A stretch of 50,091 nt of DNA from Chlamydiota bacterium (GTDB lineage: Bacteria > Chlamydiota > Chlamydiia > Chlamydiales > SM23-39), in contig JASFVE010000002.1 in NCBI GenBank assembly GCA_050049995.1, positions 1 to 50,091 on the forward strand, written 5' to 3'. The first letter of the stretch is position 1; every line of letters begins with the position of its first letter. Under the pieces are notes generated by a model, which was not told where the DNA came from, searched no databases, and saw only the letters and a program-made list of their open reading frames with translations. Of the stretch, positions 1 through 50,091 are shown in pieces. Made by a program: the position numbers and the translations under genes.

Positions 1-128
1 AAAAAGCTCATCAAATGATTAAAAATACAAAGTTAGTTGTTTTACCTGGAGCAGGTCATATGTTTTTCAATAAAGAAATAGAAAATCAGATTGTAGAAAA
101 TTTGCTAAGCCATTTTCGAGCAATCTAG
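1..128 (+). CDS. 3' end of an alpha/beta-hydrolase-fold protein (partial; begins upstream of window)
   Basis: Reading from nt 3 gives ...KLVVLPGAGHMFFNKEIENQIVENLLSHFRAI with stop TAG at 126-128. LPGAGH resembles the catalytic-His region at the C-terminus of alpha/beta hydrolases. Confidence 0.5.
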   Translation, partial: KAHQMIKNTKLVVLPGAGHMFFNKEIENQIVENLLSHFRAI

Positions 129-139
129 CCTAGAAAAGG

Positions 140-742
140 TTATTTCATTTCTTTAGAAAATTCTTCATGAGTTGAAGGCTTTACCTTGCTCTTTTGAATG
201 CACTTTGCAACAGAATCTTCCAAAATGTTTTTTACAGAAAATACTTTAAAAAAATCCAAAATTTTATCTTCTGATGGGGCTATAATTTCAACAGATGGAG
301 GTAGTCCTTCAATTTCTTCGATAAAGAGATGCAAATCATTGAATAAGTATTCCCATCCAGTCCTAAAGAAAGAAAACAAATGACTGAAGTTACTTGGTAT
401 TGTTTGAATAGCCTCTTCCAATAAATCTCCTTGGAACTTTACAAAAACATTATGTTTACTTTCAATCGGATCTCTAATTTTATGCACTGCTAGTATAGGT
501 TTTTGTTGTCGTTGTGTAATGAGATATTCACGTATGCGAATAAATTCTTTATTCAAATCCATCAAAGGATCTTGAATATAAATATGGTCAATAAAGGCAT
601 ATGTACCTAGATAGACAGCATCTTTTTGATGCAAACCTTCTCGAATAAATTTAACATTTTCAATAAAAGCTCTGCGTTCAATGCTTTGAAGAGAGATCAT
701 TGTTGCAAAAATTATAAAGATATAGCGAAGAGTAAATAACAT
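140..742 (-). CDS. CYTH-domain protein (CyaB/class IV adenylate cyclase or triphosphatase-like)
   Basis: 200-aa ORF. SIERRAF near the N-terminus is a degenerate ExExK. FIRIREY and HLFIEEIEGLPPSVEIIA resemble the conserved CYTH strands. AGGAA lies 8 nt upstream of the ATG. Confidence 0.5.
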   Translation of the reverse strand: MLFTLRYIFIIFATMISLQSIERRAFIENVKFIREGLHQKDAVYLGTYAFIDHIYIQDPLMDLNKEFIRIREYLITQRQQKPILAVHKIRDPIESKHNVFVKFQGDLLEEAIQTIPSNFSHLFSFFRTGWEYLFNDLHLFIEEIEGLPPSVEIIAPSEDKILDFFKVFSVKNILEDSVAKCIQKSKVKPSTHEEFSKEMK

Positions 743-785
743 AAAAAAAATTCCTTGTATGACCTAAGGTAATTCTAATAAACTT

Positions 786-1709
786 ATGAATATGAAAAAA
801 GAGCTTGTTGAGAAAGAAGGTTTAAAAGGAGTTCTCTTTTATTCCGATCAGGTCAAAAAGCCAACAGCTATTATTGTCCTTCCCGGATCAGATGGAGGAG
901 TTGCTGAAGCTCTATCAGAATATGTAGCATCTCACGGTTATATTGTTTTGGGCTTAGGGTACTTTGGAGAAAAGGGTTTGCCTTCTTACCTTGAAAATAT
1001 TCCGTTGGAGTACTTTCAAAAAGCAATCGATTGGTTAAGAAGTAGGTTTGAGCCTCACTCTCTAAATCTTTTGGGATATTCAAGGGGAGGAGAGTTAGCT
1101 CTTTTATTGGGCTCTTTTTTTCCTGGTATAATAGATGGGATTGTAGCTTTTGTACCAAGTAGTGCGGTTTGCGGGGGATTTCCTTATCCAAATAGACCTG
1201 CTTGGACTTTTAATAATGTCCCAATTTCTCCTTATTTGCAGGGAGCTATGAGCTCTTATCAAGATTTATCAGAAGCTGAGGATCTTTTTTTAGCTAGCAA
1301 AGAAGGAATTATTCCATATCACTCTAATTCAGAAGAAGACCCTTATGATATTGTAGATCTCTTTATGGCTCGCCATAAAAATAGTATCTTAGAAAATGCT
1401 GCTATTCCTGTAGAAAATATCTCTTGCCCTATTCTGATTATAACCGGCGATCAAGATAAAATTTGGCCATCAAGTCTATATGGGAAACTAATTATAGATC
1501 GATTACATCAGAAAAAATCCACCATCCAAAAAGAGCTTTTGATATATCCGAATGCAGGTCATGGCATTATAGCTCCCTATGAAGGTCCTGTATACCATCC
1601 AGTTGGAAAGTTTTGGTGTCGATTAGGAGGAACTCCTGAGGGTAACCAAGAAGCAAATAAGAAAGCATGGAAGGCAACTTTAGACTTTTTTAAAAGCTTG
1701 AGAAGCTAG
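786..1709 (+). CDS. alpha/beta hydrolase, BAAT/acyl-CoA thioesterase C-terminal (dienelactone-hydrolase-like) family
   Basis: 307-aa ORF with a nucleophile elbow GYSRGGELAL, an acid motif GDQDKIWPS and a His motif NAGHGI. Confidence 0.65.
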   Translation: MNMKKELVEKEGLKGVLFYSDQVKKPTAIIVLPGSDGGVAEALSEYVASHGYIVLGLGYFGEKGLPSYLENIPLEYFQKAIDWLRSRFEPHSLNLLGYSRGGELALLLGSFFPGIIDGIVAFVPSSAVCGGFPYPNRPAWTFNNVPISPYLQGAMSSYQDLSEAEDLFLASKEGIIPYHSNSEEDPYDIVDLFMARHKNSILENAAIPVENISCPILIITGDQDKIWPSSLYGKLIIDRLHQKKSTIQKELLIYPNAGHGIIAPYEGPVYHPVGKFWCRLGGTPEGNQEANKKAWKATLDFFKSLRS

Positions 1710-1811
1710 CTGTCATTTTCAAGTAAATGAGATTAAATTTTTTTTCTTTAATTTAATTTTCAGCATAAGTAATTTTTTCACACTAATAAATTTTTCAAAG
1801 GAGAAAAACGT

Positions 1812-2165
1812 ATGGCAAGTGCAGCAAACACATTTCCTGAAGGAGCTTTTTATTGTGGCCCAAGGTATTTATGGACTATTGATGAACTTGAAGAAAATGC
1901 CATAGCTAATCTAGGACCAATGGATAAAACTACTTATGCTGAATGTGCGGAAAAAATGAATAAGATTGCAGAAGAAAAGGGAATTATTCAGCCAAAGTTG
2001 GCCATTGGAATTAAATTTAAAGAAGGGGCTGCATTTGTAAAAGAACAGCCTTATCCAATTTTAGAAAGAGAGTGGGCAATATTTAAAAAAGATGCTGAAA
2101 CAATGTGCGAGTATATTCCAAATGTTTTTGTTGTGGATGGTTCAAAGTTTTCTCTTCCTATCTAA
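1812..2165 (+). CDS. hypothetical protein
   Basis: 117-aa ORF preceded by AAAGGAGAAAAACGT-ATG (Shine-Dalgarno-like) and followed by a hairpin terminator. No family recognised. Confidence 0.55.
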   Translation: MASAANTFPEGAFYCGPRYLWTIDELEENAIANLGPMDKTTYAECAEKMNKIAEEKGIIQPKLAIGIKFKEGAAFVKEQPYPILEREWAIFKKDAETMCEYIPNVFVVDGSKFSLPI

Positions 2166-2180
2166 TAATTTATGGATAGA

Positions 2181-2206
2181 AAAAGCCCACTACTAGCGGG
2201 CTTTTT
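2181..2206. terminator. bidirectional rho-independent terminator between convergent genes
   Basis: aaaaGCCCaCtactaGcGGGCttttt: a GC stem flanked by an A-run and a T-run, between the stop of 1812..2165 (+) and the stop of 2244..2636 (-). Confidence 0.6.
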
Positions 2207-2243
2207 CTTAAGTTTCCAATAGCACAAAAATTATCGTTATTGC

Positions 2244-2636
2244 TTAGAAGGGCATCTGATTGATGTATTTTTGTTGAAATTGGATTGAGTTTTCCATAGT
2301 TTCTCTAAAGTCGGGTATGCTGATTTCTATAGGCAGACCTAATTCAATTGATCTAGTGATTATTTTCCGCTCTTGATCAGCAACTCTTTGTCGGTCATCA
2401 GCAATTTTTGTAGCTTGGGATTTAAGATCGCCAGCACGTTTAACGTAAGCGGTTCTCTCTGTTAAGAGTTTTAATATTTCATTATTGATTCTATCCATCT
2501 CCATTCTAATAGAAGAAATGTCATGGCAAGTTTCTTTAGCTTTTTCATAATAAAAAATAAGAGTTCTCTCTTCGGAAAAAAGTTTAGGCTCAGTGTAAAA
2601 AACCAAAAGAGCTAATATAGTTACAAGAAATTTCAT
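2244..2636 (-). CDS. secreted chorismate mutase (AroQ class, periplasmic-type)
   Basis: 130-aa ORF with a hydrophobic N-terminal signal (MKFLVTILALLVFY). IRMEMDRINNEILKLLTERTAYVKRAGDLK...DRQRVADQERKII matches the R..ID.iD..il.Ll.eR / K / dp.RE pattern of AroQ mutases. Confidence 0.6.
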   Translation of the reverse strand: MKFLVTILALLVFYTEPKLFSEERTLIFYYEKAKETCHDISSIRMEMDRINNEILKLLTERTAYVKRAGDLKSQATKIADDRQRVADQERKIITRSIELGLPIEISIPDFRETMENSIQFQQKYINQMPF

Positions 2637-2772
2637 CTCAAAATAGTTGTTATTAAATTGATAAGGAAAACTATCAAATCAACTTTTAAACAGGAAGGAA
2701 ACTTCAATTTTGCCCATTTAAAACGATAAAGGACTTATATTACTTTAAATTTCTTACCCTTGAGAGATAAGC

Positions 2773-3207
2773 ATGACAACAGAAATAAAACAGCTGCCTT
2801 TAAGTGAAGGCTTAAAAAAGAAAATTTATGAAGGCTTTGCTCGTCATGCCATATCCATGATTGGACATAATGAAATACATAAGCCAGTTGCCTTTATAGC
2901 AAATGATCAAGAAAACTTTGCTGGTGCTGTTGTTGTCGATCTTTTTTGGGGCGCCTTACATATAAAATATGTCTATGTTGAAGATGAGTATCGAGGTCAA
3001 GGAATTGGAACGCAGTTAATGGAAAAAGCTTTTCAATATGGAAGAGAAAATCAATGTCCTTTTGCTTTTGTTGAGACTATGAGCTTTCAAGCATCTGACT
3101 TTTATCAAAAAATAGGCTTTCAGCTAGAATTTACTCGTTCAGGGTATAAATACAATACTGCATTTCATTACCTGCGTAAAAACTTGTCAAAAGAACAGAA
3201 TCTTTAG
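2773..3207 (+). CDS. GNAT family N-acetyltransferase
   Basis: 144 aa. VEDEYRGQGIGTQLMEKA is GNAT motif A (Q/RxxGxG/A). The C-terminal FYQKIGF is typical. Confidence 0.8.
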   Translation: MTTEIKQLPLSEGLKKKIYEGFARHAISMIGHNEIHKPVAFIANDQENFAGAVVVDLFWGALHIKYVYVEDEYRGQGIGTQLMEKAFQYGRENQCPFAFVETMSFQASDFYQKIGFQLEFTRSGYKYNTAFHYLRKNLSKEQNL

Positions 3208-3273
3208 AACTTTTGATAGAGTGAAAATTATAATTTCTATAAAGTTTTCCCACTAAAAAACAATATATACTCA

Positions 3274-4860
3274 ATGCCTGCAATTCAAAGATTTTTTGTT
3301 TGCCTTCTAGCTTTGACAACGACTTGGTTTTGTTTTGGAGGTGAAGGCACTTCTATTTTTCATTATAAAGATCATGAAGCTTTAGTCTTTGATCTACCCA
3401 AGAATAGAATTGTTCTACTAGATAAAGATGCTGAATTGTATCAATACGTTCTTGAAAAATTAGAAAATCAAGAAGAAAACAAGCTAAGACGATTTGTTCA
3501 ACTGCTAAATACTATGGCTGCTTGTATTAATTCAGGGGATCTGTTGCAAAGAGAAAAAGCCTTTTCCTTTCTTATTTCTCATCTCGATGCAGGCGGGAAG
3601 GAATATGAAGAAGAAATTGCATTTAAACAAGTGGAAGATAGAAGCCATATAGAGCTTTCCCCTCTATTTTCTACTGTAAAGGAAAGAGACCGAAAAGAGC
3701 TTATTGTAGCTGGCATACATGCATTAGGCCATTTGCAAATGACGGAGACTTTAGAAGAGGTGAGCTGTGCTTTTCGAGAATTTGATAAAGCCCATTCGAT
3801 TTTTAATAAGGGCGATTGGTTTGACTACGCCCTTGCGTGTTATTTTTCAGGAAAATTAACAGATGGAGAACTTTGCGCTCTTGCGCTTTTATCAACATTA
3901 ATTTCTTATCAACAACCTAAAGAGGTTGTTAATGTTGAGCTCGTAGATCTTGAGTCTAAGATAGGAGAAGAGTTTTTTTCAGAGTGTTATCAAGGAATAT
4001 TAAAGTCTGATACGACTTCTGTCTATCAAAGACTTCTTTTTGAGATAAAGGATAGATCACCACTGGAAAAACTTGTTTTTCGTGTCTCCTTTTCTAAAAA
4101 ACCTAATATGCAAGACTTCAATTCTTTTGTTCTTAAAGGAATGTGCTATCATCAAGATAAGTACCTCCTTCACTTAATGCCTTTTACATTCCATACATTA
4201 TTGAAGGTGCACTTTGGTGATAATGTGCAAGATTTATCAGCTTGTTTTGGGTTTTCGGAAAAAATTAAAGATTGGTGTCATGATCAAAGGCCTATTAGCA
4301 TTCCTTGTACAAGAATTCCTGTTATGTCTTGTGTCCACAATCAAAAAATATCCCATCTTGTAGAGACTCTTATTCATGATACGGCGCATCAAATAATCTG
4401 CTCGCATATTCCTAAAAAGCATCGAGATAAATTTCGTAAAGTAGCAAATTACCTTGGTAAAGAGTCAGAAAACTCGTTACATAAACAAGAACTTTTAGCG
4501 ATAAGAAACTATTTTTATGATATGCCCTTTCTTTACTACACTAGAGACAATATACCTTCAGAGCTGACTTTTTACATTCCATTTGTTGTAGCTATTTATC
4601 GAACATTATCAACAAAATGGCAAAATTCTTTTATTGACGAAATTATTGGAATGGCTCTCTATTTGCAAAAACATAATCCTAATTATATTGAAAAAAATTT
4701 CCTTACTCAATGTGAAACCTATTTAGAAAGCCCTTTGCTTTCAAGCGAAATGAAATGTCAGCTGCAGGGAGATAAAGATCTCGTGATATTTCTTAAAGAT
4801 ACTTTATCTGAGGCTTTACAAGAAACTGTTAAAGACTTGGATGTTTTCCAGGCTAACTAA
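3274..4860 (+). CDS. hypothetical exported protein
   Basis: 528-aa ORF with a hydrophobic N-terminus (FFVCLLALTTTWFCFG). No family recognised. Confidence 0.6.
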   Translation: MPAIQRFFVCLLALTTTWFCFGGEGTSIFHYKDHEALVFDLPKNRIVLLDKDAELYQYVLEKLENQEENKLRRFVQLLNTMAACINSGDLLQREKAFSFLISHLDAGGKEYEEEIAFKQVEDRSHIELSPLFSTVKERDRKELIVAGIHALGHLQMTETLEEVSCAFREFDKAHSIFNKGDWFDYALACYFSGKLTDGELCALALLSTLISYQQPKEVVNVELVDLESKIGEEFFSECYQGILKSDTTSVYQRLLFEIKDRSPLEKLVFRVSFSKKPNMQDFNSFVLKGMCYHQDKYLLHLMPFTFHTLLKVHFGDNVQDLSACFGFSEKIKDWCHDQRPISIPCTRIPVMSCVHNQKISHLVETLIHDTAHQIICSHIPKKHRDKFRKVANYLGKESENSLHKQELLAIRNYFYDMPFLYYTRDNIPSELTFYIPFVVAIYRTLSTKWQNSFIDEIIGMALYLQKHNPNYIEKNFLTQCETYLESPLLSSEMKCQLQGDKDLVIFLKDTLSEALQETVKDLDVFQAN

Positions 4861-4908
4861 GCTTTTCCTATAATTGTTATTTAACAAGCGTTTTTTTATA
4901 TAGAAAAT

Positions 4909-5544
4909 ATGAAACGCCCGAATTACGAATTACCTCCTGAGCCTTGGAACTACAATCCTTCTAAATGGAGTCAAAGGTTTCGTGTTGCTATAGTTGGGCT
5001 ATTTGCATTTTTGATTGCTGTTTATCTCGGGCTTTATCAGTGGGGGATCATTTCCTCTATTTGGGATCCCATATTTGGAGAACAGTCAATGCAGGTGTTA
5101 GACTCATCTACTTCTCACTGGATGAGCCGCCTATTTCGGATCCCGGATGGGGTAATAGGAGCCTGGGCCTATCTTGGAGATGTTGTTTTCGCTTTAGCTG
5201 GCTCTGTCCGGCGTTGGCAATTTCGGCCTTGGCTAGTGATTATATTTGGATTAGATGTAATTCCTTTAGGCATTGTTAGTATTATTCTTGTAATAGCACA
5301 AGGCTTTATTGTTAAGGCATGGTGTTTTCTTTGCCTTGTAACGGCGTTTATTTCTCTTATATTAATTATTCTGGCATATGATGAAGTGGTCTCCTGTATT
5401 ATTTTCCTGTATCGAGTCTGGAAGAGATCAAAAGATGTTAAACTTCTATGGAAAACTTGCTGGGGATATCCCTCTAAAATTTCTCATGAAGTTGGATTAG
5501 AACTTACAAAAAAAGGGAGAAAGCATGTGGGCAAGAATCATTGA
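4909..5544 (+). CDS. integral membrane protein, vitamin-K-epoxide-reductase (VKOR)-like
   Basis: 211 aa with about 4 hydrophobic helices. WCFLCLV is a CxxC at the start of the last helix, as in VKOR/DsbB-type oxidoreductases. I did not see the loop Cys pair. Confidence 0.4.
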   Translation: MKRPNYELPPEPWNYNPSKWSQRFRVAIVGLFAFLIAVYLGLYQWGIISSIWDPIFGEQSMQVLDSSTSHWMSRLFRIPDGVIGAWAYLGDVVFALAGSVRRWQFRPWLVIIFGLDVIPLGIVSIILVIAQGFIVKAWCFLCLVTAFISLILIILAYDEVVSCIIFLYRVWKRSKDVKLLWKTCWGYPSKISHEVGLELTKKGRKHVGKNH

Positions 5545-5869
5545 GTTATTCATAGCGGGATTTTTAATAGCTAGTAGTTGGATTTTTCAAAGCTCAAGTT
5601 TTCTTTGGATTTTTAACATTATAACTACGACTTGGATTATCCTTTTTTCCCTTCTTTCTTTTAGTCACCGACTTAGGAAAATCCATTTGATGAATATTAT
5701 TGCTGCACTTGCTTTAGCTATTTGCGCTTTTATTCAACCAGATCCACCTCCGCCACCTGTTTATCAAAATTATATGGTCTTAGCATTATTACTGATCATG
5801 TTTGCTGTTTTACCTACAGAGGCTTCTAAAGCACCAATACCTTGGAGGAGATTTTATAAAAAAGCATGA
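5525..5869 (+). CDS. small polytopic membrane protein (possibly SPW-repeat-like)
   Basis: 114-aa hydrophobic ORF that overlaps the previous gene by 20 nt, which suggests translational coupling. Confidence 0.45.
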   Translation: MWARIIELFIAGFLIASSWIFQSSSFLWIFNIITTTWIILFSLLSFSHRLRKIHLMNIIAALALAICAFIQPDPPPPPVYQNYMVLALLLIMFAVLPTEASKAPIPWRRFYKKA

Positions 5870-5877
5870 TGCGCTTG

Positions 5878-6102
5878 CTACTGAGGAGAGTCTTTTTCAA
5901 AGTAATCTTTTAATAGTTCTATAGATTGCTCTAAGTTCTCTTTAGAAACATAAAGTTGGATTCCTTGTGTGAACCTAAGATGAGGGAGAAGTCCACTTGC
6001 ATCATTTGTTCTCAACTCAGATGGAATCCCATGACTTTCTAACTTAGCTTGAGCAAGCTGAGCTTGCATTAATTCTTTAGTGTTTAAAATGCAGACATTC
6101 AT
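5878..6102 (-). CDS. small DUF2007-like (putative signal-transducing) protein
   Basis: 74-aa ORF. Its size and pattern (AQLAQAKLESHGIP...) resemble DUF2007. The call is weak. Confidence 0.35.
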   Translation of the reverse strand: MNVCILNTKELMQAQLAQAKLESHGIPSELRTNDASGLLPHLRFTQGIQLYVSKENLEQSIELLKDYFEKDSPQ

Positions 6103-6194
6103 ATTTGTTAAGCTGTTTTTTTATGAAGAGACACTGTAAATGATTTTCTTATTAATTTACAGTAAAGCTGAGAAAAGGAGATAGCTCAAGCCTA

Positions 6195-6607
6195 TTAATT
6201 ACGGCAAGTTTTGTACATGATTTGAAAATACATCTTGTCTCGATATTCAGGTGAAATAAGCATTATAGAGTCTTTTGGGAACTCTTTTTCTTCCCCTGAA
6301 AATTTATATCCTAATTTTTTATAGAAACATATCAGATTTTCTTGCGTGGTGGGGATAACAGTCATAGTAATCTTTTCGACGGTTTGAAATACATGGTTTT
6401 CAACTGATTTCATAAATATAGGGCCGATTCCTTTTCCTTGGGAGTTATCCGGTATCCAGCTAAGAACTTTGCTTTTTTATAAACTGCATTTACCAGTGAC
6501 GCAATTTTACCCGAATCTGAAATATTTTCAGCTATTTGAATACTATGCTGTTTACCTACTATATTTTTGATAAATCTTAACGGCTTCCTGAAAATCCTCC
6601 CCACCAA
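6195..6607 (-). pseudogene. GNAT acetyltransferase interrupted by a 1-nt frameshift in a homopolymer
   Basis: ORFs 6410..6607 and 6195..6413 are adjacent frames of one gene. Extending the frame of the 3' ORF upstream gives KSKVLSWIPDNSQGKGIGPIFMKSVENH (GNAT motif A QGKGIG) as far as a TAA at 6477-6479. Adding one A to the A6 run (T6 on the plus strand, 6473-6478) fuses it to ...SLVNAVYKK. The C-terminal FYKKLGYKF is typical of GNATs. Confidence 0.55.
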
Positions 6608-7301
6608 TGTCTAAAAGTAGATTTTCTGTAAAAAGTTCAGAGAGTCTCGGGTCTTTTCCCCAGTTTGTTAAGTATTCAATTCTTTCTGCAAAAGAAGGAT
6701 GGTCGCCCTCTTCGTTTTCATTAATATTTGGGTTATTCTCTATTTCTTTTCTTAAAGCCCTAATCCCACTTTCTGAAGAAGTTAAATAGGTTGCAATGAA
6801 ATCACAAACGCGCTCTTGCGCTCGATCATGTTTTAGATCGGCAACTCTTTTGCCAGCAATTTCTATAGAGGTGGATTTCAGAGTCTTGAAATGCTCTGAA
6901 AGATATATATGCCCCATTTCATGACCAATTACCCACTTAAGTTCATCATCAGAAAAGGTAGTGAAAACTTTTCGTTCTACAAGAGTTATTTTGTCTAAAG
7001 CTTCTTTAGCTTCCTTATTTAAAGGAAATCGGCTCGCTTGATGAATTTTATCTTGTGTTTCTTCTGAAAAACATTTAAGAGGGATCGGTAGAAATTGAAA
7101 GAGGCTGGCCCAGTCAGGATTATTAGTAAGTACAACTCTGCTTTCAGATAAATTCAATTTTTCAGAAAACTCTTTTACAATCTTTGTAATTTTCTCAGCA
7201 GTTTTTAAATCTTCCCCCAATAATTCAACCATAGTGCCATCAAGGGGGCGCATACGGAGAGAGTCGAAAAAAGGAAATGAAGTAGCAGATGCAGCAGTCA
7301 T
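6552..7301 (-). CDS. M48-family zinc metallopeptidase
   Basis: 249 aa with an HExxH motif (VIGHEMGHIY) plus a downstream GDHPSFAERIEYL, which matches the M48 HPp..eRi..l motif. Confidence 0.6.
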   Translation of the reverse strand: MTAASATSFPFFDSLRMRPLDGTMVELLGEDLKTAEKITKIVKEFSEKLNLSESRVVLTNNPDWASLFQFLPIPLKCFSEETQDKIHQASRFPLNKEAKEALDKITLVERKVFTTFSDDELKWVIGHEMGHIYLSEHFKTLKSTSIEIAGKRVADLKHDRAQERVCDFIATYLTSSESGIRALRKEIENNPNINENEEGDHPSFAERIEYLTNWGKDPRLSELFTENLLLDIGGEDFQEAVKIYQKYSR

Positions 7302-7490
7302 ATTTTTATATCCTCCCTTTTATAAGGGCTATTATTTTATCTATTCTGGGGCGTTTTTGTCTATTGAAGTACTATCTTTTAGGGGCTATAGAGAATCTAA
7401 GAAATGTCAAAGATATTTAAAAAAAGCTCTTTTTTTAAGTTACGAAAGTATGTAATTATAGTCCTTTATCTAAGTACTTTATGTATATGT

Positions 7491-8078
7491 ATGCAAAATC
7501 AACTAGCTGAAATAAGAAAATCCTTACTATTTTTGTATGTGAAAGAATTAAAGGAAATAGCTGCTCATCTATCTCTATCAGACAAAGGAAATAAAATGAC
7601 GGTTATCATGCGTATTTTACATTTTTTAGAAACAGGACAAAGATTAGCAGCTCCTAAGTTTCCAAAAGAATCCTGCGCACAAAAGGGGAAAATCTATCCC
7701 ATAAATGAAAATGAACTAATGTTAAAGGGAGCTTATAAAAACGACCTTGAAACGCGAGTTTTTTTTAAAGGGTTAATTGGCCCTTATTTTCATTTTACTG
7801 CTTTTGGTATTGATTGGTTAAATGAGAGGTGGATGCAGGGTAAGCCTCCCACTTATCGAGAATTTGCCCAAATGTGGGAAGAGGAATACCAAAGAAGAAA
7901 AAAAGCTCCAGCACCTCCTAAAGAAGAATGGGCTTATATCAATTTTGTACAAAACTTGTTATCTAAATCACCTTTAATTGATCGAGAAGGTGTTAATAGT
8001 GCCTGGGAAAATGAACGAAAAAAACATAAAGCAAAAGTTTTTAACTTGCTTGAAGATTTTTCCCCTTCATTTTTTTAG
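7491..8078 (+). CDS. SAP-motif-containing hypothetical protein
   Basis: LYVKELKEIAAHLSLSDKGNKMTVIMRILHFL resembles a SAP motif. The ORF is open from 7404, but ATG 7491 starts just before the conserved-looking part, so the start is uncertain. Confidence 0.4.
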   Translation: MQNQLAEIRKSLLFLYVKELKEIAAHLSLSDKGNKMTVIMRILHFLETGQRLAAPKFPKESCAQKGKIYPINENELMLKGAYKNDLETRVFFKGLIGPYFHFTAFGIDWLNERWMQGKPPTYREFAQMWEEEYQRRKKAPAPPKEEWAYINFVQNLLSKSPLIDREGVNSAWENERKKHKAKVFNLLEDFSPSFF

Positions 8079-8139
8079 CAATAAATATGTTTCATATTTT
8101 ATTGTCTTAGCATATTTTTTCATAAAAAAGGAGACTATA

Positions 8140-8517
8140 ATGACCTCACACCCTAAGGCTAACCTTCAACTTATTTACGTGTCTGATATCAAACGTTCCA
8201 CGAATTTCTACAAGATGATTTTTAATGCAGATCCGGTATTTACGAGTCCTCGTTATGTAACATTTGATGCAGATGAGAATGGGAAGGCTCTGTTTGCTAT
8301 ATGGACAGGTGGAACAACTCCAGATAAAAAGACTCCTAGATTTTCAGAGATTGGAATCTTACTCTCATCAGACGAAGAGGTTGATCAGCTTTTTGACAAA
8401 TGGAAAAAGAACCCTGAAATTAAATTCGCAAAAGAGCTTTATACGGATGTTTTCGGTCACACTTTTATTATAGAAGATCCAGATGGTCATCTTATTCGAG
8501 TGAGTCGAGTAGATTAA
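8140..8517 (+). CDS. VOC (glyoxalase/bleomycin-resistance) family protein
   Basis: AAAGGAGACTATA-ATG at 8140. The 125-aa product has FYKMIFN..., ...FGHTFIIEDPDGHLIRV, typical of VOC beta-alpha-beta-beta-beta modules. The ORF-track start 7978 overlaps the previous gene. Confidence 0.65.
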   Translation: MTSHPKANLQLIYVSDIKRSTNFYKMIFNADPVFTSPRYVTFDADENGKALFAIWTGGTTPDKKTPRFSEIGILLSSDEEVDQLFDKWKKNPEIKFAKELYTDVFGHTFIIEDPDGHLIRVSRVD

Positions 8518-8523
8518 CTTGTA

Positions 8524-8994
8524 TTAGAACCCAACTCCTAAAGAAAGAGTTGCCCCTGGAACAGTAAAAAAACTACCTTGTAATTGGATTAGCATAGGAT
8601 GCTCTTTACTAGCTGTCTGATAACCTACGATCAAAGGAAAGTTAGCTAGTAATGGTAGTTCACTATTCAGGAATAATGGAACAAGCGTGATGCCTGCACC
8701 TAAATAAGGGCCATTCCATTTTAATGGATAAGCTAGGTAAGCTCCTTGAAAAAAGGGGATGATGCCTTCAATATTACCTTCATTAAGCCCAACAAGGGTA
8801 GTTCCTATATTGATATCTAGTGCAGATACTTTATAAATGCGGCGATATCCCAATCCAATATCTAGACCATTAATATCTTCACCCGCGTAGTATCCTCCCA
8901 CATTTGAGTAGAAAAAGGAATTTTTCTGGTTGAATTCTAGGTGCATTCTCCCCATTAGCGTAAAAGGAAAAAGCAGTAAAAGTACATATCTCAT
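8524..8994 (-). CDS. small outer-membrane beta-barrel-like protein
   Basis: 156 aa with a signal peptide (MRYVLLLLFPFTLMG), an alternating Gly/aromatic-rich pattern and a C-terminal ...LSLGVGF (terminal Phe beta-signal). Confidence 0.5.
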   Translation of the reverse strand: MRYVLLLLFPFTLMGRMHLEFNQKNSFFYSNVGGYYAGEDINGLDIGLGYRRIYKVSALDINIGTTLVGLNEGNIEGIIPFFQGAYLAYPLKWNGPYLGAGITLVPLFLNSELPLLANFPLIVGYQTASKEHPMLIQLQGSFFTVPGATLSLGVGF

Positions 8995-9078
8995 AATTAA
9001 CTTTCTTTTTTTAAGACAAAGAATTGTAAGGAATTAAAGTATTTTTAAAAAATACGAATAAAATATTTAATCACAAAT

Positions 9079-9777
9079 CTAAAGAAACTTTGGAGAGACT
9101 ACCATCCACTGACCTACAGGTAGTGAGTCTAATTGGATGTTACCCACACGTACTCGTTTTAACGAGCTAATTGTTAAACCTAAAAGCTCACACATACGCC
9201 TTATTTGGCGTTTTTTTCCTTCTCTGAGTATGATAATCAATGTTCGATCATTGGAGCGCTTTACTGTAGCACGCTTAAGAGGCTTGCTATCAAGTTTAAG
9301 TCCAAAACGAAGCTTATCTAATGCTTTATCAGGGACAGCATGTTGGAAGCGCACAACATACTCTTTTTCTACTTCAGAGTCAGGGCCGATAATTTCTTTG
9401 GCGATTCGACCATCTGAAGAAAAAAGAAGTAACCCTTTTGAGTTGATATCAAGTCTACCTACAACATGCAATGATTCGGAATCAATAGGATCTCCTTTAT
9501 CATAGCGGTTTTCAGGTGTAATCAATTCCTTAGCTTCTCGATAGTTTTTTTGAGGGAGGTTAGAAACAAAGCCAAGTGGCTTATTAAGGGCTATAGTTAC
9601 TTTTTGCAAGCCTTTACTGTCTAAAATTATTTTAGAATCGATGGGCACTTTTATTCCTTGGGCAGTTATTAATGCACCATTAACGCGGACGCGACCCTCT
9701 GCTATATATTGCTCAGCTTCCCTTCGTGAACATAAGCCTTGACGGGCCATTAACTTAGATACTCTTTCTTCTTCCAT
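9079..9777 (-). CDS. RsuA/RluB-family rRNA pseudouridine synthase with N-terminal S4 domain
   Basis: 232 aa. The S4-like N-terminus is RVSKLMARQGLCSRREAEQYIAEGRVRVNG. The catalytic motif is VGRLDINSKGLLLFSSDG. Confidence 0.9.
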   Translation of the reverse strand: MEEERVSKLMARQGLCSRREAEQYIAEGRVRVNGALITAQGIKVPIDSKIILDSKGLQKVTIALNKPLGFVSNLPQKNYREAKELITPENRYDKGDPIDSESLHVVGRLDINSKGLLLFSSDGRIAKEIIGPDSEVEKEYVVRFQHAVPDKALDKLRFGLKLDSKPLKRATVKRSNDRTLIIILREGKKRQIRRMCELLGLTISSLKRVRVGNIQLDSLPVGQWMVVSPKFL

Positions 9778-9866
9778 GCACCTAGTATAACATAGAAGCT
9801 AATTTCTTAAATGGGGTTTACTTGGTAGTTTTAAAAAGTATTATTAAATTTTAGAAATAAAATATT

Positions 9867-10364
9867 TTATAACATGCTTTCTTCTTTTCTTGAATTGTCG
9901 AACTTGATGTCTTTGAACATCTTTATCCCTAACAGAAATAGAAAAATCACTTTAAAGACTTCTAGAAAGATATAATAAAAGTGGATAAAAGATTTTGATA
10001 GACTTATTCCTTGTAAAACTGCCTCTACTCTTTCACTCAAAGCAGGTAAAAGCCAATATGTCTGAATAATAAGAATTGAAAGGGGTAAATAAAGGAAAAT
10101 GGAATTGGCAACTTTTAGCTTTTTTTTGGCCAGAAAAGAGCAAATCATAAGAAATATTGCTAAGGTCCATTCCACTTTATTAAGAGCTTTAAATACTAGC
10201 TGACCTACACTTAATCCAACTTCCAAAGATAAATTCGGCGTTCTGAATTTTAACCAAGCTTCCATGAAACTAATAGAACAGACAAAACCGATCCAAATGA
10301 AAATAGAAATGAAGCAAAAGAATGTGATATCTTTTTTATCGAAAGTTAGATTTTTTTTATTCAT
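9867..10364 (-). CDS. polytopic membrane protein (DUF4149-like)
   Basis: 165-aa ORF with 4 hydrophobic segments. The family call is weak. Confidence 0.45.
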   Translation of the reverse strand: MNKKNLTFDKKDITFFCFISIFIWIGFVCSISFMEAWLKFRTPNLSLEVGLSVGQLVFKALNKVEWTLAIFLMICSFLAKKKLKVANSIFLYLPLSILIIQTYWLLPALSERVEAVLQGISLSKSFIHFYYIFLEVFKVIFLFLLGIKMFKDIKFDNSRKEESML

Positions 10365-10505
10365 ATGGTCTCAAAAATTTTTCTTATAATTTAATCTAAA
10401 GGTTAAATAGAAAACTAGTAGTTTGAAGGAAAGGCAAACTCAAATTTTTCTAGCTCAGATTTTAACCTTATCCTACTATGACTGCGTTGTATATTCACTC
10501 ATATA

Positions 10506-11363
10506 ATGAAGCAGTTTGAAAAAAATATTGTTAAAAATTTTGGAAAGAAGGGGGAAACTTGGCTTGAAAATCTTCCAAGTCTTATTGAGACATTAAAAAC
10601 TCTTTGGAATTTATCTCATCTCATACCTGTATCAAATATGTCTTTTCATTATGTAGCACTAGGCATGCAAAATACTGCTTCGATTGTGTTAAAAATAGGA
10701 GTAGATCATGAGCTTACAGCCAAAGAAGCTTATGTGCTCCAAGTATGTAACGGAAAGGGATACGTGCGCCTTTTAGAATACTCAAAAAAATTTAATGCTC
10801 TTTTACTAGAGCGTATTCAGCCAGGCACTTCTTTAAAAGCATCTTTAAAACCACTTAGTGAGGTTATGGATATTTATGGACAAGTTGAGAAAACGATTGA
10901 TATACCATTTTCAAAAGCATCTTCCTTTCCGATGGTGGCTGATTGGCTCACTGCTTTAGACAAGGTAAAATATCCCGAACAGTATCACCCCATATACACT
11001 CGTGCACTTAAGTTGCGAAAAAAACTTCTAGCAGAAACTAAACAACCTACTTTACTTCATGGAGATCTTCACCTTGATAATATTCTTCTTAATGGAAATG
11101 AATGGGTTTGTATTGATCCAAAAGGAGTAATTGGTGATAGAGGGTTTGAAATTGCTGCATTCGATGTCTTTTCAAAAGAAGAGTTGCCTGTTGCAACACG
11201 TGATGAATTTCACAAAAGACTCAAAGAACTTGCAGAAAAAACATCCTATCCACTTGCTAGACTTATCGATTGGTTTTTTCTCAGGTTAAATCTTTCAGCT
11301 GCTTGGGGGATTGGCGCTTCCCTCGACCCTGAATTAGCATTAGGACTTGCTGGTCTTTTATAA
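10506..11363 (+). CDS. aminoglycoside/streptomycin phosphotransferase-like kinase (APH(6)/StrB-like)
   Basis: 285 aa. LLHGDLHLDNILLNGNEWVCIDPKG is the HGDLHxxN catalytic loop followed by an IDP metal-binding motif. Confidence 0.7.
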   Translation: MKQFEKNIVKNFGKKGETWLENLPSLIETLKTLWNLSHLIPVSNMSFHYVALGMQNTASIVLKIGVDHELTAKEAYVLQVCNGKGYVRLLEYSKKFNALLLERIQPGTSLKASLKPLSEVMDIYGQVEKTIDIPFSKASSFPMVADWLTALDKVKYPEQYHPIYTRALKLRKKLLAETKQPTLLHGDLHLDNILLNGNEWVCIDPKGVIGDRGFEIAAFDVFSKEELPVATRDEFHKRLKELAEKTSYPLARLIDWFFLRLNLSAAWGIGASLDPELALGLAGLL

Positions 11364-11416
11364 CTACCTAGTTTTTTTCTAGCATCTTCCAGTTAAATTA
11401 ATCATACTTGGAACCT

Positions 11417-11986
11417 ATGAACTCTATTTTAAAGGAATCATTTTTCTTTGTAAGACATGCTGAAACAGATTGGAATAATCAAAAGCTTTGTCAGGGACAA
11501 CGAGATATTCCACTCAACGAAAGAGGAAAGCTTCAAGCTAGACTGCTTGCTGAAAGAAGTCGTAATTTAAAAATAGAATGTATTGTAACGAGTCCTTTAC
11601 AACGAGCATTAGAAACAGCAAAAGAGCTTCATCAGGTGCATAAAGACGCTGAATTACATATTGTCTATGACCTGCAAGAGAGAAATTGGGGGGATTTCGA
11701 GGGAATTTCAAGTGAAGAGATGTACACGCTGGAAGAATTAGAAGAAAAAGACCCTTTCTACTCTCCTGGGAATAATATTGAGCCCAGAAGGAACTTTCAA
11801 AAAAGGATTCTTCATGGGATTCTTACAGCGCAAAGTTTTCATGCCCATCCACTTATCGTAGGACATGGTAGAGCCTTCCTAGAATTGTGTTATTGCTTGG
11901 GTATTCCACCAATACGTCAAATTCCAAATTGCCATATTCTTGAAATTTTTCCGACCAATAACAGTTGGAAGACTCGTGTCATCTAA
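11417..11986 (+). CDS. histidine phosphatase (phosphoglycerate-mutase-like) family protein
   Basis: FVRHAETDWN (RHG motif) near the N-terminus and IVGHGRAF (second catalytic His). The ORF is open from a TTG at 11408; ATG 11417 is preferred. Confidence 0.8.
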   Translation: MNSILKESFFFVRHAETDWNNQKLCQGQRDIPLNERGKLQARLLAERSRNLKIECIVTSPLQRALETAKELHQVHKDAELHIVYDLQERNWGDFEGISSEEMYTLEELEEKDPFYSPGNNIEPRRNFQKRILHGILTAQSFHAHPLIVGHGRAFLELCYCLGIPPIRQIPNCHILEIFPTNNSWKTRVI

Positions 11987-12029
11987 AGTTGGATGTGCTC
12001 TCTTTTAATACTTTCATTAGTGCTGCTTT

Positions 12030-12554
12030 TTATAAAGAGTCACATACTAATGAATAACTTCTAAGATTCGGAAATCTTTCTTTACAACATGTGATAAGAG
12101 CTTTTCCCAAAGGGTTCTGATATGTTTTTTCAGAATCAAATCTAATAGTTAGATGTTGTACAGATTCTATGCATTTATGAATAAATTCAGGAATTGATTG
12201 TACAAAAGTCTCTTCGTCTATTCCATAAGCATCTAATAGAATCCTAGATATGTTTACTCGAGAGTGCCTAATCCAATCAGCTGAACACCCAGGGTTGAGG
12301 TCATTGGCTTGAATATGTTTTGGTAAGCCAGGTTTGATATCTTTTCTAGTGTAAATGAGCTCTGCTTTTGTGCAATCTTGATTAAAAAAAACTCTTGTGC
12401 GTGAGTGGGTTTTGCGCGCCGATGAATCCATATTTGCCACTCCTAAACCAATATGTACTCGGTCTTTTAACAATTTTTCTAATGGTGCAAGTGCAGATGG
12501 GTTAGTATTAAATATTAGTGTCATATTTCCCCTTTTTTTAATTTTAGGGCGCAC
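12030..12554 (-). CDS. hypothetical protein
   Basis: 174-aa ORF. No family recognised. Confidence 0.45.
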   Translation of the reverse strand: MRPKIKKRGNMTLIFNTNPSALAPLEKLLKDRVHIGLGVANMDSSARKTHSRTRVFFNQDCTKAELIYTRKDIKPGLPKHIQANDLNPGCSADWIRHSRVNISRILLDAYGIDEETFVQSIPEFIHKCIESVQHLTIRFDSEKTYQNPLGKALITCCKERFPNLRSYSLVCDSL

Positions 12555-12661
12555 AATTTACAAATTTTTAGTTATATTATCTATTAAAAACTTAATTTTA
12601 ATTTAAGTCTTGTTGATGAAAATAGATTTTAACTGATATATTACATATCAAAAAAAGTGCT

Positions 12662-13303
12662 ATGGGAAATAAGATTCAAAGAAAGTTTGTCAGAGAAGAA
12701 GCCTATCTTAAAATTCGCAACTGGATTTTAGAAGGTGCTTTAGCGCCAAAAGAGAAGTTAAGAGATAAGGAATTAGCCGCTGAGCTAGGTGTCAGTCGAA
12801 CGCCTGTCAGAGAAGCACTGCTCAGGCTAGAAGAGGAAGGGTTTGTTCAAACAAAACCCAACTCATCCACTTTTGTAAGTTCTATTGATTTTCATAACGC
12901 ATTTCATCTTTATTCTATCGTTTGGACTTTAGAGAAATTAGCATTGAACCAGGCTTTTGGATCAATAACAGAATTTCATATTCAAAATATGATGCAAGCC
13001 AATGAAGAATTCTTAAAGCAAATGCAAGTCAATAATCGTTTAAAGGCTTTAGATGCAGATTATGATTTTCATGCAACTTATGTGAAGTTATCTGAAAATG
13101 CTGAACTGGAAAAAATGATTTCTGAGATAAAACGAAAACTCAAACGGCTAGATCTCTATTACTTCGACAAAGTTAACAATGCAGAGCTTTCTTATGAAGA
13201 ACACAAACACATTATAGAGGCACTACAGAAAAAAGACTTAAATGCAGCTTTAAGTGCTGTAGAAAAAAATTGGAAAAGTAGTTTTGCCCGGTTTGAAATT
13301 TGA
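12662..13303 (+). CDS. GntR-family transcriptional regulator (FadR/FCD subfamily)
   Basis: 213 aa with a winged-HTH LRDKELAAELGVSRTPVREALLRLEEEGFV and a helical C-terminal domain. Confidence 0.9.
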   Translation: MGNKIQRKFVREEAYLKIRNWILEGALAPKEKLRDKELAAELGVSRTPVREALLRLEEEGFVQTKPNSSTFVSSIDFHNAFHLYSIVWTLEKLALNQAFGSITEFHIQNMMQANEEFLKQMQVNNRLKALDADYDFHATYVKLSENAELEKMISEIKRKLKRLDLYYFDKVNNAELSYEEHKHIIEALQKKDLNAALSAVEKNWKSSFARFEI

Positions 13304-13314
13304 AGGAGAGCAAT

Positions 13315-13728
13315 ATGTTTAAAAACAAATTAGTAGCAGTGATGAATGGAAAAATTGAAACAGGAGTTATTCTGAATGCCTTAGCTCATATGTGTATAGG
13401 TTTTGGGGCAGAAATAGGAAAAGAAGATTTGCTCTTAACTGATTACATAGATGCTGATGAAAATACTCATCCTCATATATCTAAAATGCCATTTATTATT
13501 TTAAAAGCAAAGAACTCCAGTAAACTAAGCTCTTTAAGGAAGTCTGCTTTAGAATTAGGAATTAGATTTGTGGTTTTTACTGACACAATGACAATTGGGA
13601 CCTATCAAGAGCAATTGGAAAAAACAAAAAATACCAAAGAGACCGATTTAATTTATTATGGAATAGTTTTGTTGGGAGATTGGGAGAAAGTATCAGAATT
13701 GACCAAAAAGTTTTCACTTTGGAAGTAA
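13315..13728 (+). CDS. DUF2000-like protein
   Basis: AAGGAGAG lies 4 nt before ATG 13315. KLVAVMNGKIETGVILNALAHMCIGFG resembles the DUF2000 N-terminus. The gene starts 12 nt after the GntR stop. Confidence 0.45.
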   Translation: MFKNKLVAVMNGKIETGVILNALAHMCIGFGAEIGKEDLLLTDYIDADENTHPHISKMPFIILKAKNSSKLSSLRKSALELGIRFVVFTDTMTIGTYQEQLEKTKNTKETDLIYYGIVLLGDWEKVSELTKKFSLWK

Positions 13729-13751
13729 CTATAAAAACCTTCGAATTTGAT

Positions 13752-14627
13752 ATGAAAAATCTAACAATAGACAAATCACTTGTTAAGAAATTAATTTCTT
13801 CTCAATTTTCTCAGTGGAAAGAATTGTCTATTGAACCTGTTGCCTCAAGCGGGTGGGATAATCGAACTTTTCATTTGGGCAAGAGTATGTTAGTCCGTTT
13901 ACCGAGTGCGGTTGATTATGAATTACAGGTGGAAAAGGAGCATATGTGGTTGCCTAAATTGGCTAGCTCCCTTCCTCTTCCTATCCCCATTCCCTTAGCG
14001 ATGGGCAACCCAGAATATGGTTATCCCTGGAAATGGTCCATTTACCGATGGCTTGAAGGGGAACCTGCTTCTACTTCCTCTATAAACAATCTAGAAAAGT
14101 TGGCGGCTGATCTTGCGAATTTTTTAACTGCTTTATACAGAATTGACACAACAGGAGGGCCACCTCCTGGATTACATAGCTTCCATCGAGGAGGATCATT
14201 GTCGGTTTATAATACTGATGTGCATCAAGCTATTGCTTCTTTAAAAGATAAAATTAATGCTACAGCTGTAACAAGTACTTGGGAAAACGCTCTTGCAAGT
14301 TCTTGGAAAAATTCACCTGTATGGGTGCATGGTGATATCAGTGCGGGTAATCTTTTAATACAAGAAGGTAAACTTTCTGCTGTAATCGATTTTGGTCAGT
14401 TGGCTATTGGTGATCCAGCCTGCGACCTTGTAATTAACTGGACCTTATTTCATGGTAAAAGTAGAAAGATTTTTCAAGAGATGCTTTCTCTAGATAAAAC
14501 AATATGGTCTCGTGCTCGAGGCTGGGCTTTATGGAAAGCTTTGATTGTTGCTGCAGGCTTTACTAATCCAAATAACGCAGAATCAAAGCAGTGCTGGCGA
14601 ATTATCAAAGATGTCATTGCAGAATAA
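13752..14627 (+). CDS. aminoglycoside phosphotransferase (APH)-family kinase
   Basis: WVHGDISAGNLLIQEGKLSAVIDFGQLAIGDPACDL is the catalytic loop plus DFG-like motif of the APH/choline-kinase fold. ATG 13752 avoids overlap with the upstream gene. Confidence 0.8.
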   Translation: MKNLTIDKSLVKKLISSQFSQWKELSIEPVASSGWDNRTFHLGKSMLVRLPSAVDYELQVEKEHMWLPKLASSLPLPIPIPLAMGNPEYGYPWKWSIYRWLEGEPASTSSINNLEKLAADLANFLTALYRIDTTGGPPPGLHSFHRGGSLSVYNTDVHQAIASLKDKINATAVTSTWENALASSWKNSPVWVHGDISAGNLLIQEGKLSAVIDFGQLAIGDPACDLVINWTLFHGKSRKIFQEMLSLDKTIWSRARGWALWKALIVAAGFTNPNNAESKQCWRIIKDVIAE

Positions 14628-14653
14628 GTTTAAAAAAATATTAGATGTTTTAA

Positions 14654-15472
14654 CTAAACTTTAAGGATTGTGGTGTGAGCATTAATGAGCATATAGGCAA
14701 GACTTAATTGGGGAGGCAAGTCCGGTAGATTTGAAGCATCAAACCAATCTGCTGCTTCAATCTCTAGAGGATCAATTTTGATGTCACCTTCTAACCAATC
14801 ACATGTGAATCCAATAATGAGAGAGTGGGAAAAAGGCCATGGTTGACTGTGAAAATATTGAATGTTTTGTACTTTGATTCCTACTTCTTCATAAATTTCT
14901 CGAGCAACACATTGTTCGAGGGTCTCTCCGGGATCGACAAACCCAGCTAGTACACTATAAGTTTTCCCAGGAAAATGAGGGCTTCTGGCTAAAAGAATTT
15001 TTTCTTCTTTTTTTACTAAAGCCATGGCGACAGGAGCTAATTTTGGATAAAAAAGTTGTCCACAGGTTTTACATTCACGACATCGTTCGTTTTGTCTATG
15101 GAAGGTAGAATCTCCACAGCATCCACAAAATTGGGTTGTACGATCCCAATGAATAAGTTGTAAGGCTCGACCTGCTAAAGCATAGTTTTCCTCATCTAAG
15201 ATGGAGTAAAGGGGTTTTAAGTCATTCCATTTCCATATAGAAGGAACGTTATTTTCATTTTTTAGCTCACCTGCAAAAATATGTTTATTTCTCAAAGTTC
15301 CAAGATAAAGAGTTCTTTGCAAAGTAAAGTCATGATTGTAAGGCAAAGACTTCCCATCTCGTGAAATAAGCAATTTATCTTTTGAAAAAATAAACCAGAG
15401 ACCTTCTTTTGTATCTGGAAAGAGTAAACTGTTTGTAAAATCTTTAGGGGCAGCTAACGGAGGAAGAATCAT
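14654..15472 (-). CDS. nudC: NADH pyrophosphatase (Nudix)
   Basis: 272 aa with a zinc ribbon (CGCCGDSTFHRQNERCRECKTCG), a Nudix box (GFVDPGETLEQCVAREIYEEVG) and the NudC-specific SQPWPFSHSLIIGF. Confidence 0.85.
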   Translation of the reverse strand: MILPPLAAPKDFTNSLLFPDTKEGLWFIFSKDKLLISRDGKSLPYNHDFTLQRTLYLGTLRNKHIFAGELKNENNVPSIWKWNDLKPLYSILDEENYALAGRALQLIHWDRTTQFCGCCGDSTFHRQNERCRECKTCGQLFYPKLAPVAMALVKKEEKILLARSPHFPGKTYSVLAGFVDPGETLEQCVAREIYEEVGIKVQNIQYFHSQPWPFSHSLIIGFTCDWLEGDIKIDPLEIEAADWFDASNLPDLPPQLSLAYMLINAHTTILKV

Positions 15473-15724
15473 AAGAATTTAAAATTTCATATTTTTGGAA
15501 AATTTGTACTTTTAATCAACTTTGGAAAATCTTTTAAGCTTTCTTTTATTTCAGTTAAATAGATTTTTTTGCAGTGATCATTTTAGTATCATCACTGGTT
15601 TGATTGCGCAGCAAAGGGCTGGGGACATAGCATTAGTACTGCTCATATTAATTATTCTCTGCATAATGTCCCTAAATTTTTTTCTTCGTAAAATGATTAA
15701 GGTATTTAACATCTGCTAATGCAT

Positions 15725-15748
15725 CCAGAACTTTTGCTTGGAAAATTT
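15725..15748 (+). repeat. recurrent intergenic motif copy A
   Basis: ccagaacttttgcttggaaaattt. Consensus across copies is about GTTCAGAACTTTTGATTGGGGAAAATTT. Confidence 0.6.
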
Positions 15749-15791
15749 AGAATAAGAGTATAAATTTTTTACCTCTTAACTGGAGGTTTAT

Positions 15792-16226
15792 ATGAAATGG
15801 GTGCTTTATTTTTCTTTTCTAGTAACAGCTGTATTTGCTCAAGATCGACATGCATATCAGAAACATTTTCCAAAGGATCTTTATGAATGCCTTATTAAAA
15901 AAGGGTTTTTCGATGAGGGGTCTTTTGAAAGCAAAAAAGAAATACAATATGCAGAAGAAGTAGCCATGATTAGCATTAGCCTGGATGAAGAACATGGCCA
16001 GCCCTATGCATTAATTGATTATAACCGTAACAAAGATACTGGTGACTTTAGTGGGATGAAAGCAGCGTATCGAGAGGGTCACTTAATCGCTTATGTTATT
16101 TTTGATGAACTAGGGAGGGACTATCTTGCTTTTCCTCCTTTTGCAGATGAAAAAGGAATAACATTACTTATATTAGACTTAATGGGTCAGGGATACTTAC
16201 AGCTCACGCAGGAAGCTAAGGGATAA
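15792..16226 (+). CDS. hypothetical exported protein
   Basis: 144-aa ORF with a signal peptide (MKWVLYFSFLVTAVFAQ). Confidence 0.5.
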   Translation: MKWVLYFSFLVTAVFAQDRHAYQKHFPKDLYECLIKKGFFDEGSFESKKEIQYAEEVAMISISLDEEHGQPYALIDYNRNKDTGDFSGMKAAYREGHLIAYVIFDELGRDYLAFPPFADEKGITLLILDLMGQGYLQLTQEAKG

Positions 16227-16242
16227 AAGACTATTGGCAAGA

Positions 16243-16833
16243 TTATTTTAAATGTTCTTGCTTAAAGCTATCTTGTTGCAATGTGTCATGAATATAAGGT
16301 AGGGCTTTTATTATCATCTCAGATTCATCAACGTCAACTCGTTTAAATTTTTGGCCCTGCTTTTCCATGATTTCTATCAGCTGTGTTGGTTCCAACCATT
16401 CAATATTACTGCCTGCTTCAGAGTCATCAGAATCTCGCACTTCTGGATCCCAAGAATCAAGTAGGCAAGCAATATAAAGAGTTGTTTTTTCAAAAGGTAA
16501 TCGAGTGTTGGGAAGATATCCAGATAAACAACCTAAAAAAGCTATTGGCTTGGCATATGCCCCAAATTCCTCTTTCAACCCCCTTGATAAAGTTTCTAAA
16601 GGTGTTTCATTATCTTCCATACTTTCTCGCATCAAGATATAAACATCTTTGCTATCTAAAATTTTACTAAAATGATGACAAGCAACCCTTCCGGTTTTGT
16701 CAAAAAGGATAGCTCCTATGGATAAATGATAAGGTTGTTTTTGACTTGCTTGAAAAAAAGGTCTTTTTTTCTTTTCAGCTGAAAAGAGGGTAAAAACTGA
16801 AAGTAGCAGAATGCTGGTTATTAATTTTTTCAT
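16243..16833 (-). CDS. exported Nudix-hydrolase-like protein
   Basis: 196 aa with a signal peptide (MKKLITSILLLSVFTLFSA). MRESMEDNETPLETLSRGLKEEFG resembles a Nudix box (Ex7REUxEExG). Confidence 0.4.
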   Translation of the reverse strand: MKKLITSILLLSVFTLFSAEKKKRPFFQASQKQPYHLSIGAILFDKTGRVACHHFSKILDSKDVYILMRESMEDNETPLETLSRGLKEEFGAYAKPIAFLGCLSGYLPNTRLPFEKTTLYIACLLDSWDPEVRDSDDSEAGSNIEWLEPTQLIEIMEKQGQKFKRVDVDESEMIIKALPYIHDTLQQDSFKQEHLK

Positions 16834-16874
16834 AAATCCTTTTGATGTTAAGAGAAAAAAGGGACAGTGTTAGT

Positions 16875-17912
16875 TTAGTTGGAAGCAAGATTATGCTTAA
16901 GTTCCTTAATAAAAGATTCTATAAAAGCAGGTTGGGTGTCCCAAGAAGTCATCCATCGTGCGACGAGCTGCTTATTGTCCCAGATCCAAAAAAAGCTTTT
17001 TTGTTGTAATTTTTCCAAAATTTCTAAAGAGGGTAGTTGGACAAAAACTGCATTAGACTCGACAGGATAAAGAATGGGTAATTCAGGAAAGTTACTCTTC
17101 AGATTCTCTTCCAGCAGCTTGGCCATCTTGTTCGCATGGGAGGCATTCCGTAGCCATAGATCTTTCTCTAAAAGAGCAGTCATCTGCGCTGATGCAAACC
17201 GCATTTTAGATGCGAGTTGCATTTGTTGCTTTTGAACATACTTAAACTTTTGAGCAAGTCCTTCTTTTAAAAATACGACAGCTTCAGCTCCCATAAGACC
17301 ATTCTTTGTTCCTCCAAAGGAAAGAAGATCCACTCCTACATTTGTCGTAAGGTCTTTTAGTGAGACATTTAAATGTGCTGCAGCATTGCAAAGTCGGGCG
17401 CCATCAACATGCAAGAGCAAGTCATTTTTATGTGCAAAATCTGCTAAATTTTTCATTTCTTGCAGAGTGTAAACAGTCCCTAATTCTGTAGATTGGGTAA
17501 TCGAAAGAAGAGCGGGCTGCACATGATGGAGATCGCCTTTTCCATGTAAATATTTCTCACATTGCTCTGGGGATATTTTCCCGTTCTTTGCTTCTATAGG
17601 CAGTAATGAACTCCCTGTGTTAGCTTGAGGGGCTCCACATTCATCATTCAAGATATGTGCACTAGTTGAACATATAACGGCCTGCCAAGGAAGGAGTGCA
17701 TGCTTGATACTGCAAACGTTAGCTGCCGTTCCATTAAAGACAAGAAAACTTTCAGTAAAAGGGCCGAAAATCTTTTTAAATATCTCTTGCATTCTCTCGG
17801 TCCAAGGGTCCGCACCGTAAGCCATTGCGTGGCCAGTATTAGCTTTTTGAATGGCATCCATAATTTCGGGGTGGACAGGAGAGAAATTGTCGCTGGCAAA
17901 CGAACTAAACAT
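16875..17912 (-). CDS. ltaE: low-specificity L-threonine aldolase (PLP-dependent)
   Basis: 345 aa. The N-terminus has FASDNFSPVHPEIMDAI. FGGTKNG is the PLP-lysine motif. The overall length fits the threonine aldolase family. Confidence 0.8.
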   Translation of the reverse strand: MFSSFASDNFSPVHPEIMDAIQKANTGHAMAYGADPWTERMQEIFKKIFGPFTESFLVFNGTAANVCSIKHALLPWQAVICSTSAHILNDECGAPQANTGSSLLPIEAKNGKISPEQCEKYLHGKGDLHHVQPALLSITQSTELGTVYTLQEMKNLADFAHKNDLLLHVDGARLCNAAAHLNVSLKDLTTNVGVDLLSFGGTKNGLMGAEAVVFLKEGLAQKFKYVQKQQMQLASKMRFASAQMTALLEKDLWLRNASHANKMAKLLEENLKSNFPELPILYPVESNAVFVQLPSLEILEKLQQKSFFWIWDNKQLVARWMTSWDTQPAFIESFIKELKHNLASN

Positions 17913-18082
17913 ACAAACTCATTTTAAACTTTAAAGTATATGTCACTGGGAATGTGTTGTCTACGGGAAATGGAAACCGTATGTAAATTCAAGGGTTTTA
18001 TAGAAGTATTCTAAAAATTTTTCTTGGGAAAAATTCACATTAAAAAATAAAATTTTTCAAACAATTAAAATTTTAGGTATTT

Positions 18083-18451
18083 ATGACAGCTTTAGTAACA
18101 AGTACAGAAACAAGTGAGTTTGCACACGTATCATTTACCGTTCTAGATGAGAATAATGAATTACTCGAAACTATGGTTTGTAAGTGTCAAAAAGCTTTTG
18201 AGCATATACAAGAATTATTTGATAATTCTGAGGTAGTAATCACTAATGTTGTAGTATGTCGTTCTTTTGTGATATTATCCGATGGTGATCCTTCCCATCA
18301 TAATCAGACAATGGGTGATTTCCCAGGGCCATATACTTCTAAAGAGTTTCTAAAAATGATGAAATATGATGAAGGAATTTCCAATGAGGAATGGTTTGCC
18401 CATTTAAAGGCAATTGATGAGGAAGCAATGGCTTCGCTAGTTGAAGAATAA
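18083..18451 (+). CDS. hypothetical protein, paralog of 19158..19526
   Basis: 122 aa. It shares length and the motif GP(Y/F)TS(K/E)(E/Q)FLKMM(K/Q)Y(D/E)xGIS with 19158..19526. Confidence 0.6.
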   Translation: MTALVTSTETSEFAHVSFTVLDENNELLETMVCKCQKAFEHIQELFDNSEVVITNVVVCRSFVILSDGDPSHHNQTMGDFPGPYTSKEFLKMMKYDEGISNEEWFAHLKAIDEEAMASLVEE

Positions 18452-18481
18452 AGTAACGTTCTATATTGGTACAAATAGACA

Positions 18482-18991
18482 ATGGAAGACTGGCAAGGAG
18501 ATGCACATCCACATTTTAGAGAGGTTCTCGAAAAGGTATATTTACCTGCAGGACTAAGCATTTATAATTTTGAAAAGGAAATTGAAAGTCAAGAATATGG
18601 TGCCAGTCGTTTTAGGTTGAATAATCAAAAGATTGTATTTCGTGTGGCAAAGACTACTCCTAAAAAAGTTGGACAGTTTGTTACTTTATGGAAAAGGGTA
18701 GATGGCCGTATCCAACCTTTTGATATGGTCGACCCTTTCGATCTAATTGTTATTAGTATCCGCATCTCAACGCATTTTGGACAATTTGTTTTTCCTAAAG
18801 ATGTGCTGCATAAAAAAGGAATTGTATCCAAGGACAAAATAGGGGGTAAGCTAGCTATTAGAGTTTATCCTCCGTGGGATCAAGTAAATAGTAAGCAAGC
18901 GTTAAAAACACAAAATTGGCAGATTCCCTATTTTTTTGAAATCAAGGAAGAAGCAAATTCTTTAAGTGTTAAAAAACTATTTTCCTCATAG
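18482..18991 (+). CDS. MepB-family protein
   Basis: 169 aa. ESQEYGASRFRLNNQKIVFRVAKTTPKKVGQFVTLWKR...GQFVFPKDVLHKKGI matches my recollection of the MepB domain pattern. Confidence 0.6.
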   Translation: MEDWQGDAHPHFREVLEKVYLPAGLSIYNFEKEIESQEYGASRFRLNNQKIVFRVAKTTPKKVGQFVTLWKRVDGRIQPFDMVDPFDLIVISIRISTHFGQFVFPKDVLHKKGIVSKDKIGGKLAIRVYPPWDQVNSKQALKTQNWQIPYFFEIKEEANSLSVKKLFSS

Positions 18992-19157
18992 CGAAAATAA
19001 AGCTACTTTATAATATAATTTTAAATTTTTAAAAAAACGTTTAGTTTTATTGGATAAATTAATATTAATTAATTTAATCAATTAAATTTAATTGTAGATT
19101 AATTATAATTAAATTATAAAATCTTAAATTAAATTAATTAATATTATTGGGGGAGAA

Positions 19158-19526
19158 ATGTCAGTTCCGGCAACAAGTGGAAATATAGTAAGTGAAGATG
19201 CACAAGTAGTGTTTAAAGTTAGGGATCAACTTAAAGTTTTACAGTTCGAAGAGGCCTTTCAGTATATACAAGGATTGTCTGATTGCCTTGATAATATAGC
19301 AATCAAGGATGTTGTAGCGAGCCGTTCTATTGTTATACTTGGTTCTGTTGTCACGCAATCTAATCCTCTTATGATGGCTACTACATTTCGGAATGAACAC
19401 AAGATGTGGGCAGCTACTGGGCCATTTACTAGTGAGCAGTTTCTGAAAATGATGCAATATGAAAGAGGAATTTCAAGCGATGCATGGGGTAATTTTCTAG
19501 AAGCAGTAGCTAAAAATGAGAACTAA
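19158..19526 (+). CDS. hypothetical protein, paralog of 18083..18451
   Basis: 122 aa. GGGGGAGAA-ATG is Shine-Dalgarno-like. See the paralog motif described for 18083..18451. Confidence 0.6.
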   Translation: MSVPATSGNIVSEDAQVVFKVRDQLKVLQFEEAFQYIQGLSDCLDNIAIKDVVASRSIVILGSVVTQSNPLMMATTFRNEHKMWAATGPFTSEQFLKMMQYERGISSDAWGNFLEAVAKNEN

Positions 19527-19574
19527 TGTGCTGGAAGGTTTTCCAGCCTTTATTATTCAAAGTGAATGAATCAC

Positions 19575-19597
19575 CCCGAACTTTTGTTCAAGGTTTT
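19575..19597 (+). repeat. recurrent intergenic motif copy B (diverged)
   Basis: cccgaacttttgttcaaggtttt. Confidence 0.45.
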
Positions 19598-19690
19598 CTG
19601 TGTGCTAGATTAAGAGGGTAGACCGCTCTCTGGAAATTAAAAAAATATTTTCTTTTTACTTGATCTATATTTTCTACCTTTTTAGCTTAA

Positions 19691-20125
19691 TTGTTTTTCA
19701 ATTTTCTAAAGAGGATATCAGTGTCGAGTCTTATTAATTTGTCAGATGCTACTATACAAGCCCTAGAGGTTGGAGCTGCTGCTTTCATAGTTGGTTCTGA
19801 CCTTGTAGCTGCTACAATTGTTGGTGGCACATTTGCTTTAGTCTCTCAAGTAACTAAGCCTTATTTTAGAGAATCAGGTACTCTATCTTTCATTTTGAAC
19901 ATGGTAATGACTTCAGCTTTGATAAATCTGTCTTCCAAGCACTTTGTTATACTTAATAAAGCAGCTTGTGCAACTTTTTTGCCAGCCTCAACAGTTATAA
20001 AAATCATAGCTGTCGTGGCAATTTTTGAAGTTATAGCTGTCGTAGGGTTAGCACTAGGGTTAATGGTAATAATATATCAAGCATTTAAAGCCATGTGCAT
20101 TGAAGATAGACCTTTTGCTCGATAA
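19691..20125 (+). CDS. small hydrophobic membrane protein (Inc-like candidate)
   Basis: The ORF is open from a TTG at 19691. A GTG at 19721 preceded by AGAGGA is an alternative start. The product has long hydrophobic lobes (AAAFIVGSDLVAATIVGGTFALV; IIAVVAIFEVIAVVGLALGLMVII). Confidence 0.45.
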   Translation: MFFNFLKRISVSSLINLSDATIQALEVGAAAFIVGSDLVAATIVGGTFALVSQVTKPYFRESGTLSFILNMVMTSALINLSSKHFVILNKAACATFLPASTVIKIIAVVAIFEVIAVVGLALGLMVIIYQAFKAMCIEDRPFAR

Positions 20126-20134
20126 AGCAAATAT

Positions 20135-20482
20135 TTAAAAGTCTTCTTGAGTTGACTCAGAGATAGATAGTTCTTCTCCTTTTTTAATGTCTCGCAGAGC
20201 AATGTTTGCTTCTTTTTCAAAATCTGGGACTACATTAGGATTGCTTGAGCGATTTACATGTCTTTCAGGATCAGGGTAAAAGTATATGCTCCCATTTCTT
20301 GTATGACAGAAATTCTCTTGTTCATACCTGGGAAGTTCTCTATATTCTTTAGGGGATAAAATAGATAGATTCCACTTTATGACTACATCTCCTTGCTTGA
20401 AGTCTTTTTTTGCAAAGACACCAAGCCCATCTTGAAATTGACCAATTCCTGATCTTTTTATTTCAACATCTTTCGAATTCAT
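20135..20482 (-). CDS. minimal SET-domain protein (putative protein lysine methyltransferase, possibly degenerate)
   Basis: 115 aa. GLGVFAKKDFKQGDVV is the SET N-region. VNRSSNPNV sits in place of NHSCxPN. GEELSIS sits in place of ELxxDY. Confidence 0.6.
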   Translation of the reverse strand: MNSKDVEIKRSGIGQFQDGLGVFAKKDFKQGDVVIKWNLSILSPKEYRELPRYEQENFCHTRNGSIYFYPDPERHVNRSSNPNVVPDFEKEANIALRDIKKGEELSISESTQEDF

Positions 20483-20772
20483 AGGTACTCCTTCATCTAT
20501 TAGTTTAGAGCTGAGAAGTATACAAAAGTATAAGAAAAGTGTTCAAAATTTTTTATTGAGCTCTTACTTTTTCAGGGATGAAGAAAAAATGAGTACTTCA
20601 GCTTAAGCTATTGGCAATATTTAAGCGTTATAACAAATGTAATGATGCTTGAAATGAACTTCATTAATCATAAGAAAATGTCACTCAGATATCCTTAAAA
20701 AAAACTAATTTGAATTTTAAATCATGTAATACGTAATATATTCAGATTTTTTATTAATTATAATAAGTTATC

Positions 20773-23610
20773 ATGAATAAAGTGATATTTTTATTTCTTG
20801 CAGTTTTTGCATCCGGCTATTGTCTTTCAATCGAAGAAGAGTCGCATAGGGATAGACTTTTAAAAACTCTGCAGCTTATGCAAGAAAGATTCCTGTTTTC
20901 CACTTATGAAAAAGAAAGTATAGAGAATAATAAAATTATTTTTCAGGAAGTGGATGAAATTATTGAGCTAGTGCTTAAAACATATCCTGAAGACGTATCA
21001 TTAAGAGTTCCTTGTATTCGCTTATTGTACATTCAAGGTAACCACTATAATTATAGAGATCAACCTGTATTGGCTCAGAAGAAATTGCTTATAGCAAAAG
21101 AACTTTGTGAAAAAGAACTCTCTTTATTTTGCGAATCAGCAGAAGAAATCTGTGAATCCCTGGTTAATATTGATGGCCATCTGCCTTCTTTTTATGCGAT
21201 GGTTTTGCGCCTTCTTGGAAAAGCTTATATTACACCTTTCGACTCTCACAACCAACTGTTAAAAGATGAAGGGGAAGCCTTATTAAGAAAGGCTATAAAA
21301 ATTCGAGAGTACATCGACAGTCAATTAGAAAGGGGGTGTTATCAGGATTCACTTGATAATGCTATTGTCGGTAATACTCATATCTTCAAAAGGGATCTAG
21401 CTTCTTATGTCATTCTCGAAAAAGGAACACTGGATCAGGCTGAAAATGTTTTTTTAGAGATACTAAAGATCGATGACCCTATCAATCAACAAATATGTCT
21501 GAGAAGACTTTTAGGTATTTATCAAAAAAAAGGACAGGAAGCAGCGACTCTTATAGAACGACAACACCAATATAAAAATGCTATTGAGATAGCTGATAAA
21601 GTAATTCGATATGTAGAAACAAATCCTGAAGTTTTTCGCATCTCGTTTATGTTAGCCCAAGTTGGGCAACTTTACTTTGACCCTCAAAATCCTTTTCGCG
21701 ATTTAGAGCTTAGTCGCAAATTCTTTGAGCAGGCTAAAAAAACATGTTTTGATGAATTAAAGTCGATTTCCATTTTGTTACATCAAGGACTGTCCAAGGT
21801 TTACCAGGAAATTGCCAAGCAAGAAGAGTGGGAATATTCTGAAATATCTAGCACAACATATTTACGAGAGCTATCTCGGCCGTCTGAGCGGCAAGCTATT
21901 GCTTATGAGCAACTGGGAGATCTTTATTTTGATCAGAAAAAATATATTGTTGCCACCACACTTTATAGCAATAGTTTAAGCATTCTCCGTAAGTTTCCTG
22001 TTTTGCTTGATAGTCCATTATGGGTACGTCTCATGCAAAAAATGGAAAAAATAGAGCGAACAGTTTTTCCAGCTAAAAACGAGGACCTTTTATCCTATAC
22101 TCAACATCTGTCTACATATCGAAAGCGGCTGGAGAAAATGCGTCAAAAAGCAAAGGGTATGATTGGTGATAAACCAGTAAAAGAGGTCTTTGAGTATATC
22201 ACGTTGGAGTACAAAGAATTGATACAACTAATATTAAAAGATCTTGGAGCAAACGACTCTTTTCCATCTTTTACGCTCATCTGTGGAGGTTCTATGAGTT
22301 GGAATGTCGCAACCCCTTATTCCGATGTTGAGCTCGCCTTTTTAATTGATTCAGAAAAGTCCGAAATAGAAAAAACAATGGTTAAGAAGTTAGCAACGTT
22401 GTTGACACTTAGACTCAATGCGATTGGTGAGGCTCCAGCAGGTGATTTAAAATTAGATTCTCTTTCTTGGTTAGGCTCTGGTGAAAGTCCTTCTCCTAGG
22501 GGGATCATGCTCGATCCATTTCAGTTAGCTACCCCTCAAAAGTATTTCATTGGAACACCTGAAGAGTTTGCTTTACTTCAAAAAAAACTTGTGTCTGTTC
22601 AAAAAAATGATTCTAATACTATGACCCAATTTGGTAGTTCATTTATCCATGCTTCCTATGTGTTTGGTGATCCAAAGCTCCTTTTACGCTATAAAAATCA
22701 ATTACAAAAAACCTTTAGTTCTCAGGAAAGAAAGGAAATTTCTAATGACAGGCTTAAAAAAGATCTAACTCGTTGGGAGATAAAACGTCAACAGGATGCC
22801 AACGGAGAAAGATGTAGCGTAAAGCATGATCTTTACAGAGTACTTGATATCATTCTTTATGACTTGGCGTTTCGATTTTCAATGCATGAGGTAAAAGACC
22901 CGTGGGAGATTTTTGAAATGCTAGAGGCTTGTGGCATTATAGACCATAAAATGGCAACCAATGGACTGAAGACTCTCGATCTGATTGGTGAATTGAGAAT
23001 CAAAACCTATCTTTTAGCTCAATGTCAAAGAGAATGGGTTGACCCTAAAATGGCAAAAGTTGCAACGATCCGAGATTTTTTAAGATCTTGGTATGAACAT
23101 GTTAAAGCTCTTTTCCCAGAGGTGAATGTAGAGGGCGAACCTTCTTCAAACAATGTTGAGTCCTTATTGCAAAAACTTACTTCTAATAAAGCATTTTATG
23201 GTTCCAGACATCCTGTTGTATCTCAAAGCCATGCCCAACTTGGTTTGGCTTTAATCAAGATTAAACATTTTCATGAAGCTGCTCACGAGTTTGAAGAGGC
23301 TATAAAGATCGATAGTTTTATGTATGGTACTCATCATGCCAGAATAGATGCCTATTCTAGGCAACTTGAGCTTTGCCGAGAAAAAATCAACTCGCAAAAT
23401 ATACTTTCCGTTACACCATGTCACAGTCATTGCAAGGAGTTAGAGTTTATAATTTCCCATCCTTCTTTCAAAGCTTTTGATTTAAAGCTGCAAGCTCTAT
23501 CAGCTTTGAAGCAAGGTGATTTATCTAAAGCTAATGTCTTTTTTGATTTATCGAAAATTGTCTTTGATAGCTATCACAAAAATCGCTTACCATTTTTATT
23601 AATGGAGTAA
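20773..23610 (+). CDS. secreted TPR-like repeat protein with central Pol-beta-type nucleotidyltransferase (GlnD/DUF294-like) domain
   Basis: 945 aa with a signal peptide (MNKVIFLFLAVFASGYC). CGGSMSWNVATPYSDVELAFLID at about nt 22280-22345 fits hG[GS]x9-13Dh[DE]h. TPR-like helices flank it (YEQLGDLYFDQKKYIVATTLYSNSL; HAQLGLALIKIKHFHEAAHEFEEAIKID). Confidence 0.55.
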   Translation: MNKVIFLFLAVFASGYCLSIEEESHRDRLLKTLQLMQERFLFSTYEKESIENNKIIFQEVDEIIELVLKTYPEDVSLRVPCIRLLYIQGNHYNYRDQPVLAQKKLLIAKELCEKELSLFCESAEEICESLVNIDGHLPSFYAMVLRLLGKAYITPFDSHNQLLKDEGEALLRKAIKIREYIDSQLERGCYQDSLDNAIVGNTHIFKRDLASYVILEKGTLDQAENVFLEILKIDDPINQQICLRRLLGIYQKKGQEAATLIERQHQYKNAIEIADKVIRYVETNPEVFRISFMLAQVGQLYFDPQNPFRDLELSRKFFEQAKKTCFDELKSISILLHQGLSKVYQEIAKQEEWEYSEISSTTYLRELSRPSERQAIAYEQLGDLYFDQKKYIVATTLYSNSLSILRKFPVLLDSPLWVRLMQKMEKIERTVFPAKNEDLLSYTQHLSTYRKRLEKMRQKAKGMIGDKPVKEVFEYITLEYKELIQLILKDLGANDSFPSFTLICGGSMSWNVATPYSDVELAFLIDSEKSEIEKTMVKKLATLLTLRLNAIGEAPAGDLKLDSLSWLGSGESPSPRGIMLDPFQLATPQKYFIGTPEEFALLQKKLVSVQKNDSNTMTQFGSSFIHASYVFGDPKLLLRYKNQLQKTFSSQERKEISNDRLKKDLTRWEIKRQQDANGERCSVKHDLYRVLDIILYDLAFRFSMHEVKDPWEIFEMLEACGIIDHKMATNGLKTLDLIGELRIKTYLLAQCQREWVDPKMAKVATIRDFLRSWYEHVKALFPEVNVEGEPSSNNVESLLQKLTSNKAFYGSRHPVVSQSHAQLGLALIKIKHFHEAAHEFEEAIKIDSFMYGTHHARIDAYSRQLELCREKINSQNILSVTPCHSHCKELEFIISHPSFKAFDLKLQALSALKQGDLSKANVFFDLSKIVFDSYHKNRLPFLLME

Positions 23611-24038
23611 ATTTAATTATAGATTGGGCGCTACAGTATTCCCTACGTTTACCCCCCTAAAGTCCAAGTTAATTCTTAAATATTTAAAAAGAATTGTCTG
23701 AGGAGTGGGTCATTTAATTAATAATTACATAGATTCCACCGATCTGAAAATTGAGAGACAATTAAACAACTTATCAAGCAAAACTATTTCATAATAAATT
23801 AGATCAGTTATGTGAGTATCTTTTATTCATTTTAATTGTCCTTTATAGTTGCCTTATTAATGTATTCGTGAAGTCAACAAAGATGGAGGATTATGTTGCA
23901 AACAATAAAAGACTATACAAAATTCTGCCTCTTTAATAAATGGAGAGATATAGAATTCAAAAGAGCCATGATCAGTTCTTGTGAACCAAGACCGATGGAA
24001 TTAATAAAAAGAGAAACTAAATCTTTTATTCAATTAAT

Positions 24039-24359
24039 ATGAAGTCTTTTATCGTGCTTTACTCACACAAAAACAAAAGATGTCTGACTGAAGAGATGCT
24101 TCAAGGTCATATTTTATTTCTAAAGAAACTAAAAGCTAGAAATATGTTAGTTATTTGCGGGCCTTTTATCGACAATGAAAGAGCCATAATAATTCTAAGA
24201 AGTTCAAGCAAAACGGAAGTTGATAAACTAGTAAATGAAGAGCCTTTTGTAAAAGGGAAATATTACGAGCGTTATGAAATCGTTGAATTTATCGAAGCAA
24301 ATCAAGAAAACGACTGGCTCATGTCCCATTCCCAAATAAAAAATAATAATCTTCATTAA
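24039..24359 (+). CDS. YciI-like protein
   Basis: 106 aa. HILFLKKLKARNMLVICGPF...EVDKLVNEEPFVKGKYYERYEIVEF matches the YciI-family pattern. Confidence 0.55.
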   Translation: MKSFIVLYSHKNKRCLTEEMLQGHILFLKKLKARNMLVICGPFIDNERAIIILRSSSKTEVDKLVNEEPFVKGKYYERYEIVEFIEANQENDWLMSHSQIKNNNLH

Positions 24360-24421
24360 GACACAGCCCAAACTTTTCATAAAACTACTTAAGGTTGATT
24401 AAAAGATAGTAGTTGGATGAA

Positions 24422-24448
24422 TTCAGAACTTTTACATGGGGAAAATTT
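24422..24448 (+). repeat. recurrent intergenic motif copy D
   Basis: ttcagaacttttacatggggaaaattt, 61 nt upstream of ATG 24509. Confidence 0.7.
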
Positions 24449-24508
24449 AAAAAAGTAATATATGATTATAATTCAATCTTAATGAGTTAGAACCTATTCT
24501 AGGAAAAT

Positions 24509-25084
24509 ATGGAAATACAATCAGCTTTAAATAATGTGCAAACCTTTGATGAATTGCTTCCAATTGCAGGAAGAAGTACTCCTCATATTTCATTTTTTGG
24601 CTCAAGGTATGTGACTGTAAGGGGATATGAAGGCTTTCTAAAAATAGATGCTCTTATTGAAAAAGTAGAAGAGATCATTGCAAGAAAGCCTCTTTGGAGT
24701 GAAGAAACCAGATCAGCTGGAAAACGTGTATTACTAGAAAAGAGCAGGCTATATTCACAATACTATGAGAAGAAAAAGAACTGCAACTGGATCACTTGGA
24801 TATTTTTACTAGCTAGAACAGGTTTTATTTGGGAAAAGGGAAGAACTAGGAGGACATATTTTAATGTAAAAATTGTTCCTTTGTTCGATGTAACAAGAAT
24901 TGAATATGTTGGTGATACTGAATATGATCTGGAAAGAGGATTTAGATATATTGATGTTCTAGAATATATTGACTATCATAATGACAATTGGATGCCGGAT
25001 CCAGCGCACGTTCGAATTAGTAGTACCCCAATATCTTTCTTAGAAAGCGGCATAACTGTTCCATGCACTTGGGAGTACTATTAA
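24509..25084 (+). CDS. hypothetical protein, family A (paralog of 25361..25996 and of both halves of 33684..34655)
   Basis: 191 aa. The N-terminal module is MEIQSALNNVQTFDELLPIAGRSTPHISFFGSRYVTVRGYEGFLKIDALIEKVEEIIARKP. Confidence 0.65.
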   Translation: MEIQSALNNVQTFDELLPIAGRSTPHISFFGSRYVTVRGYEGFLKIDALIEKVEEIIARKPLWSEETRSAGKRVLLEKSRLYSQYYEKKKNCNWITWIFLLARTGFIWEKGRTRRTYFNVKIVPLFDVTRIEYVGDTEYDLERGFRYIDVLEYIDYHNDNWMPDPAHVRISSTPISFLESGITVPCTWEYY

Positions 25085-25273
25085 TAGGTTTCAGATAATT
25101 TGATTTTTAAGAAATTCTTCCTCTATTAAATTAGAAAAGAGAGATAATCAGTCATTGTTATTTGACGAGAAAATTCTGTCAATTATTCCAAATGCCACTT
25201 TTTGAGATTTCCTTCTTGTTTGTATATTTGATAGGCTTTTATGAAGGTTTATTAATAGAGATGGAAAGGTTAG

Positions 25274-25300
25274 TTAAGAACTTTTACATGGGGAAAATTT
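25274..25300 (+). repeat. recurrent intergenic motif copy E
   Basis: ttaagaacttttacatggggaaaattt, 61 nt upstream of ATG 25361. Confidence 0.7.
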
Positions 25301-25360
25301 AAAAAAGTAATATATGATTATAATTCAATCTTAATGAGTTAGAACCTATTCTAGGAAAAT

Positions 25361-25996
25361 ATGGAAATACAGTCAGTTTTAAGTAATGTGCAAACCTTTG
25401 ATGAATTGCTTCCAATTGCAGAAAGAAGTACTCCTCATATTTCATTTTTGGGGAAGAGATATATCAGGGTTGAAGGCTTTGAAGGTTGTTTAAAAATACA
25501 ATCCCTCGTTGAAAAAGTAGAAGAAATCATTGCTAGAAGGCCCCCTTGGAATGAGAGGACTAGACATTCAGGTAAACTAGTAGCAAGGGAAATTGAAAGG
25601 ATTGATGCGCAGTATAACAACCTAAAGATGAACAGTAACTGGTTTTCATGGATATTACTTTTTATTAGATTCGGATTTTTTTTAGGAGAAGGTAGAGAAG
25701 TAAATTATTTTTTAGAAGAGATTAAACATTTATTCGATGTGACGACTCTTCAATTTGTTGATGATGTTCAATATGATGCAGAAAGAGGTTTTAAGTATTT
25801 ATTAGTTTGTGAAAGAATTGAACACTTCATACCAGGTTGGAGGATGCCAGATCCAGCTCGTGTTAGAGTGTCTGATCGTCGTGTAGCTGAGATTCGATGT
25901 GGCAAGCCTTTTCCAATTGATTTGATTTTTTTAGATACGTTGTCTGCTGCAAAAAGATTGCTCTTACGAAAAATAGAATTTTTTAATTGTAGTTAA
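25361..25996 (+). CDS. hypothetical protein, family A paralog
   Basis: 211 aa. The 84-nt leader is identical to that of 24509, and the first ~88 coding nt are near-identical. The remainder has diverged. Confidence 0.65.
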   Translation: MEIQSVLSNVQTFDELLPIAERSTPHISFLGKRYIRVEGFEGCLKIQSLVEKVEEIIARRPPWNERTRHSGKLVAREIERIDAQYNNLKMNSNWFSWILLFIRFGFFLGEGREVNYFLEEIKHLFDVTTLQFVDDVQYDAERGFKYLLVCERIEHFIPGWRMPDPARVRVSDRRVAEIRCGKPFPIDLIFLDTLSAAKRLLLRKIEFFNCS

Positions 25997-26094
25997 AAAA
26001 TACATTTAAAATGTAGAAAACTATTCGTTTTCTTGTTTAATTTTATTAATTAGACTATAATTGTTCCATAATTAATTTTTTTAATAATAAAATT

Positions 26095-26577
26095 ATGGGA
26101 CCTTTATATTTAACTAAACCTCTAATGTATTGGGCTGCTTCAATAGGATTGTCTACAACAGTTGGAAACTTTATTGAGACCTCTTCAGAATCTACAATTA
26201 GTCAAATAGCTGGAAAAATCTTTCAACAACCTGCTTCTGTAGTTTTTTTAATGGCCTCAGCATCATCTCTTGATCTTGGGGATGTGGGTGCTGGTGTTGC
26301 TCTCATAACACCTCTCCTGACATATGGGATGCAAAAAATAGCTAATCTTAGTCACCTTCCAAAACTTGAAAAATTTTTTAGTGTTTTGGATCGAGTTTTG
26401 ACGATAGCAGGAAAGGTTATGAGCTGTGCTATAATAATTTTTGGATATTACACTTCAACGTCTATAGCAAGCCCATTAAGCTTTCTTTTCTTAGGTCTTT
26501 TTGCATTAAATGCTGTTTTATACACAAAGCAACTTACTCCTTATTTTTACTCTTCTAAAGACCAAGTCAACTCTTAA
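26095..26577 (+). CDS. small hydrophobic membrane protein (Inc-like candidate)
   Basis: 160-aa ORF with paired hydrophobic lobes. Confidence 0.5.
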   Translation: MGPLYLTKPLMYWAASIGLSTTVGNFIETSSESTISQIAGKIFQQPASVVFLMASASSLDLGDVGAGVALITPLLTYGMQKIANLSHLPKLEKFFSVLDRVLTIAGKVMSCAIIIFGYYTSTSIASPLSFLFLGLFALNAVLYTKQLTPYFYSSKDQVNS

Positions 26578-26581
26578 AATA

Positions 26582-26606
26582 TCAGAACTTTTGATTGGGG
26601 TAATTT
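26582..26606 (+). repeat. recurrent intergenic motif copy F
   Basis: tcagaacttttgattggggtaattt, starting 5 nt after the stop of 26095..26577. Confidence 0.7.
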
Positions 26607-26654
26607 AGAAATTTTTCTATGATCAGGAACTTAAATATCAATTTCAGGAGAAAT

Positions 26655-27224
26655 ATGAGTGAATCAAGTGAGAAGAAGCTATTCGCCGTATATTTAGGTG
26701 GGCGGGCAGATAGATGCAATATCGAATTACATGATGTGGTTTTTGTAGCTGGCTCATCAATTGAGGAAACTTATCCATTATTGGCTAAGAAATGGTTTGG
26801 CAATTTAAAGGGATTCCATATTGATTCCTATGTTGAGTTGCAAAATATTGACGGTTATAAAATTGAACTTAGTCAATCTCCTCCTAAAGATCATTCTTTA
26901 AAAAAGCTATATTTTATTAATCTGGGTGCTTATAAACCTGGAGAATTCACTGAATATCATCAAAGTACATTTTATGTGGCAGATTCTGCACCAGATGCTA
27001 TAAGAAGAGCTAAATCTGAATTGTGTCAAGGACTTCAAACAGTTCATAAGGATGACGTAGTAACACTTGATAAGGTTAGCGATCCTGTTGATTTTGATGT
27101 TGATGATGTGTTGGAACTTCGGGAAGTTGATTCCTATTATATTTCTTTAACCCCTACATCATCTATTGAACAAATGATACCCATTTCGGCTTACATTAAA
27201 CTAGATTTACTTGTAACAAAGTAG
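26655..27224 (+). CDS. DUF1543-like protein (two repeats)
   Basis: AGGAG lies 4 nt before ATG 26655. KKLFAVYLGGRADRCNIELHDVVFVAGSSIEETYPLLAKKWFG is followed by a second copy, KKLYFINLGAYKPGEFTEYHQSTFYVADSAPDAIRRAK. The ORF is open from 26619. Confidence 0.5.
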   Translation: MSESSEKKLFAVYLGGRADRCNIELHDVVFVAGSSIEETYPLLAKKWFGNLKGFHIDSYVELQNIDGYKIELSQSPPKDHSLKKLYFINLGAYKPGEFTEYHQSTFYVADSAPDAIRRAKSELCQGLQTVHKDDVVTLDKVSDPVDFDVDDVLELREVDSYYISLTPTSSIEQMIPISAYIKLDLLVTK

Positions 27225-27240
27225 AAATGGGCTCCCTTTA

Positions 27241-27263
27241 CCCGAACTTTTTAGTTGGTGAGC
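27241..27263 (+). repeat. recurrent intergenic motif copy G (diverged)
   Basis: cccgaactttttagttggtgagc. Confidence 0.4.
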
Positions 27264-27322
27264 AATAGATAATTCAACCTTCTTTCTTATCTTTTAATCA
27301 CCATAGATTGGAGGTGAAAAAT

Positions 27323-27356
27323 GCGTTCAAAACTTTTAATCAATGGAGAGATTTTT
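27323..27356 (+). repeat. recurrent intergenic motif copy H (extended form)
   Basis: gcgttcaaaacttttaatcaatggagagattttt, preceded by ggaggtgaaaaat. Confidence 0.55.
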
Positions 27357-27460
27357 CTATTTTTAAAAGATAAAAAATTTTTTATCAATCAAACATTTGT
27401 TAATTTATAATATTACAAACTGATGTATAATCTGATTTCTATTTATAAGGTTTTATAAAA

Positions 27461-28054
27461 ATGAAGAAATTAATTTACTTATTCTTAGTTTGTATTAGTA
27501 GTTCTTTGCTTGGTCAGGAAAGTTTTTCTGGTGAGTCATTTCCCTCGAAAGTGGAGATTGAGGTAGTTCCTTATGTTTACGGAGATATATTTCAACCAGG
27601 GTATGGTTTAAGTATACGAGCCGGAATTTCAGCTCATACATTTGAGTTAGCTCCTATGTCAATTCCTCCTTCAAGGGGATATTTTGGGAATAGTTCTGCT
27701 AGAATAGGGGTTACAGGTTCATATTATTACACATTTCGCCGAGGTAAAATTTTTCAACCTTACCTAGGTTTCAGTTTTACCCATCTGCGAGATACTCATA
27801 GAAGTGTTTATCAGGAATATCAAGGGGATAAGCTTTATAAAGAAGGGAAAAGCCCAGTTTTAAAAGAAAACTTTATCGATAGCATAATAGGAATGCAGGT
27901 CTGTATACCGAATAAAAAATTTGTGAAAGCATATTTATTTGGAGATGTTTTAGGTTGTCCAATGTGCATTGCAGATTTAATTGGGGAAGGATTTAAGTAT
28001 GCAGAGGTGGGTTTACGCCCTCTTCCTAGAGTAGGGGCCGGATTGCAATTCTAA
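27461..28054 (+). CDS. small outer-membrane beta-barrel-like protein
   Basis: 197 aa with a signal peptide (MKKLIYLFLVCISSSLLG), alternating Gly/aromatic strands, and a C-terminal ...RVGAGLQF. Confidence 0.5.
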   Translation: MKKLIYLFLVCISSSLLGQESFSGESFPSKVEIEVVPYVYGDIFQPGYGLSIRAGISAHTFELAPMSIPPSRGYFGNSSARIGVTGSYYYTFRRGKIFQPYLGFSFTHLRDTHRSVYQEYQGDKLYKEGKSPVLKENFIDSIIGMQVCIPNKKFVKAYLFGDVLGCPMCIADLIGEGFKYAEVGLRPLPRVGAGLQF

Positions 28055-28113
28055 CAGAGCTTTTGATTGATTAAAGATGAAGGACGTCTACACAACTCTT
28101 GATTGGGGAAAAG
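28055..28113 (+). repeat. recurrent intergenic motif, two adjacent copies (I1, I2) between convergent genes
   Basis: cagagcttttgattgatt (28055-72) and acaactcttgattggggaaaagt (28092-113). Confidence 0.5.
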
Positions 28114-28151
28114 TGCAGTGTGTTCAAATATTTGAAAGTTATAGCTTCTTT

Positions 28152-28748
28152 CTAACCCCGAGTAAGTTGTCCCGTAGCTGGATCTATAAACATACCTGCA
28201 CCAGGCCGATGGTCCATGTCATCTAAAAGTTGAATCTGTCCTTCTTTGGAGCCTTCTGTGACCTTTGAAAATACAATTGTGCTTTCACTTACAATGTTTG
28301 AAAGGCTAAGTTCTCGTTCACCAATTTTGACGATTTTACCTTCCACAGTAAAGGATGACCAGTTGTCTTCCGAGATTGGTCTGACATTAACCCTGTTAAA
28401 ATCAAATAAAGTACCATTTTCATCTCGATATCGTAGTCCCTCTAGGGGTTCAAAGGCTGCTACTCGCTGTGCTCGTGCAATAATTGCTTCCGCAAGTTGA
28501 TTCGTAGTTCGGGCATTTGCCTCTAAATCATCATCGTTTAAAGATTCGGTGAGGTTAATAAAATGGGTGATGCCAATCTTCTCTTTTGAGCCATCTGCTT
28601 TGATGATTTCTAAAAAGATAGGTTGCCCGAGATCAAGTTGTCGTCTACCGCATAGATAAAATCCGATAGGCTCTGTGCGGTTTGCGTTTACAATCTGAAG
28701 GGCATTGGTTAATAAACTTTCATAAGTTGATGTTGATACAGATGCCAA
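28152..28748 (-). CDS. hypothetical protein
   Basis: 198-aa ORF with a TTG start and no signal peptide. It looks more G+C-rich than its neighbours by eye and is the only minus-strand gene in the 24-30 kb block. Confidence 0.5.
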   Translation of the reverse strand: MASVSTSTYESLLTNALQIVNANRTEPIGFYLCGRRQLDLGQPIFLEIIKADGSKEKIGITHFINLTESLNDDDLEANARTTNQLAEAIIARAQRVAAFEPLEGLRYRDENGTLFDFNRVNVRPISEDNWSSFTVEGKIVKIGERELSLSNIVSESTIVFSKVTEGSKEGQIQLLDDMDHRPGAGMFIDPATGQLTRG

Positions 28749-28840
28749 AACAAAACTCTCTTTTTTTGTTATACAATTATACTACTTTCCTAGTTATAAA
28801 GGCCAGATCAGTGGGGCTGGTTTAGTAGAGGAAAGGAGAC

Positions 28841-28868
28841 GTGTTCAGACTTTTGATTGTGAAAAACT
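28841..28868 (+). repeat. recurrent intergenic motif copy J (extended form)
   Basis: gtgttcagacttttgattgtgaaaaact, preceded by gaggaaaggagac. A degenerate further copy, atgcgttaaggatttctgagaag, lies at 28922-28944. Confidence 0.6.
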
Positions 28869-29073
28869 AGCATTTTTAAAACTTTATCAGACGTTCGGGG
28901 TTCAATGGTTTCATAACTTGAATGCGTTAAGGATTTCTGAGAAGAGTCCTAAGGCTATTTAGGTGTATGATTTTTTTTTACGTCTTTTGAAGAAGGAACA
29001 AGCTTTATTATTCATAGAGTAGTCATATGCAATTTTTGTACTTTTTATTGAACTGCCAGTATAATACCTTCCC

Positions 29074-29832
29074 ATGTTTAAGCTTTTTTTCTTTCTTTTT
29101 TCAATTTTTCTATTTACTGTAAATGCATATGCTGATGAGTCAGTATTATCTTCTCCTAGTACTCAATCAACTTTGCTTGCCCAGTATAACAATAGAATTT
29201 CAGTTAATTTTCCTCTTATTGGGCTTTCCTATGAAAGGATCAAACCAAATTCTTATTATGTAGGAATCGATGCGAACATTTTTTTCCCTTCATTCAATTT
29301 TAGCGATATCACCAACTTTGAAGCTCGTATTGGGTATCACTTTTTTGATGGAATAGGGCATCATTTTATTTTAACTGAAGGGGTAGGATATCTCCGCAAT
29401 CATGAATTTTTAGCTGAATGCTTTTCTTATAGTCTCGAAGATATTCCAGAGTTTTTGTATGAATCTATTGGATTTTCTTATGAAGATGAGGTAGTCATCC
29501 ATCAATTTTTGGTCGTAGAGGTTGGTGTGAATGCTCAGGGTTTACTGGCTTATCGGTTCCCAGCGAAATGGAATGCTTCTTCCAAAGAATATGGGAAGAT
29601 AACAGGAGCATTTCCTGTTTATGGCTTTAAAGGGAGCCTTCCTATTACATTTCGATTTGGTCGACAAAAAAACTGGGATTTTCGGATTCAGCCTTCCTTT
29701 TTATACTTAGCAAGTCACACAGTTAAAATGGACTACGTTTATGCGCTTTTTGGCTCTAAAAGAGTCAATTCAACGGAAAAAAAGCAAATCCAGGAAGGTT
29801 ATATTTATTTTTCAATTGGACGTAGATTCTAA
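29074..29832 (+). CDS. outer-membrane beta-barrel-like protein
   Basis: 252 aa with a signal peptide (MFKLFFFLFSIFLFTVNAYA) and a C-terminal ...YFSIGRRF. Confidence 0.5.
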   Translation: MFKLFFFLFSIFLFTVNAYADESVLSSPSTQSTLLAQYNNRISVNFPLIGLSYERIKPNSYYVGIDANIFFPSFNFSDITNFEARIGYHFFDGIGHHFILTEGVGYLRNHEFLAECFSYSLEDIPEFLYESIGFSYEDEVVIHQFLVVEVGVNAQGLLAYRFPAKWNASSKEYGKITGAFPVYGFKGSLPITFRFGRQKNWDFRIQPSFLYLASHTVKMDYVYALFGSKRVNSTEKKQIQEGYIYFSIGRRF

Positions 29833-29900
29833 AGTTCTATTTTGAAAATAAAAGACTGCTCGTGAAACTAAAGTCTTAAAATTGAGAAAGGAGGAAAGAT

Positions 29901-29929
29901 GCGTTCAGAACTTTTGATTGGGATAATTT
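29901..29929 (+). repeat. recurrent intergenic motif copy K (extended form)
   Basis: gcgttcagaacttttgattgggataattt, preceded by aaggaggaaagat. It lies 51 nt upstream of the rhuM fragment ATG. Confidence 0.7.
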
Positions 29930-29979
29930 CGCTAAAAAGGCTATAACTTTTTCTAAAATTTATATCAGTAGAGGAGCCT

Positions 29980-30504
29980 ATGGATAGAGGAGAAGTAATA
30001 CTTTACACAACAGCAGATGGTCAGACCTCCATCCAATTGCGAATTGAAAATGGAAGTGTATGGTTAACGCAGTTAGAACTAGCAGAGTTATTTCAGACTA
30101 CCAAGCAGAATATTAGCCTTCACATCAAGAATATTTTGGAAGAGGAAGAGCTTGATAATTCAGTAGTCAAGGAAGACTTGACAACTGCATCTGATGGGAA
30201 ACGCTATCAAACTAAATTTTACAATCTCAGTATGATTCTAGCTGTTGGCTATCGGGTTAGTTCTCATCGTGGAACGCAGTTTCGACAGTGGGCAACAACC
30301 CATTTACAGGAATACTTAATCAAAGGCTTTGTAATGGATGATGCTCGATTAAAAGAGCCGAAGCCATGGGATTACTTTGACGAGTGGTTAGAACGAATTC
30401 GGGAAATTCGAGCTTCGGAAAAGCGATTTTATCAGAAGGTGCGTGATATCTATGCCACAGCTGTTGACTATAACCCGAAAAGTGAAGAGGCTCAGCTTTT
30501 TTTT
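29980..30504 (+). pseudogene. rhuM: RhuM-family virulence protein, 5' half only
   Basis: GEVILYTTADGQTSIQLRIENGSVWLTQLELAELFQTTKQNISLHIKNILEEEEL...YNLSMILAVGYRVSSHRGTQFRQWATTHLQEYLIKGFVMDD matches the RhuM N-terminal pattern. The similarity stops after ...EEAQLFF at a T8 run (30497-30504). As I recall, full-length RhuM proteins are roughly twice this length. Confidence 0.75.
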
Positions 30505-30934
30505 CGTCATCAGTGTAACGCCCATTTAGATCGTCAACTAGCACACCTCCAGCATAGCCTACCATATTGGAGGGTACACATCGAAGGGGTAAGTAATCTT
30601 TAAGAACATCATCAACAATTTTGTCGACCTCATTCCAAGTATGAATAAATAGATTATCGACTTGATCATCGTCGAGTGGGCTGGTTACTGTAATATGATC
30701 GGTCCTTTTGATAATATCCTTAAACAATTCAGTTCCCAGCTCAACACGCTCGAGATATAGACCCGGTGCCCATATAGACTTGAATCCTGAATAAAGATCA
30801 ACTCCGGAGAGATCACCAAGAGGGATAATCAGATTTTCTACTTGTCTTTGTTGATCTAGAGAATTGTGTTCCTTACTTAAGAAGCGATGTAATCCGGTGT
30901 CGAAGTAAAAGTAATTCATAGTACTAGCTTTCAT
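30505..30934 (-). pseudogene. 5' fragment of an unknown gene, abutting the rhuM fragment tail-to-tail
   Basis: The ORF from ATG 30934 reads about 140 aa of plausible protein (…DYLPLRCVPSNMVGYAGGVLVDDLNGRYTDDEKK). It then continues only as the antisense of rhuM (30320-30504). Confidence 0.35.
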
Positions 30935-30994
30935 TATATTTAATAATAATGAAAAAGCCTACCAGGTTTGATAGGGTTTAACAAGGTTTACTAA

Positions 30995-31015
30995 TGGAGG
31001 TGGAGAGAATCGAAC
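30995..31015 (-). repeat. displaced copy of the tmRNA 3' end (att-like direct repeat, distal)
   Basis: tggaggtggagagaatcgaac is identical over 21/21 nt, in the same orientation, to 36418-36438 (T-loop, T-stem 3' strand, acceptor 3' strand and discriminator of ssrA). Confidence 0.85.
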
Positions 31016-31425
31016 ACGTCATGGAAAAGACTCTTTTTGTTTTCCAAAAACTACTCATTTTCATAGAGAAAAACATAGGAAATTAAGTTCTGTAAATTTC
31101 TTATTCGAACTCGTTTTTTACGCAATTTTTACGCACTAAACTACATTAAATAGCAGTAAGACTATTTTTGCTTACTAGTATCTTAGATTATACCTTTGTG
31201 ACTCATGTGACGGATGTGACTTATAGAGAGTGTTTGTCACATTGTATTGATTTCATCACAGTTCAGAAAACTGTTTTTTTAACAAAGACCAAGAAGGAGC
31301 TATAAAAAGCTTACACGACAAATAATTTATTTAATTTTAGTTAATGAAACATTTTATTTTACTTAAATACCCTCTTACTTAAAATCTCCAACTTTCTAAA
31401 TTTTAAAAAATAAAATCTAATTTTT

Positions 31426-33675
31426 ATGGCTGCGCAAATATCACCAAGATTCTTCACTCCACCCAACGTAAGTCACAACGATATTGTCCATCAGTGGTCT
31501 CTTGAAAATGAAGCAAGAGTTGTTTCTATTGTCAAGCGGGATAAAGATCATATCTGTCATGTTTTCAACCAAGTATCTAATCAATTTACTGAAAGACCTG
31601 TAGCGAATTGTTATGAGAAATATTCATGGAAGAACTTAACTCCTGAAGTAGTTGATACTGACCAAGGGCCAATGTGTATATTAAAAAAGAAAGATGAAAG
31701 GCTTGTTTTAAATACTTCCATTAAAGTTGGAGAGGCTATTTGTAAAATATGGGTCTTGGGTTCTTCTCCCTATCTTAACAGAGCTCTTCTTTTGAACATT
31801 ACAAAAAATAGGGTAGCAGAATTAGATAGTTGTATTTTTTTTGATGAAGTAGAGCCATTTAATACTTATTTAACAGACCAAACTAGAAAATCACGATCAG
31901 TAGCTAGGTATTCTGTACATGCTACAACGATTTCAATGATTGGAGGAGCTATAGCAATACCTCTTGCGCTTGCAAATCCTATTGTAGGAATCCCTGTTAT
32001 AAAAACATTCGGTGCAGCATGGATTTCTTCTTTTTTAACATGTACAGGAGCCTTAACTTATGAGAGCTTCCATTCTGCTTCACTTGCTTCTTCGGCTATT
32101 GTGCAGCCTTTTATTGGAACGGATGGAACCCCAATAGATTTTGATTTTAAGCCAGTTCAATTAGAAAGTGAATTTGATGTTGGTGAGGAAATTCGAAAAG
32201 AAAGTTTTTTTCCAGTACAAAAATGGAGTGCCGAAGGCAAAAGAGTTGGGATAAGAATCAAAGATGGTGAGATCGGTTTTATTGTTGCTGATGAACGAAA
32301 TGGCAGAATGCTAAACGGAGGAACACATCAAATAGATCGAAGTGACATTGAAGAAAGAGTGATAGAAGTAGCTAATAGACTTTATTCTAATTGGACTACA
32401 AGATGGGGTGCTTGCGCAGCCAAAATCATTTATTGGTGGAATAAAAATAAAATACAACATGAGCAAGCTAATTTAAAGAAAAGCCTTGAGGAAGAAAATT
32501 TGCAAAGAGAATTTGAAAATATTTCAATTGGATGTTCTTATGTGCAAAAAAATAATATTCCACTGTTTTGTGAAATCAAAAGAAGATGGGCTCTTGGTAA
32601 TGATAAGGAGTTAGGCCTTGTTATGGAAAAAGGGACATTACGATGGTGGATATTTAAAATACATCAAAATCGTGGAATACTTGAAGAAACACAAAGTACT
32701 TTTAATGTGGAATATCCTACACTTGAAATGAGATTTCTTCAAAAGCTTGCTTCACCATTAAAAGAATATAGTAAGCGGACTCAATTTGTAGGATCTAGTG
32801 AATGTAGTCAAAGTACAAGAGAATTTCTTTATGCTTTAGGTGATAAGTCTCCAGAAGAACAGCTAGAAGATATTAACAGTTTTTTCATACGAAAAGCACA
32901 CATACTTAACTGCAACGGAGCTAAATTTGTTAGAGCAGTTATGGAGCCTAAGAGTTCCTTTTCTAGCAGAATGGATGAAAGGATTAAAATCACTGAGCAT
33001 AGCTGGGCTGTGACTTTAATTAGAGTAGGTAGCAGGAAGCAACAAGGTAAATGCAATGGAAAATCGCTTCCTGCTGGTTTAAAATATGAAAAACAGCATG
33101 CTGAAATTGTCATTGAAGGGATTGCTCATGAAAACAGAACCATGGCTTATATGGTCTTGGAGCAAGTCGGTAGGGAAGTAAGGGAAGTGAGAAGGGAAAT
33201 CAACTTAATAAAGGGGCAACCTTTTTCATTGATTTGTCATTTTAATGTTCCTGCTACAGGTAAAAATAATAATTCCATGTGTAGTCCTGGAGATGCAGTG
33301 GTTTTAATTGAAGATTACTCAAATCGGGACATAGATGATGAATACAGATCTCAAGTATGGAAGAGACCTAGAGATGAGGTTTTAAAAATGTTAGCCCAGG
33401 TTTACAAAGAGGCAAAAAAAGAAGTAGAAATTTCTTTATTACATACATGGGGAAAATATTCGATAGTTAATTTATTAAGACAAGGCAAAATAGATAGTTG
33501 TATAACGTGGTCATTTCCTAAGCTCGAAATGATGAGTATTCATTTAAACCCTACTGTCATTGGAAAAATAATTGGTAAAGAATGTGGATTTACGACACAC
33601 ACAGCTTCTAGCTATTTTACTTATTCAAAAGAATATCATGATAGTCATCCCCCAGAAGATGAAGGTTTATTATAG
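31426..33675 (+). CDS. large hypothetical protein with Inc-like bilobed hydrophobic domain
   Basis: 749 aa. About 48 hydrophobic residues in two lobes ([47 protein letters not shown], about nt 31921-32062) sit within an otherwise hydrophilic protein. Confidence 0.6.
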
Positions 33676-33683
33676 GAGAAAAT

Positions 33684-34655
33684 ATGGTAATAGATATTAA
33701 AGTTGCATTATTCAATGCAAGAACATTTGAAGATGTTTTGACGATAGCCCAAACGGCAAAAGGTCACGAAGGTCGAATATTTAGCAGCCCTTTTGTTACT
33801 GTTCGAGGATACTCAGGATATTTGCAGGAACATGATCTTGCAAATAAAGTAAAAGAACTAATTATGAGGAGAAAAGATCTTCCTTGGACAGAAGAAATTA
33901 GGGGAACTGGGAGGTCAATAGAAAGAGAAATTAAAAGGATTTACAGAGAGTCTTCTGGAAACAATGGATATAATGAGAATAATTATTTTACAGAGTTTAC
34001 AAGTCGATTATTTGAAAGCGAAAATATCGTGTTTATTGGAAATGCTGTTTTTGATCACTGTGTCAACAAATATTTAAGTGTTAAAAGGTTCTTTTTGTCT
34101 GATGGAAGAGGAGTAGATAAAGAGGAATGGTTAAATACTGATTACGAGCTTTTAAATCCAATAAAAGCTTATCATGGTGTTTCTGGACACCCCAATGGCC
34201 CAATTCCAAATACTGCTTATGTGGAAATTACCGATCATCCCACGGATCATGTTGATGGGCCTTTTCATCCCTCATCAATGGTATGTAGGGTTTTTGAAGA
34301 AAGGATACACACAAAAGTTTCTACCCTCATGAAGTGTATACAAACTTTTGAAGATTTTTTGTCCATTACAAGAAATGCTTCTATAAAGATGTCAATTTTA
34401 GGCTCAAGGTATGTTGAAGTTAGAGGTTGTGATGATTTCACTTACTTGGGCACTTTAGAAAAAAAAGTTACTGAGTTGCTAACTTTAGATGGCGCTTCAC
34501 CAATTCGAGAAGAAGTTGCAGAGCATTTGGCAAACCTTAGAAGGGAATATAATGAGTTAGAATCTAATTGTGATAACTTATTTACCCTTGGATGTCTAAA
34601 GATTAGATTTGTATTCATGACTATCTTTGGGAGATATTTATTTAGTCCCTCCTAG
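33684..34655 (+). CDS. hypothetical protein with two family-A N-terminal modules
   Basis: 323 aa. AGGAG lies upstream, and the gene starts 8 nt after the 749-aa [39 protein letters not shown] and [34 protein letters not shown] both match the module of 24509 and 25361. Confidence 0.6.
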
Positions 34656-34677
34656 AAAAGAAGGGACTTTAGACTTT

Positions 34678-35028
34678 TTAGCTTTCTTCTACTACTTCAG
34701 CTATCTCGACAGCTAGGTTGGCTGCGCTTTCAATATGCTGGTGGGCTTGAGTTTCAGCTTTTCTTGCAAAAAAAACCAAAACAGCATCAGTTCCAACTTT
34801 TGAAACAGAGGCAACTGCATCTGGACAGCAAGCATCAGCTGATGCATGTAATGGACCTTTTACCACATTATTAGTTTGAGAAATGACTGATGATACACCT
34901 TCTTTTGCGGCTGTTTCCACTCGTCTTATTAATCTAACTGATTCAGATTGTCCCTCTGCTTGTGGAGTATTGTCCCAATCAAATTCAATATCAGCCAAAG
35001 CTCCTGGTTGATTATTTACTGCTGCCAT
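34678..35028 (-). CDS. hypothetical acidic protein
   Basis: 116-aa ORF, Ala/Val-rich, which looks higher in G+C than its surroundings. Confidence 0.4.
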   Translation of the reverse strand: MAAVNNQPGALADIEFDWDNTPQAEGQSESVRLIRRVETAAKEGVSSVISQTNNVVKGPLHASADACCPDAVASVSKVGTDAVLVFFARKAETQAHQHIESAANLAVEIAEVVEES

Positions 35029-35460
35029 ATTTTACCTCTTTTGGTTAAAAGTTAATAAGGAATGGACATTAATACAGATTAATTGATTTTTTTTAAAATA
35101 AAAATAAATTAAATTATTTATTTTACAACAGCTCGTGATGTAAATAATTATTTTAATAATTAAAAAGACGACTATTGAATAAATAATGCATTTTTTTCTT
35201 TGTGTGCGTAAGAATTGCGTAATTTATTATTAAGAATCCAAATTATGATTGTAAATCAATGGTTTAAGTGTCTTAGTTAAGAGATATCTATTCTCTCCAC
35301 CTTGCATATATAATTAACTGAAATACAGAAGGGTTCAGTATGAATTTCTTATAATTCCGCATAAATTCCGCATTTTAAGAATAAATTGTCACAGTTTTCA
35401 CATCCGAAAAATTTAATTTTGTGACAAACCCTTCCTGGGAGGTCACGCCTGTCGCAGATG

Positions 35461-36231
35461 TCACGCGTTTGGTGAAGCTTGTGTTTTGAAATTAAAAAAA
35501 AGCTCAAGGAGATCAATAGCTTCGTTTGTTAGTGTCTGGTGAAGTGTAGTGGGTGTGAAGGTGATTAAATTATGATTTTCTCCTAAGTATTCAATATGAT
35601 GAACCGGTAAAGGGTGATACTTTTTAAGTAGAAAATGCCTTTGCTTAGTTGGAAAAGAATATTCGATATTTATAAGCTCCGGATCATTGGTCTTCCCAGA
35701 TAGACAGTGTTGTAATCCATATTCATTTAGTCCTAGGCTATCACAATCACCTTTCCCGAGGTAATCCTGTTGTCTGTGCGCAACGTGCTTATTTCGTAGG
35801 GGCATAAGTGCTAAAATAGAGGGAATCTTTAAAGCAATATCAGATTTTTTTATAAATTCACCAAACCAATCAGATGAAAAAAAGTAATATAACTGACCGA
35901 GTCGTCCGATATAGGCGACAGTTTCGTGTTTAGCATTATGATGATTTGTTTTTTTTGATAAGCGAGGAAAGTTAACGGGGTCTCTGTTGTTTCGTAGCAA
36001 ATTTATGTCTGCCATTCGTCTGCATCCAGCTTTTTCGTAGGTCCTAATTTTTTTGATATGGTATTCGAGTCCTTCTAGCATGTCTAAGACCCCAATTAAC
36101 TTTTCTTTGTGTTTTAAATAAAAAGGATGATTGGCGCAAAGAGCAAATAAATAAGCGGTTTTACGTCTAGGGTTCGAAAACTTCGAATAGATGTGTTTTT
36201 TTGGATTAGGATGTAATTCAAATTCTAACAT
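35461..36231 (-). CDS. hypothetical protein with HEPN-like RxxxxxH motif (AbiU2-like candidate)
   Basis: 256 aa. LRNKHVAHRQQD fits Rx4-6H and resembles the RdK.iAH motif I recall from AbiU2-type HEPN proteins. It occupies the tmRNA-proximal slot where an island integrase would normally sit. Confidence 0.3.
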   Translation of the reverse strand: MLEFELHPNPKKHIYSKFSNPRRKTAYLFALCANHPFYLKHKEKLIGVLDMLEGLEYHIKKIRTYEKAGCRRMADINLLRNNRDPVNFPRLSKKTNHHNAKHETVAYIGRLGQLYYFFSSDWFGEFIKKSDIALKIPSILALMPLRNKHVAHRQQDYLGKGDCDSLGLNEYGLQHCLSGKTNDPELINIEYSFPTKQRHFLLKKYHPLPVHHIEYLGENHNLITFTPTTLHQTLTNEAIDLLELFFNFKTQASPNA

Positions 36232-36380
36232 AAGCCAAAAAGTATAAGAGCATAGAGGGATGCGGTCAAAAGGTTTTATACTGCAGTTTCGTCTAGTGTA
36301 GTGCGTAAATAGTGCGTAATTTTGTTTTATGCGGCTGAATTTCTAGGTGTGAATTTTTTGTTTTATGTCGCTAAAAACAA

Positions 36381-36408
36381 AAGGCTTCAGTCGTAAGACT
36401 GAAGCCTT
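36381..36408 (-). terminator. rho-independent terminator of ssrA
   Basis: On the minus strand, AAGGCTTCAGTC-ttac-GACTGAAGCCTT (12-bp stem) is followed by TTTGTTTTTAG, starting 10 nt after the tmRNA 3' end. Confidence 0.75.
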
Positions 36409-36417
36409 GATTTGGGT

Positions 36418-36784
36418 TGGAGGTGGAGAGAATCGAACTCTCGTCCTTAACAAACTACAATACCAATGACTACATGCTTATCTCCTTTATTAGTAATCGG
36501 TCTTGATGAAAGGAGCCCCACTTGGGACCGATTTAATCCTCGTTGTCTCGGATTTTCTTACCAGAGGATCAGAGGTAAGAGTCCAAACCCAGAAACATGA
36601 CGGTAGTGACTAAAACTCCAGGTCAGATTTTAGGCTACCGGGCAATCCAGACTGTTAGGTCCTTATGCCGCTAACGCGTATTCTTGGTCAGCAATTATAT
36701 TTTAATCGGCTTTTAAAGAGGCCAACCGATCAACCTCTGCATGCCACTGATACATAATTTGAAAGTCGAAACCTGTTCACCCCC
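36418..36784 (-). ncRNA. ssrA: tmRNA (SsrA)
   Basis: The minus strand starts GGGGGTGAACAGGTTTCGAC and ends GAGAGTTCGATTCTCTCCACCTCCA. The acceptor stem GGGGGTG/CACCTCC includes the G3:U70 alanine identity pair. CCA is not encoded. An internal tag ORF reads ...GCT GAC CAA GAA TAC GCG TTA GCG GCA TAA (ADQEYALAA stop) at 36692-36663. Confidence 0.92.
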
Positions 36785-36790
36785 AAGATT

Positions 36791-36796
36791 ATTATA
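36791..36796 (-). promoter_or_regulatory. candidate -10 box for ssrA
   Basis: A perfect TATAAT on the minus strand lies 6 nt upstream of the tmRNA 5' G. TAGAAA lies 17 nt further upstream as a weak -35. Confidence 0.3.
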
Positions 36797-36911
36797 TCAG
36801 ATTTTTGAATTAATTTCTATGATACTTAAGTACTAGATTTTTATATAGTTAAATCTTATTATAATACGTTTATTATTTATATAAATACTTGAAAATAAAA
36901 GGTTAATGTAA

Positions 36912-39900
36912 ATGTTTCAGGTTCAGCAGGATGAGGGTTTTCCCCAAAGAGAAGAAAAAATAGAGGCTTTTTGGAGAGAGCAAGATATTTTTAAAAAATC
37001 GATTGAGCAAAGAAGTCAGGGCGCTCTATTTTCTTTTTACGATGGACCTCCTTTTGCGACAGGGCTTCCTCATTATGGACACTTACTAGCTGGAACTATT
37101 AAAGATATTATTCCTAGATTTAAGACGATGAAAGGGTATTTTGTACCTAGACGGTTTGGCTGGGACTGCCATGGACTTCCTGTAGAAAATGAAATCGAAA
37201 AGGCGAAAGAACTATCAGGTGCTATTTCTATTGAAGAATTTGGTATTGCCAATTTCAATGAAGAATGCCGAAGTATTGTACTGCGTTACACCGAAGAGTG
37301 GAAAAGAACAGTCGAGAGAATGGGAAGGTGGGTAGATTTCGATAAAACTTACAAGACGATGGATACCTCTTTTATGGAATCTGTCTGGTGGGTTTTTAAA
37401 GAGTTATGGGAAAAAGGCTTAGTCTACGAAGGTTTTAAAGTGATGCCTTTTTCAGCAAAACTTGGTACACCTCTTTCTAACTTTGAAGCTAACTTAAACT
37501 ATAAAGAGGTCAATGATCCTTCATTGACTGTAACATTTCCACTAGCTAGTGACCCTAATACTGCTTTATTGGCATGGACAACTACACCTTGGACTTTGCC
37601 CTCGAATTTAGCACTAGCAGTGGGGCCTGAAATAGACTATGTCAAAGTTTATTCTGAAAAACATAAAATGCATTTTATTTTGGCAAAAGCTCGTTTAGGG
37701 GAGTACTTTAAAGAAGACTTTTCTGTCGTTCAAGAAATGAAAGGAAGAGATCTTAAAAATGAAAAATATATTCCTTTATTCTCTTACTTTAGCGGTCATA
37801 AAAATGCCTTTGTTGTGTTAACAGATGACTTTGTTTCTACAGAAGATGGTACAGGAATCGTTCACACAGCACCAGCATTTGGAGAAGTTGACTTTTTTGC
37901 TTGTAAAAAAGCCGGCATTGAAATTGTATGCCCTGTTGATAATAACGGAAGGTTTACAGATGAAGTACCTGATCTTAAAGGGGAGCTTGTGAAAGATGCT
38001 GATAAAAAGATCATTAAAACCCTTAAAGAGCAAAACAGAGTTTTTCATCATGGTCAGATAAGACACAGATACCCATTTTGCTGGCGATCAGATACTCCTT
38101 TAATTTACAAAGCGGTCAGCACTTGGTTTGTAGCTGTTGAAAAAATTAAAGATCAGCTCATCGAAGCGAACGAAAAAATCCATTGGGTTCCAGGACATAT
38201 TAAAAAGGGGCGTTTTGGTAAGTGGTTAGAAAATGCAAGAGATTGGGCTATCAGTCGTAATAGATACTGGGGAACTCCTATTCCTATCTTTCGCTCTGAT
38301 GATGGTGACATACAAGTTGTAGGATCTGTAAAAGAATTAGAGGAAAAGACAGGAAAAAAAATAGAAGATCTTCACAGACACTTAATTGATGATCTATCTT
38401 TTGAAGAAAACAATAAAGTCTATAAGAGAGTATCTGAAGTATTTGACTGCTGGTTTGAATCAGGTTCCATGCCTTATGCGCAAAACCACTATCCTTTTGA
38501 AAACAAAGAAGAGACTGAAAAAGGTTTTCCAGCTGATTTTATTGCAGAAGGCTTAGATCAAACTAGAGGGTGGTTTTACACTTTAAACGTTTTATCTGTT
38601 GCCTTATTCAACAAACCTGCTTTTAAAAACGTCATTGTTAATGGCATTATTTTAGCTGAAGATGGAACTAAAATGTCTAAAAGGCTCAAAAACTATCCAG
38701 AGCCTATGGAAGTTATTCATAAATATGGAGCTGATGCTATTAGGCTTTATATGCTTCATAGCCCTGCAGTAAAAGCGGATGATTTGAGATTTTCAGAAAA
38801 AGGAGTAGAGTTAGTACTGCGTCAAATACTTATTCCCTTTTGGAATAGTTTTGTCTTTTTATCTACTTATGCAAAAATTTATGAGTGGACACCAAGTCAA
38901 AATCCAAGTAAGCCAAAGGCGTCTATTGACCAGTGGATTTTATCTAAAACCCAAGAACTGATTCAAAAAGTTGAGTTATCTTTAAATAATTACGAGCTTA
39001 ACGCAGCCGTTGATCCTTTTGTAAGCTTTATTGATCAGCTCACGAATTGGTACATTAGAAGGTCTAGACCTAGGTTTTGGACTGATGATGACACGTCCGA
39101 CAGGAATGAAGCTTTTCAAACGTTGTATGATGTATTGCTAGAGCTTTCAAAGGTGGCAGCTCCTTTTATTCCATTTACAAGTGAGGCAGTCTTTCAAGAA
39201 TTGAGGACAGAAAAAATGCCTCTTTCTGTGCACTTGTGTGATTTTCCTGTTTATAACGAAGAGATACGCAACATACCTTTAGAAAAGGAAATGGACTTTG
39301 TTCAAAGGTCTGTAAGTTTGGGGCACTCACTTAGAAAGGAACAAAAAATAAAAGTAAGGCAGCCTCTTTCTAAAGTTCATATTGCAAGTGCTAATAAAGA
39401 AATTTTAGAAGCGCTGAAAATGCAAAAGAATCTTATTACCGATGAGCTAAATGTCAAAAATATTGAACTGCATTCTGATGAGACAAAATTTGTGCAGAGA
39501 ACAGCGAAACCAAACTTTCGAGTTTTAGGTAAAAAGGTTGGTAAGTTGATGCCACAAATGCAAAAAATGGTGCAAGGGTTTGAGTCTTCGCAATTAGATT
39601 TACTGGAACAAGGGGGAACTATTCAAGTGGAACTCAATGGAGAGTCGATAGACCTTTCTCCAGAAGATATTTTTGTCGAAAGAAAAATTGCAGAAGGGAT
39701 TGTTGCGGCTAATGATACAGATATTGCAGTAGTTTTAGAAACGAGCCTTACGGATGAGTTGAAGAAAGAAGGCCTTGCCAGAGAGATTGTGAATAAGATT
39801 AACACTATGAGACGTGAATTAGGTTTTGCAGTAACAGATCGAGTCTCTTTGAAAATTGAATCTTCAGATTTCGTAAAAAATACCTATCAAGAATACAAAA

Positions 39901-40016
39901 AGTATATTGATAATGAAGTTTTAGCTGTTGAATGCCATTTTATCCCTAATCAAGGAACAGAATGGGATTTGAATGGTGAAAAAGCTTTTATCGAAATATC
40001 AAAAGTGAATGTTTAA
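36912..40016 (+). CDS. ileS: isoleucine--tRNA ligase
   Basis: 1034 aa with HIGH (PHYGHLLAG) and KMSKS (TKMSKRLKN) motifs and a class Ia editing-domain-sized insert. The overall pattern is typical of IleRS. Confidence 0.95.
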   Translation: MFQVQQDEGFPQREEKIEAFWREQDIFKKSIEQRSQGALFSFYDGPPFATGLPHYGHLLAGTIKDIIPRFKTMKGYFVPRRFGWDCHGLPVENEIEKAKELSGAISIEEFGIANFNEECRSIVLRYTEEWKRTVERMGRWVDFDKTYKTMDTSFMESVWWVFKELWEKGLVYEGFKVMPFSAKLGTPLSNFEANLNYKEVNDPSLTVTFPLASDPNTALLAWTTTPWTLPSNLALAVGPEIDYVKVYSEKHKMHFILAKARLGEYFKEDFSVVQEMKGRDLKNEKYIPLFSYFSGHKNAFVVLTDDFVSTEDGTGIVHTAPAFGEVDFFACKKAGIEIVCPVDNNGRFTDEVPDLKGELVKDADKKIIKTLKEQNRVFHHGQIRHRYPFCWRSDTPLIYKAVSTWFVAVEKIKDQLIEANEKIHWVPGHIKKGRFGKWLENARDWAISRNRYWGTPIPIFRSDDGDIQVVGSVKELEEKTGKKIEDLHRHLIDDLSFEENNKVYKRVSEVFDCWFESGSMPYAQNHYPFENKEETEKGFPADFIAEGLDQTRGWFYTLNVLSVALFNKPAFKNVIVNGIILAEDGTKMSKRLKNYPEPMEVIHKYGADAIRLYMLHSPAVKADDLRFSEKGVELVLRQILIPFWNSFVFLSTYAKIYEWTPSQNPSKPKASIDQWILSKTQELIQKVELSLNNYELNAAVDPFVSFIDQLTNWYIRRSRPRFWTDDDTSDRNEAFQTLYDVLLELSKVAAPFIPFTSEAVFQELRTEKMPLSVHLCDFPVYNEEIRNIPLEKEMDFVQRSVSLGHSLRKEQKIKVRQPLSKVHIASANKEILEALKMQKNLITDELNVKNIELHSDETKFVQRTAKPNFRVLGKKVGKLMPQMQKMVQGFESSQLDLLEQGGTIQVELNGESIDLSPEDIFVERKIAEGIVAANDTDIAVVLETSLTDELKKEGLAREIVNKINTMRRELGFAVTDRVSLKIESSDFVKNTYQEYKKYIDNEVLAVECHFIPNQGTEWDLNGEKAFIEISKVNV

Positions 40017-40043
40017 GGCCTTTTTAATAAGGCCTTCTTTTTC
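40014..40043 (+). terminator. hairpin terminator after ileS (overlaps the lepB stop)
   Basis: AAGGCC-tttttaataa-GGCCTT is followed by CTTTTTCT. The ileS stop lies in the 5' arm and the lepB stop codon lies in the loop. Confidence 0.45.
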
Positions 40044-41895
40044 TGTAATAGATGTAGGCAAATCCAGAGATTATTAGAAAAGTTACCCATACGAAAACTT
40101 TCGGAAAGTTCACAGCCGGATAAGAAGGTTGTAAAGGCTTTCCTATTCGATTTGCGGGCCAGAATATAAAGTTTGCTCCTCCTTTTAGGTTTGATTGAGG
40201 AACAAAGCCAAACTCTCGACTATCTGCACTCATAGCGTGGTTGTCACCTAAGACTAAATAGCTTTTTTCGGGTATGGTAATTCCATATTGTTGAATGAAC
40301 GCAACGTCTAAATTGCCATCAGCAAGCAAGGGAGGTCCTGAGTCAATAAAAGGATCATAGCTAATGCTGTCTCTTTGTTTTTTCTTTTCGTTTTCAATGT
40401 AACGAGTCAAGTTTTCGTCACACTTTTTTAAAATGGGATATCCAAGTAAGAACAACTCTTCATTTTTGAAGTAAGCATATCTAGAAGGCTCTATGAGAGG
40501 ATGTTTAACTATATTACTGAAACGAGAGTCTACTTCAATGCCTAGGTTATAAAGAAGGTGAACGTTTTCTACTGAGTATTGATTGAGAGGATGATTTTCA
40601 GGCATTTTTTTCAAAAAACCACCTAAGGGAAGGATTCCTAAGATGTTTTTCAAACCATTGGGAAGTTTCTCAAAGAAACTATCCAAATATACTTTGTATA
40701 AAGTACCGTTATCTACTTCATAAATACCATCTTCTACATTAGGCACATCTATTGAAAATGGGGTTAATCGATAGCCATAGCGGTAAGCTTTTTTGTTTTT
40801 AACGACAAATCTGGCTGTAGTAATGTGCTGGAAAATTTCTCGTAGCTGGGCATCATTTAGAGGAATGTAAGAATATTCATAAGAAAGACCTGGTCTTGTT
40901 CTTTGATACTCATCTTTAATTAAAGTAAGAGGCTTTATTTTAGGGTTATGTTTTAGCTCGAGGTATAATTCTGCATCTTCTTCAAAGGTTGTATTTGTAA
41001 AGTTTTGCAATTCCTCTTTTGTTAATAATCTTGCCATTGCAAAGTTTTTAATACCCCAAAGGTCTGCGTATTTTTGGATATTTTTATTAGTAAGTAAACT
41101 TCCTTCTAAAGAACCAAAGGGGGTAACTTCCAGCTTTGCTACTGGTTCATTCATCTGGTAAATATAAACAGGAGAGAAAATCCCATTTGCTAAATAGTTA
41201 GTTGCTACTACTTTTCCATAAAAGTGAATGAACGGAATATGCTCAATATTTTCAAACCATGGTTTTTGGGAATATTCTTGAATAGGACTGCCTTCTTTGT
41301 CTATCCCGTAAATTTGCCCTCCATAAAAATAAAGGGTGTCACCAGGTTTTCCAATGAGCCTTTTAATATACTGTTTTTTACCGGGAAATAAGAAAAAGTA
41401 GCGGGTGTCAACATCGGGGATATCCATCCCTCCACCATTAAAGATAACGATATTTCCTCTTTTTAAAGAGCTGTCATCAAAATAGAAGTGATCGTTTCTT
41501 AAAGGAATGTTAAGGCTGTAGTCAGTTTTAGAAACTACTAAGTAATCTTTTTCTTTAAAAGTAGGCCTCATAGATCCAGATGGAATGCTATAGAACTCAA
41601 ACCACATTTGCCTAATTAAAATAGCAACAAGCAAGGCAAAAGCAAGTCCACCTAAATATTCGATAAATTTCTGGATAGGGGATCTTTTAAGGTGTATTTC
41701 CGATAGCTGAATAAGTCTGGAGTGACAAGCATTTGCTTTTTGGCTATCTTTTTCTTTAATTGCTTCATGTAAGGCAGATAGACGATCTTCAAAATCTTTT
41801 TGAATATCAGCTGGGAGCTTGTGTTTCTTTTTTCTGTAAAAATCTGAAAGCTTCTTTAAAGCTTTCTTTAATTTTCTAAGTGATAGTTCTTCCAT
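40024..41895 (-). CDS. lepB: signal peptidase I, long chlamydial-type form
   Basis: 623 aa with SIPSGSMRPTF (catalytic Ser), KRLIGKPGDTL (catalytic Lys box) and GDNHAMSADSREFGFVP (box E). Confidence 0.9.
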   Translation of the reverse strand: MEELSLRKLKKALKKLSDFYRKKKHKLPADIQKDFEDRLSALHEAIKEKDSQKANACHSRLIQLSEIHLKRSPIQKFIEYLGGLAFALLVAILIRQMWFEFYSIPSGSMRPTFKEKDYLVVSKTDYSLNIPLRNDHFYFDDSSLKRGNIVIFNGGGMDIPDVDTRYFFLFPGKKQYIKRLIGKPGDTLYFYGGQIYGIDKEGSPIQEYSQKPWFENIEHIPFIHFYGKVVATNYLANGIFSPVYIYQMNEPVAKLEVTPFGSLEGSLLTNKNIQKYADLWGIKNFAMARLLTKEELQNFTNTTFEEDAELYLELKHNPKIKPLTLIKDEYQRTRPGLSYEYSYIPLNDAQLREIFQHITTARFVVKNKKAYRYGYRLTPFSIDVPNVEDGIYEVDNGTLYKVYLDSFFEKLPNGLKNILGILPLGGFLKKMPENHPLNQYSVENVHLLYNLGIEVDSRFSNIVKHPLIEPSRYAYFKNEELFLLGYPILKKCDENLTRYIENEKKKQRDSISYDPFIDSGPPLLADGNLDVAFIQQYGITIPEKSYLVLGDNHAMSADSREFGFVPQSNLKGGANFIFWPANRIGKPLQPSYPAVNFPKVFVWVTFLIISGFAYIYYRKRRPY

Positions 41896-42056
41896 AGTTT
41901 TAAATACTAAAATACTTGCAAATGAATTGCAATGTGGAAAATTTGTTCATAAGTTGCTAAAACTTTAAGGAAGAGTGGCTTCTTATATAAAGAACTGTAT
42001 AGAGAAAGTTTTAGTTTTAAGATTGTTTAAAGATTGAATAAAATCAATGTTTATAA

Positions 42057-43058
42057 CTAGTCAAAATAAAAAGGTTCTCTTAACTCTGAAATGGTTTTTG
42101 AACCACTGGGTTTTATTATCCACTTGTAATAATGATTTTTTTCTAAAAGATTTTTTAGGGTTTCATTAGAAACTTCAATGATCAGTTTTTCATCCTGTAA
42201 AGAAACTTCCTTGAAGGGAATTTCAATTACTTTTTTTACTTTGTTTTTCTGTAATACAGTGAATAATTGAATCTCATTATAATAAATTGGGCGTCTTAAA
42301 ATTAAAATAACCCCCGACTTTGTTTTTTTAGGTTTACTTAGAAACTCTAAAGGTCTTCTGGGGATATCCTTCTTTGGGGAGCTGAGATTATGTCCTGCAT
42401 CAATTACTTTTAAAGTTAAGGCTATGTGATCTGTTAATACTTCGATCCAAAAAGGAAAAAAAAACTCTTGTTTCTTATCAAAATATAATTGGATCTCTTT
42501 TCCAGATAGTTCCGTTTGATCCTCCGGCCATTTAGTTTGCAGAATGTCAAACTCTGGCTTTTCTACTTTTTCATGGTGAACGATCATTGGAGGGGTCCAA
42601 GACCTTCTATGGTCTGTTTCTCCATCTAAAGGGGGAGGCCCTATTTTTTTTTGCCGCTCTAAAGGAACTTTTTTTAAAGTAAGCTTGGACAAAGAAATTA
42701 AAAGGTTTTCTTCATTGTTTGGCTTTAGCCAAGCGCCTCTTGAAAAGGAGTAACTTTCTAGTATGTTATTTGTTGTCAGGTCAATTTCAGACATGATCCA
42801 AGATGTATGTCCAGGAGCATGTTCACTTACCCATGTAGGCCAGTCTTTTTTCTTAACAAGAGAAATAGGGGCTGAGATTTCCTCAAGAAGAACTTTATCA
42901 TTTGTATTTTTGGCAACTCTTATAAGGGTCATTGTTTTGCCATGCTTAGCTACCAAATAGTCTCCTTCCAAAGAATTAGCTAATCGATCTTTAATGGAAA
43001 AAGCAAAACAAAGACTTGATGAAACAAGAAAATAAAAAAATATTAACCTTTTAACCAT
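42057..43058 (-). CDS. hypothetical exported protein
   Basis: 333 aa with a signal peptide (MVKRLIFFYFLVSSSLCFA). Confidence 0.6.
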   Translation of the reverse strand: MVKRLIFFYFLVSSSLCFAFSIKDRLANSLEGDYLVAKHGKTMTLIRVAKNTNDKVLLEEISAPISLVKKKDWPTWVSEHAPGHTSWIMSEIDLTTNNILESYSFSRGAWLKPNNEENLLISLSKLTLKKVPLERQKKIGPPPLDGETDHRRSWTPPMIVHHEKVEKPEFDILQTKWPEDQTELSGKEIQLYFDKKQEFFFPFWIEVLTDHIALTLKVIDAGHNLSSPKKDIPRRPLEFLSKPKKTKSGVILILRRPIYYNEIQLFTVLQKNKVKKVIEIPFKEVSLQDEKLIIEVSNETLKNLLEKNHYYKWIIKPSGSKTISELREPFYFD

Positions 43059-43128
43059 GTTAATAGTATTCGAATTTGGGCTTTTAACTTCAATTTTTTA
43101 TATTTTCTTGCAGTGCTTAAAAGGATAT

Positions 43129-43425
43129 TTATCCAAATAATTCTTTAAGCCCAAGTAAAATAAAGAAAAAGCCCCAGAATCTTCTCATAGAAAACTCATC
43201 TTTAAATTTTTTCTTTCTAACAAAAATATAACCTAGTTCCAAAGCTAAGGGACTTATCAATACTGAAAAGGTATTGAAGCGGCGAACAAGTGTTTCTTTT
43301 CCATATATAAAATAAGTTGCAATTATAATGTATAGTATTATGTAGAACCACCTGTAAGGCCACATCTTATCTAAAGTTTTTGCTATCATTGTTGGGCAAC
43401 GCATGTAAGGTAATATCTTTGCCAT
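43129..43425 (-). CDS. small two-helix membrane protein (tandem paralog 1)
   Basis: 98 aa. TLDKMWPYRWFYIILYIIIATYFIYGKE...LELGYIFVRKKKFKDEFSMRRFWGFFFILLGLKELF aligns along its length with 43476..43733. Confidence 0.55.
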   Translation of the reverse strand: MAKILPYMRCPTMIAKTLDKMWPYRWFYIILYIIIATYFIYGKETLVRRFNTFSVLISPLALELGYIFVRKKKFKDEFSMRRFWGFFFILLGLKELFG

Positions 43426-43475
43426 GATTTGCTTTTAATTTCTTTTTAATCTTGTTATTATGAAGTGAAGAGCAC

Positions 43476-43733
43476 TTAATTAAATAATCCTTTAAGCCCA
43501 TAGTAAAGAAGAAAAACTCCCCAGTATCTTCTGATAGAGAATTCATCTTTAAATTTTTTCCTTCTAACAAAAATATAGCCTAATTCTACCATTAAAGGAG
43601 CTACAAATATTTCAAAAGGTTTGATGTTCTTAAAAAGTATTTCTCTTCCATATGCAAAATACATTGCGATCATAATAAATAGTATTATGTAAAACCATCT
43701 GTAAGGTTTCATCTTATCTAAAGTCTTAATCAT
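43476..43733 (-). CDS. small two-helix membrane protein (tandem paralog 2)
   Basis: 85 aa. TLDKMKPYRWFYIILFIMIAMYFAYGRE...VELGYIFVRRKKFKDEFSIRRYWGVFLLYYGLKGLF. The upstream leader also resembles that of paralog 1. Confidence 0.55.
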   Translation of the reverse strand: MIKTLDKMKPYRWFYIILFIMIAMYFAYGREILFKNIKPFEIFVAPLMVELGYIFVRRKKFKDEFSIRRYWGVFLLYYGLKGLFN

Positions 43734-43875
43734 CTTAATCTGTCCTCACATGAAAAGTACCATCTTCGCCATGGTCTGCTTTAATTTCTTTTTAAATTTT
43801 ATTATGAGCGAGATAGCCTGCCATATTTTTTTTAATCCATCAATTGATCTTTCGTGAAATCGAAGAAAGAATTTT

Positions 43876-43904
43876 TTAACCTTTAAGGGGGGGGGCAATA
43901 TGAT
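43876..43904 (+). promoter_or_regulatory. candidate promoter of the Rhs gene with a G9 tract in the spacer
   Basis: TTAACC (43876-81), a 17-nt spacer tttaaGGGGGGGGGcaa (G9 = 43887-43895), then TATGAT (43899-43904). This lies about 80 nt upstream of ATG 43985. Confidence 0.35.
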
Positions 43905-43984
43905 TATTTCCAAATAATCTCTTGCATTAAAGTTAATATTTTACTTACGTTTTGTGGTTTTTTCTCACCAACTTATACAAAGTT

Positions 43985-50091: not shown

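Follow-up and report, generated by a model that had tools for sequence, protein, structure and literature searches.

The window, a 50,091-nt stretch of a Chlamydiota contig (JASFVE010000002.1), carries the tmRNA gene (ssrA) on its minus strand at 36415..36784 and, at lower coordinates, a plus-strand series of short related sequences. The element is complete in relatives, where it has the form TGGAGGTGGAGAGA-CGCATTCAGAACTTTTGATTGG. Its initial 14 nt match the tmRNA 3' end (or a tRNA-Tyr or tRNA-Asn end) in reverse complement, and the remainder is coding sequence for D-x-F-R-T-F-D-W, the tail at the C-terminus of a large serine recombinase (LSR). The same core, TGGAGGTGGAGAGA, is the reverse-complemented 3' end of the tmRNA gene in the window, the integration target. 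The window contains an array of decayed LSR tails with cargo of one to several genes in between.

The leftmost supported copy, ATGCATCCAGAACTTTTGCTTGGAAAATTT at 15719..15748, translates as ..SRTFAW in the frame of the recombinase (E 0.015 over 2.3 Mb searched), and its tmRNA-end core is by now unrecognisable. The next, ..GGATGAATTCAGAACTTTTACATGGGGAAAATT at 24409..24447, reads DEFRTFTW (E 0.006) and precedes a family-A gene at 24509. Its counterpart at 25269..25299 is not an independent insertion because it lies within an 852-bp tandem duplication of the 24417 copy that includes the downstream gene (24422-24721 versus 25274-25573, 84% identity). The tail CAGAACTTTTGATTGGGGTAATTT at ~26576/26582..26606 reads RTFDW (E 2e-4) and forms the left boundary of a plus-strand DUF1543 cassette at 26582..27272, shared with the relative PFAC01000018, that comprises the tail, a 201-aa gene and a 3' flank. 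A decayed core and tail at 27306..27346, GATTGGAGGTGAAAAATGCGTTCAAAACTTTTAATCAATGG, reads ..NAFKTFNQW and retains TGGAGGTG of the tmRNA end; it fell under threshold in the genome-wide search with the extended-element profile. Another, GAAGGACGTCTACACAACTCTTGATTGGGGAAAAG at 28080..28112, sits between convergent genes and reads KDVYTTLDW (E 0.05), and a third, AGGAAAGGAGACGTGTTCAG-ACTTTTGATTGTG at 28832..28866, carries a 1-nt deletion (E 0.004). The best-preserved copy, AGGAGGAAAGATGCGTTCAGAACTTTTGATTGGGATAATTT at 29890..29930, reads RRKDAFRTFDWDNF.. (E 3e-9) and is the left boundary of a truncated rhuM cassette; its orthologue in PFAC01000018 has an intact core, TTGGAGGTGGAGAGACGCATTCAGAAC. Beyond it, an adjacent 5.4-kb island with a different att type and without the tail motif has its left end at 30950..31015 (plus strand), made up of a hairpin, AAAAAGCCTACCAGGTTTGATAGGG, which is the tmRNA terminator in reverse reading, and after it a displaced tmRNA end of 21 nt.

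The first-pass annotation had described at least 11 copies of an intergenic motif confined to the plus strand. The recurrence itself is real, and the motif exists where it was placed: an 18-mer core, TTCAGAACTTTTGATTGG, matched with up to 3 mismatches, occurs 6 times in the window, always on the plus strand, against 0.23 expected, and none of 100 shuffles reached 6. The 28-mer quoted as the motif, by contrast, finds no match even with 3 mismatches allowed, and profile searches combined with inspection by eye support 7 or 8 copies, plus strand throughout, rather than 11. Strong significance is reached by the copy at 29890 alone; the others either have E values between 2e-4 and 0.05 or were recognised by eye. 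Besides the duplicate at 25269, four plus-strand look-alikes drop out, none being significant in genome-wide searches with the extended-element profile and each sharing only ~9-12 bases: CCCGAACTTTTGTTCAAGG at 19575..19595, indistinguishable from chance; CCCGAACTTTTTAGTTGGTG at 27241..27262, in the 3' flank of the DUF1543 cassette, conserved along with that cassette in PFAC01000018 and not demonstrable as a scar; CAGAGCTTTTGATTGATT at 28055..28072, immediately 3' of the stop of ORF 27461-28054; and the degenerate, unsupported ATGCGTTAAGGATTTCTGAGAAG at 28922..28945. A window-derived profile caught only one of these four (28053-28073), at the chance-level E of 36. The reported absence from the backbone holds, barring a marginal match at 3203-3220, and the extended 5' part shared by some copies, GAGGnnAAnA-ATGCGTTCA, is likewise genuine, being a decayed copy of the tmRNA 3' end. 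Genome-wide profile searches of the 1.88-Mb assembly (122 contigs) show the motif restricted to a 14-kb stretch (15.7-29.9 kb of the contig) and one copy on another contig, C1:647, beside tRNA-Asn.

Scanning 185,579 species genomes for the exact pattern returned 53 loci, ~35 of them in labelled chlamydial MAGs of several families; most others are unclassified 'uncultured bacterium' MAGs with the same core. At these loci the motif almost always follows a core, TGGAGGTGGAGAGA or TGGGGGCGGTTGGA, that equals the reverse-complemented 3' end of the tmRNA or tRNA-Tyr gene. The target genes are found on the opposite strand, a few kb farther downstream (tmRNA in L006, L009 and L045; tRNA-Tyr in L003, L013 and L041), which is the geometry of the window. 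Same-strand arrays are common across Chlamydiota: 28 loci have at least 3 copies, and the copies in related loci tally 229 on the plus and 6 on the minus strand. Across 133 related loci we counted 97 inter-copy cassettes of 243 bp to 6.4 kb (median 1.5 kb). The motif was confined to integration loci at tmRNA, tRNA-Tyr and tRNA-Asn genes.

Relatives also retain the enzyme. Complete elements of ~11 kb occupy the tmRNA-ileS-lepB locus in related chlamydiae; in one of them, L184, the 14-bp repeat TGGAGGTGGAGAGA stands on both sides of 10.9 kb encoding DUF3800, a helicase/methylase, a SpoVG-like gene, a Toprim-AAA_25 primase-helicase, a MerR/HTH_17 gene and an LSR, next to tmRNA-ileS-lepB-CT021, the backbone of the window at 36.4-43 kb. 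In L120 an intact LSR (Resolvase, Recombinase and Zn_ribbon_recom domains) terminates ...ECPTNWRWRESNSRP* within the tmRNA gene, and the frame of an older LSR copy runs through core and motif as ...ECPTNWRWRDAFRTFDWSRVKIP..*. C-terminal LSR gene fragments directly precede, or extend into, motif copies in L062, L079, L087, L116, L118, L120, L127 and L135, and in L018 one lies ~340 bp upstream of a copy; further fragments occur within the arrays of L047, L106 (against tRNA-Asn) and L132. Among 120 LSR homologues, 26 end in WRWRESNSRP, at least 17 in WGRLDSNQRRPKSRDLQS, the exact antisense of tRNA-Tyr, and a few in a DAFRTFDW-type tail. The attP-like junction, ~47 bp long (TCCAACCAAT..TTGATTGGA), has 9-bp inverted repeats TCCAACCAA / TTGATTGGA placed 29 bp apart, with the end of the shared core at their midpoint, a size and symmetry as expected for an LSR attP. 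In 52 copies not picked by the search pattern, all three codon positions of TTC AGA ACT are conserved (0.94-0.98); differences within the tail number 29 synonymous versus 71 non-synonymous, which are not by themselves proof of protein-level selection. The block CGCATTCAGAACTTTTGATTGG has probably been retained for two roles, as part of the coding sequence and as the half of attP that the LSR binds.

We consider it very probable that each copy marks the distal junction, a scar of attL/attR type, of an LSR element inserted at the tmRNA 3' end, a reading based here on homology, geometry and the intact reference elements in relatives. The attachment site would lie within the last codons of the element's own LSR gene, the circular form reading ...CCAACCAAT-TGGAGGTGGAGAGA-CGCATTCAGAACTTTTGATTGG... 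and encoding ...PTNWRWR-DAFRTFDW..., with the 14 nt TGGAGGTGGAGAGA identical to the tmRNA 3' end in reverse reading. Recombination with the chromosome would place the LSR gene against the tmRNA, where its frame would end on the tmRNA antisense (...WRWRESNSRP*), and would move the original tail and the 14-nt core copy preceding it to the opposite end of the element. The tmRNA end would be regenerated, and repeated insertions there would shift older elements outward, leaving 'core + tail' junctions lined up on one strand and separated by cargo. We infer at least 7 insertions in this genome, followed by loss of the recombinase and replication modules by deletion. No LSR gene or fragment was detectable in the 1.88-Mb draft assembly; because of this, the link of the window to an LSR rests on the homology of short, decayed sequences, and the array would now be frozen. 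Two further points speak against this reading. An upstream LSR remnant is absent at ~95% of junctions in other genomes, many with near-perfect cores, for which plain insertion followed by decay does not easily account. LSRs also normally require both attB half-sites, yet no conservation is seen in the chromosomal half-site towards the flank. Of the two options offered in the first-pass annotation, boundary scars of a cassette-like insertion mechanism was essentially right, the scar being a displaced tmRNA-end core plus an LSR 3' tail.

Comparison with the close relative places breakpoints at these sites. Homology of the DUF1543 cassette (92% identity, oriented 7013-7701 of PFAC01000018, where the neighbours differ on both sides) and of the rhuM cassette start (29889..30375, plus strand; 94% identity to 9200-9686) begins exactly at the core/motif. 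The first 145 nt of the rhuM cassette (29893-30037) are also 96.5% identical to the Parachlamydiales MAG locus L016, and the DNA upstream of the cassette start is unrelated among the window, PFAC01000018 and L016. The same cassettes recur in other order and context, which would also fit an active gene-capture platform in which cassettes lacking a recombinase are themselves mobile, with LSR elements acting on them in trans or in cis. Near-perfect core and tail sites bound 243-bp to 3-kb units without LSR trace in many genomes; L019, for example, has six copies, including tandem 243-bp empty units. In Dehalococcoides, 15 ssrA islands without integration modules have been read as cis-mobilisable (PMC3146451). 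On the other side, junctions without an LSR are only half-sites, since the left inverted repeat TCCAACCAA of the attP-like site is missing from them. Moreover, homologous recombination between 45-bp repeats, or deletions, could produce the same patterns, some breakpoints lie off-site (the left edge of the YCII block, for instance, is not at a motif), and this genome has no LSR. We regard an active platform as possible but unlikely; LSR-less cassettes may be mobile only together with a terminal LSR-bearing element, by accretion and cis-mobilisation.

The other option of the first-pass annotation, a common promoter or operator co-regulating downstream secreted, membrane and orphan genes, is very improbable; its -35 box would be TTGATT or, if of the ECF type, GAACTT. 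Copies in the window do lie mostly 37-233 nt upstream of plus-strand genes, the C1 copy falls between a terminator hairpin and a gene start, and both TTGATT and AGAACTT are present in the motif, but -10-like hexamers stand at variable distances of 16 to 22 nt, and cassette ORFs show no orientation bias relative to the motif (82 plus and 79 minus in the 97 cassettes; 25 plus and 22 minus where the ORF is single). The motif is also missing from the rest of the genome and is physically continuous with the recombinase ORF and the tRNA/tmRNA end; some scars could conceivably be used secondarily as promoters. Arm sequences of classical P4-like tyrosine-integrase islands deserve a thought given that those enzymes usually target tRNA and tmRNA genes, that L038 has a frameshifted P4-like integrase 650 nt from a motif copy and that this genome has a tyrosine integrase adjoining tRNA-Ser on C17. 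Homologues of the L038 integrase, however, adjoin tRNA-Met with a DUF1016 gene and no motif near, and 426 kb from 80 metagenome loci around the motif contain no tyrosine recombinase; this lack and the serine recombinase frame across the motif contradict that explanation, to which we assign hardly any probability. An integron-like or MITE/IS-like array, with the motif as an attC-type site or as the terminal repeat of a decayed multicopy transposable element, is just as implausible. Single-gene units of mixed and often orphan function with a conserved site between them do resemble integron cassettes, and genome CBDBKM01 has copies on five contigs beside IS630 transposases, but the motif has no inverted partner or hairpin, bears a tRNA/tmRNA end and has no matches in plasmid, phage and viral collections; no IntI-type tyrosine recombinase was found, and cassette gene orientation is unbiased, in contrast to integrons. 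Strand asymmetry and the recombinase frame contradict this reading.

Scars of LSR elements inserted at the tmRNA gene place the motif, earlier held not to be assignable to any known element, in the known class of serine-recombinase ssrA/tRNA islands, and the arrays show how environmental chlamydiae accumulate accessory genes. The design is already published for the ssrA-specific genomic islands of Dehalococcoides, which use the serine recombinase DsiB (McMurdie et al. 2011, PMC3146451), whereas the chlamydial family appears to be undescribed. Both systems have a short conserved motif adjoining the repeat, a serine recombinase (~500 aa in DsiB) whose 3' end overlaps the att site and enters ssrA or the next island, and many islands missing the integration module; the Dehalococcoides authors raised the possibility that a complete enzyme is encoded only in the circular form or beside an older island (PMC3146451). 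The two differ in several respects: the chlamydial family resides in Chlamydiota, has tRNA-Tyr and tRNA-Asn as extra targets, a core of 14-15 bp rather than 20 bp, a different adjacent motif and much smaller units, often a single gene. Its reference elements show no second small recombinase (DsiA) and instead carry the SpoVG-like gene, Toprim/AAA_25 primase-helicase and MerR/HTH_17 gene.

Prochlorococcus tycheposons (Hackl et al., bioRxiv 10.1101/2020.12.28.424599) are similarly cargo-bearing integrative elements at tRNA and tmRNA genes, with later insertions displacing older elements outward, partial tRNA copies between them, genomic islands growing from degenerate remnants, replication modules (primase/helicase), and defence and niche genes as cargo. 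They differ in using tyrosine recombinases (910/937 elements, with LSRs in a few only), and the text consulted describes no att site within the recombinase gene. The integrases of TP901-1, A118/LI, Bxb1 and phiC31 share the Resolvase, Recombinase and zinc ribbon domains and an attP-like site of ~47 bp with terminal inverted repeats, and SCC/Ccr elements likewise form composite arrays at one chromosomal site, recombinase-less members included; these systems usually target protein-coding genes or rlmH rather than the last bases of tRNA/tmRNA, and their attP is normally not within the integrase ORF. In sequence the chlamydial LSR resembles solved LSRs only very weakly, the closest solved chain being the TP901-1 integrase catalytic domain (E 4e-4). 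An attP inside the enzyme's own gene is known from the tyrosine recombinases IntP/IntX of myxophage Mx8 and archaeal SSV1-type integrases, where integration into a tRNA gene alters or splits the integrase frame and the integrated and excised proteins consequently differ. The chlamydial enzyme, by contrast, is a large serine recombinase in which only the last ~10-35 codons would be exchanged.

The accessory zone of this contig carries a genuine repeat. The 28-mer quoted for it in the first-pass annotation has no match in the window at up to 3 mismatches, and the block that the reported sites do share, as read from the sequence, is ..ATGCGTTCAGAACTTTTGATTGGGGAAAATTT... Its central string, TTCAGAACTTTTGATTGG, has 6 plus-strand matches at up to 3 mismatches and none on the minus strand, against an expectation of 0.23; in 100 shuffles the count never gets to 6. 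On profile searches and inspection of the sequence we accept eight copies, all on the plus strand, at 15719, 24409, 25269, 26582, 27306, 28080, 28832 and 29890, whereas four others that had been proposed (19575, 27241, 28055 and 28922) have only 9-12 bases in common with the motif, which is chance level. Because the copy at 25269 arose in an 852-bp tandem duplication, seven copies are independent. The proposed confinement of the motif to this zone holds for the whole 1.88-Mb assembly (122 contigs), in which profile searches find it only at 15.7-29.9 kb of this contig (C2) and once more, at position 647 of contig C1. The genes that follow the copies are mutually unrelated, a family-A pair excepted, and include a DUF1543 protein, a truncated RhuM, small outer-membrane-like proteins and orphans.

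A pattern scan with CAGAACTTTTGATTGGNNNAAWTT of one genome per species (185,579 species) returned 53 loci, about 35 of them in labelled chlamydial MAGs (Parachlamydiales, Rhabdochlamydiaceae, Waddliaceae and Anoxychlamydiales) and the remainder mostly in unclassified 'uncultured bacterium' MAGs. In these relatives the motif follows one of two 14-15-nt blocks, aT-TGGAGGTGGAGAGA-CGCATT or tT-TGGGGGCGGTTGGA-CGCATT, here called cores. Read as the reverse complement, the first is identical to the 3' end of the tmRNA gene and the second to that of the tRNA-Tyr gene, each covering the acceptor strand together with the 3' half of the T stem. The target gene itself is on the other strand, a few kb further downstream, tmRNA in the related loci L006, L009 and L045 and tRNA-Tyr in L003, L013 and L041. 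The window has the same geometry, a tandem array of 7-8 copies, all plus, upstream of a minus-strand tmRNA gene (36415-36784) to their right. On C1, 570 nt separate the copy at 647 from a tRNA-Asn gene on the minus strand, whose end, AACTCCGG, stands in front of the copy; this single cassette (C1:600-1290) consists of a terminator hairpin, AACTCCGG, CAGAACTTTTGATTGGTTGAAATT, a gene for a 148-aa secreted protein and the tRNA-Asn gene, and it is conserved in the relative PFAC01000051 (L032, 96%). With tRNA-Asn, also the target in one metagenome locus, the element family has three targets.

Several features of the surrounding DNA deserve separate mention. Hybrid cores, TGGAGGTG-GTTGG, occur at five loci (L015, L031, L046, L053 and L054) and combine a tmRNA-type acceptor strand with a tRNA-Tyr-type T-stem, which translates to WRWL. 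Either the tmRNA genes of other families have such a T-stem, or these are recombinant sites. A hairpin, AAAAAGCCTAyCAnnTnTGATAGGsTTT, is conserved about 15 nt upstream of many cores (window 30950-30990; L018:6285-6326; L019:4720-4763; also in L044 and L050). On the opposite strand it is a rho-independent terminator just past the tmRNA end, and incoming elements appear to bring, or keep, a terminator for the tmRNA gene. The neighbouring 5.4-kb island of the window (30995-36438) has a different junction, with 21 nt of the tmRNA end and without the tail motif.

Clustering of all ORFs of the related loci brought out a large serine recombinase (LSR) whose gene runs across the site. Locus L120 holds an intact 495-aa LSR (Resolvase, Recombinase, Zn_ribbon_recom) that ends within the tmRNA gene, where its 3' DNA, ..TGTCCAACCAAT TGGAGGTGGAGAGA ATCGAACTCTCGTCC.., translates to ..CPTNWRWRESNSRP and a stop. 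About 7.7 kb upstream lies an older, frameshifted copy whose frame crosses the junction of core and motif, ..TGTCCAACCAAT TGGAGGTGGAGAGA CGCATTCAGAACTTTTGATTGGAGC.., translating to ..CPTNWRWRDAFRTFDWSRVKIP.. before its stop. Since the LSR frames of L120 run across the junction, the motif is the end of the LSR gene, which thus contains the attachment site. The recombinase has 1120 homologues at E <= 1e-10, several labelled Chlamydiota, and the C-termini of 120 of them bear this out: 26 end in WRWRESNSRP, at least 17 in ..WGRLDSNQRRPKSRDLQS, an exact antisense translation of tRNA-Tyr, and others in tRNA antisense of the ..DSNLRP or ..DSNPR type, and a tail of the DAFRTFDW type is retained in a few (P0137, P0148 and P0198). 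A recombinase ORF that crosses the att site and has had its C-terminus exchanged is found in the old and new copies of L120, in the homologue C-termini and in the tails of the window. LSR C-terminal fragments lie immediately upstream of motif copies, or run into them, in eight loci (L062, L079, L087, L116, L118, L120, L127 and L135). In L018, a locus from the window's close relative, some 340 bp separate such a fragment from the motif copy downstream of it, and the arrays of L047, L106 (against tRNA-Asn) and L132 contain more at other places.

Relatives L120, L182 and L184 have the LSR at the tmRNA/tRNA-proximal end of the element. A complete element is seen in L184, from a 556-kb JGI contig, where the left end is a terminator hairpin followed by TGGAGGTGGAGAGA-CGTGTTCAGAACTTTTAACTGG at position 529; then come genes for DUF3800, a 1310-aa helicase/methyltransferase, a SpoVG-like protein, a Toprim + AAA_25 primase-helicase, MerR/HTH_17 and the LSR (10001-11491), and the right end, TGGAGGTGGAGAGA-ATCGAAC.., is the minus-strand tmRNA gene (Rfam RF00023, 11456-11829). 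The direct repeat of the target 3' end at the distal boundary is an intact 14 bp in L184 and is also present in dozens of loci. Past the tmRNA gene of L184 lie ileS, lepB and a CT021-family gene, the same backbone as at 36.4-43 kb of the window. L182 has the same layout with type I restriction-modification as cargo. The attP-like junction of L120, read from its sequence as TCCAACCAA-TTGGAGGTGGAGAGACGCATTCAGAACTT-TTGATTGGA, spans 47 bp, with imperfect 9-bp inverted repeats separated by 29 bp, and the candidate 47-bp attP site of the family is TCCAACCAATTGGAGGTGGAGAGACGCATTCAGAACTTTTGATTGGA. The centre of the junction is formed by the last bases of the block common with the tmRNA gene, and it is there that the LSR crossover dinucleotide would need to sit to restore the tmRNA end. 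In 52 copies not chosen by the search patterns the tail reads D-x-F-R-T-F-D-W; third codon positions of TTC AGA ACT are as conserved as first and second positions (0.94-0.98), and the differences among the tails comprise 29 synonymous and 71 non-synonymous changes. Such a pattern suggests that the tail is under double constraint, as coding sequence and as the recombinase-binding half of attP.

In the window the recombinase frame can still be followed on the plus strand through most copies, reading RRKDAFRTFDWDNF.. at 29890, ..NAFKTFNQW at 27306, DEFRTFTW at 24409, RTFDW at 26582, SRTFAW at 15719 and KDVYTTLDW at 28080. The cores are decayed yet recognisable at 27306 (TGGAGGTG), 28832 and 29890. 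Neither tblastn nor a profile search of six-frame ORFs finds an LSR gene or fragment in the window or the whole 1.88-Mb assembly, so that the window array amounts to a row of decayed scars, core-plus-tail junctions at the far ends of inserted elements; only remnants of the element family are present here. Local alignment of the motif with the window's own tmRNA gene gives no match, since decay has altered the cores of the window and the motif proper comes from the element. The codon-like variation had suggested another reading, a short ORF with Shine-Dalgarno and ATG (MRSELLIG..), and GGAGG-N-ATG does precede three window copies. Because the blocks of the relatives are tmRNA and tRNA 3' ends, however, this 'GGAGG' is not a ribosome-binding site but what decay has left of the tmRNA acceptor stem, read in reverse, and the true frame, known from the relatives, is +1 (FRTFDW).

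A marginal extra match, TTTAGAACTTTTGATAGA, lies at 3203-3220 on the plus strand, directly after the ORF at 2773-3207 and ahead of that at 3274-4860, and reads FRTFDR in the recombinase frame. If this copy is real, the accreted zone extends back to 3 kb, and much of what had been taken as a 1-15 kb backbone (APH, NUDIX, GntR and DUF2000 genes) could be old cargo as well.

A 50-nt element profile, run over 133 loci (53 genomic and at least 80 metagenomic), extends these arrays well beyond the window. Among the loci listed there are at least 229 plus and 6 minus copies, with two or more copies at no fewer than 55 loci and three or more at no fewer than 28. Between neighbouring copies lie at least 97 units, with a median of 1.5 kb and a range from 243 bp to 6.4 kb; roughly half contain a single ORF. 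Cassettes are shared between the window and its close relative PFAC01000018, namely a DUF1543 cassette (92%), a rhuM cassette (94%) and a YCII block (84%), in a different order and with different neighbours. For the DUF1543 and rhuM cassettes homology starts exactly at the core/motif, with unrelated DNA upstream, so the unit of rearrangement is bounded by these sites; in the rhuM copy of PFAC01000018, the orthologue of 29890, the core remains intact. At least one breakpoint, at the left edge of the YCII block, lies away from any such site. One of the two explanations first offered for the repeat, boundary scars of a cassette-like insertion mechanism, is essentially borne out, with core-plus-tail junctions bounding the window cassettes shared with PFAC01000018 and a tail that is continuous with the LSR frame.

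In the genome CBDBKM01 (L022, L023, L027, L029 and L052) five copies on three contigs have identical downstream DNA, which encodes a pentatricopeptide-like repeat protein on the opposite strand, and lie among IS630 transposases; here the spread of the unit seems due to other repeats. In four genomes (L005, L021, L026 and L041) a YqeY-family gene starts 56-64 nt past an intact motif whose preceding core has decayed to differing degrees, perhaps an old cassette near tRNA-Tyr that has been widely inherited.

The other explanation first offered, a promoter or operator defining a regulon, fails on the direction of the genes: ORFs in the units among the loci listed face both ways (82 plus, 79 minus; 25 and 22 in single-ORF units), and the motif is found only at att loci. 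Promoter models with a sigma-66 -35 (TTGATT) or an ECF element (GAACTT) place the -10-like hexamer at a distance varying from 16 to 22 nt, with unbiased orientation. A MITE or IS terminal repeat, also raised as a way to account for a multicopy sequence, is contradicted by the strand ratio of at least 229 to 6 among the loci listed and by the absence of an inverted copy from the window. An integron would have IntI, attI, hairpin attC with paired inverted core sites, and cassettes co-oriented with Pc; searches of the assembly and window found no inverted partner of the motif and no hairpin at the site, no IntI-type tyrosine recombinase was found near the arrays of the related loci, and the genes in the units show no preferred orientation. 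By eye, the motif lacks the symmetry of a Xer/dif-like site, which its CGCAT resembles, and the core lacks the CCA complement of a retro-element primer-binding site. Plasmid, phage and viral collections gave no match to the motif.

A tyrosine integrase as driver had one candidate, a frameshifted gene in L038, the sole tyrosine recombinase near the motif that an XerD-seeded iterative search found in the 133 loci listed. We discarded it because the 642 homologues of the stitched pseudogene belong to islands in which tRNA-Met, int and a DUF1016 nuclease gene adjoin, all lacking the motif. The source assembly has an integrase of this kind at C17:4632-5933, where tRNA-Ser(tga) is followed by a 369-aa P4-like tyrosine integrase in the classical island arrangement; its relatives, 642 homologues 61-78% identical to the L038 pseudogene, form an int-DUF1016 (YhcG nuclease) operon by tRNA-Met in other chlamydiae, and no displaced fragment was found on contig C17.

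Under the preferred reading, insertion by the LSR family, at least seven mobile elements would have inserted successively at the tmRNA gene, and the accessory zone of the contig would be their leftovers. Insertion and decay alone fit the family poorly, because most junctions in other genomes are near-perfect sites with no trace of an LSR and because empty units of about 243 bp occur in tandem. These lie beside the tmRNA gene of one MAG (L019:7704-7995 and L009:6976-7221) and consist of core, tail and about 195 nt with a terminator, a minimal gene-free cassette. The LSR-less junctions could reflect accretion, in which older units leave along with a terminal LSR element, or homologous exchange between the 45-bp repeats. 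We can only tentatively, and against the balance of our own judgement, entertain the idea that the single-gene arrays between half-sites are a working platform for gene capture and exchange in environmental Chlamydiota, with co-excision and a tail switch. On such a platform, older cassettes, in any number, would leave with a terminal LSR element when it excises; an LSR beside an older scar would regain the conserved DxFRTFDW tail, and the enzyme would thus be switched by its own tail between an integration-competent and an integrated form.

With LSR insertion, an unexplained repeat becomes a readable insertion history in an obligate intracellular bacterium. Because the family spans many chlamydial lineages, uses three targets (tmRNA, tRNA-Tyr and tRNA-Asn) with a sharply delimited site of some 47 bp, and carries restriction-modification and other defence-type genes in its intact elements, it probably serves as a main channel of gene flux for environmental chlamydiae. 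For site-specific integration in a group where genetics is hard, a serine integrase whose short target is conserved in chlamydial tmRNA genes is also a candidate tool.

The literature searches turned up no description of such elements in Chlamydiae and no paper with the motif string. Among known systems, Prochlorococcus tycheposons are an ecological analogue of the chlamydial arrays. Closer in design are the tandem ssrA islands of Dehalococcoides, whose boundaries consist of a 20-bp ssrA repeat and an adjoining conserved motif; 15 of the islands have no integration module, and the authors suggested that their serine recombinase, DsiB, is perhaps complete only on the circle or beside an older island (PMC3146451). 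That integration edits the enzyme's own tail has accordingly been a proposal since 2011, for which the chlamydial family supplies many natural variants. The chlamydial family has the distal target repeat, the ORF across the att site and the tandem same-strand arrays of the Dehalococcoides islands; the recombinase is present in the chlamydial relatives but absent from the assembly of the window. The motif is real and explained, and the chlamydial family is the same kind of system as the published Dehalococcoides design.

Follow-up and report, generated by a model that had tools for sequence, protein, structure and literature searches.

An integrase-less, probably composite and decayed, ssrA island with attP-type arms in a Chlamydiota bacterium

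Why should the last 21 nucleotides of one tmRNA gene occur twice, some 5.4 kb apart, in chlamydial DNA that encodes no recognizable integrase between them? We addressed this question in a 50,091-bp stretch from an uncultured Chlamydiota bacterium (hereafter the window). Our analysis indicates that the segment 31016-36417 is very probably a composite, decayed insertion into the ssrA 3' end by a tyrosine integrase of a family widespread in environmental Chlamydiota, the integrase itself having been lost.

The displaced tmRNA end and its arms

The sequence TGGAGGTGGAGAGAATCGAAC was found exactly twice in the window, at 30995-31015 and 36418-36438, both on the + strand, with no third copy even when two mismatches were allowed and 0 matches expected by chance (100 shuffles). 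Read in the ssrA direction, it comprises G, TTCGATT (T-loop), CTCTC (3' strand of the T-stem), CACCTCC (3' strand of the acceptor), and A (discriminator). ARAGORN identified the tmRNA gene with the tag ADQEYALAA, and Rfam RF00023 matched it over its full length (150 bits). The exact, same-orientation repeat of the tmRNA 3' end described in the initial annotation was therefore upheld by ARAGORN, Rfam, and the shuffles, as was its remark that the flanking sequences differ, identity stopping at both edges of the 21 nt. The window thus holds an intact target gene together with a fragment of its 3' end, displaced in direct orientation to the far boundary; this distal core belongs to a 21-nt class of displaced fragments present in 16 related places. 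The concern that the 21-mer might be dispersed genome-wide did not materialize, since every additional copy in relatives maps downstream of ssrA and points the same way. Both island junctions are spanned with zero differences by Logan contigs from the source run, and two independent contigs hold the 749-aa gene in the same context, indicating that the junctions are not assembly artefacts.

The island displays attP-type anatomy, with a conserved proximal arm of ~146 nt that includes the ssrA terminator hairpin, and with a TTACGCA-N4-TTACGCA block that is mirrored ~100 nt inside the distal repeat (Table 1). The two 41-nt halves of an inverted repeat (I1), one in each arm, are 80% complementary, the tandem-heptamer block is present in three copies in the window against 0 expected, and the nhmmer arm model matched the distal arm at 31163-31118 on the minus strand. 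Compared with five related loci (L005, L026, L031, L040, and L041), the proximal arm shows 78-82% identity, against 59-68% for the ssrA body and 66-68% for ileS; the arm is conserved at more than 100 places, and its similarity does not track phylogeny. The block lies 77-123 nt inside 9 of the 16 fragments of the 21-24-nt class in the orientation of the window, or 13 of the 16 in either orientation, and beside none of the 68 fragments of 14 nt. The heptamer blocks are putative arm-type integrase binding sites. The internal block is 95% complementary to the distal one (repeat I7); we propose that it is what remains of a proximal arm that belonged to an older element A.

Table 1. Features of the island and the adjoining cassette (window coordinates).
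Feature	Position	Strand	Basis
Intact ssrA (tmRNA); its last 21 nt are the proximal att core (36418-36438)	36418..36784	-	ARAGORN, Rfam
Proximal arm (type 1)	36272..36417	-	nhmmer 164 bits, model from 9 loci; alignment; terminator scan
12-bp terminator hairpin in proximal arm, now terminating ssrA	36381-36408		terminator scan
Two 20-nt direct repeats in proximal arm	36320-36339, 36356-36375		
Heptamer block of proximal arm	36301-36319		
Right half of 41-nt inverted repeat, proximal arm	36279-36319		
256-aa protein, co-oriented with ssrA, cargo module B	35461..36231	-	35 homologues
Footprint of integrase upstream region	35279..35416	-	blast identity, multiple alignment
Degenerate heptamer pair in footprint	35355-35372		
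Inverted core-like 16-mer in footprint	35287-35302		
Internal tandem-heptamer block (GTGCGTAAGAATTGCGTAA on + strand)	35204..35222	-	
Cargo module A, shared with a tRNA-Leu integrative element in a second chlamydial MAG (L175 9895-13711)	31317..35120	.	blastn
116-aa ORF, counterpart of 132-aa ORF in L175	34678..35028	-	tblastx/blastn
323-aa orphan protein	33684..34655	+	homologues, internal repeat D3
749-aa orphan protein	31426..33675	+	homologues, alignment, hydropathy
Distal arm	31016..31160	.	inverted repeat, block counts, nhmmer match
Left half of 41-nt inverted repeat, distal arm	31118-31158		
Tandem-heptamer block TTACGCAATTTTTACGCAC in distal arm	31118-31136		
Distal att core, displaced 21-nt ssrA 3' end (T-loop to discriminator)	30995..31015	-	exact match
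Older neighbouring cassette	29845..30994	.	blastn, nhmmer
Second arm subtype, terminator-like hairpin at 30958-30975	30948-30994		
RhuM gene, 3'-truncated (residues 1-202 of 341)	29980-30585		
Decayed arm hairpin and core	29845-29899		blastn of ~30 arm-plus-core junctions, 77-86% identity; weak nhmmer match

The missing integrase and the origin of the cargo

No integrase coding sequence or remnant was detected anywhere in the window (tblastn E > 0.9; phmmer). The four island ORFs were confirmed at 749, 323, 116, and 256 aa, and searches of Pfam, NCBIfam, PADLOC, and PHROGs returned no integrase, excisionase, or phage family for any of them, in agreement with the initial description of an integrase-less island. 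A tyrosine integrase encoded within the island, as seen in L031, L108, L145, and L171, is missing here, and what has survived is the DNA that precedes it: positions 35279-35398 are 91.7% identical over 120 nt to L108 7233-7352, directly upstream of the L108 integrase start, and L031 and L171 give weaker matches at the equivalent position. In the relatives this region leads into the integrase ORF, which the window lacks. Because the upstream DNA is retained without any coding part, we conclude that the gene was deleted. In L031, the tyrosine integrase (Pfam PF00589, E=1.6e-27) adjoins the arm and is co-oriented with ssrA; the same family also occurs in L108, L145, L008, L171, L121, and L157, and in L031, L108, L145, L171, and L008 a conserved tyrosine integrase accompanies this type of arm. 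The nearest solved relative is HP1 integrase.

Module A of the cargo shares 83% nucleotide identity over 1978 nt with L175, with flanking segments at 74-77% (blastn). The gene order in L175 is tRNA-Leu, 738-aa, 323-aa, and 132-aa genes, followed by a primase, a DUF5906 helicase, and an integrase that shares 47% identity with the enzymes of the ssrA type. This element spans 11 kb and encodes both an integrase and replication functions, which shows that at least part of the cargo descends from larger elements. In the 749-aa protein, His558, Glu564, and Cys692 (DSCITW) are invariant within a conserved C-terminal domain; of its five homologues one is close and four are distant, and all lack a Pfam domain. 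Chlamydial Inc proteins are marked by a bilobed hydrophobic domain of ~40-60 residues, by type III secretion, and by a location in the inclusion membrane. The earlier designation of the 749-aa protein as Inc-like is tentative, its sole basis being a hydrophobic stretch at approximately residues 164-215 that is confined to P0001 and P0002 and missing in the four other members of the six-member family. The 323-aa protein is strongly conserved (two homologues, 88% and 69% identity) and contains two mutually similar segments of ~60 aa, the internal DNA repeat being D3; its gene is probably co-transcribed with the 749-aa gene, and its AF2 model was unusable (pLDDT 40). By analogy with related cassettes, the pair most likely forms an orphan two-gene module, possibly with a host-directed role. 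The region 34776-35120 is similar to L175 13372-13711 (tblastx/blastn), and the 116-aa ORF matched no family in Pfam, NCBIfam, PADLOC, or PHROGs.

The 256-aa protein of module B carries the invariant motif LMPLRNKHxAHRQQD (Rx5H, HEPN-like), in which R146 and H152 (RNKHxAH) are invariant or nearly so in 22 sequences; it thus has the Rx4-6H pattern of HEPN domains, and the motif region is helical in its AF2 model (pLDDT 81.6). The Pfam family HEPN_AbiU2 matched residues 129-158 weakly (E=0.047; 13.6 bits versus a cut-off of 26.8), no HEPN profile or fold match was significant (Pfam below cut-off, no PADLOC match), and Foldseek returned no match at E<0.1 in PDB or BFVD; the hint of a HEPN-like protein is weak. 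A 62% homologue occupies the same position beside the arm in L157, alongside DUF6088/AbiEii. The cargo is accessory, and the analogy with related cassettes makes it most likely that the 256-aa protein belongs to the stress, defence, or toxin type. That the cargo as a whole serves in defence or host interaction is a guess.

Beyond the distal core lies an older cassette. Window positions 30948-31006 match a displaced L148 junction with 88% identity, and in the groundwater run X2 one contig joins an intact arm and 14-nt core to position 29904. The island is the ssrA-proximal, latest-inserted member of a small array, with the truncated RhuM cassette adjoining it.

When islands enter tRNA or tmRNA genes, the target gene is rebuilt from element sequence and its old 3' end is displaced to the far side. 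Here, the attP of the element would have duplicated the final 21 nt of ssrA, and crossover at the T-loop would have rebuilt the gene from element sequence, supplying a new terminator hairpin and pushing the original 3' end to the far side to create the two direct repeats. The proximal module B comprises the arm, the HEPN-like gene for the 256-aa protein, and the upstream region of the integrase. This upstream region breaks off approximately at the integrase start codon, where it is fused to the inner block of module A, made up of the distal arm and the genes for the 749-, 323-, and 116-aa proteins. In the simplest history, one insertion would have followed another, and a later deletion would have taken away the integrase, one core, and a portion of an arm, although this is one of several histories that fit. 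Of the initial description as a fixed, decayed island, decay is supported by the integrase upstream footprint, whereas fixation is a conjecture, both cores being perfect and both arms retained. Lacking its own integrase, the island moves only if a cognate enzyme acts in trans and is otherwise stuck; mobilization in trans is conceivable because of those same cores and arms.

The ssrA locus in relatives and comparison with known systems

The ssrA-ileS-lepB synteny is kept across Chlamydiota, with conserved genes only on the ileS/lepB/CT021 side, whereas what lies downstream of ssrA varies. The four island genes were missing from the ssrA region in 80 related loci, and likewise from the ssrA locus in ~40 related chlamydial loci with a syntenic ileS side. 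The comparison suggested at the outset thus favoured the island: relatives lack the segment at this locus, the insertion being inferred from distant relatives (best IleRS identity 74%), none of them a conspecific with an empty site. Extra same-orientation ssrA-end fragments occur in ~38 related loci, one to four in each and 175-7589 bp apart, and in 12 of the ~39 chlamydial loci selected by IleRS; the metagenome loci were fetched with the arm hairpin as bait, and frequencies in that set are therefore biased. The full architecture of the window recurs with different cargo in L022, and in L051 one junction has been displaced by a later insertion.

Target regeneration, a displaced direct-orientation 3' fragment, and identity starting from the T-loop are shared with tyrosine-integrase islands of tRNA and tmRNA genes (Islander/TIGER, PMC4383910), of which Escherichia coli CP4-57 at ssrA, with intA, is an example; the intact relatives L031 and L108 likewise have their integrase beside the target and co-oriented with it. 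The window copy differs in having no integrase, in being small (5.4 kb) and composite, in its place in an array of smaller units, and in its host, an obligate-intracellular-type lineage (Chlamydiota), for which the searchable literature reported only the tRNA-Gly island Pam100G (PMC548262). Cis-mobilizable elements (CIMEs; PMC5704250, PMC6323972) offer a second parallel: attL and attR flank a segment free of recombination and transfer genes, related elements encode the integrase, and accretion is tandem. The island keeps both att sites but encodes neither an integrase nor an excisionase nor any transfer protein, and in relatives this type of arm and core is linked to the conserved integrase, a candidate for recognizing these att sites; unlike CIMEs, the footprint of the deleted integrase is visible, there is no known conjugative partner, and mobilization in trans is putative. 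Dehalococcoides (PMC3146451) likewise has islands arrayed in tandem behind a single-copy ssrA, inserted at or close to the T-loop and with conserved sequence beside the repeat, but the enzyme there is a CcrB-like serine recombinase (DsiB) in a six-gene module, whereas the enzyme associated here is a PF00589 tyrosine recombinase whose nearest solved structure is HP1 integrase, and arms and cargo differ as well.

Several readings other than loss and decay were weighed. That the island is still alive, a cis-mobilizable unit with functional attL and attR that is excised and re-integrated by a cognate integrase from another part of the genome or from a co-resident element, is possible but less likely, and we do not favour it. 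The perfect 21-nt cores, the retention of both arms and heptamer blocks, and the near-consensus displaced arms in integrase-less arrays (164 bits in L004; three copies in L034) all speak for it, and some Dehalococcoides ssrA islands without an integration module have been suggested to be cis-mobilizable or fixed (PMC3146451). The opposing results are weak negatives: no integrase within the 50-kb window, no source-run contig that matches the L108 integrase at 80% identity or more, and no excision or circle joint with an even island depth of ~8x, the last being read from contigs rather than reads. By contrast, an ancestral arrangement with a chance or locally duplicated repeat, or a chimeric assembly joined at the repeat, is effectively refuted. 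It would agree with the lack of compositional contrast (GC 0.32-0.37 both inside and outside the island), but not with the shuffles, a repeat that is exactly a structural unit of tmRNA, the recurrence of the fragment-plus-arm pattern in dozens of loci, or the independent and Logan contigs across both junctions.

The head-to-tail arrangement of short, mostly single-gene, promoter-poor units with a conserved end site and accessory cargo also resembles integron cassette arrays, raising the idea of a capture platform at which small circular cassettes (a gene, a ~150-nt arm, and a core) are taken up singly at the ssrA end by a resident integrase. We regard this as distinctly improbable, and equally so its corollary that the cassettes are not remains of larger self-sufficient islands. 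Consistent with such a platform, the 53 inter-core intervals (175-7589 bp) often hold a single gene, every unit ends in the same arm and core, integrases are rare among the 122 array ORFs, and the cargo is of accessory, toxin-antitoxin, or defence type (GNAT, AbiE, RhuM, YhcG nuclease, Fic, APH). However, the repeat comes from a host RNA gene, and a fixed intI/attI/Pc platform is lacking: the window holds no integrase, and the integrase of relatives is a generic PF00589 enzyme whose position within the elements varies. The hairpin at the cassette end scores as an intrinsic terminator and not as an attC-type folded site, module A of the cargo is found in the 11-kb tRNA-Leu element, so at least part of the cargo comes from larger self-sufficient elements, and the window bears a deletion footprint.

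Under the favoured reading of a decayed insertion, the locus is an ordinary kind of genomic island in chlamydia-like bacteria, where such islands have hardly been described. A bolder proposal, which we consider unlikely, is that ssrA ends of environmental Chlamydiota serve as a shared gene-capture site, at which integrase-less cassettes (~150-nt arm, 14- or 21-nt core) are moved in trans by a dedicated tyrosine integrase and the island in the window is live. If true, obligate intracellular bacteria would swap toxin-antitoxin, defence, and host-directed genes at this site and trade cargo with tRNA-Leu elements.

Boundaries of the island and its recurrence beside ssrA

The 21-nt sequence TGGAGGTGGAGAGAATCGAAC, which the initial annotation described as an exact direct repeat of the tmRNA 3' end, occurs exactly twice in the window, both times on the plus strand, and no third copy was found there at up to two mismatches (0 expected by chance). 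In ssrA orientation it reads G-TTCGATT-CTCTC-CACCTCC-A, comprising in order the last T-stem pair, the T-loop, the 3' T-stem strand, the 3' acceptor strand, and the discriminator, and identity ends sharply at either edge. The four enclosed ORFs (749, 323, 116, and 256 aa) lie where they had been placed. The island is a real feature, and its original interpretation as an integration at ssrA is correct; it matches the mechanism class of tyrosine-integrase islands at tRNA and tmRNA genes (PMC4383910).

Several other explanations were weighed. Misassembly is excluded because Logan contigs of the source metagenome run cross both junctions with zero differences and the gene order recurs in a second contig. 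A Tn7-like or other transposon insertion was ruled out, since the 21-nt duplication coincides with the end of a gene and is not the short duplication of a target site, as was a Xer/dif element, since the repeat is ssrA and not dif. An ancestral arrangement, in which the same genes would stand next to ssrA without repeats, was sought by tblastn in 80 loci selected by IleRS and was not found there; none of these loci matched any of the four island proteins. The nearest loci available for an empty-site comparison share at most about 77% nucleotide identity in ssrA/ileS, and a relative of approximately 96% identity is present in the groundwater run X2 solely as short contigs broken at the core, as we call the repeated ssrA end. 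A phage origin is unsupported because a scan of viral contigs with the hairpin of the DNA backing the core gave 0 matches.

The window derives from a contig of a JGI wetland metagenome and represents an uncultured member of Chlamydiota, whose best IleRS match in GTDB, with one genome per species, is a Parachlamydiales MAG (74%). About 30 chlamydial loci have the gene order of the window, with ssrA upstream of ileS and divergent from it, then lepB and a CT021-family gene; the opposite flank of ssrA is variable. Extra copies of the ssrA end occur downstream of ssrA in 12 of about 39 IleRS-selected loci, all in the same orientation and in some loci two or three times. When metagenome loci retrieved with the arm hairpin as bait were included, 38 loci with at least two cores yielded 53 inter-core intervals of 175-7589 bp, with the 5423-bp interval of the window at the large end of this range. 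The displaced fragments form two sharp classes, of 14 nt (68 cases) and of 21-24 nt (16 cases), the latter being the class of the window.

Attachment arms, integrase, and array structure

Features of the window at and around the ssrA island
Feature	Position	Strand	Remarks
GntR(FCD)/DUF2000/APH trio	12662-14627
MepB-like gene	18482-18991
160-aa ORF	26095-26577
Decayed arm hairpin and core	29845-29899
RhuM gene	29980-30585		Truncated after residue 202 of 341
Short arm of a different subtype	30948-30994		Terminator-like hairpin; immediately left of distal repeat
Distal 21-nt repeat	30995-31015	+
Distal heptamer block	31118-31136
Inverted 41-nt unit	31118-31158		103 nt inside distal repeat
Module A alignment	31317-35120		L175 9895-13711
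Part of module A alignment	31426-34655		L175 10001-13197
Third heptamer block	35204-35222		95% complementary to distal block
Integrase-upstream segment	35279-35398		L108 7233-7352
Inverted core copy	35287-35302		L108 7326-7341
Proximal arm, ~146 nt	36272-36417		Between island genes and ssrA
Proximal 21-nt repeat	36418-36438	+
ssrA (tmRNA), full length	36418-36784	minus	ARAGORN, Rfam
1832-aa ORF	43952-49450		TTG start

In the proximal arm, a 12-bp hairpin and the T-run behind it on the ssrA strand now act as the ssrA terminator. The arm also has two 20-nt direct repeats and a tandem heptamer block, TTACGCA-N4-TTACGCA(C), inside a 41-nt unit. An nhmmer model of the arm matched more than 100 places adjoining ssrA or displaced cores. 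Arm identity between the window and five related loci (L005, L026, L031, L040, and L041) is 78-82%, whereas their ssrA bodies share 59-68% and ileS 66-68%, and arm similarity is lowest (61%) to L001, which by ileS is the nearest relative. It follows that the arm spreads horizontally and belongs to the element rather than to the native flank.

The 41-nt unit is repeated in inverted orientation near the distal end. Among related loci, a distal block lies 77-123 nt from the core in 9 of 16 fragments of 21-24 nt and in 0 of 68 fragments of 14 nt. Counted in either orientation at 77-141 nt inside, it is present in 13 of the 16 and never in the 14-nt class (loci L001-L174). The two fragment classes suggest that attP and integrase each come in two subfamilies, which cross over on opposite sides of the T-loop. 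The junction of an excised circle would read block, ~98 nt, 21-nt core, ~103 nt, and inverted block, a layout that we infer to be an attP with predicted arm-type sites, at which the integrase would bind the blocks. The same architecture with other cargo, namely a YhcG/DUF1016 nuclease, Cass2, and a P-loop protein, was found in the related locus L022.

Local phmmer searches seeded with E. coli IntA, XerC, and lambda Int identified a 358-aa Pfam Phage_integrase (E=1.6e-27) in the related locus L031 (1988-3064), about 280 nt past the same type of arm and co-oriented with ssrA, the classical arrangement, also seen for intA at ssrA of E. coli. L108, L145, L008, and L171 encode close homologues (E=1e-108 to 1e-193), and L121 and L157 retain remnants. 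The R...HxxR...H...Y residues are readable in these ssrA-type sequences, and HP1 integrase is their nearest solved relative. No integrase coding remnant was detected in the window by tblastn or phmmer. A 120-nt segment of the island is, however, 91.7% identical to the DNA directly preceding the L108 integrase start, with weaker matches at the same place in L031 and L171; the homology stops at about the position of the start codon, and the window then continues into the third heptamer block. The att core also recurs as an inverted 13-16-nt copy, AGGTGGAGAGAATAG, just upstream of the integrase start in L108 and in the remnant kept by the window; L031, L145, and L171 lack it. This copy may serve as an integrase operator or have arisen by chance.

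These features would be consistent with a composite history. An older two-armed element, A, would span the third and distal blocks and carry the 749-, 323-, and 116-aa genes (module A), and a younger element, B, consisting of arm, 256-aa gene, and integrase, would have inserted in series. A later deletion would then have removed the B integrase, the distal end of B, the middle core, and the hairpin part of the A arm.

The DNA left of the island contains further junctions. The short arm beside the distal repeat shares 88% identity with a displaced junction in L148, and an X2 contig carries an intact arm and 14-nt core joined to window position 29904. Together, the junctions around the RhuM gene show an array of two units or more, of which the island is the ssrA-proximal and youngest. 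RhuM is 90% identical at the nucleotide level and 87% at the amino acid level to its counterpart in L029, while IleRS is merely 64% identical, indicating recent transfer of the gene. Left of 29.8 kb, no arm or core remnants were found beyond the decayed hairpin and core. In L004 the GntR(FCD)/DUF2000/APH trio is flanked by ssrA-end fragments, and in L001 it stands just upstream of such a fragment; the MepB-like gene is a near neighbour of ssrA in L034 and L050. The window has the trio and the MepB-like gene 18-24 kb from ssrA, and no surviving repeats were found around them. All of the stretch from 12 to 31 kb may once have been an array that has since eroded. The 160-aa ORF has two ~60%-identical copies downstream of ssrA in L001 (636-1127 and 3710-4204), and the 1832-aa ORF gave a single weak tblastn match among related loci (L021, 25% identity).

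Cargo genes

None of the 749-, 323-, and 116-aa proteins matched Pfam, NCBIfam, PADLOC, or PHROGs, and PDB sequence searches with the cargo proteins were negative. The 749-aa protein has a single close homologue (P0002) among 5.8 billion proteins; a full HMMER search recovered a 6-member orphan family plus weak partial matches, with zero Pfam domains. Its members share a C-terminal domain with invariant His558, Glu564, and Cys692 (DSCITW), which might be a thiol hydrolase. The hydrophobic stretch that goes with the initial label of "Inc-like" occurs in just two of the six members. The 323-aa protein has two homologues, and its AF2 model was discarded (pLDDT 40, 3-sequence alignment). A second 323-aa gene copy (P0040, 69% identical) lies on another contig of 5.3 kb from the same metagenome (JGI 3300042731), adjoining a GNAT acetyltransferase and with no 749-aa homologue beside it.

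Module A recurs in L175, a CG10 Chlamydiae contig, where genes of 738, 323, and 132 aa lie directly 3' of tRNA-Leu(taa), with 83% nucleotide identity to the window over 1978 nt of the alignment. The L175 element (9640-20938; also in L176) measures at least ~11 kb, as both contigs stop just past the integrase gene and the far boundary lies beyond them; it encodes a tyrosine integrase with 47% identity to the ssrA-type enzymes, alongside a Zn-ribbon primase, a DUF5906/VapE-like helicase, and three small ORFs. Its composition resembles that of a satellite or IME. Since module A is shared between the ssrA island and the tRNA-Leu element, it has passed between elements that target different genes. 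Nucleotide identity to the L175 copies is 83% across the entire 323-aa gene and the last, C-terminal third of the 749-aa gene, whereas the N-terminal two thirds of the 749-aa protein are far more divergent (47% amino acid identity for the protein overall), a contrast that could reflect a recombination mosaic or diversifying selection.

The 256-aa protein belongs to a family of 35 unannotated proteins. A 62% homologue in L157 occupies the same place beside an arm, adjoining DUF6088/AbiEii and an integrase remnant, and another member lies downstream of a tRNA-Thr gene, adjoining an HTH/Fic pair. An invariant RNKHxAHRQQD motif fits the HEPN Rx4-6H signature, and the Pfam, NCBIfam, PADLOC, and PHROGs searches yielded a sub-threshold AbiU2 match over this motif and nothing else. 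The AF2 model was confident (pLDDT 81.6), but Foldseek gave no match below E=0.39 against PDB and BFVD, and for this reason the protein was not filed as HEPN; that it is a HEPN-like RNase toxin or defence gene is a tentative proposal, which we consider somewhat improbable. Among 122 ORFs between cores in related arrays, we counted six GNAT acetyltransferases, five AbiEii, five AbiEi/DUF6088, three RhuM, and three DUF1415 proteins, with two each of YhcG nucleases, APH, Fic, DUF4238, and methyltransferases. Array cargo is accessory and often of toxin-antitoxin or defence type.

Mobility and significance

The perfect cores and retained arms speak in favour of ongoing mobility. Counting weakly against it, the 50-kb window has no integrase, no contig of the source run is at least 80% identical to the L108 integrase, and no excision joint was found in the Logan contigs of that run, in which depth is even. 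As it now stands, the island fits what is defined as a cis-mobilizable element (PMC5704250, PMC6323972). Among described systems, the array is most closely paralleled by the ssrA-GI family of Dehalococcoides, in which tandem islands, some without an integration module, likewise have an ssrA repeat (20 bp) and are inserted in or near the T-loop; that family employs a serine recombinase (PMC3146451). For Chlamydiota, literature searches returned only the tRNA-Gly island of Protochlamydia (PMC548262), which is not proof of novelty.

We describe here a coherent family of ssrA-specific integrative elements in Chlamydiota, marked by its defined core and conserved arms, together with a cognate tyrosine integrase and arrays of small accessory cassettes. 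Islands at tmRNA genes are textbook knowledge and the finding itself is unsurprising in that respect; what it contributes is local, in a phylum usually considered poor in mobile DNA. Cargo modules are shown moving between elements of different target sites, ssrA and tRNA-Leu, and three orphan families (749, 323, and 256 aa) are flagged as mobile accessory genes worth functional study. The integrase and att sites, testable in E. coli, provide a tangible entry point to the study of horizontal gene flow among intracellular bacteria.
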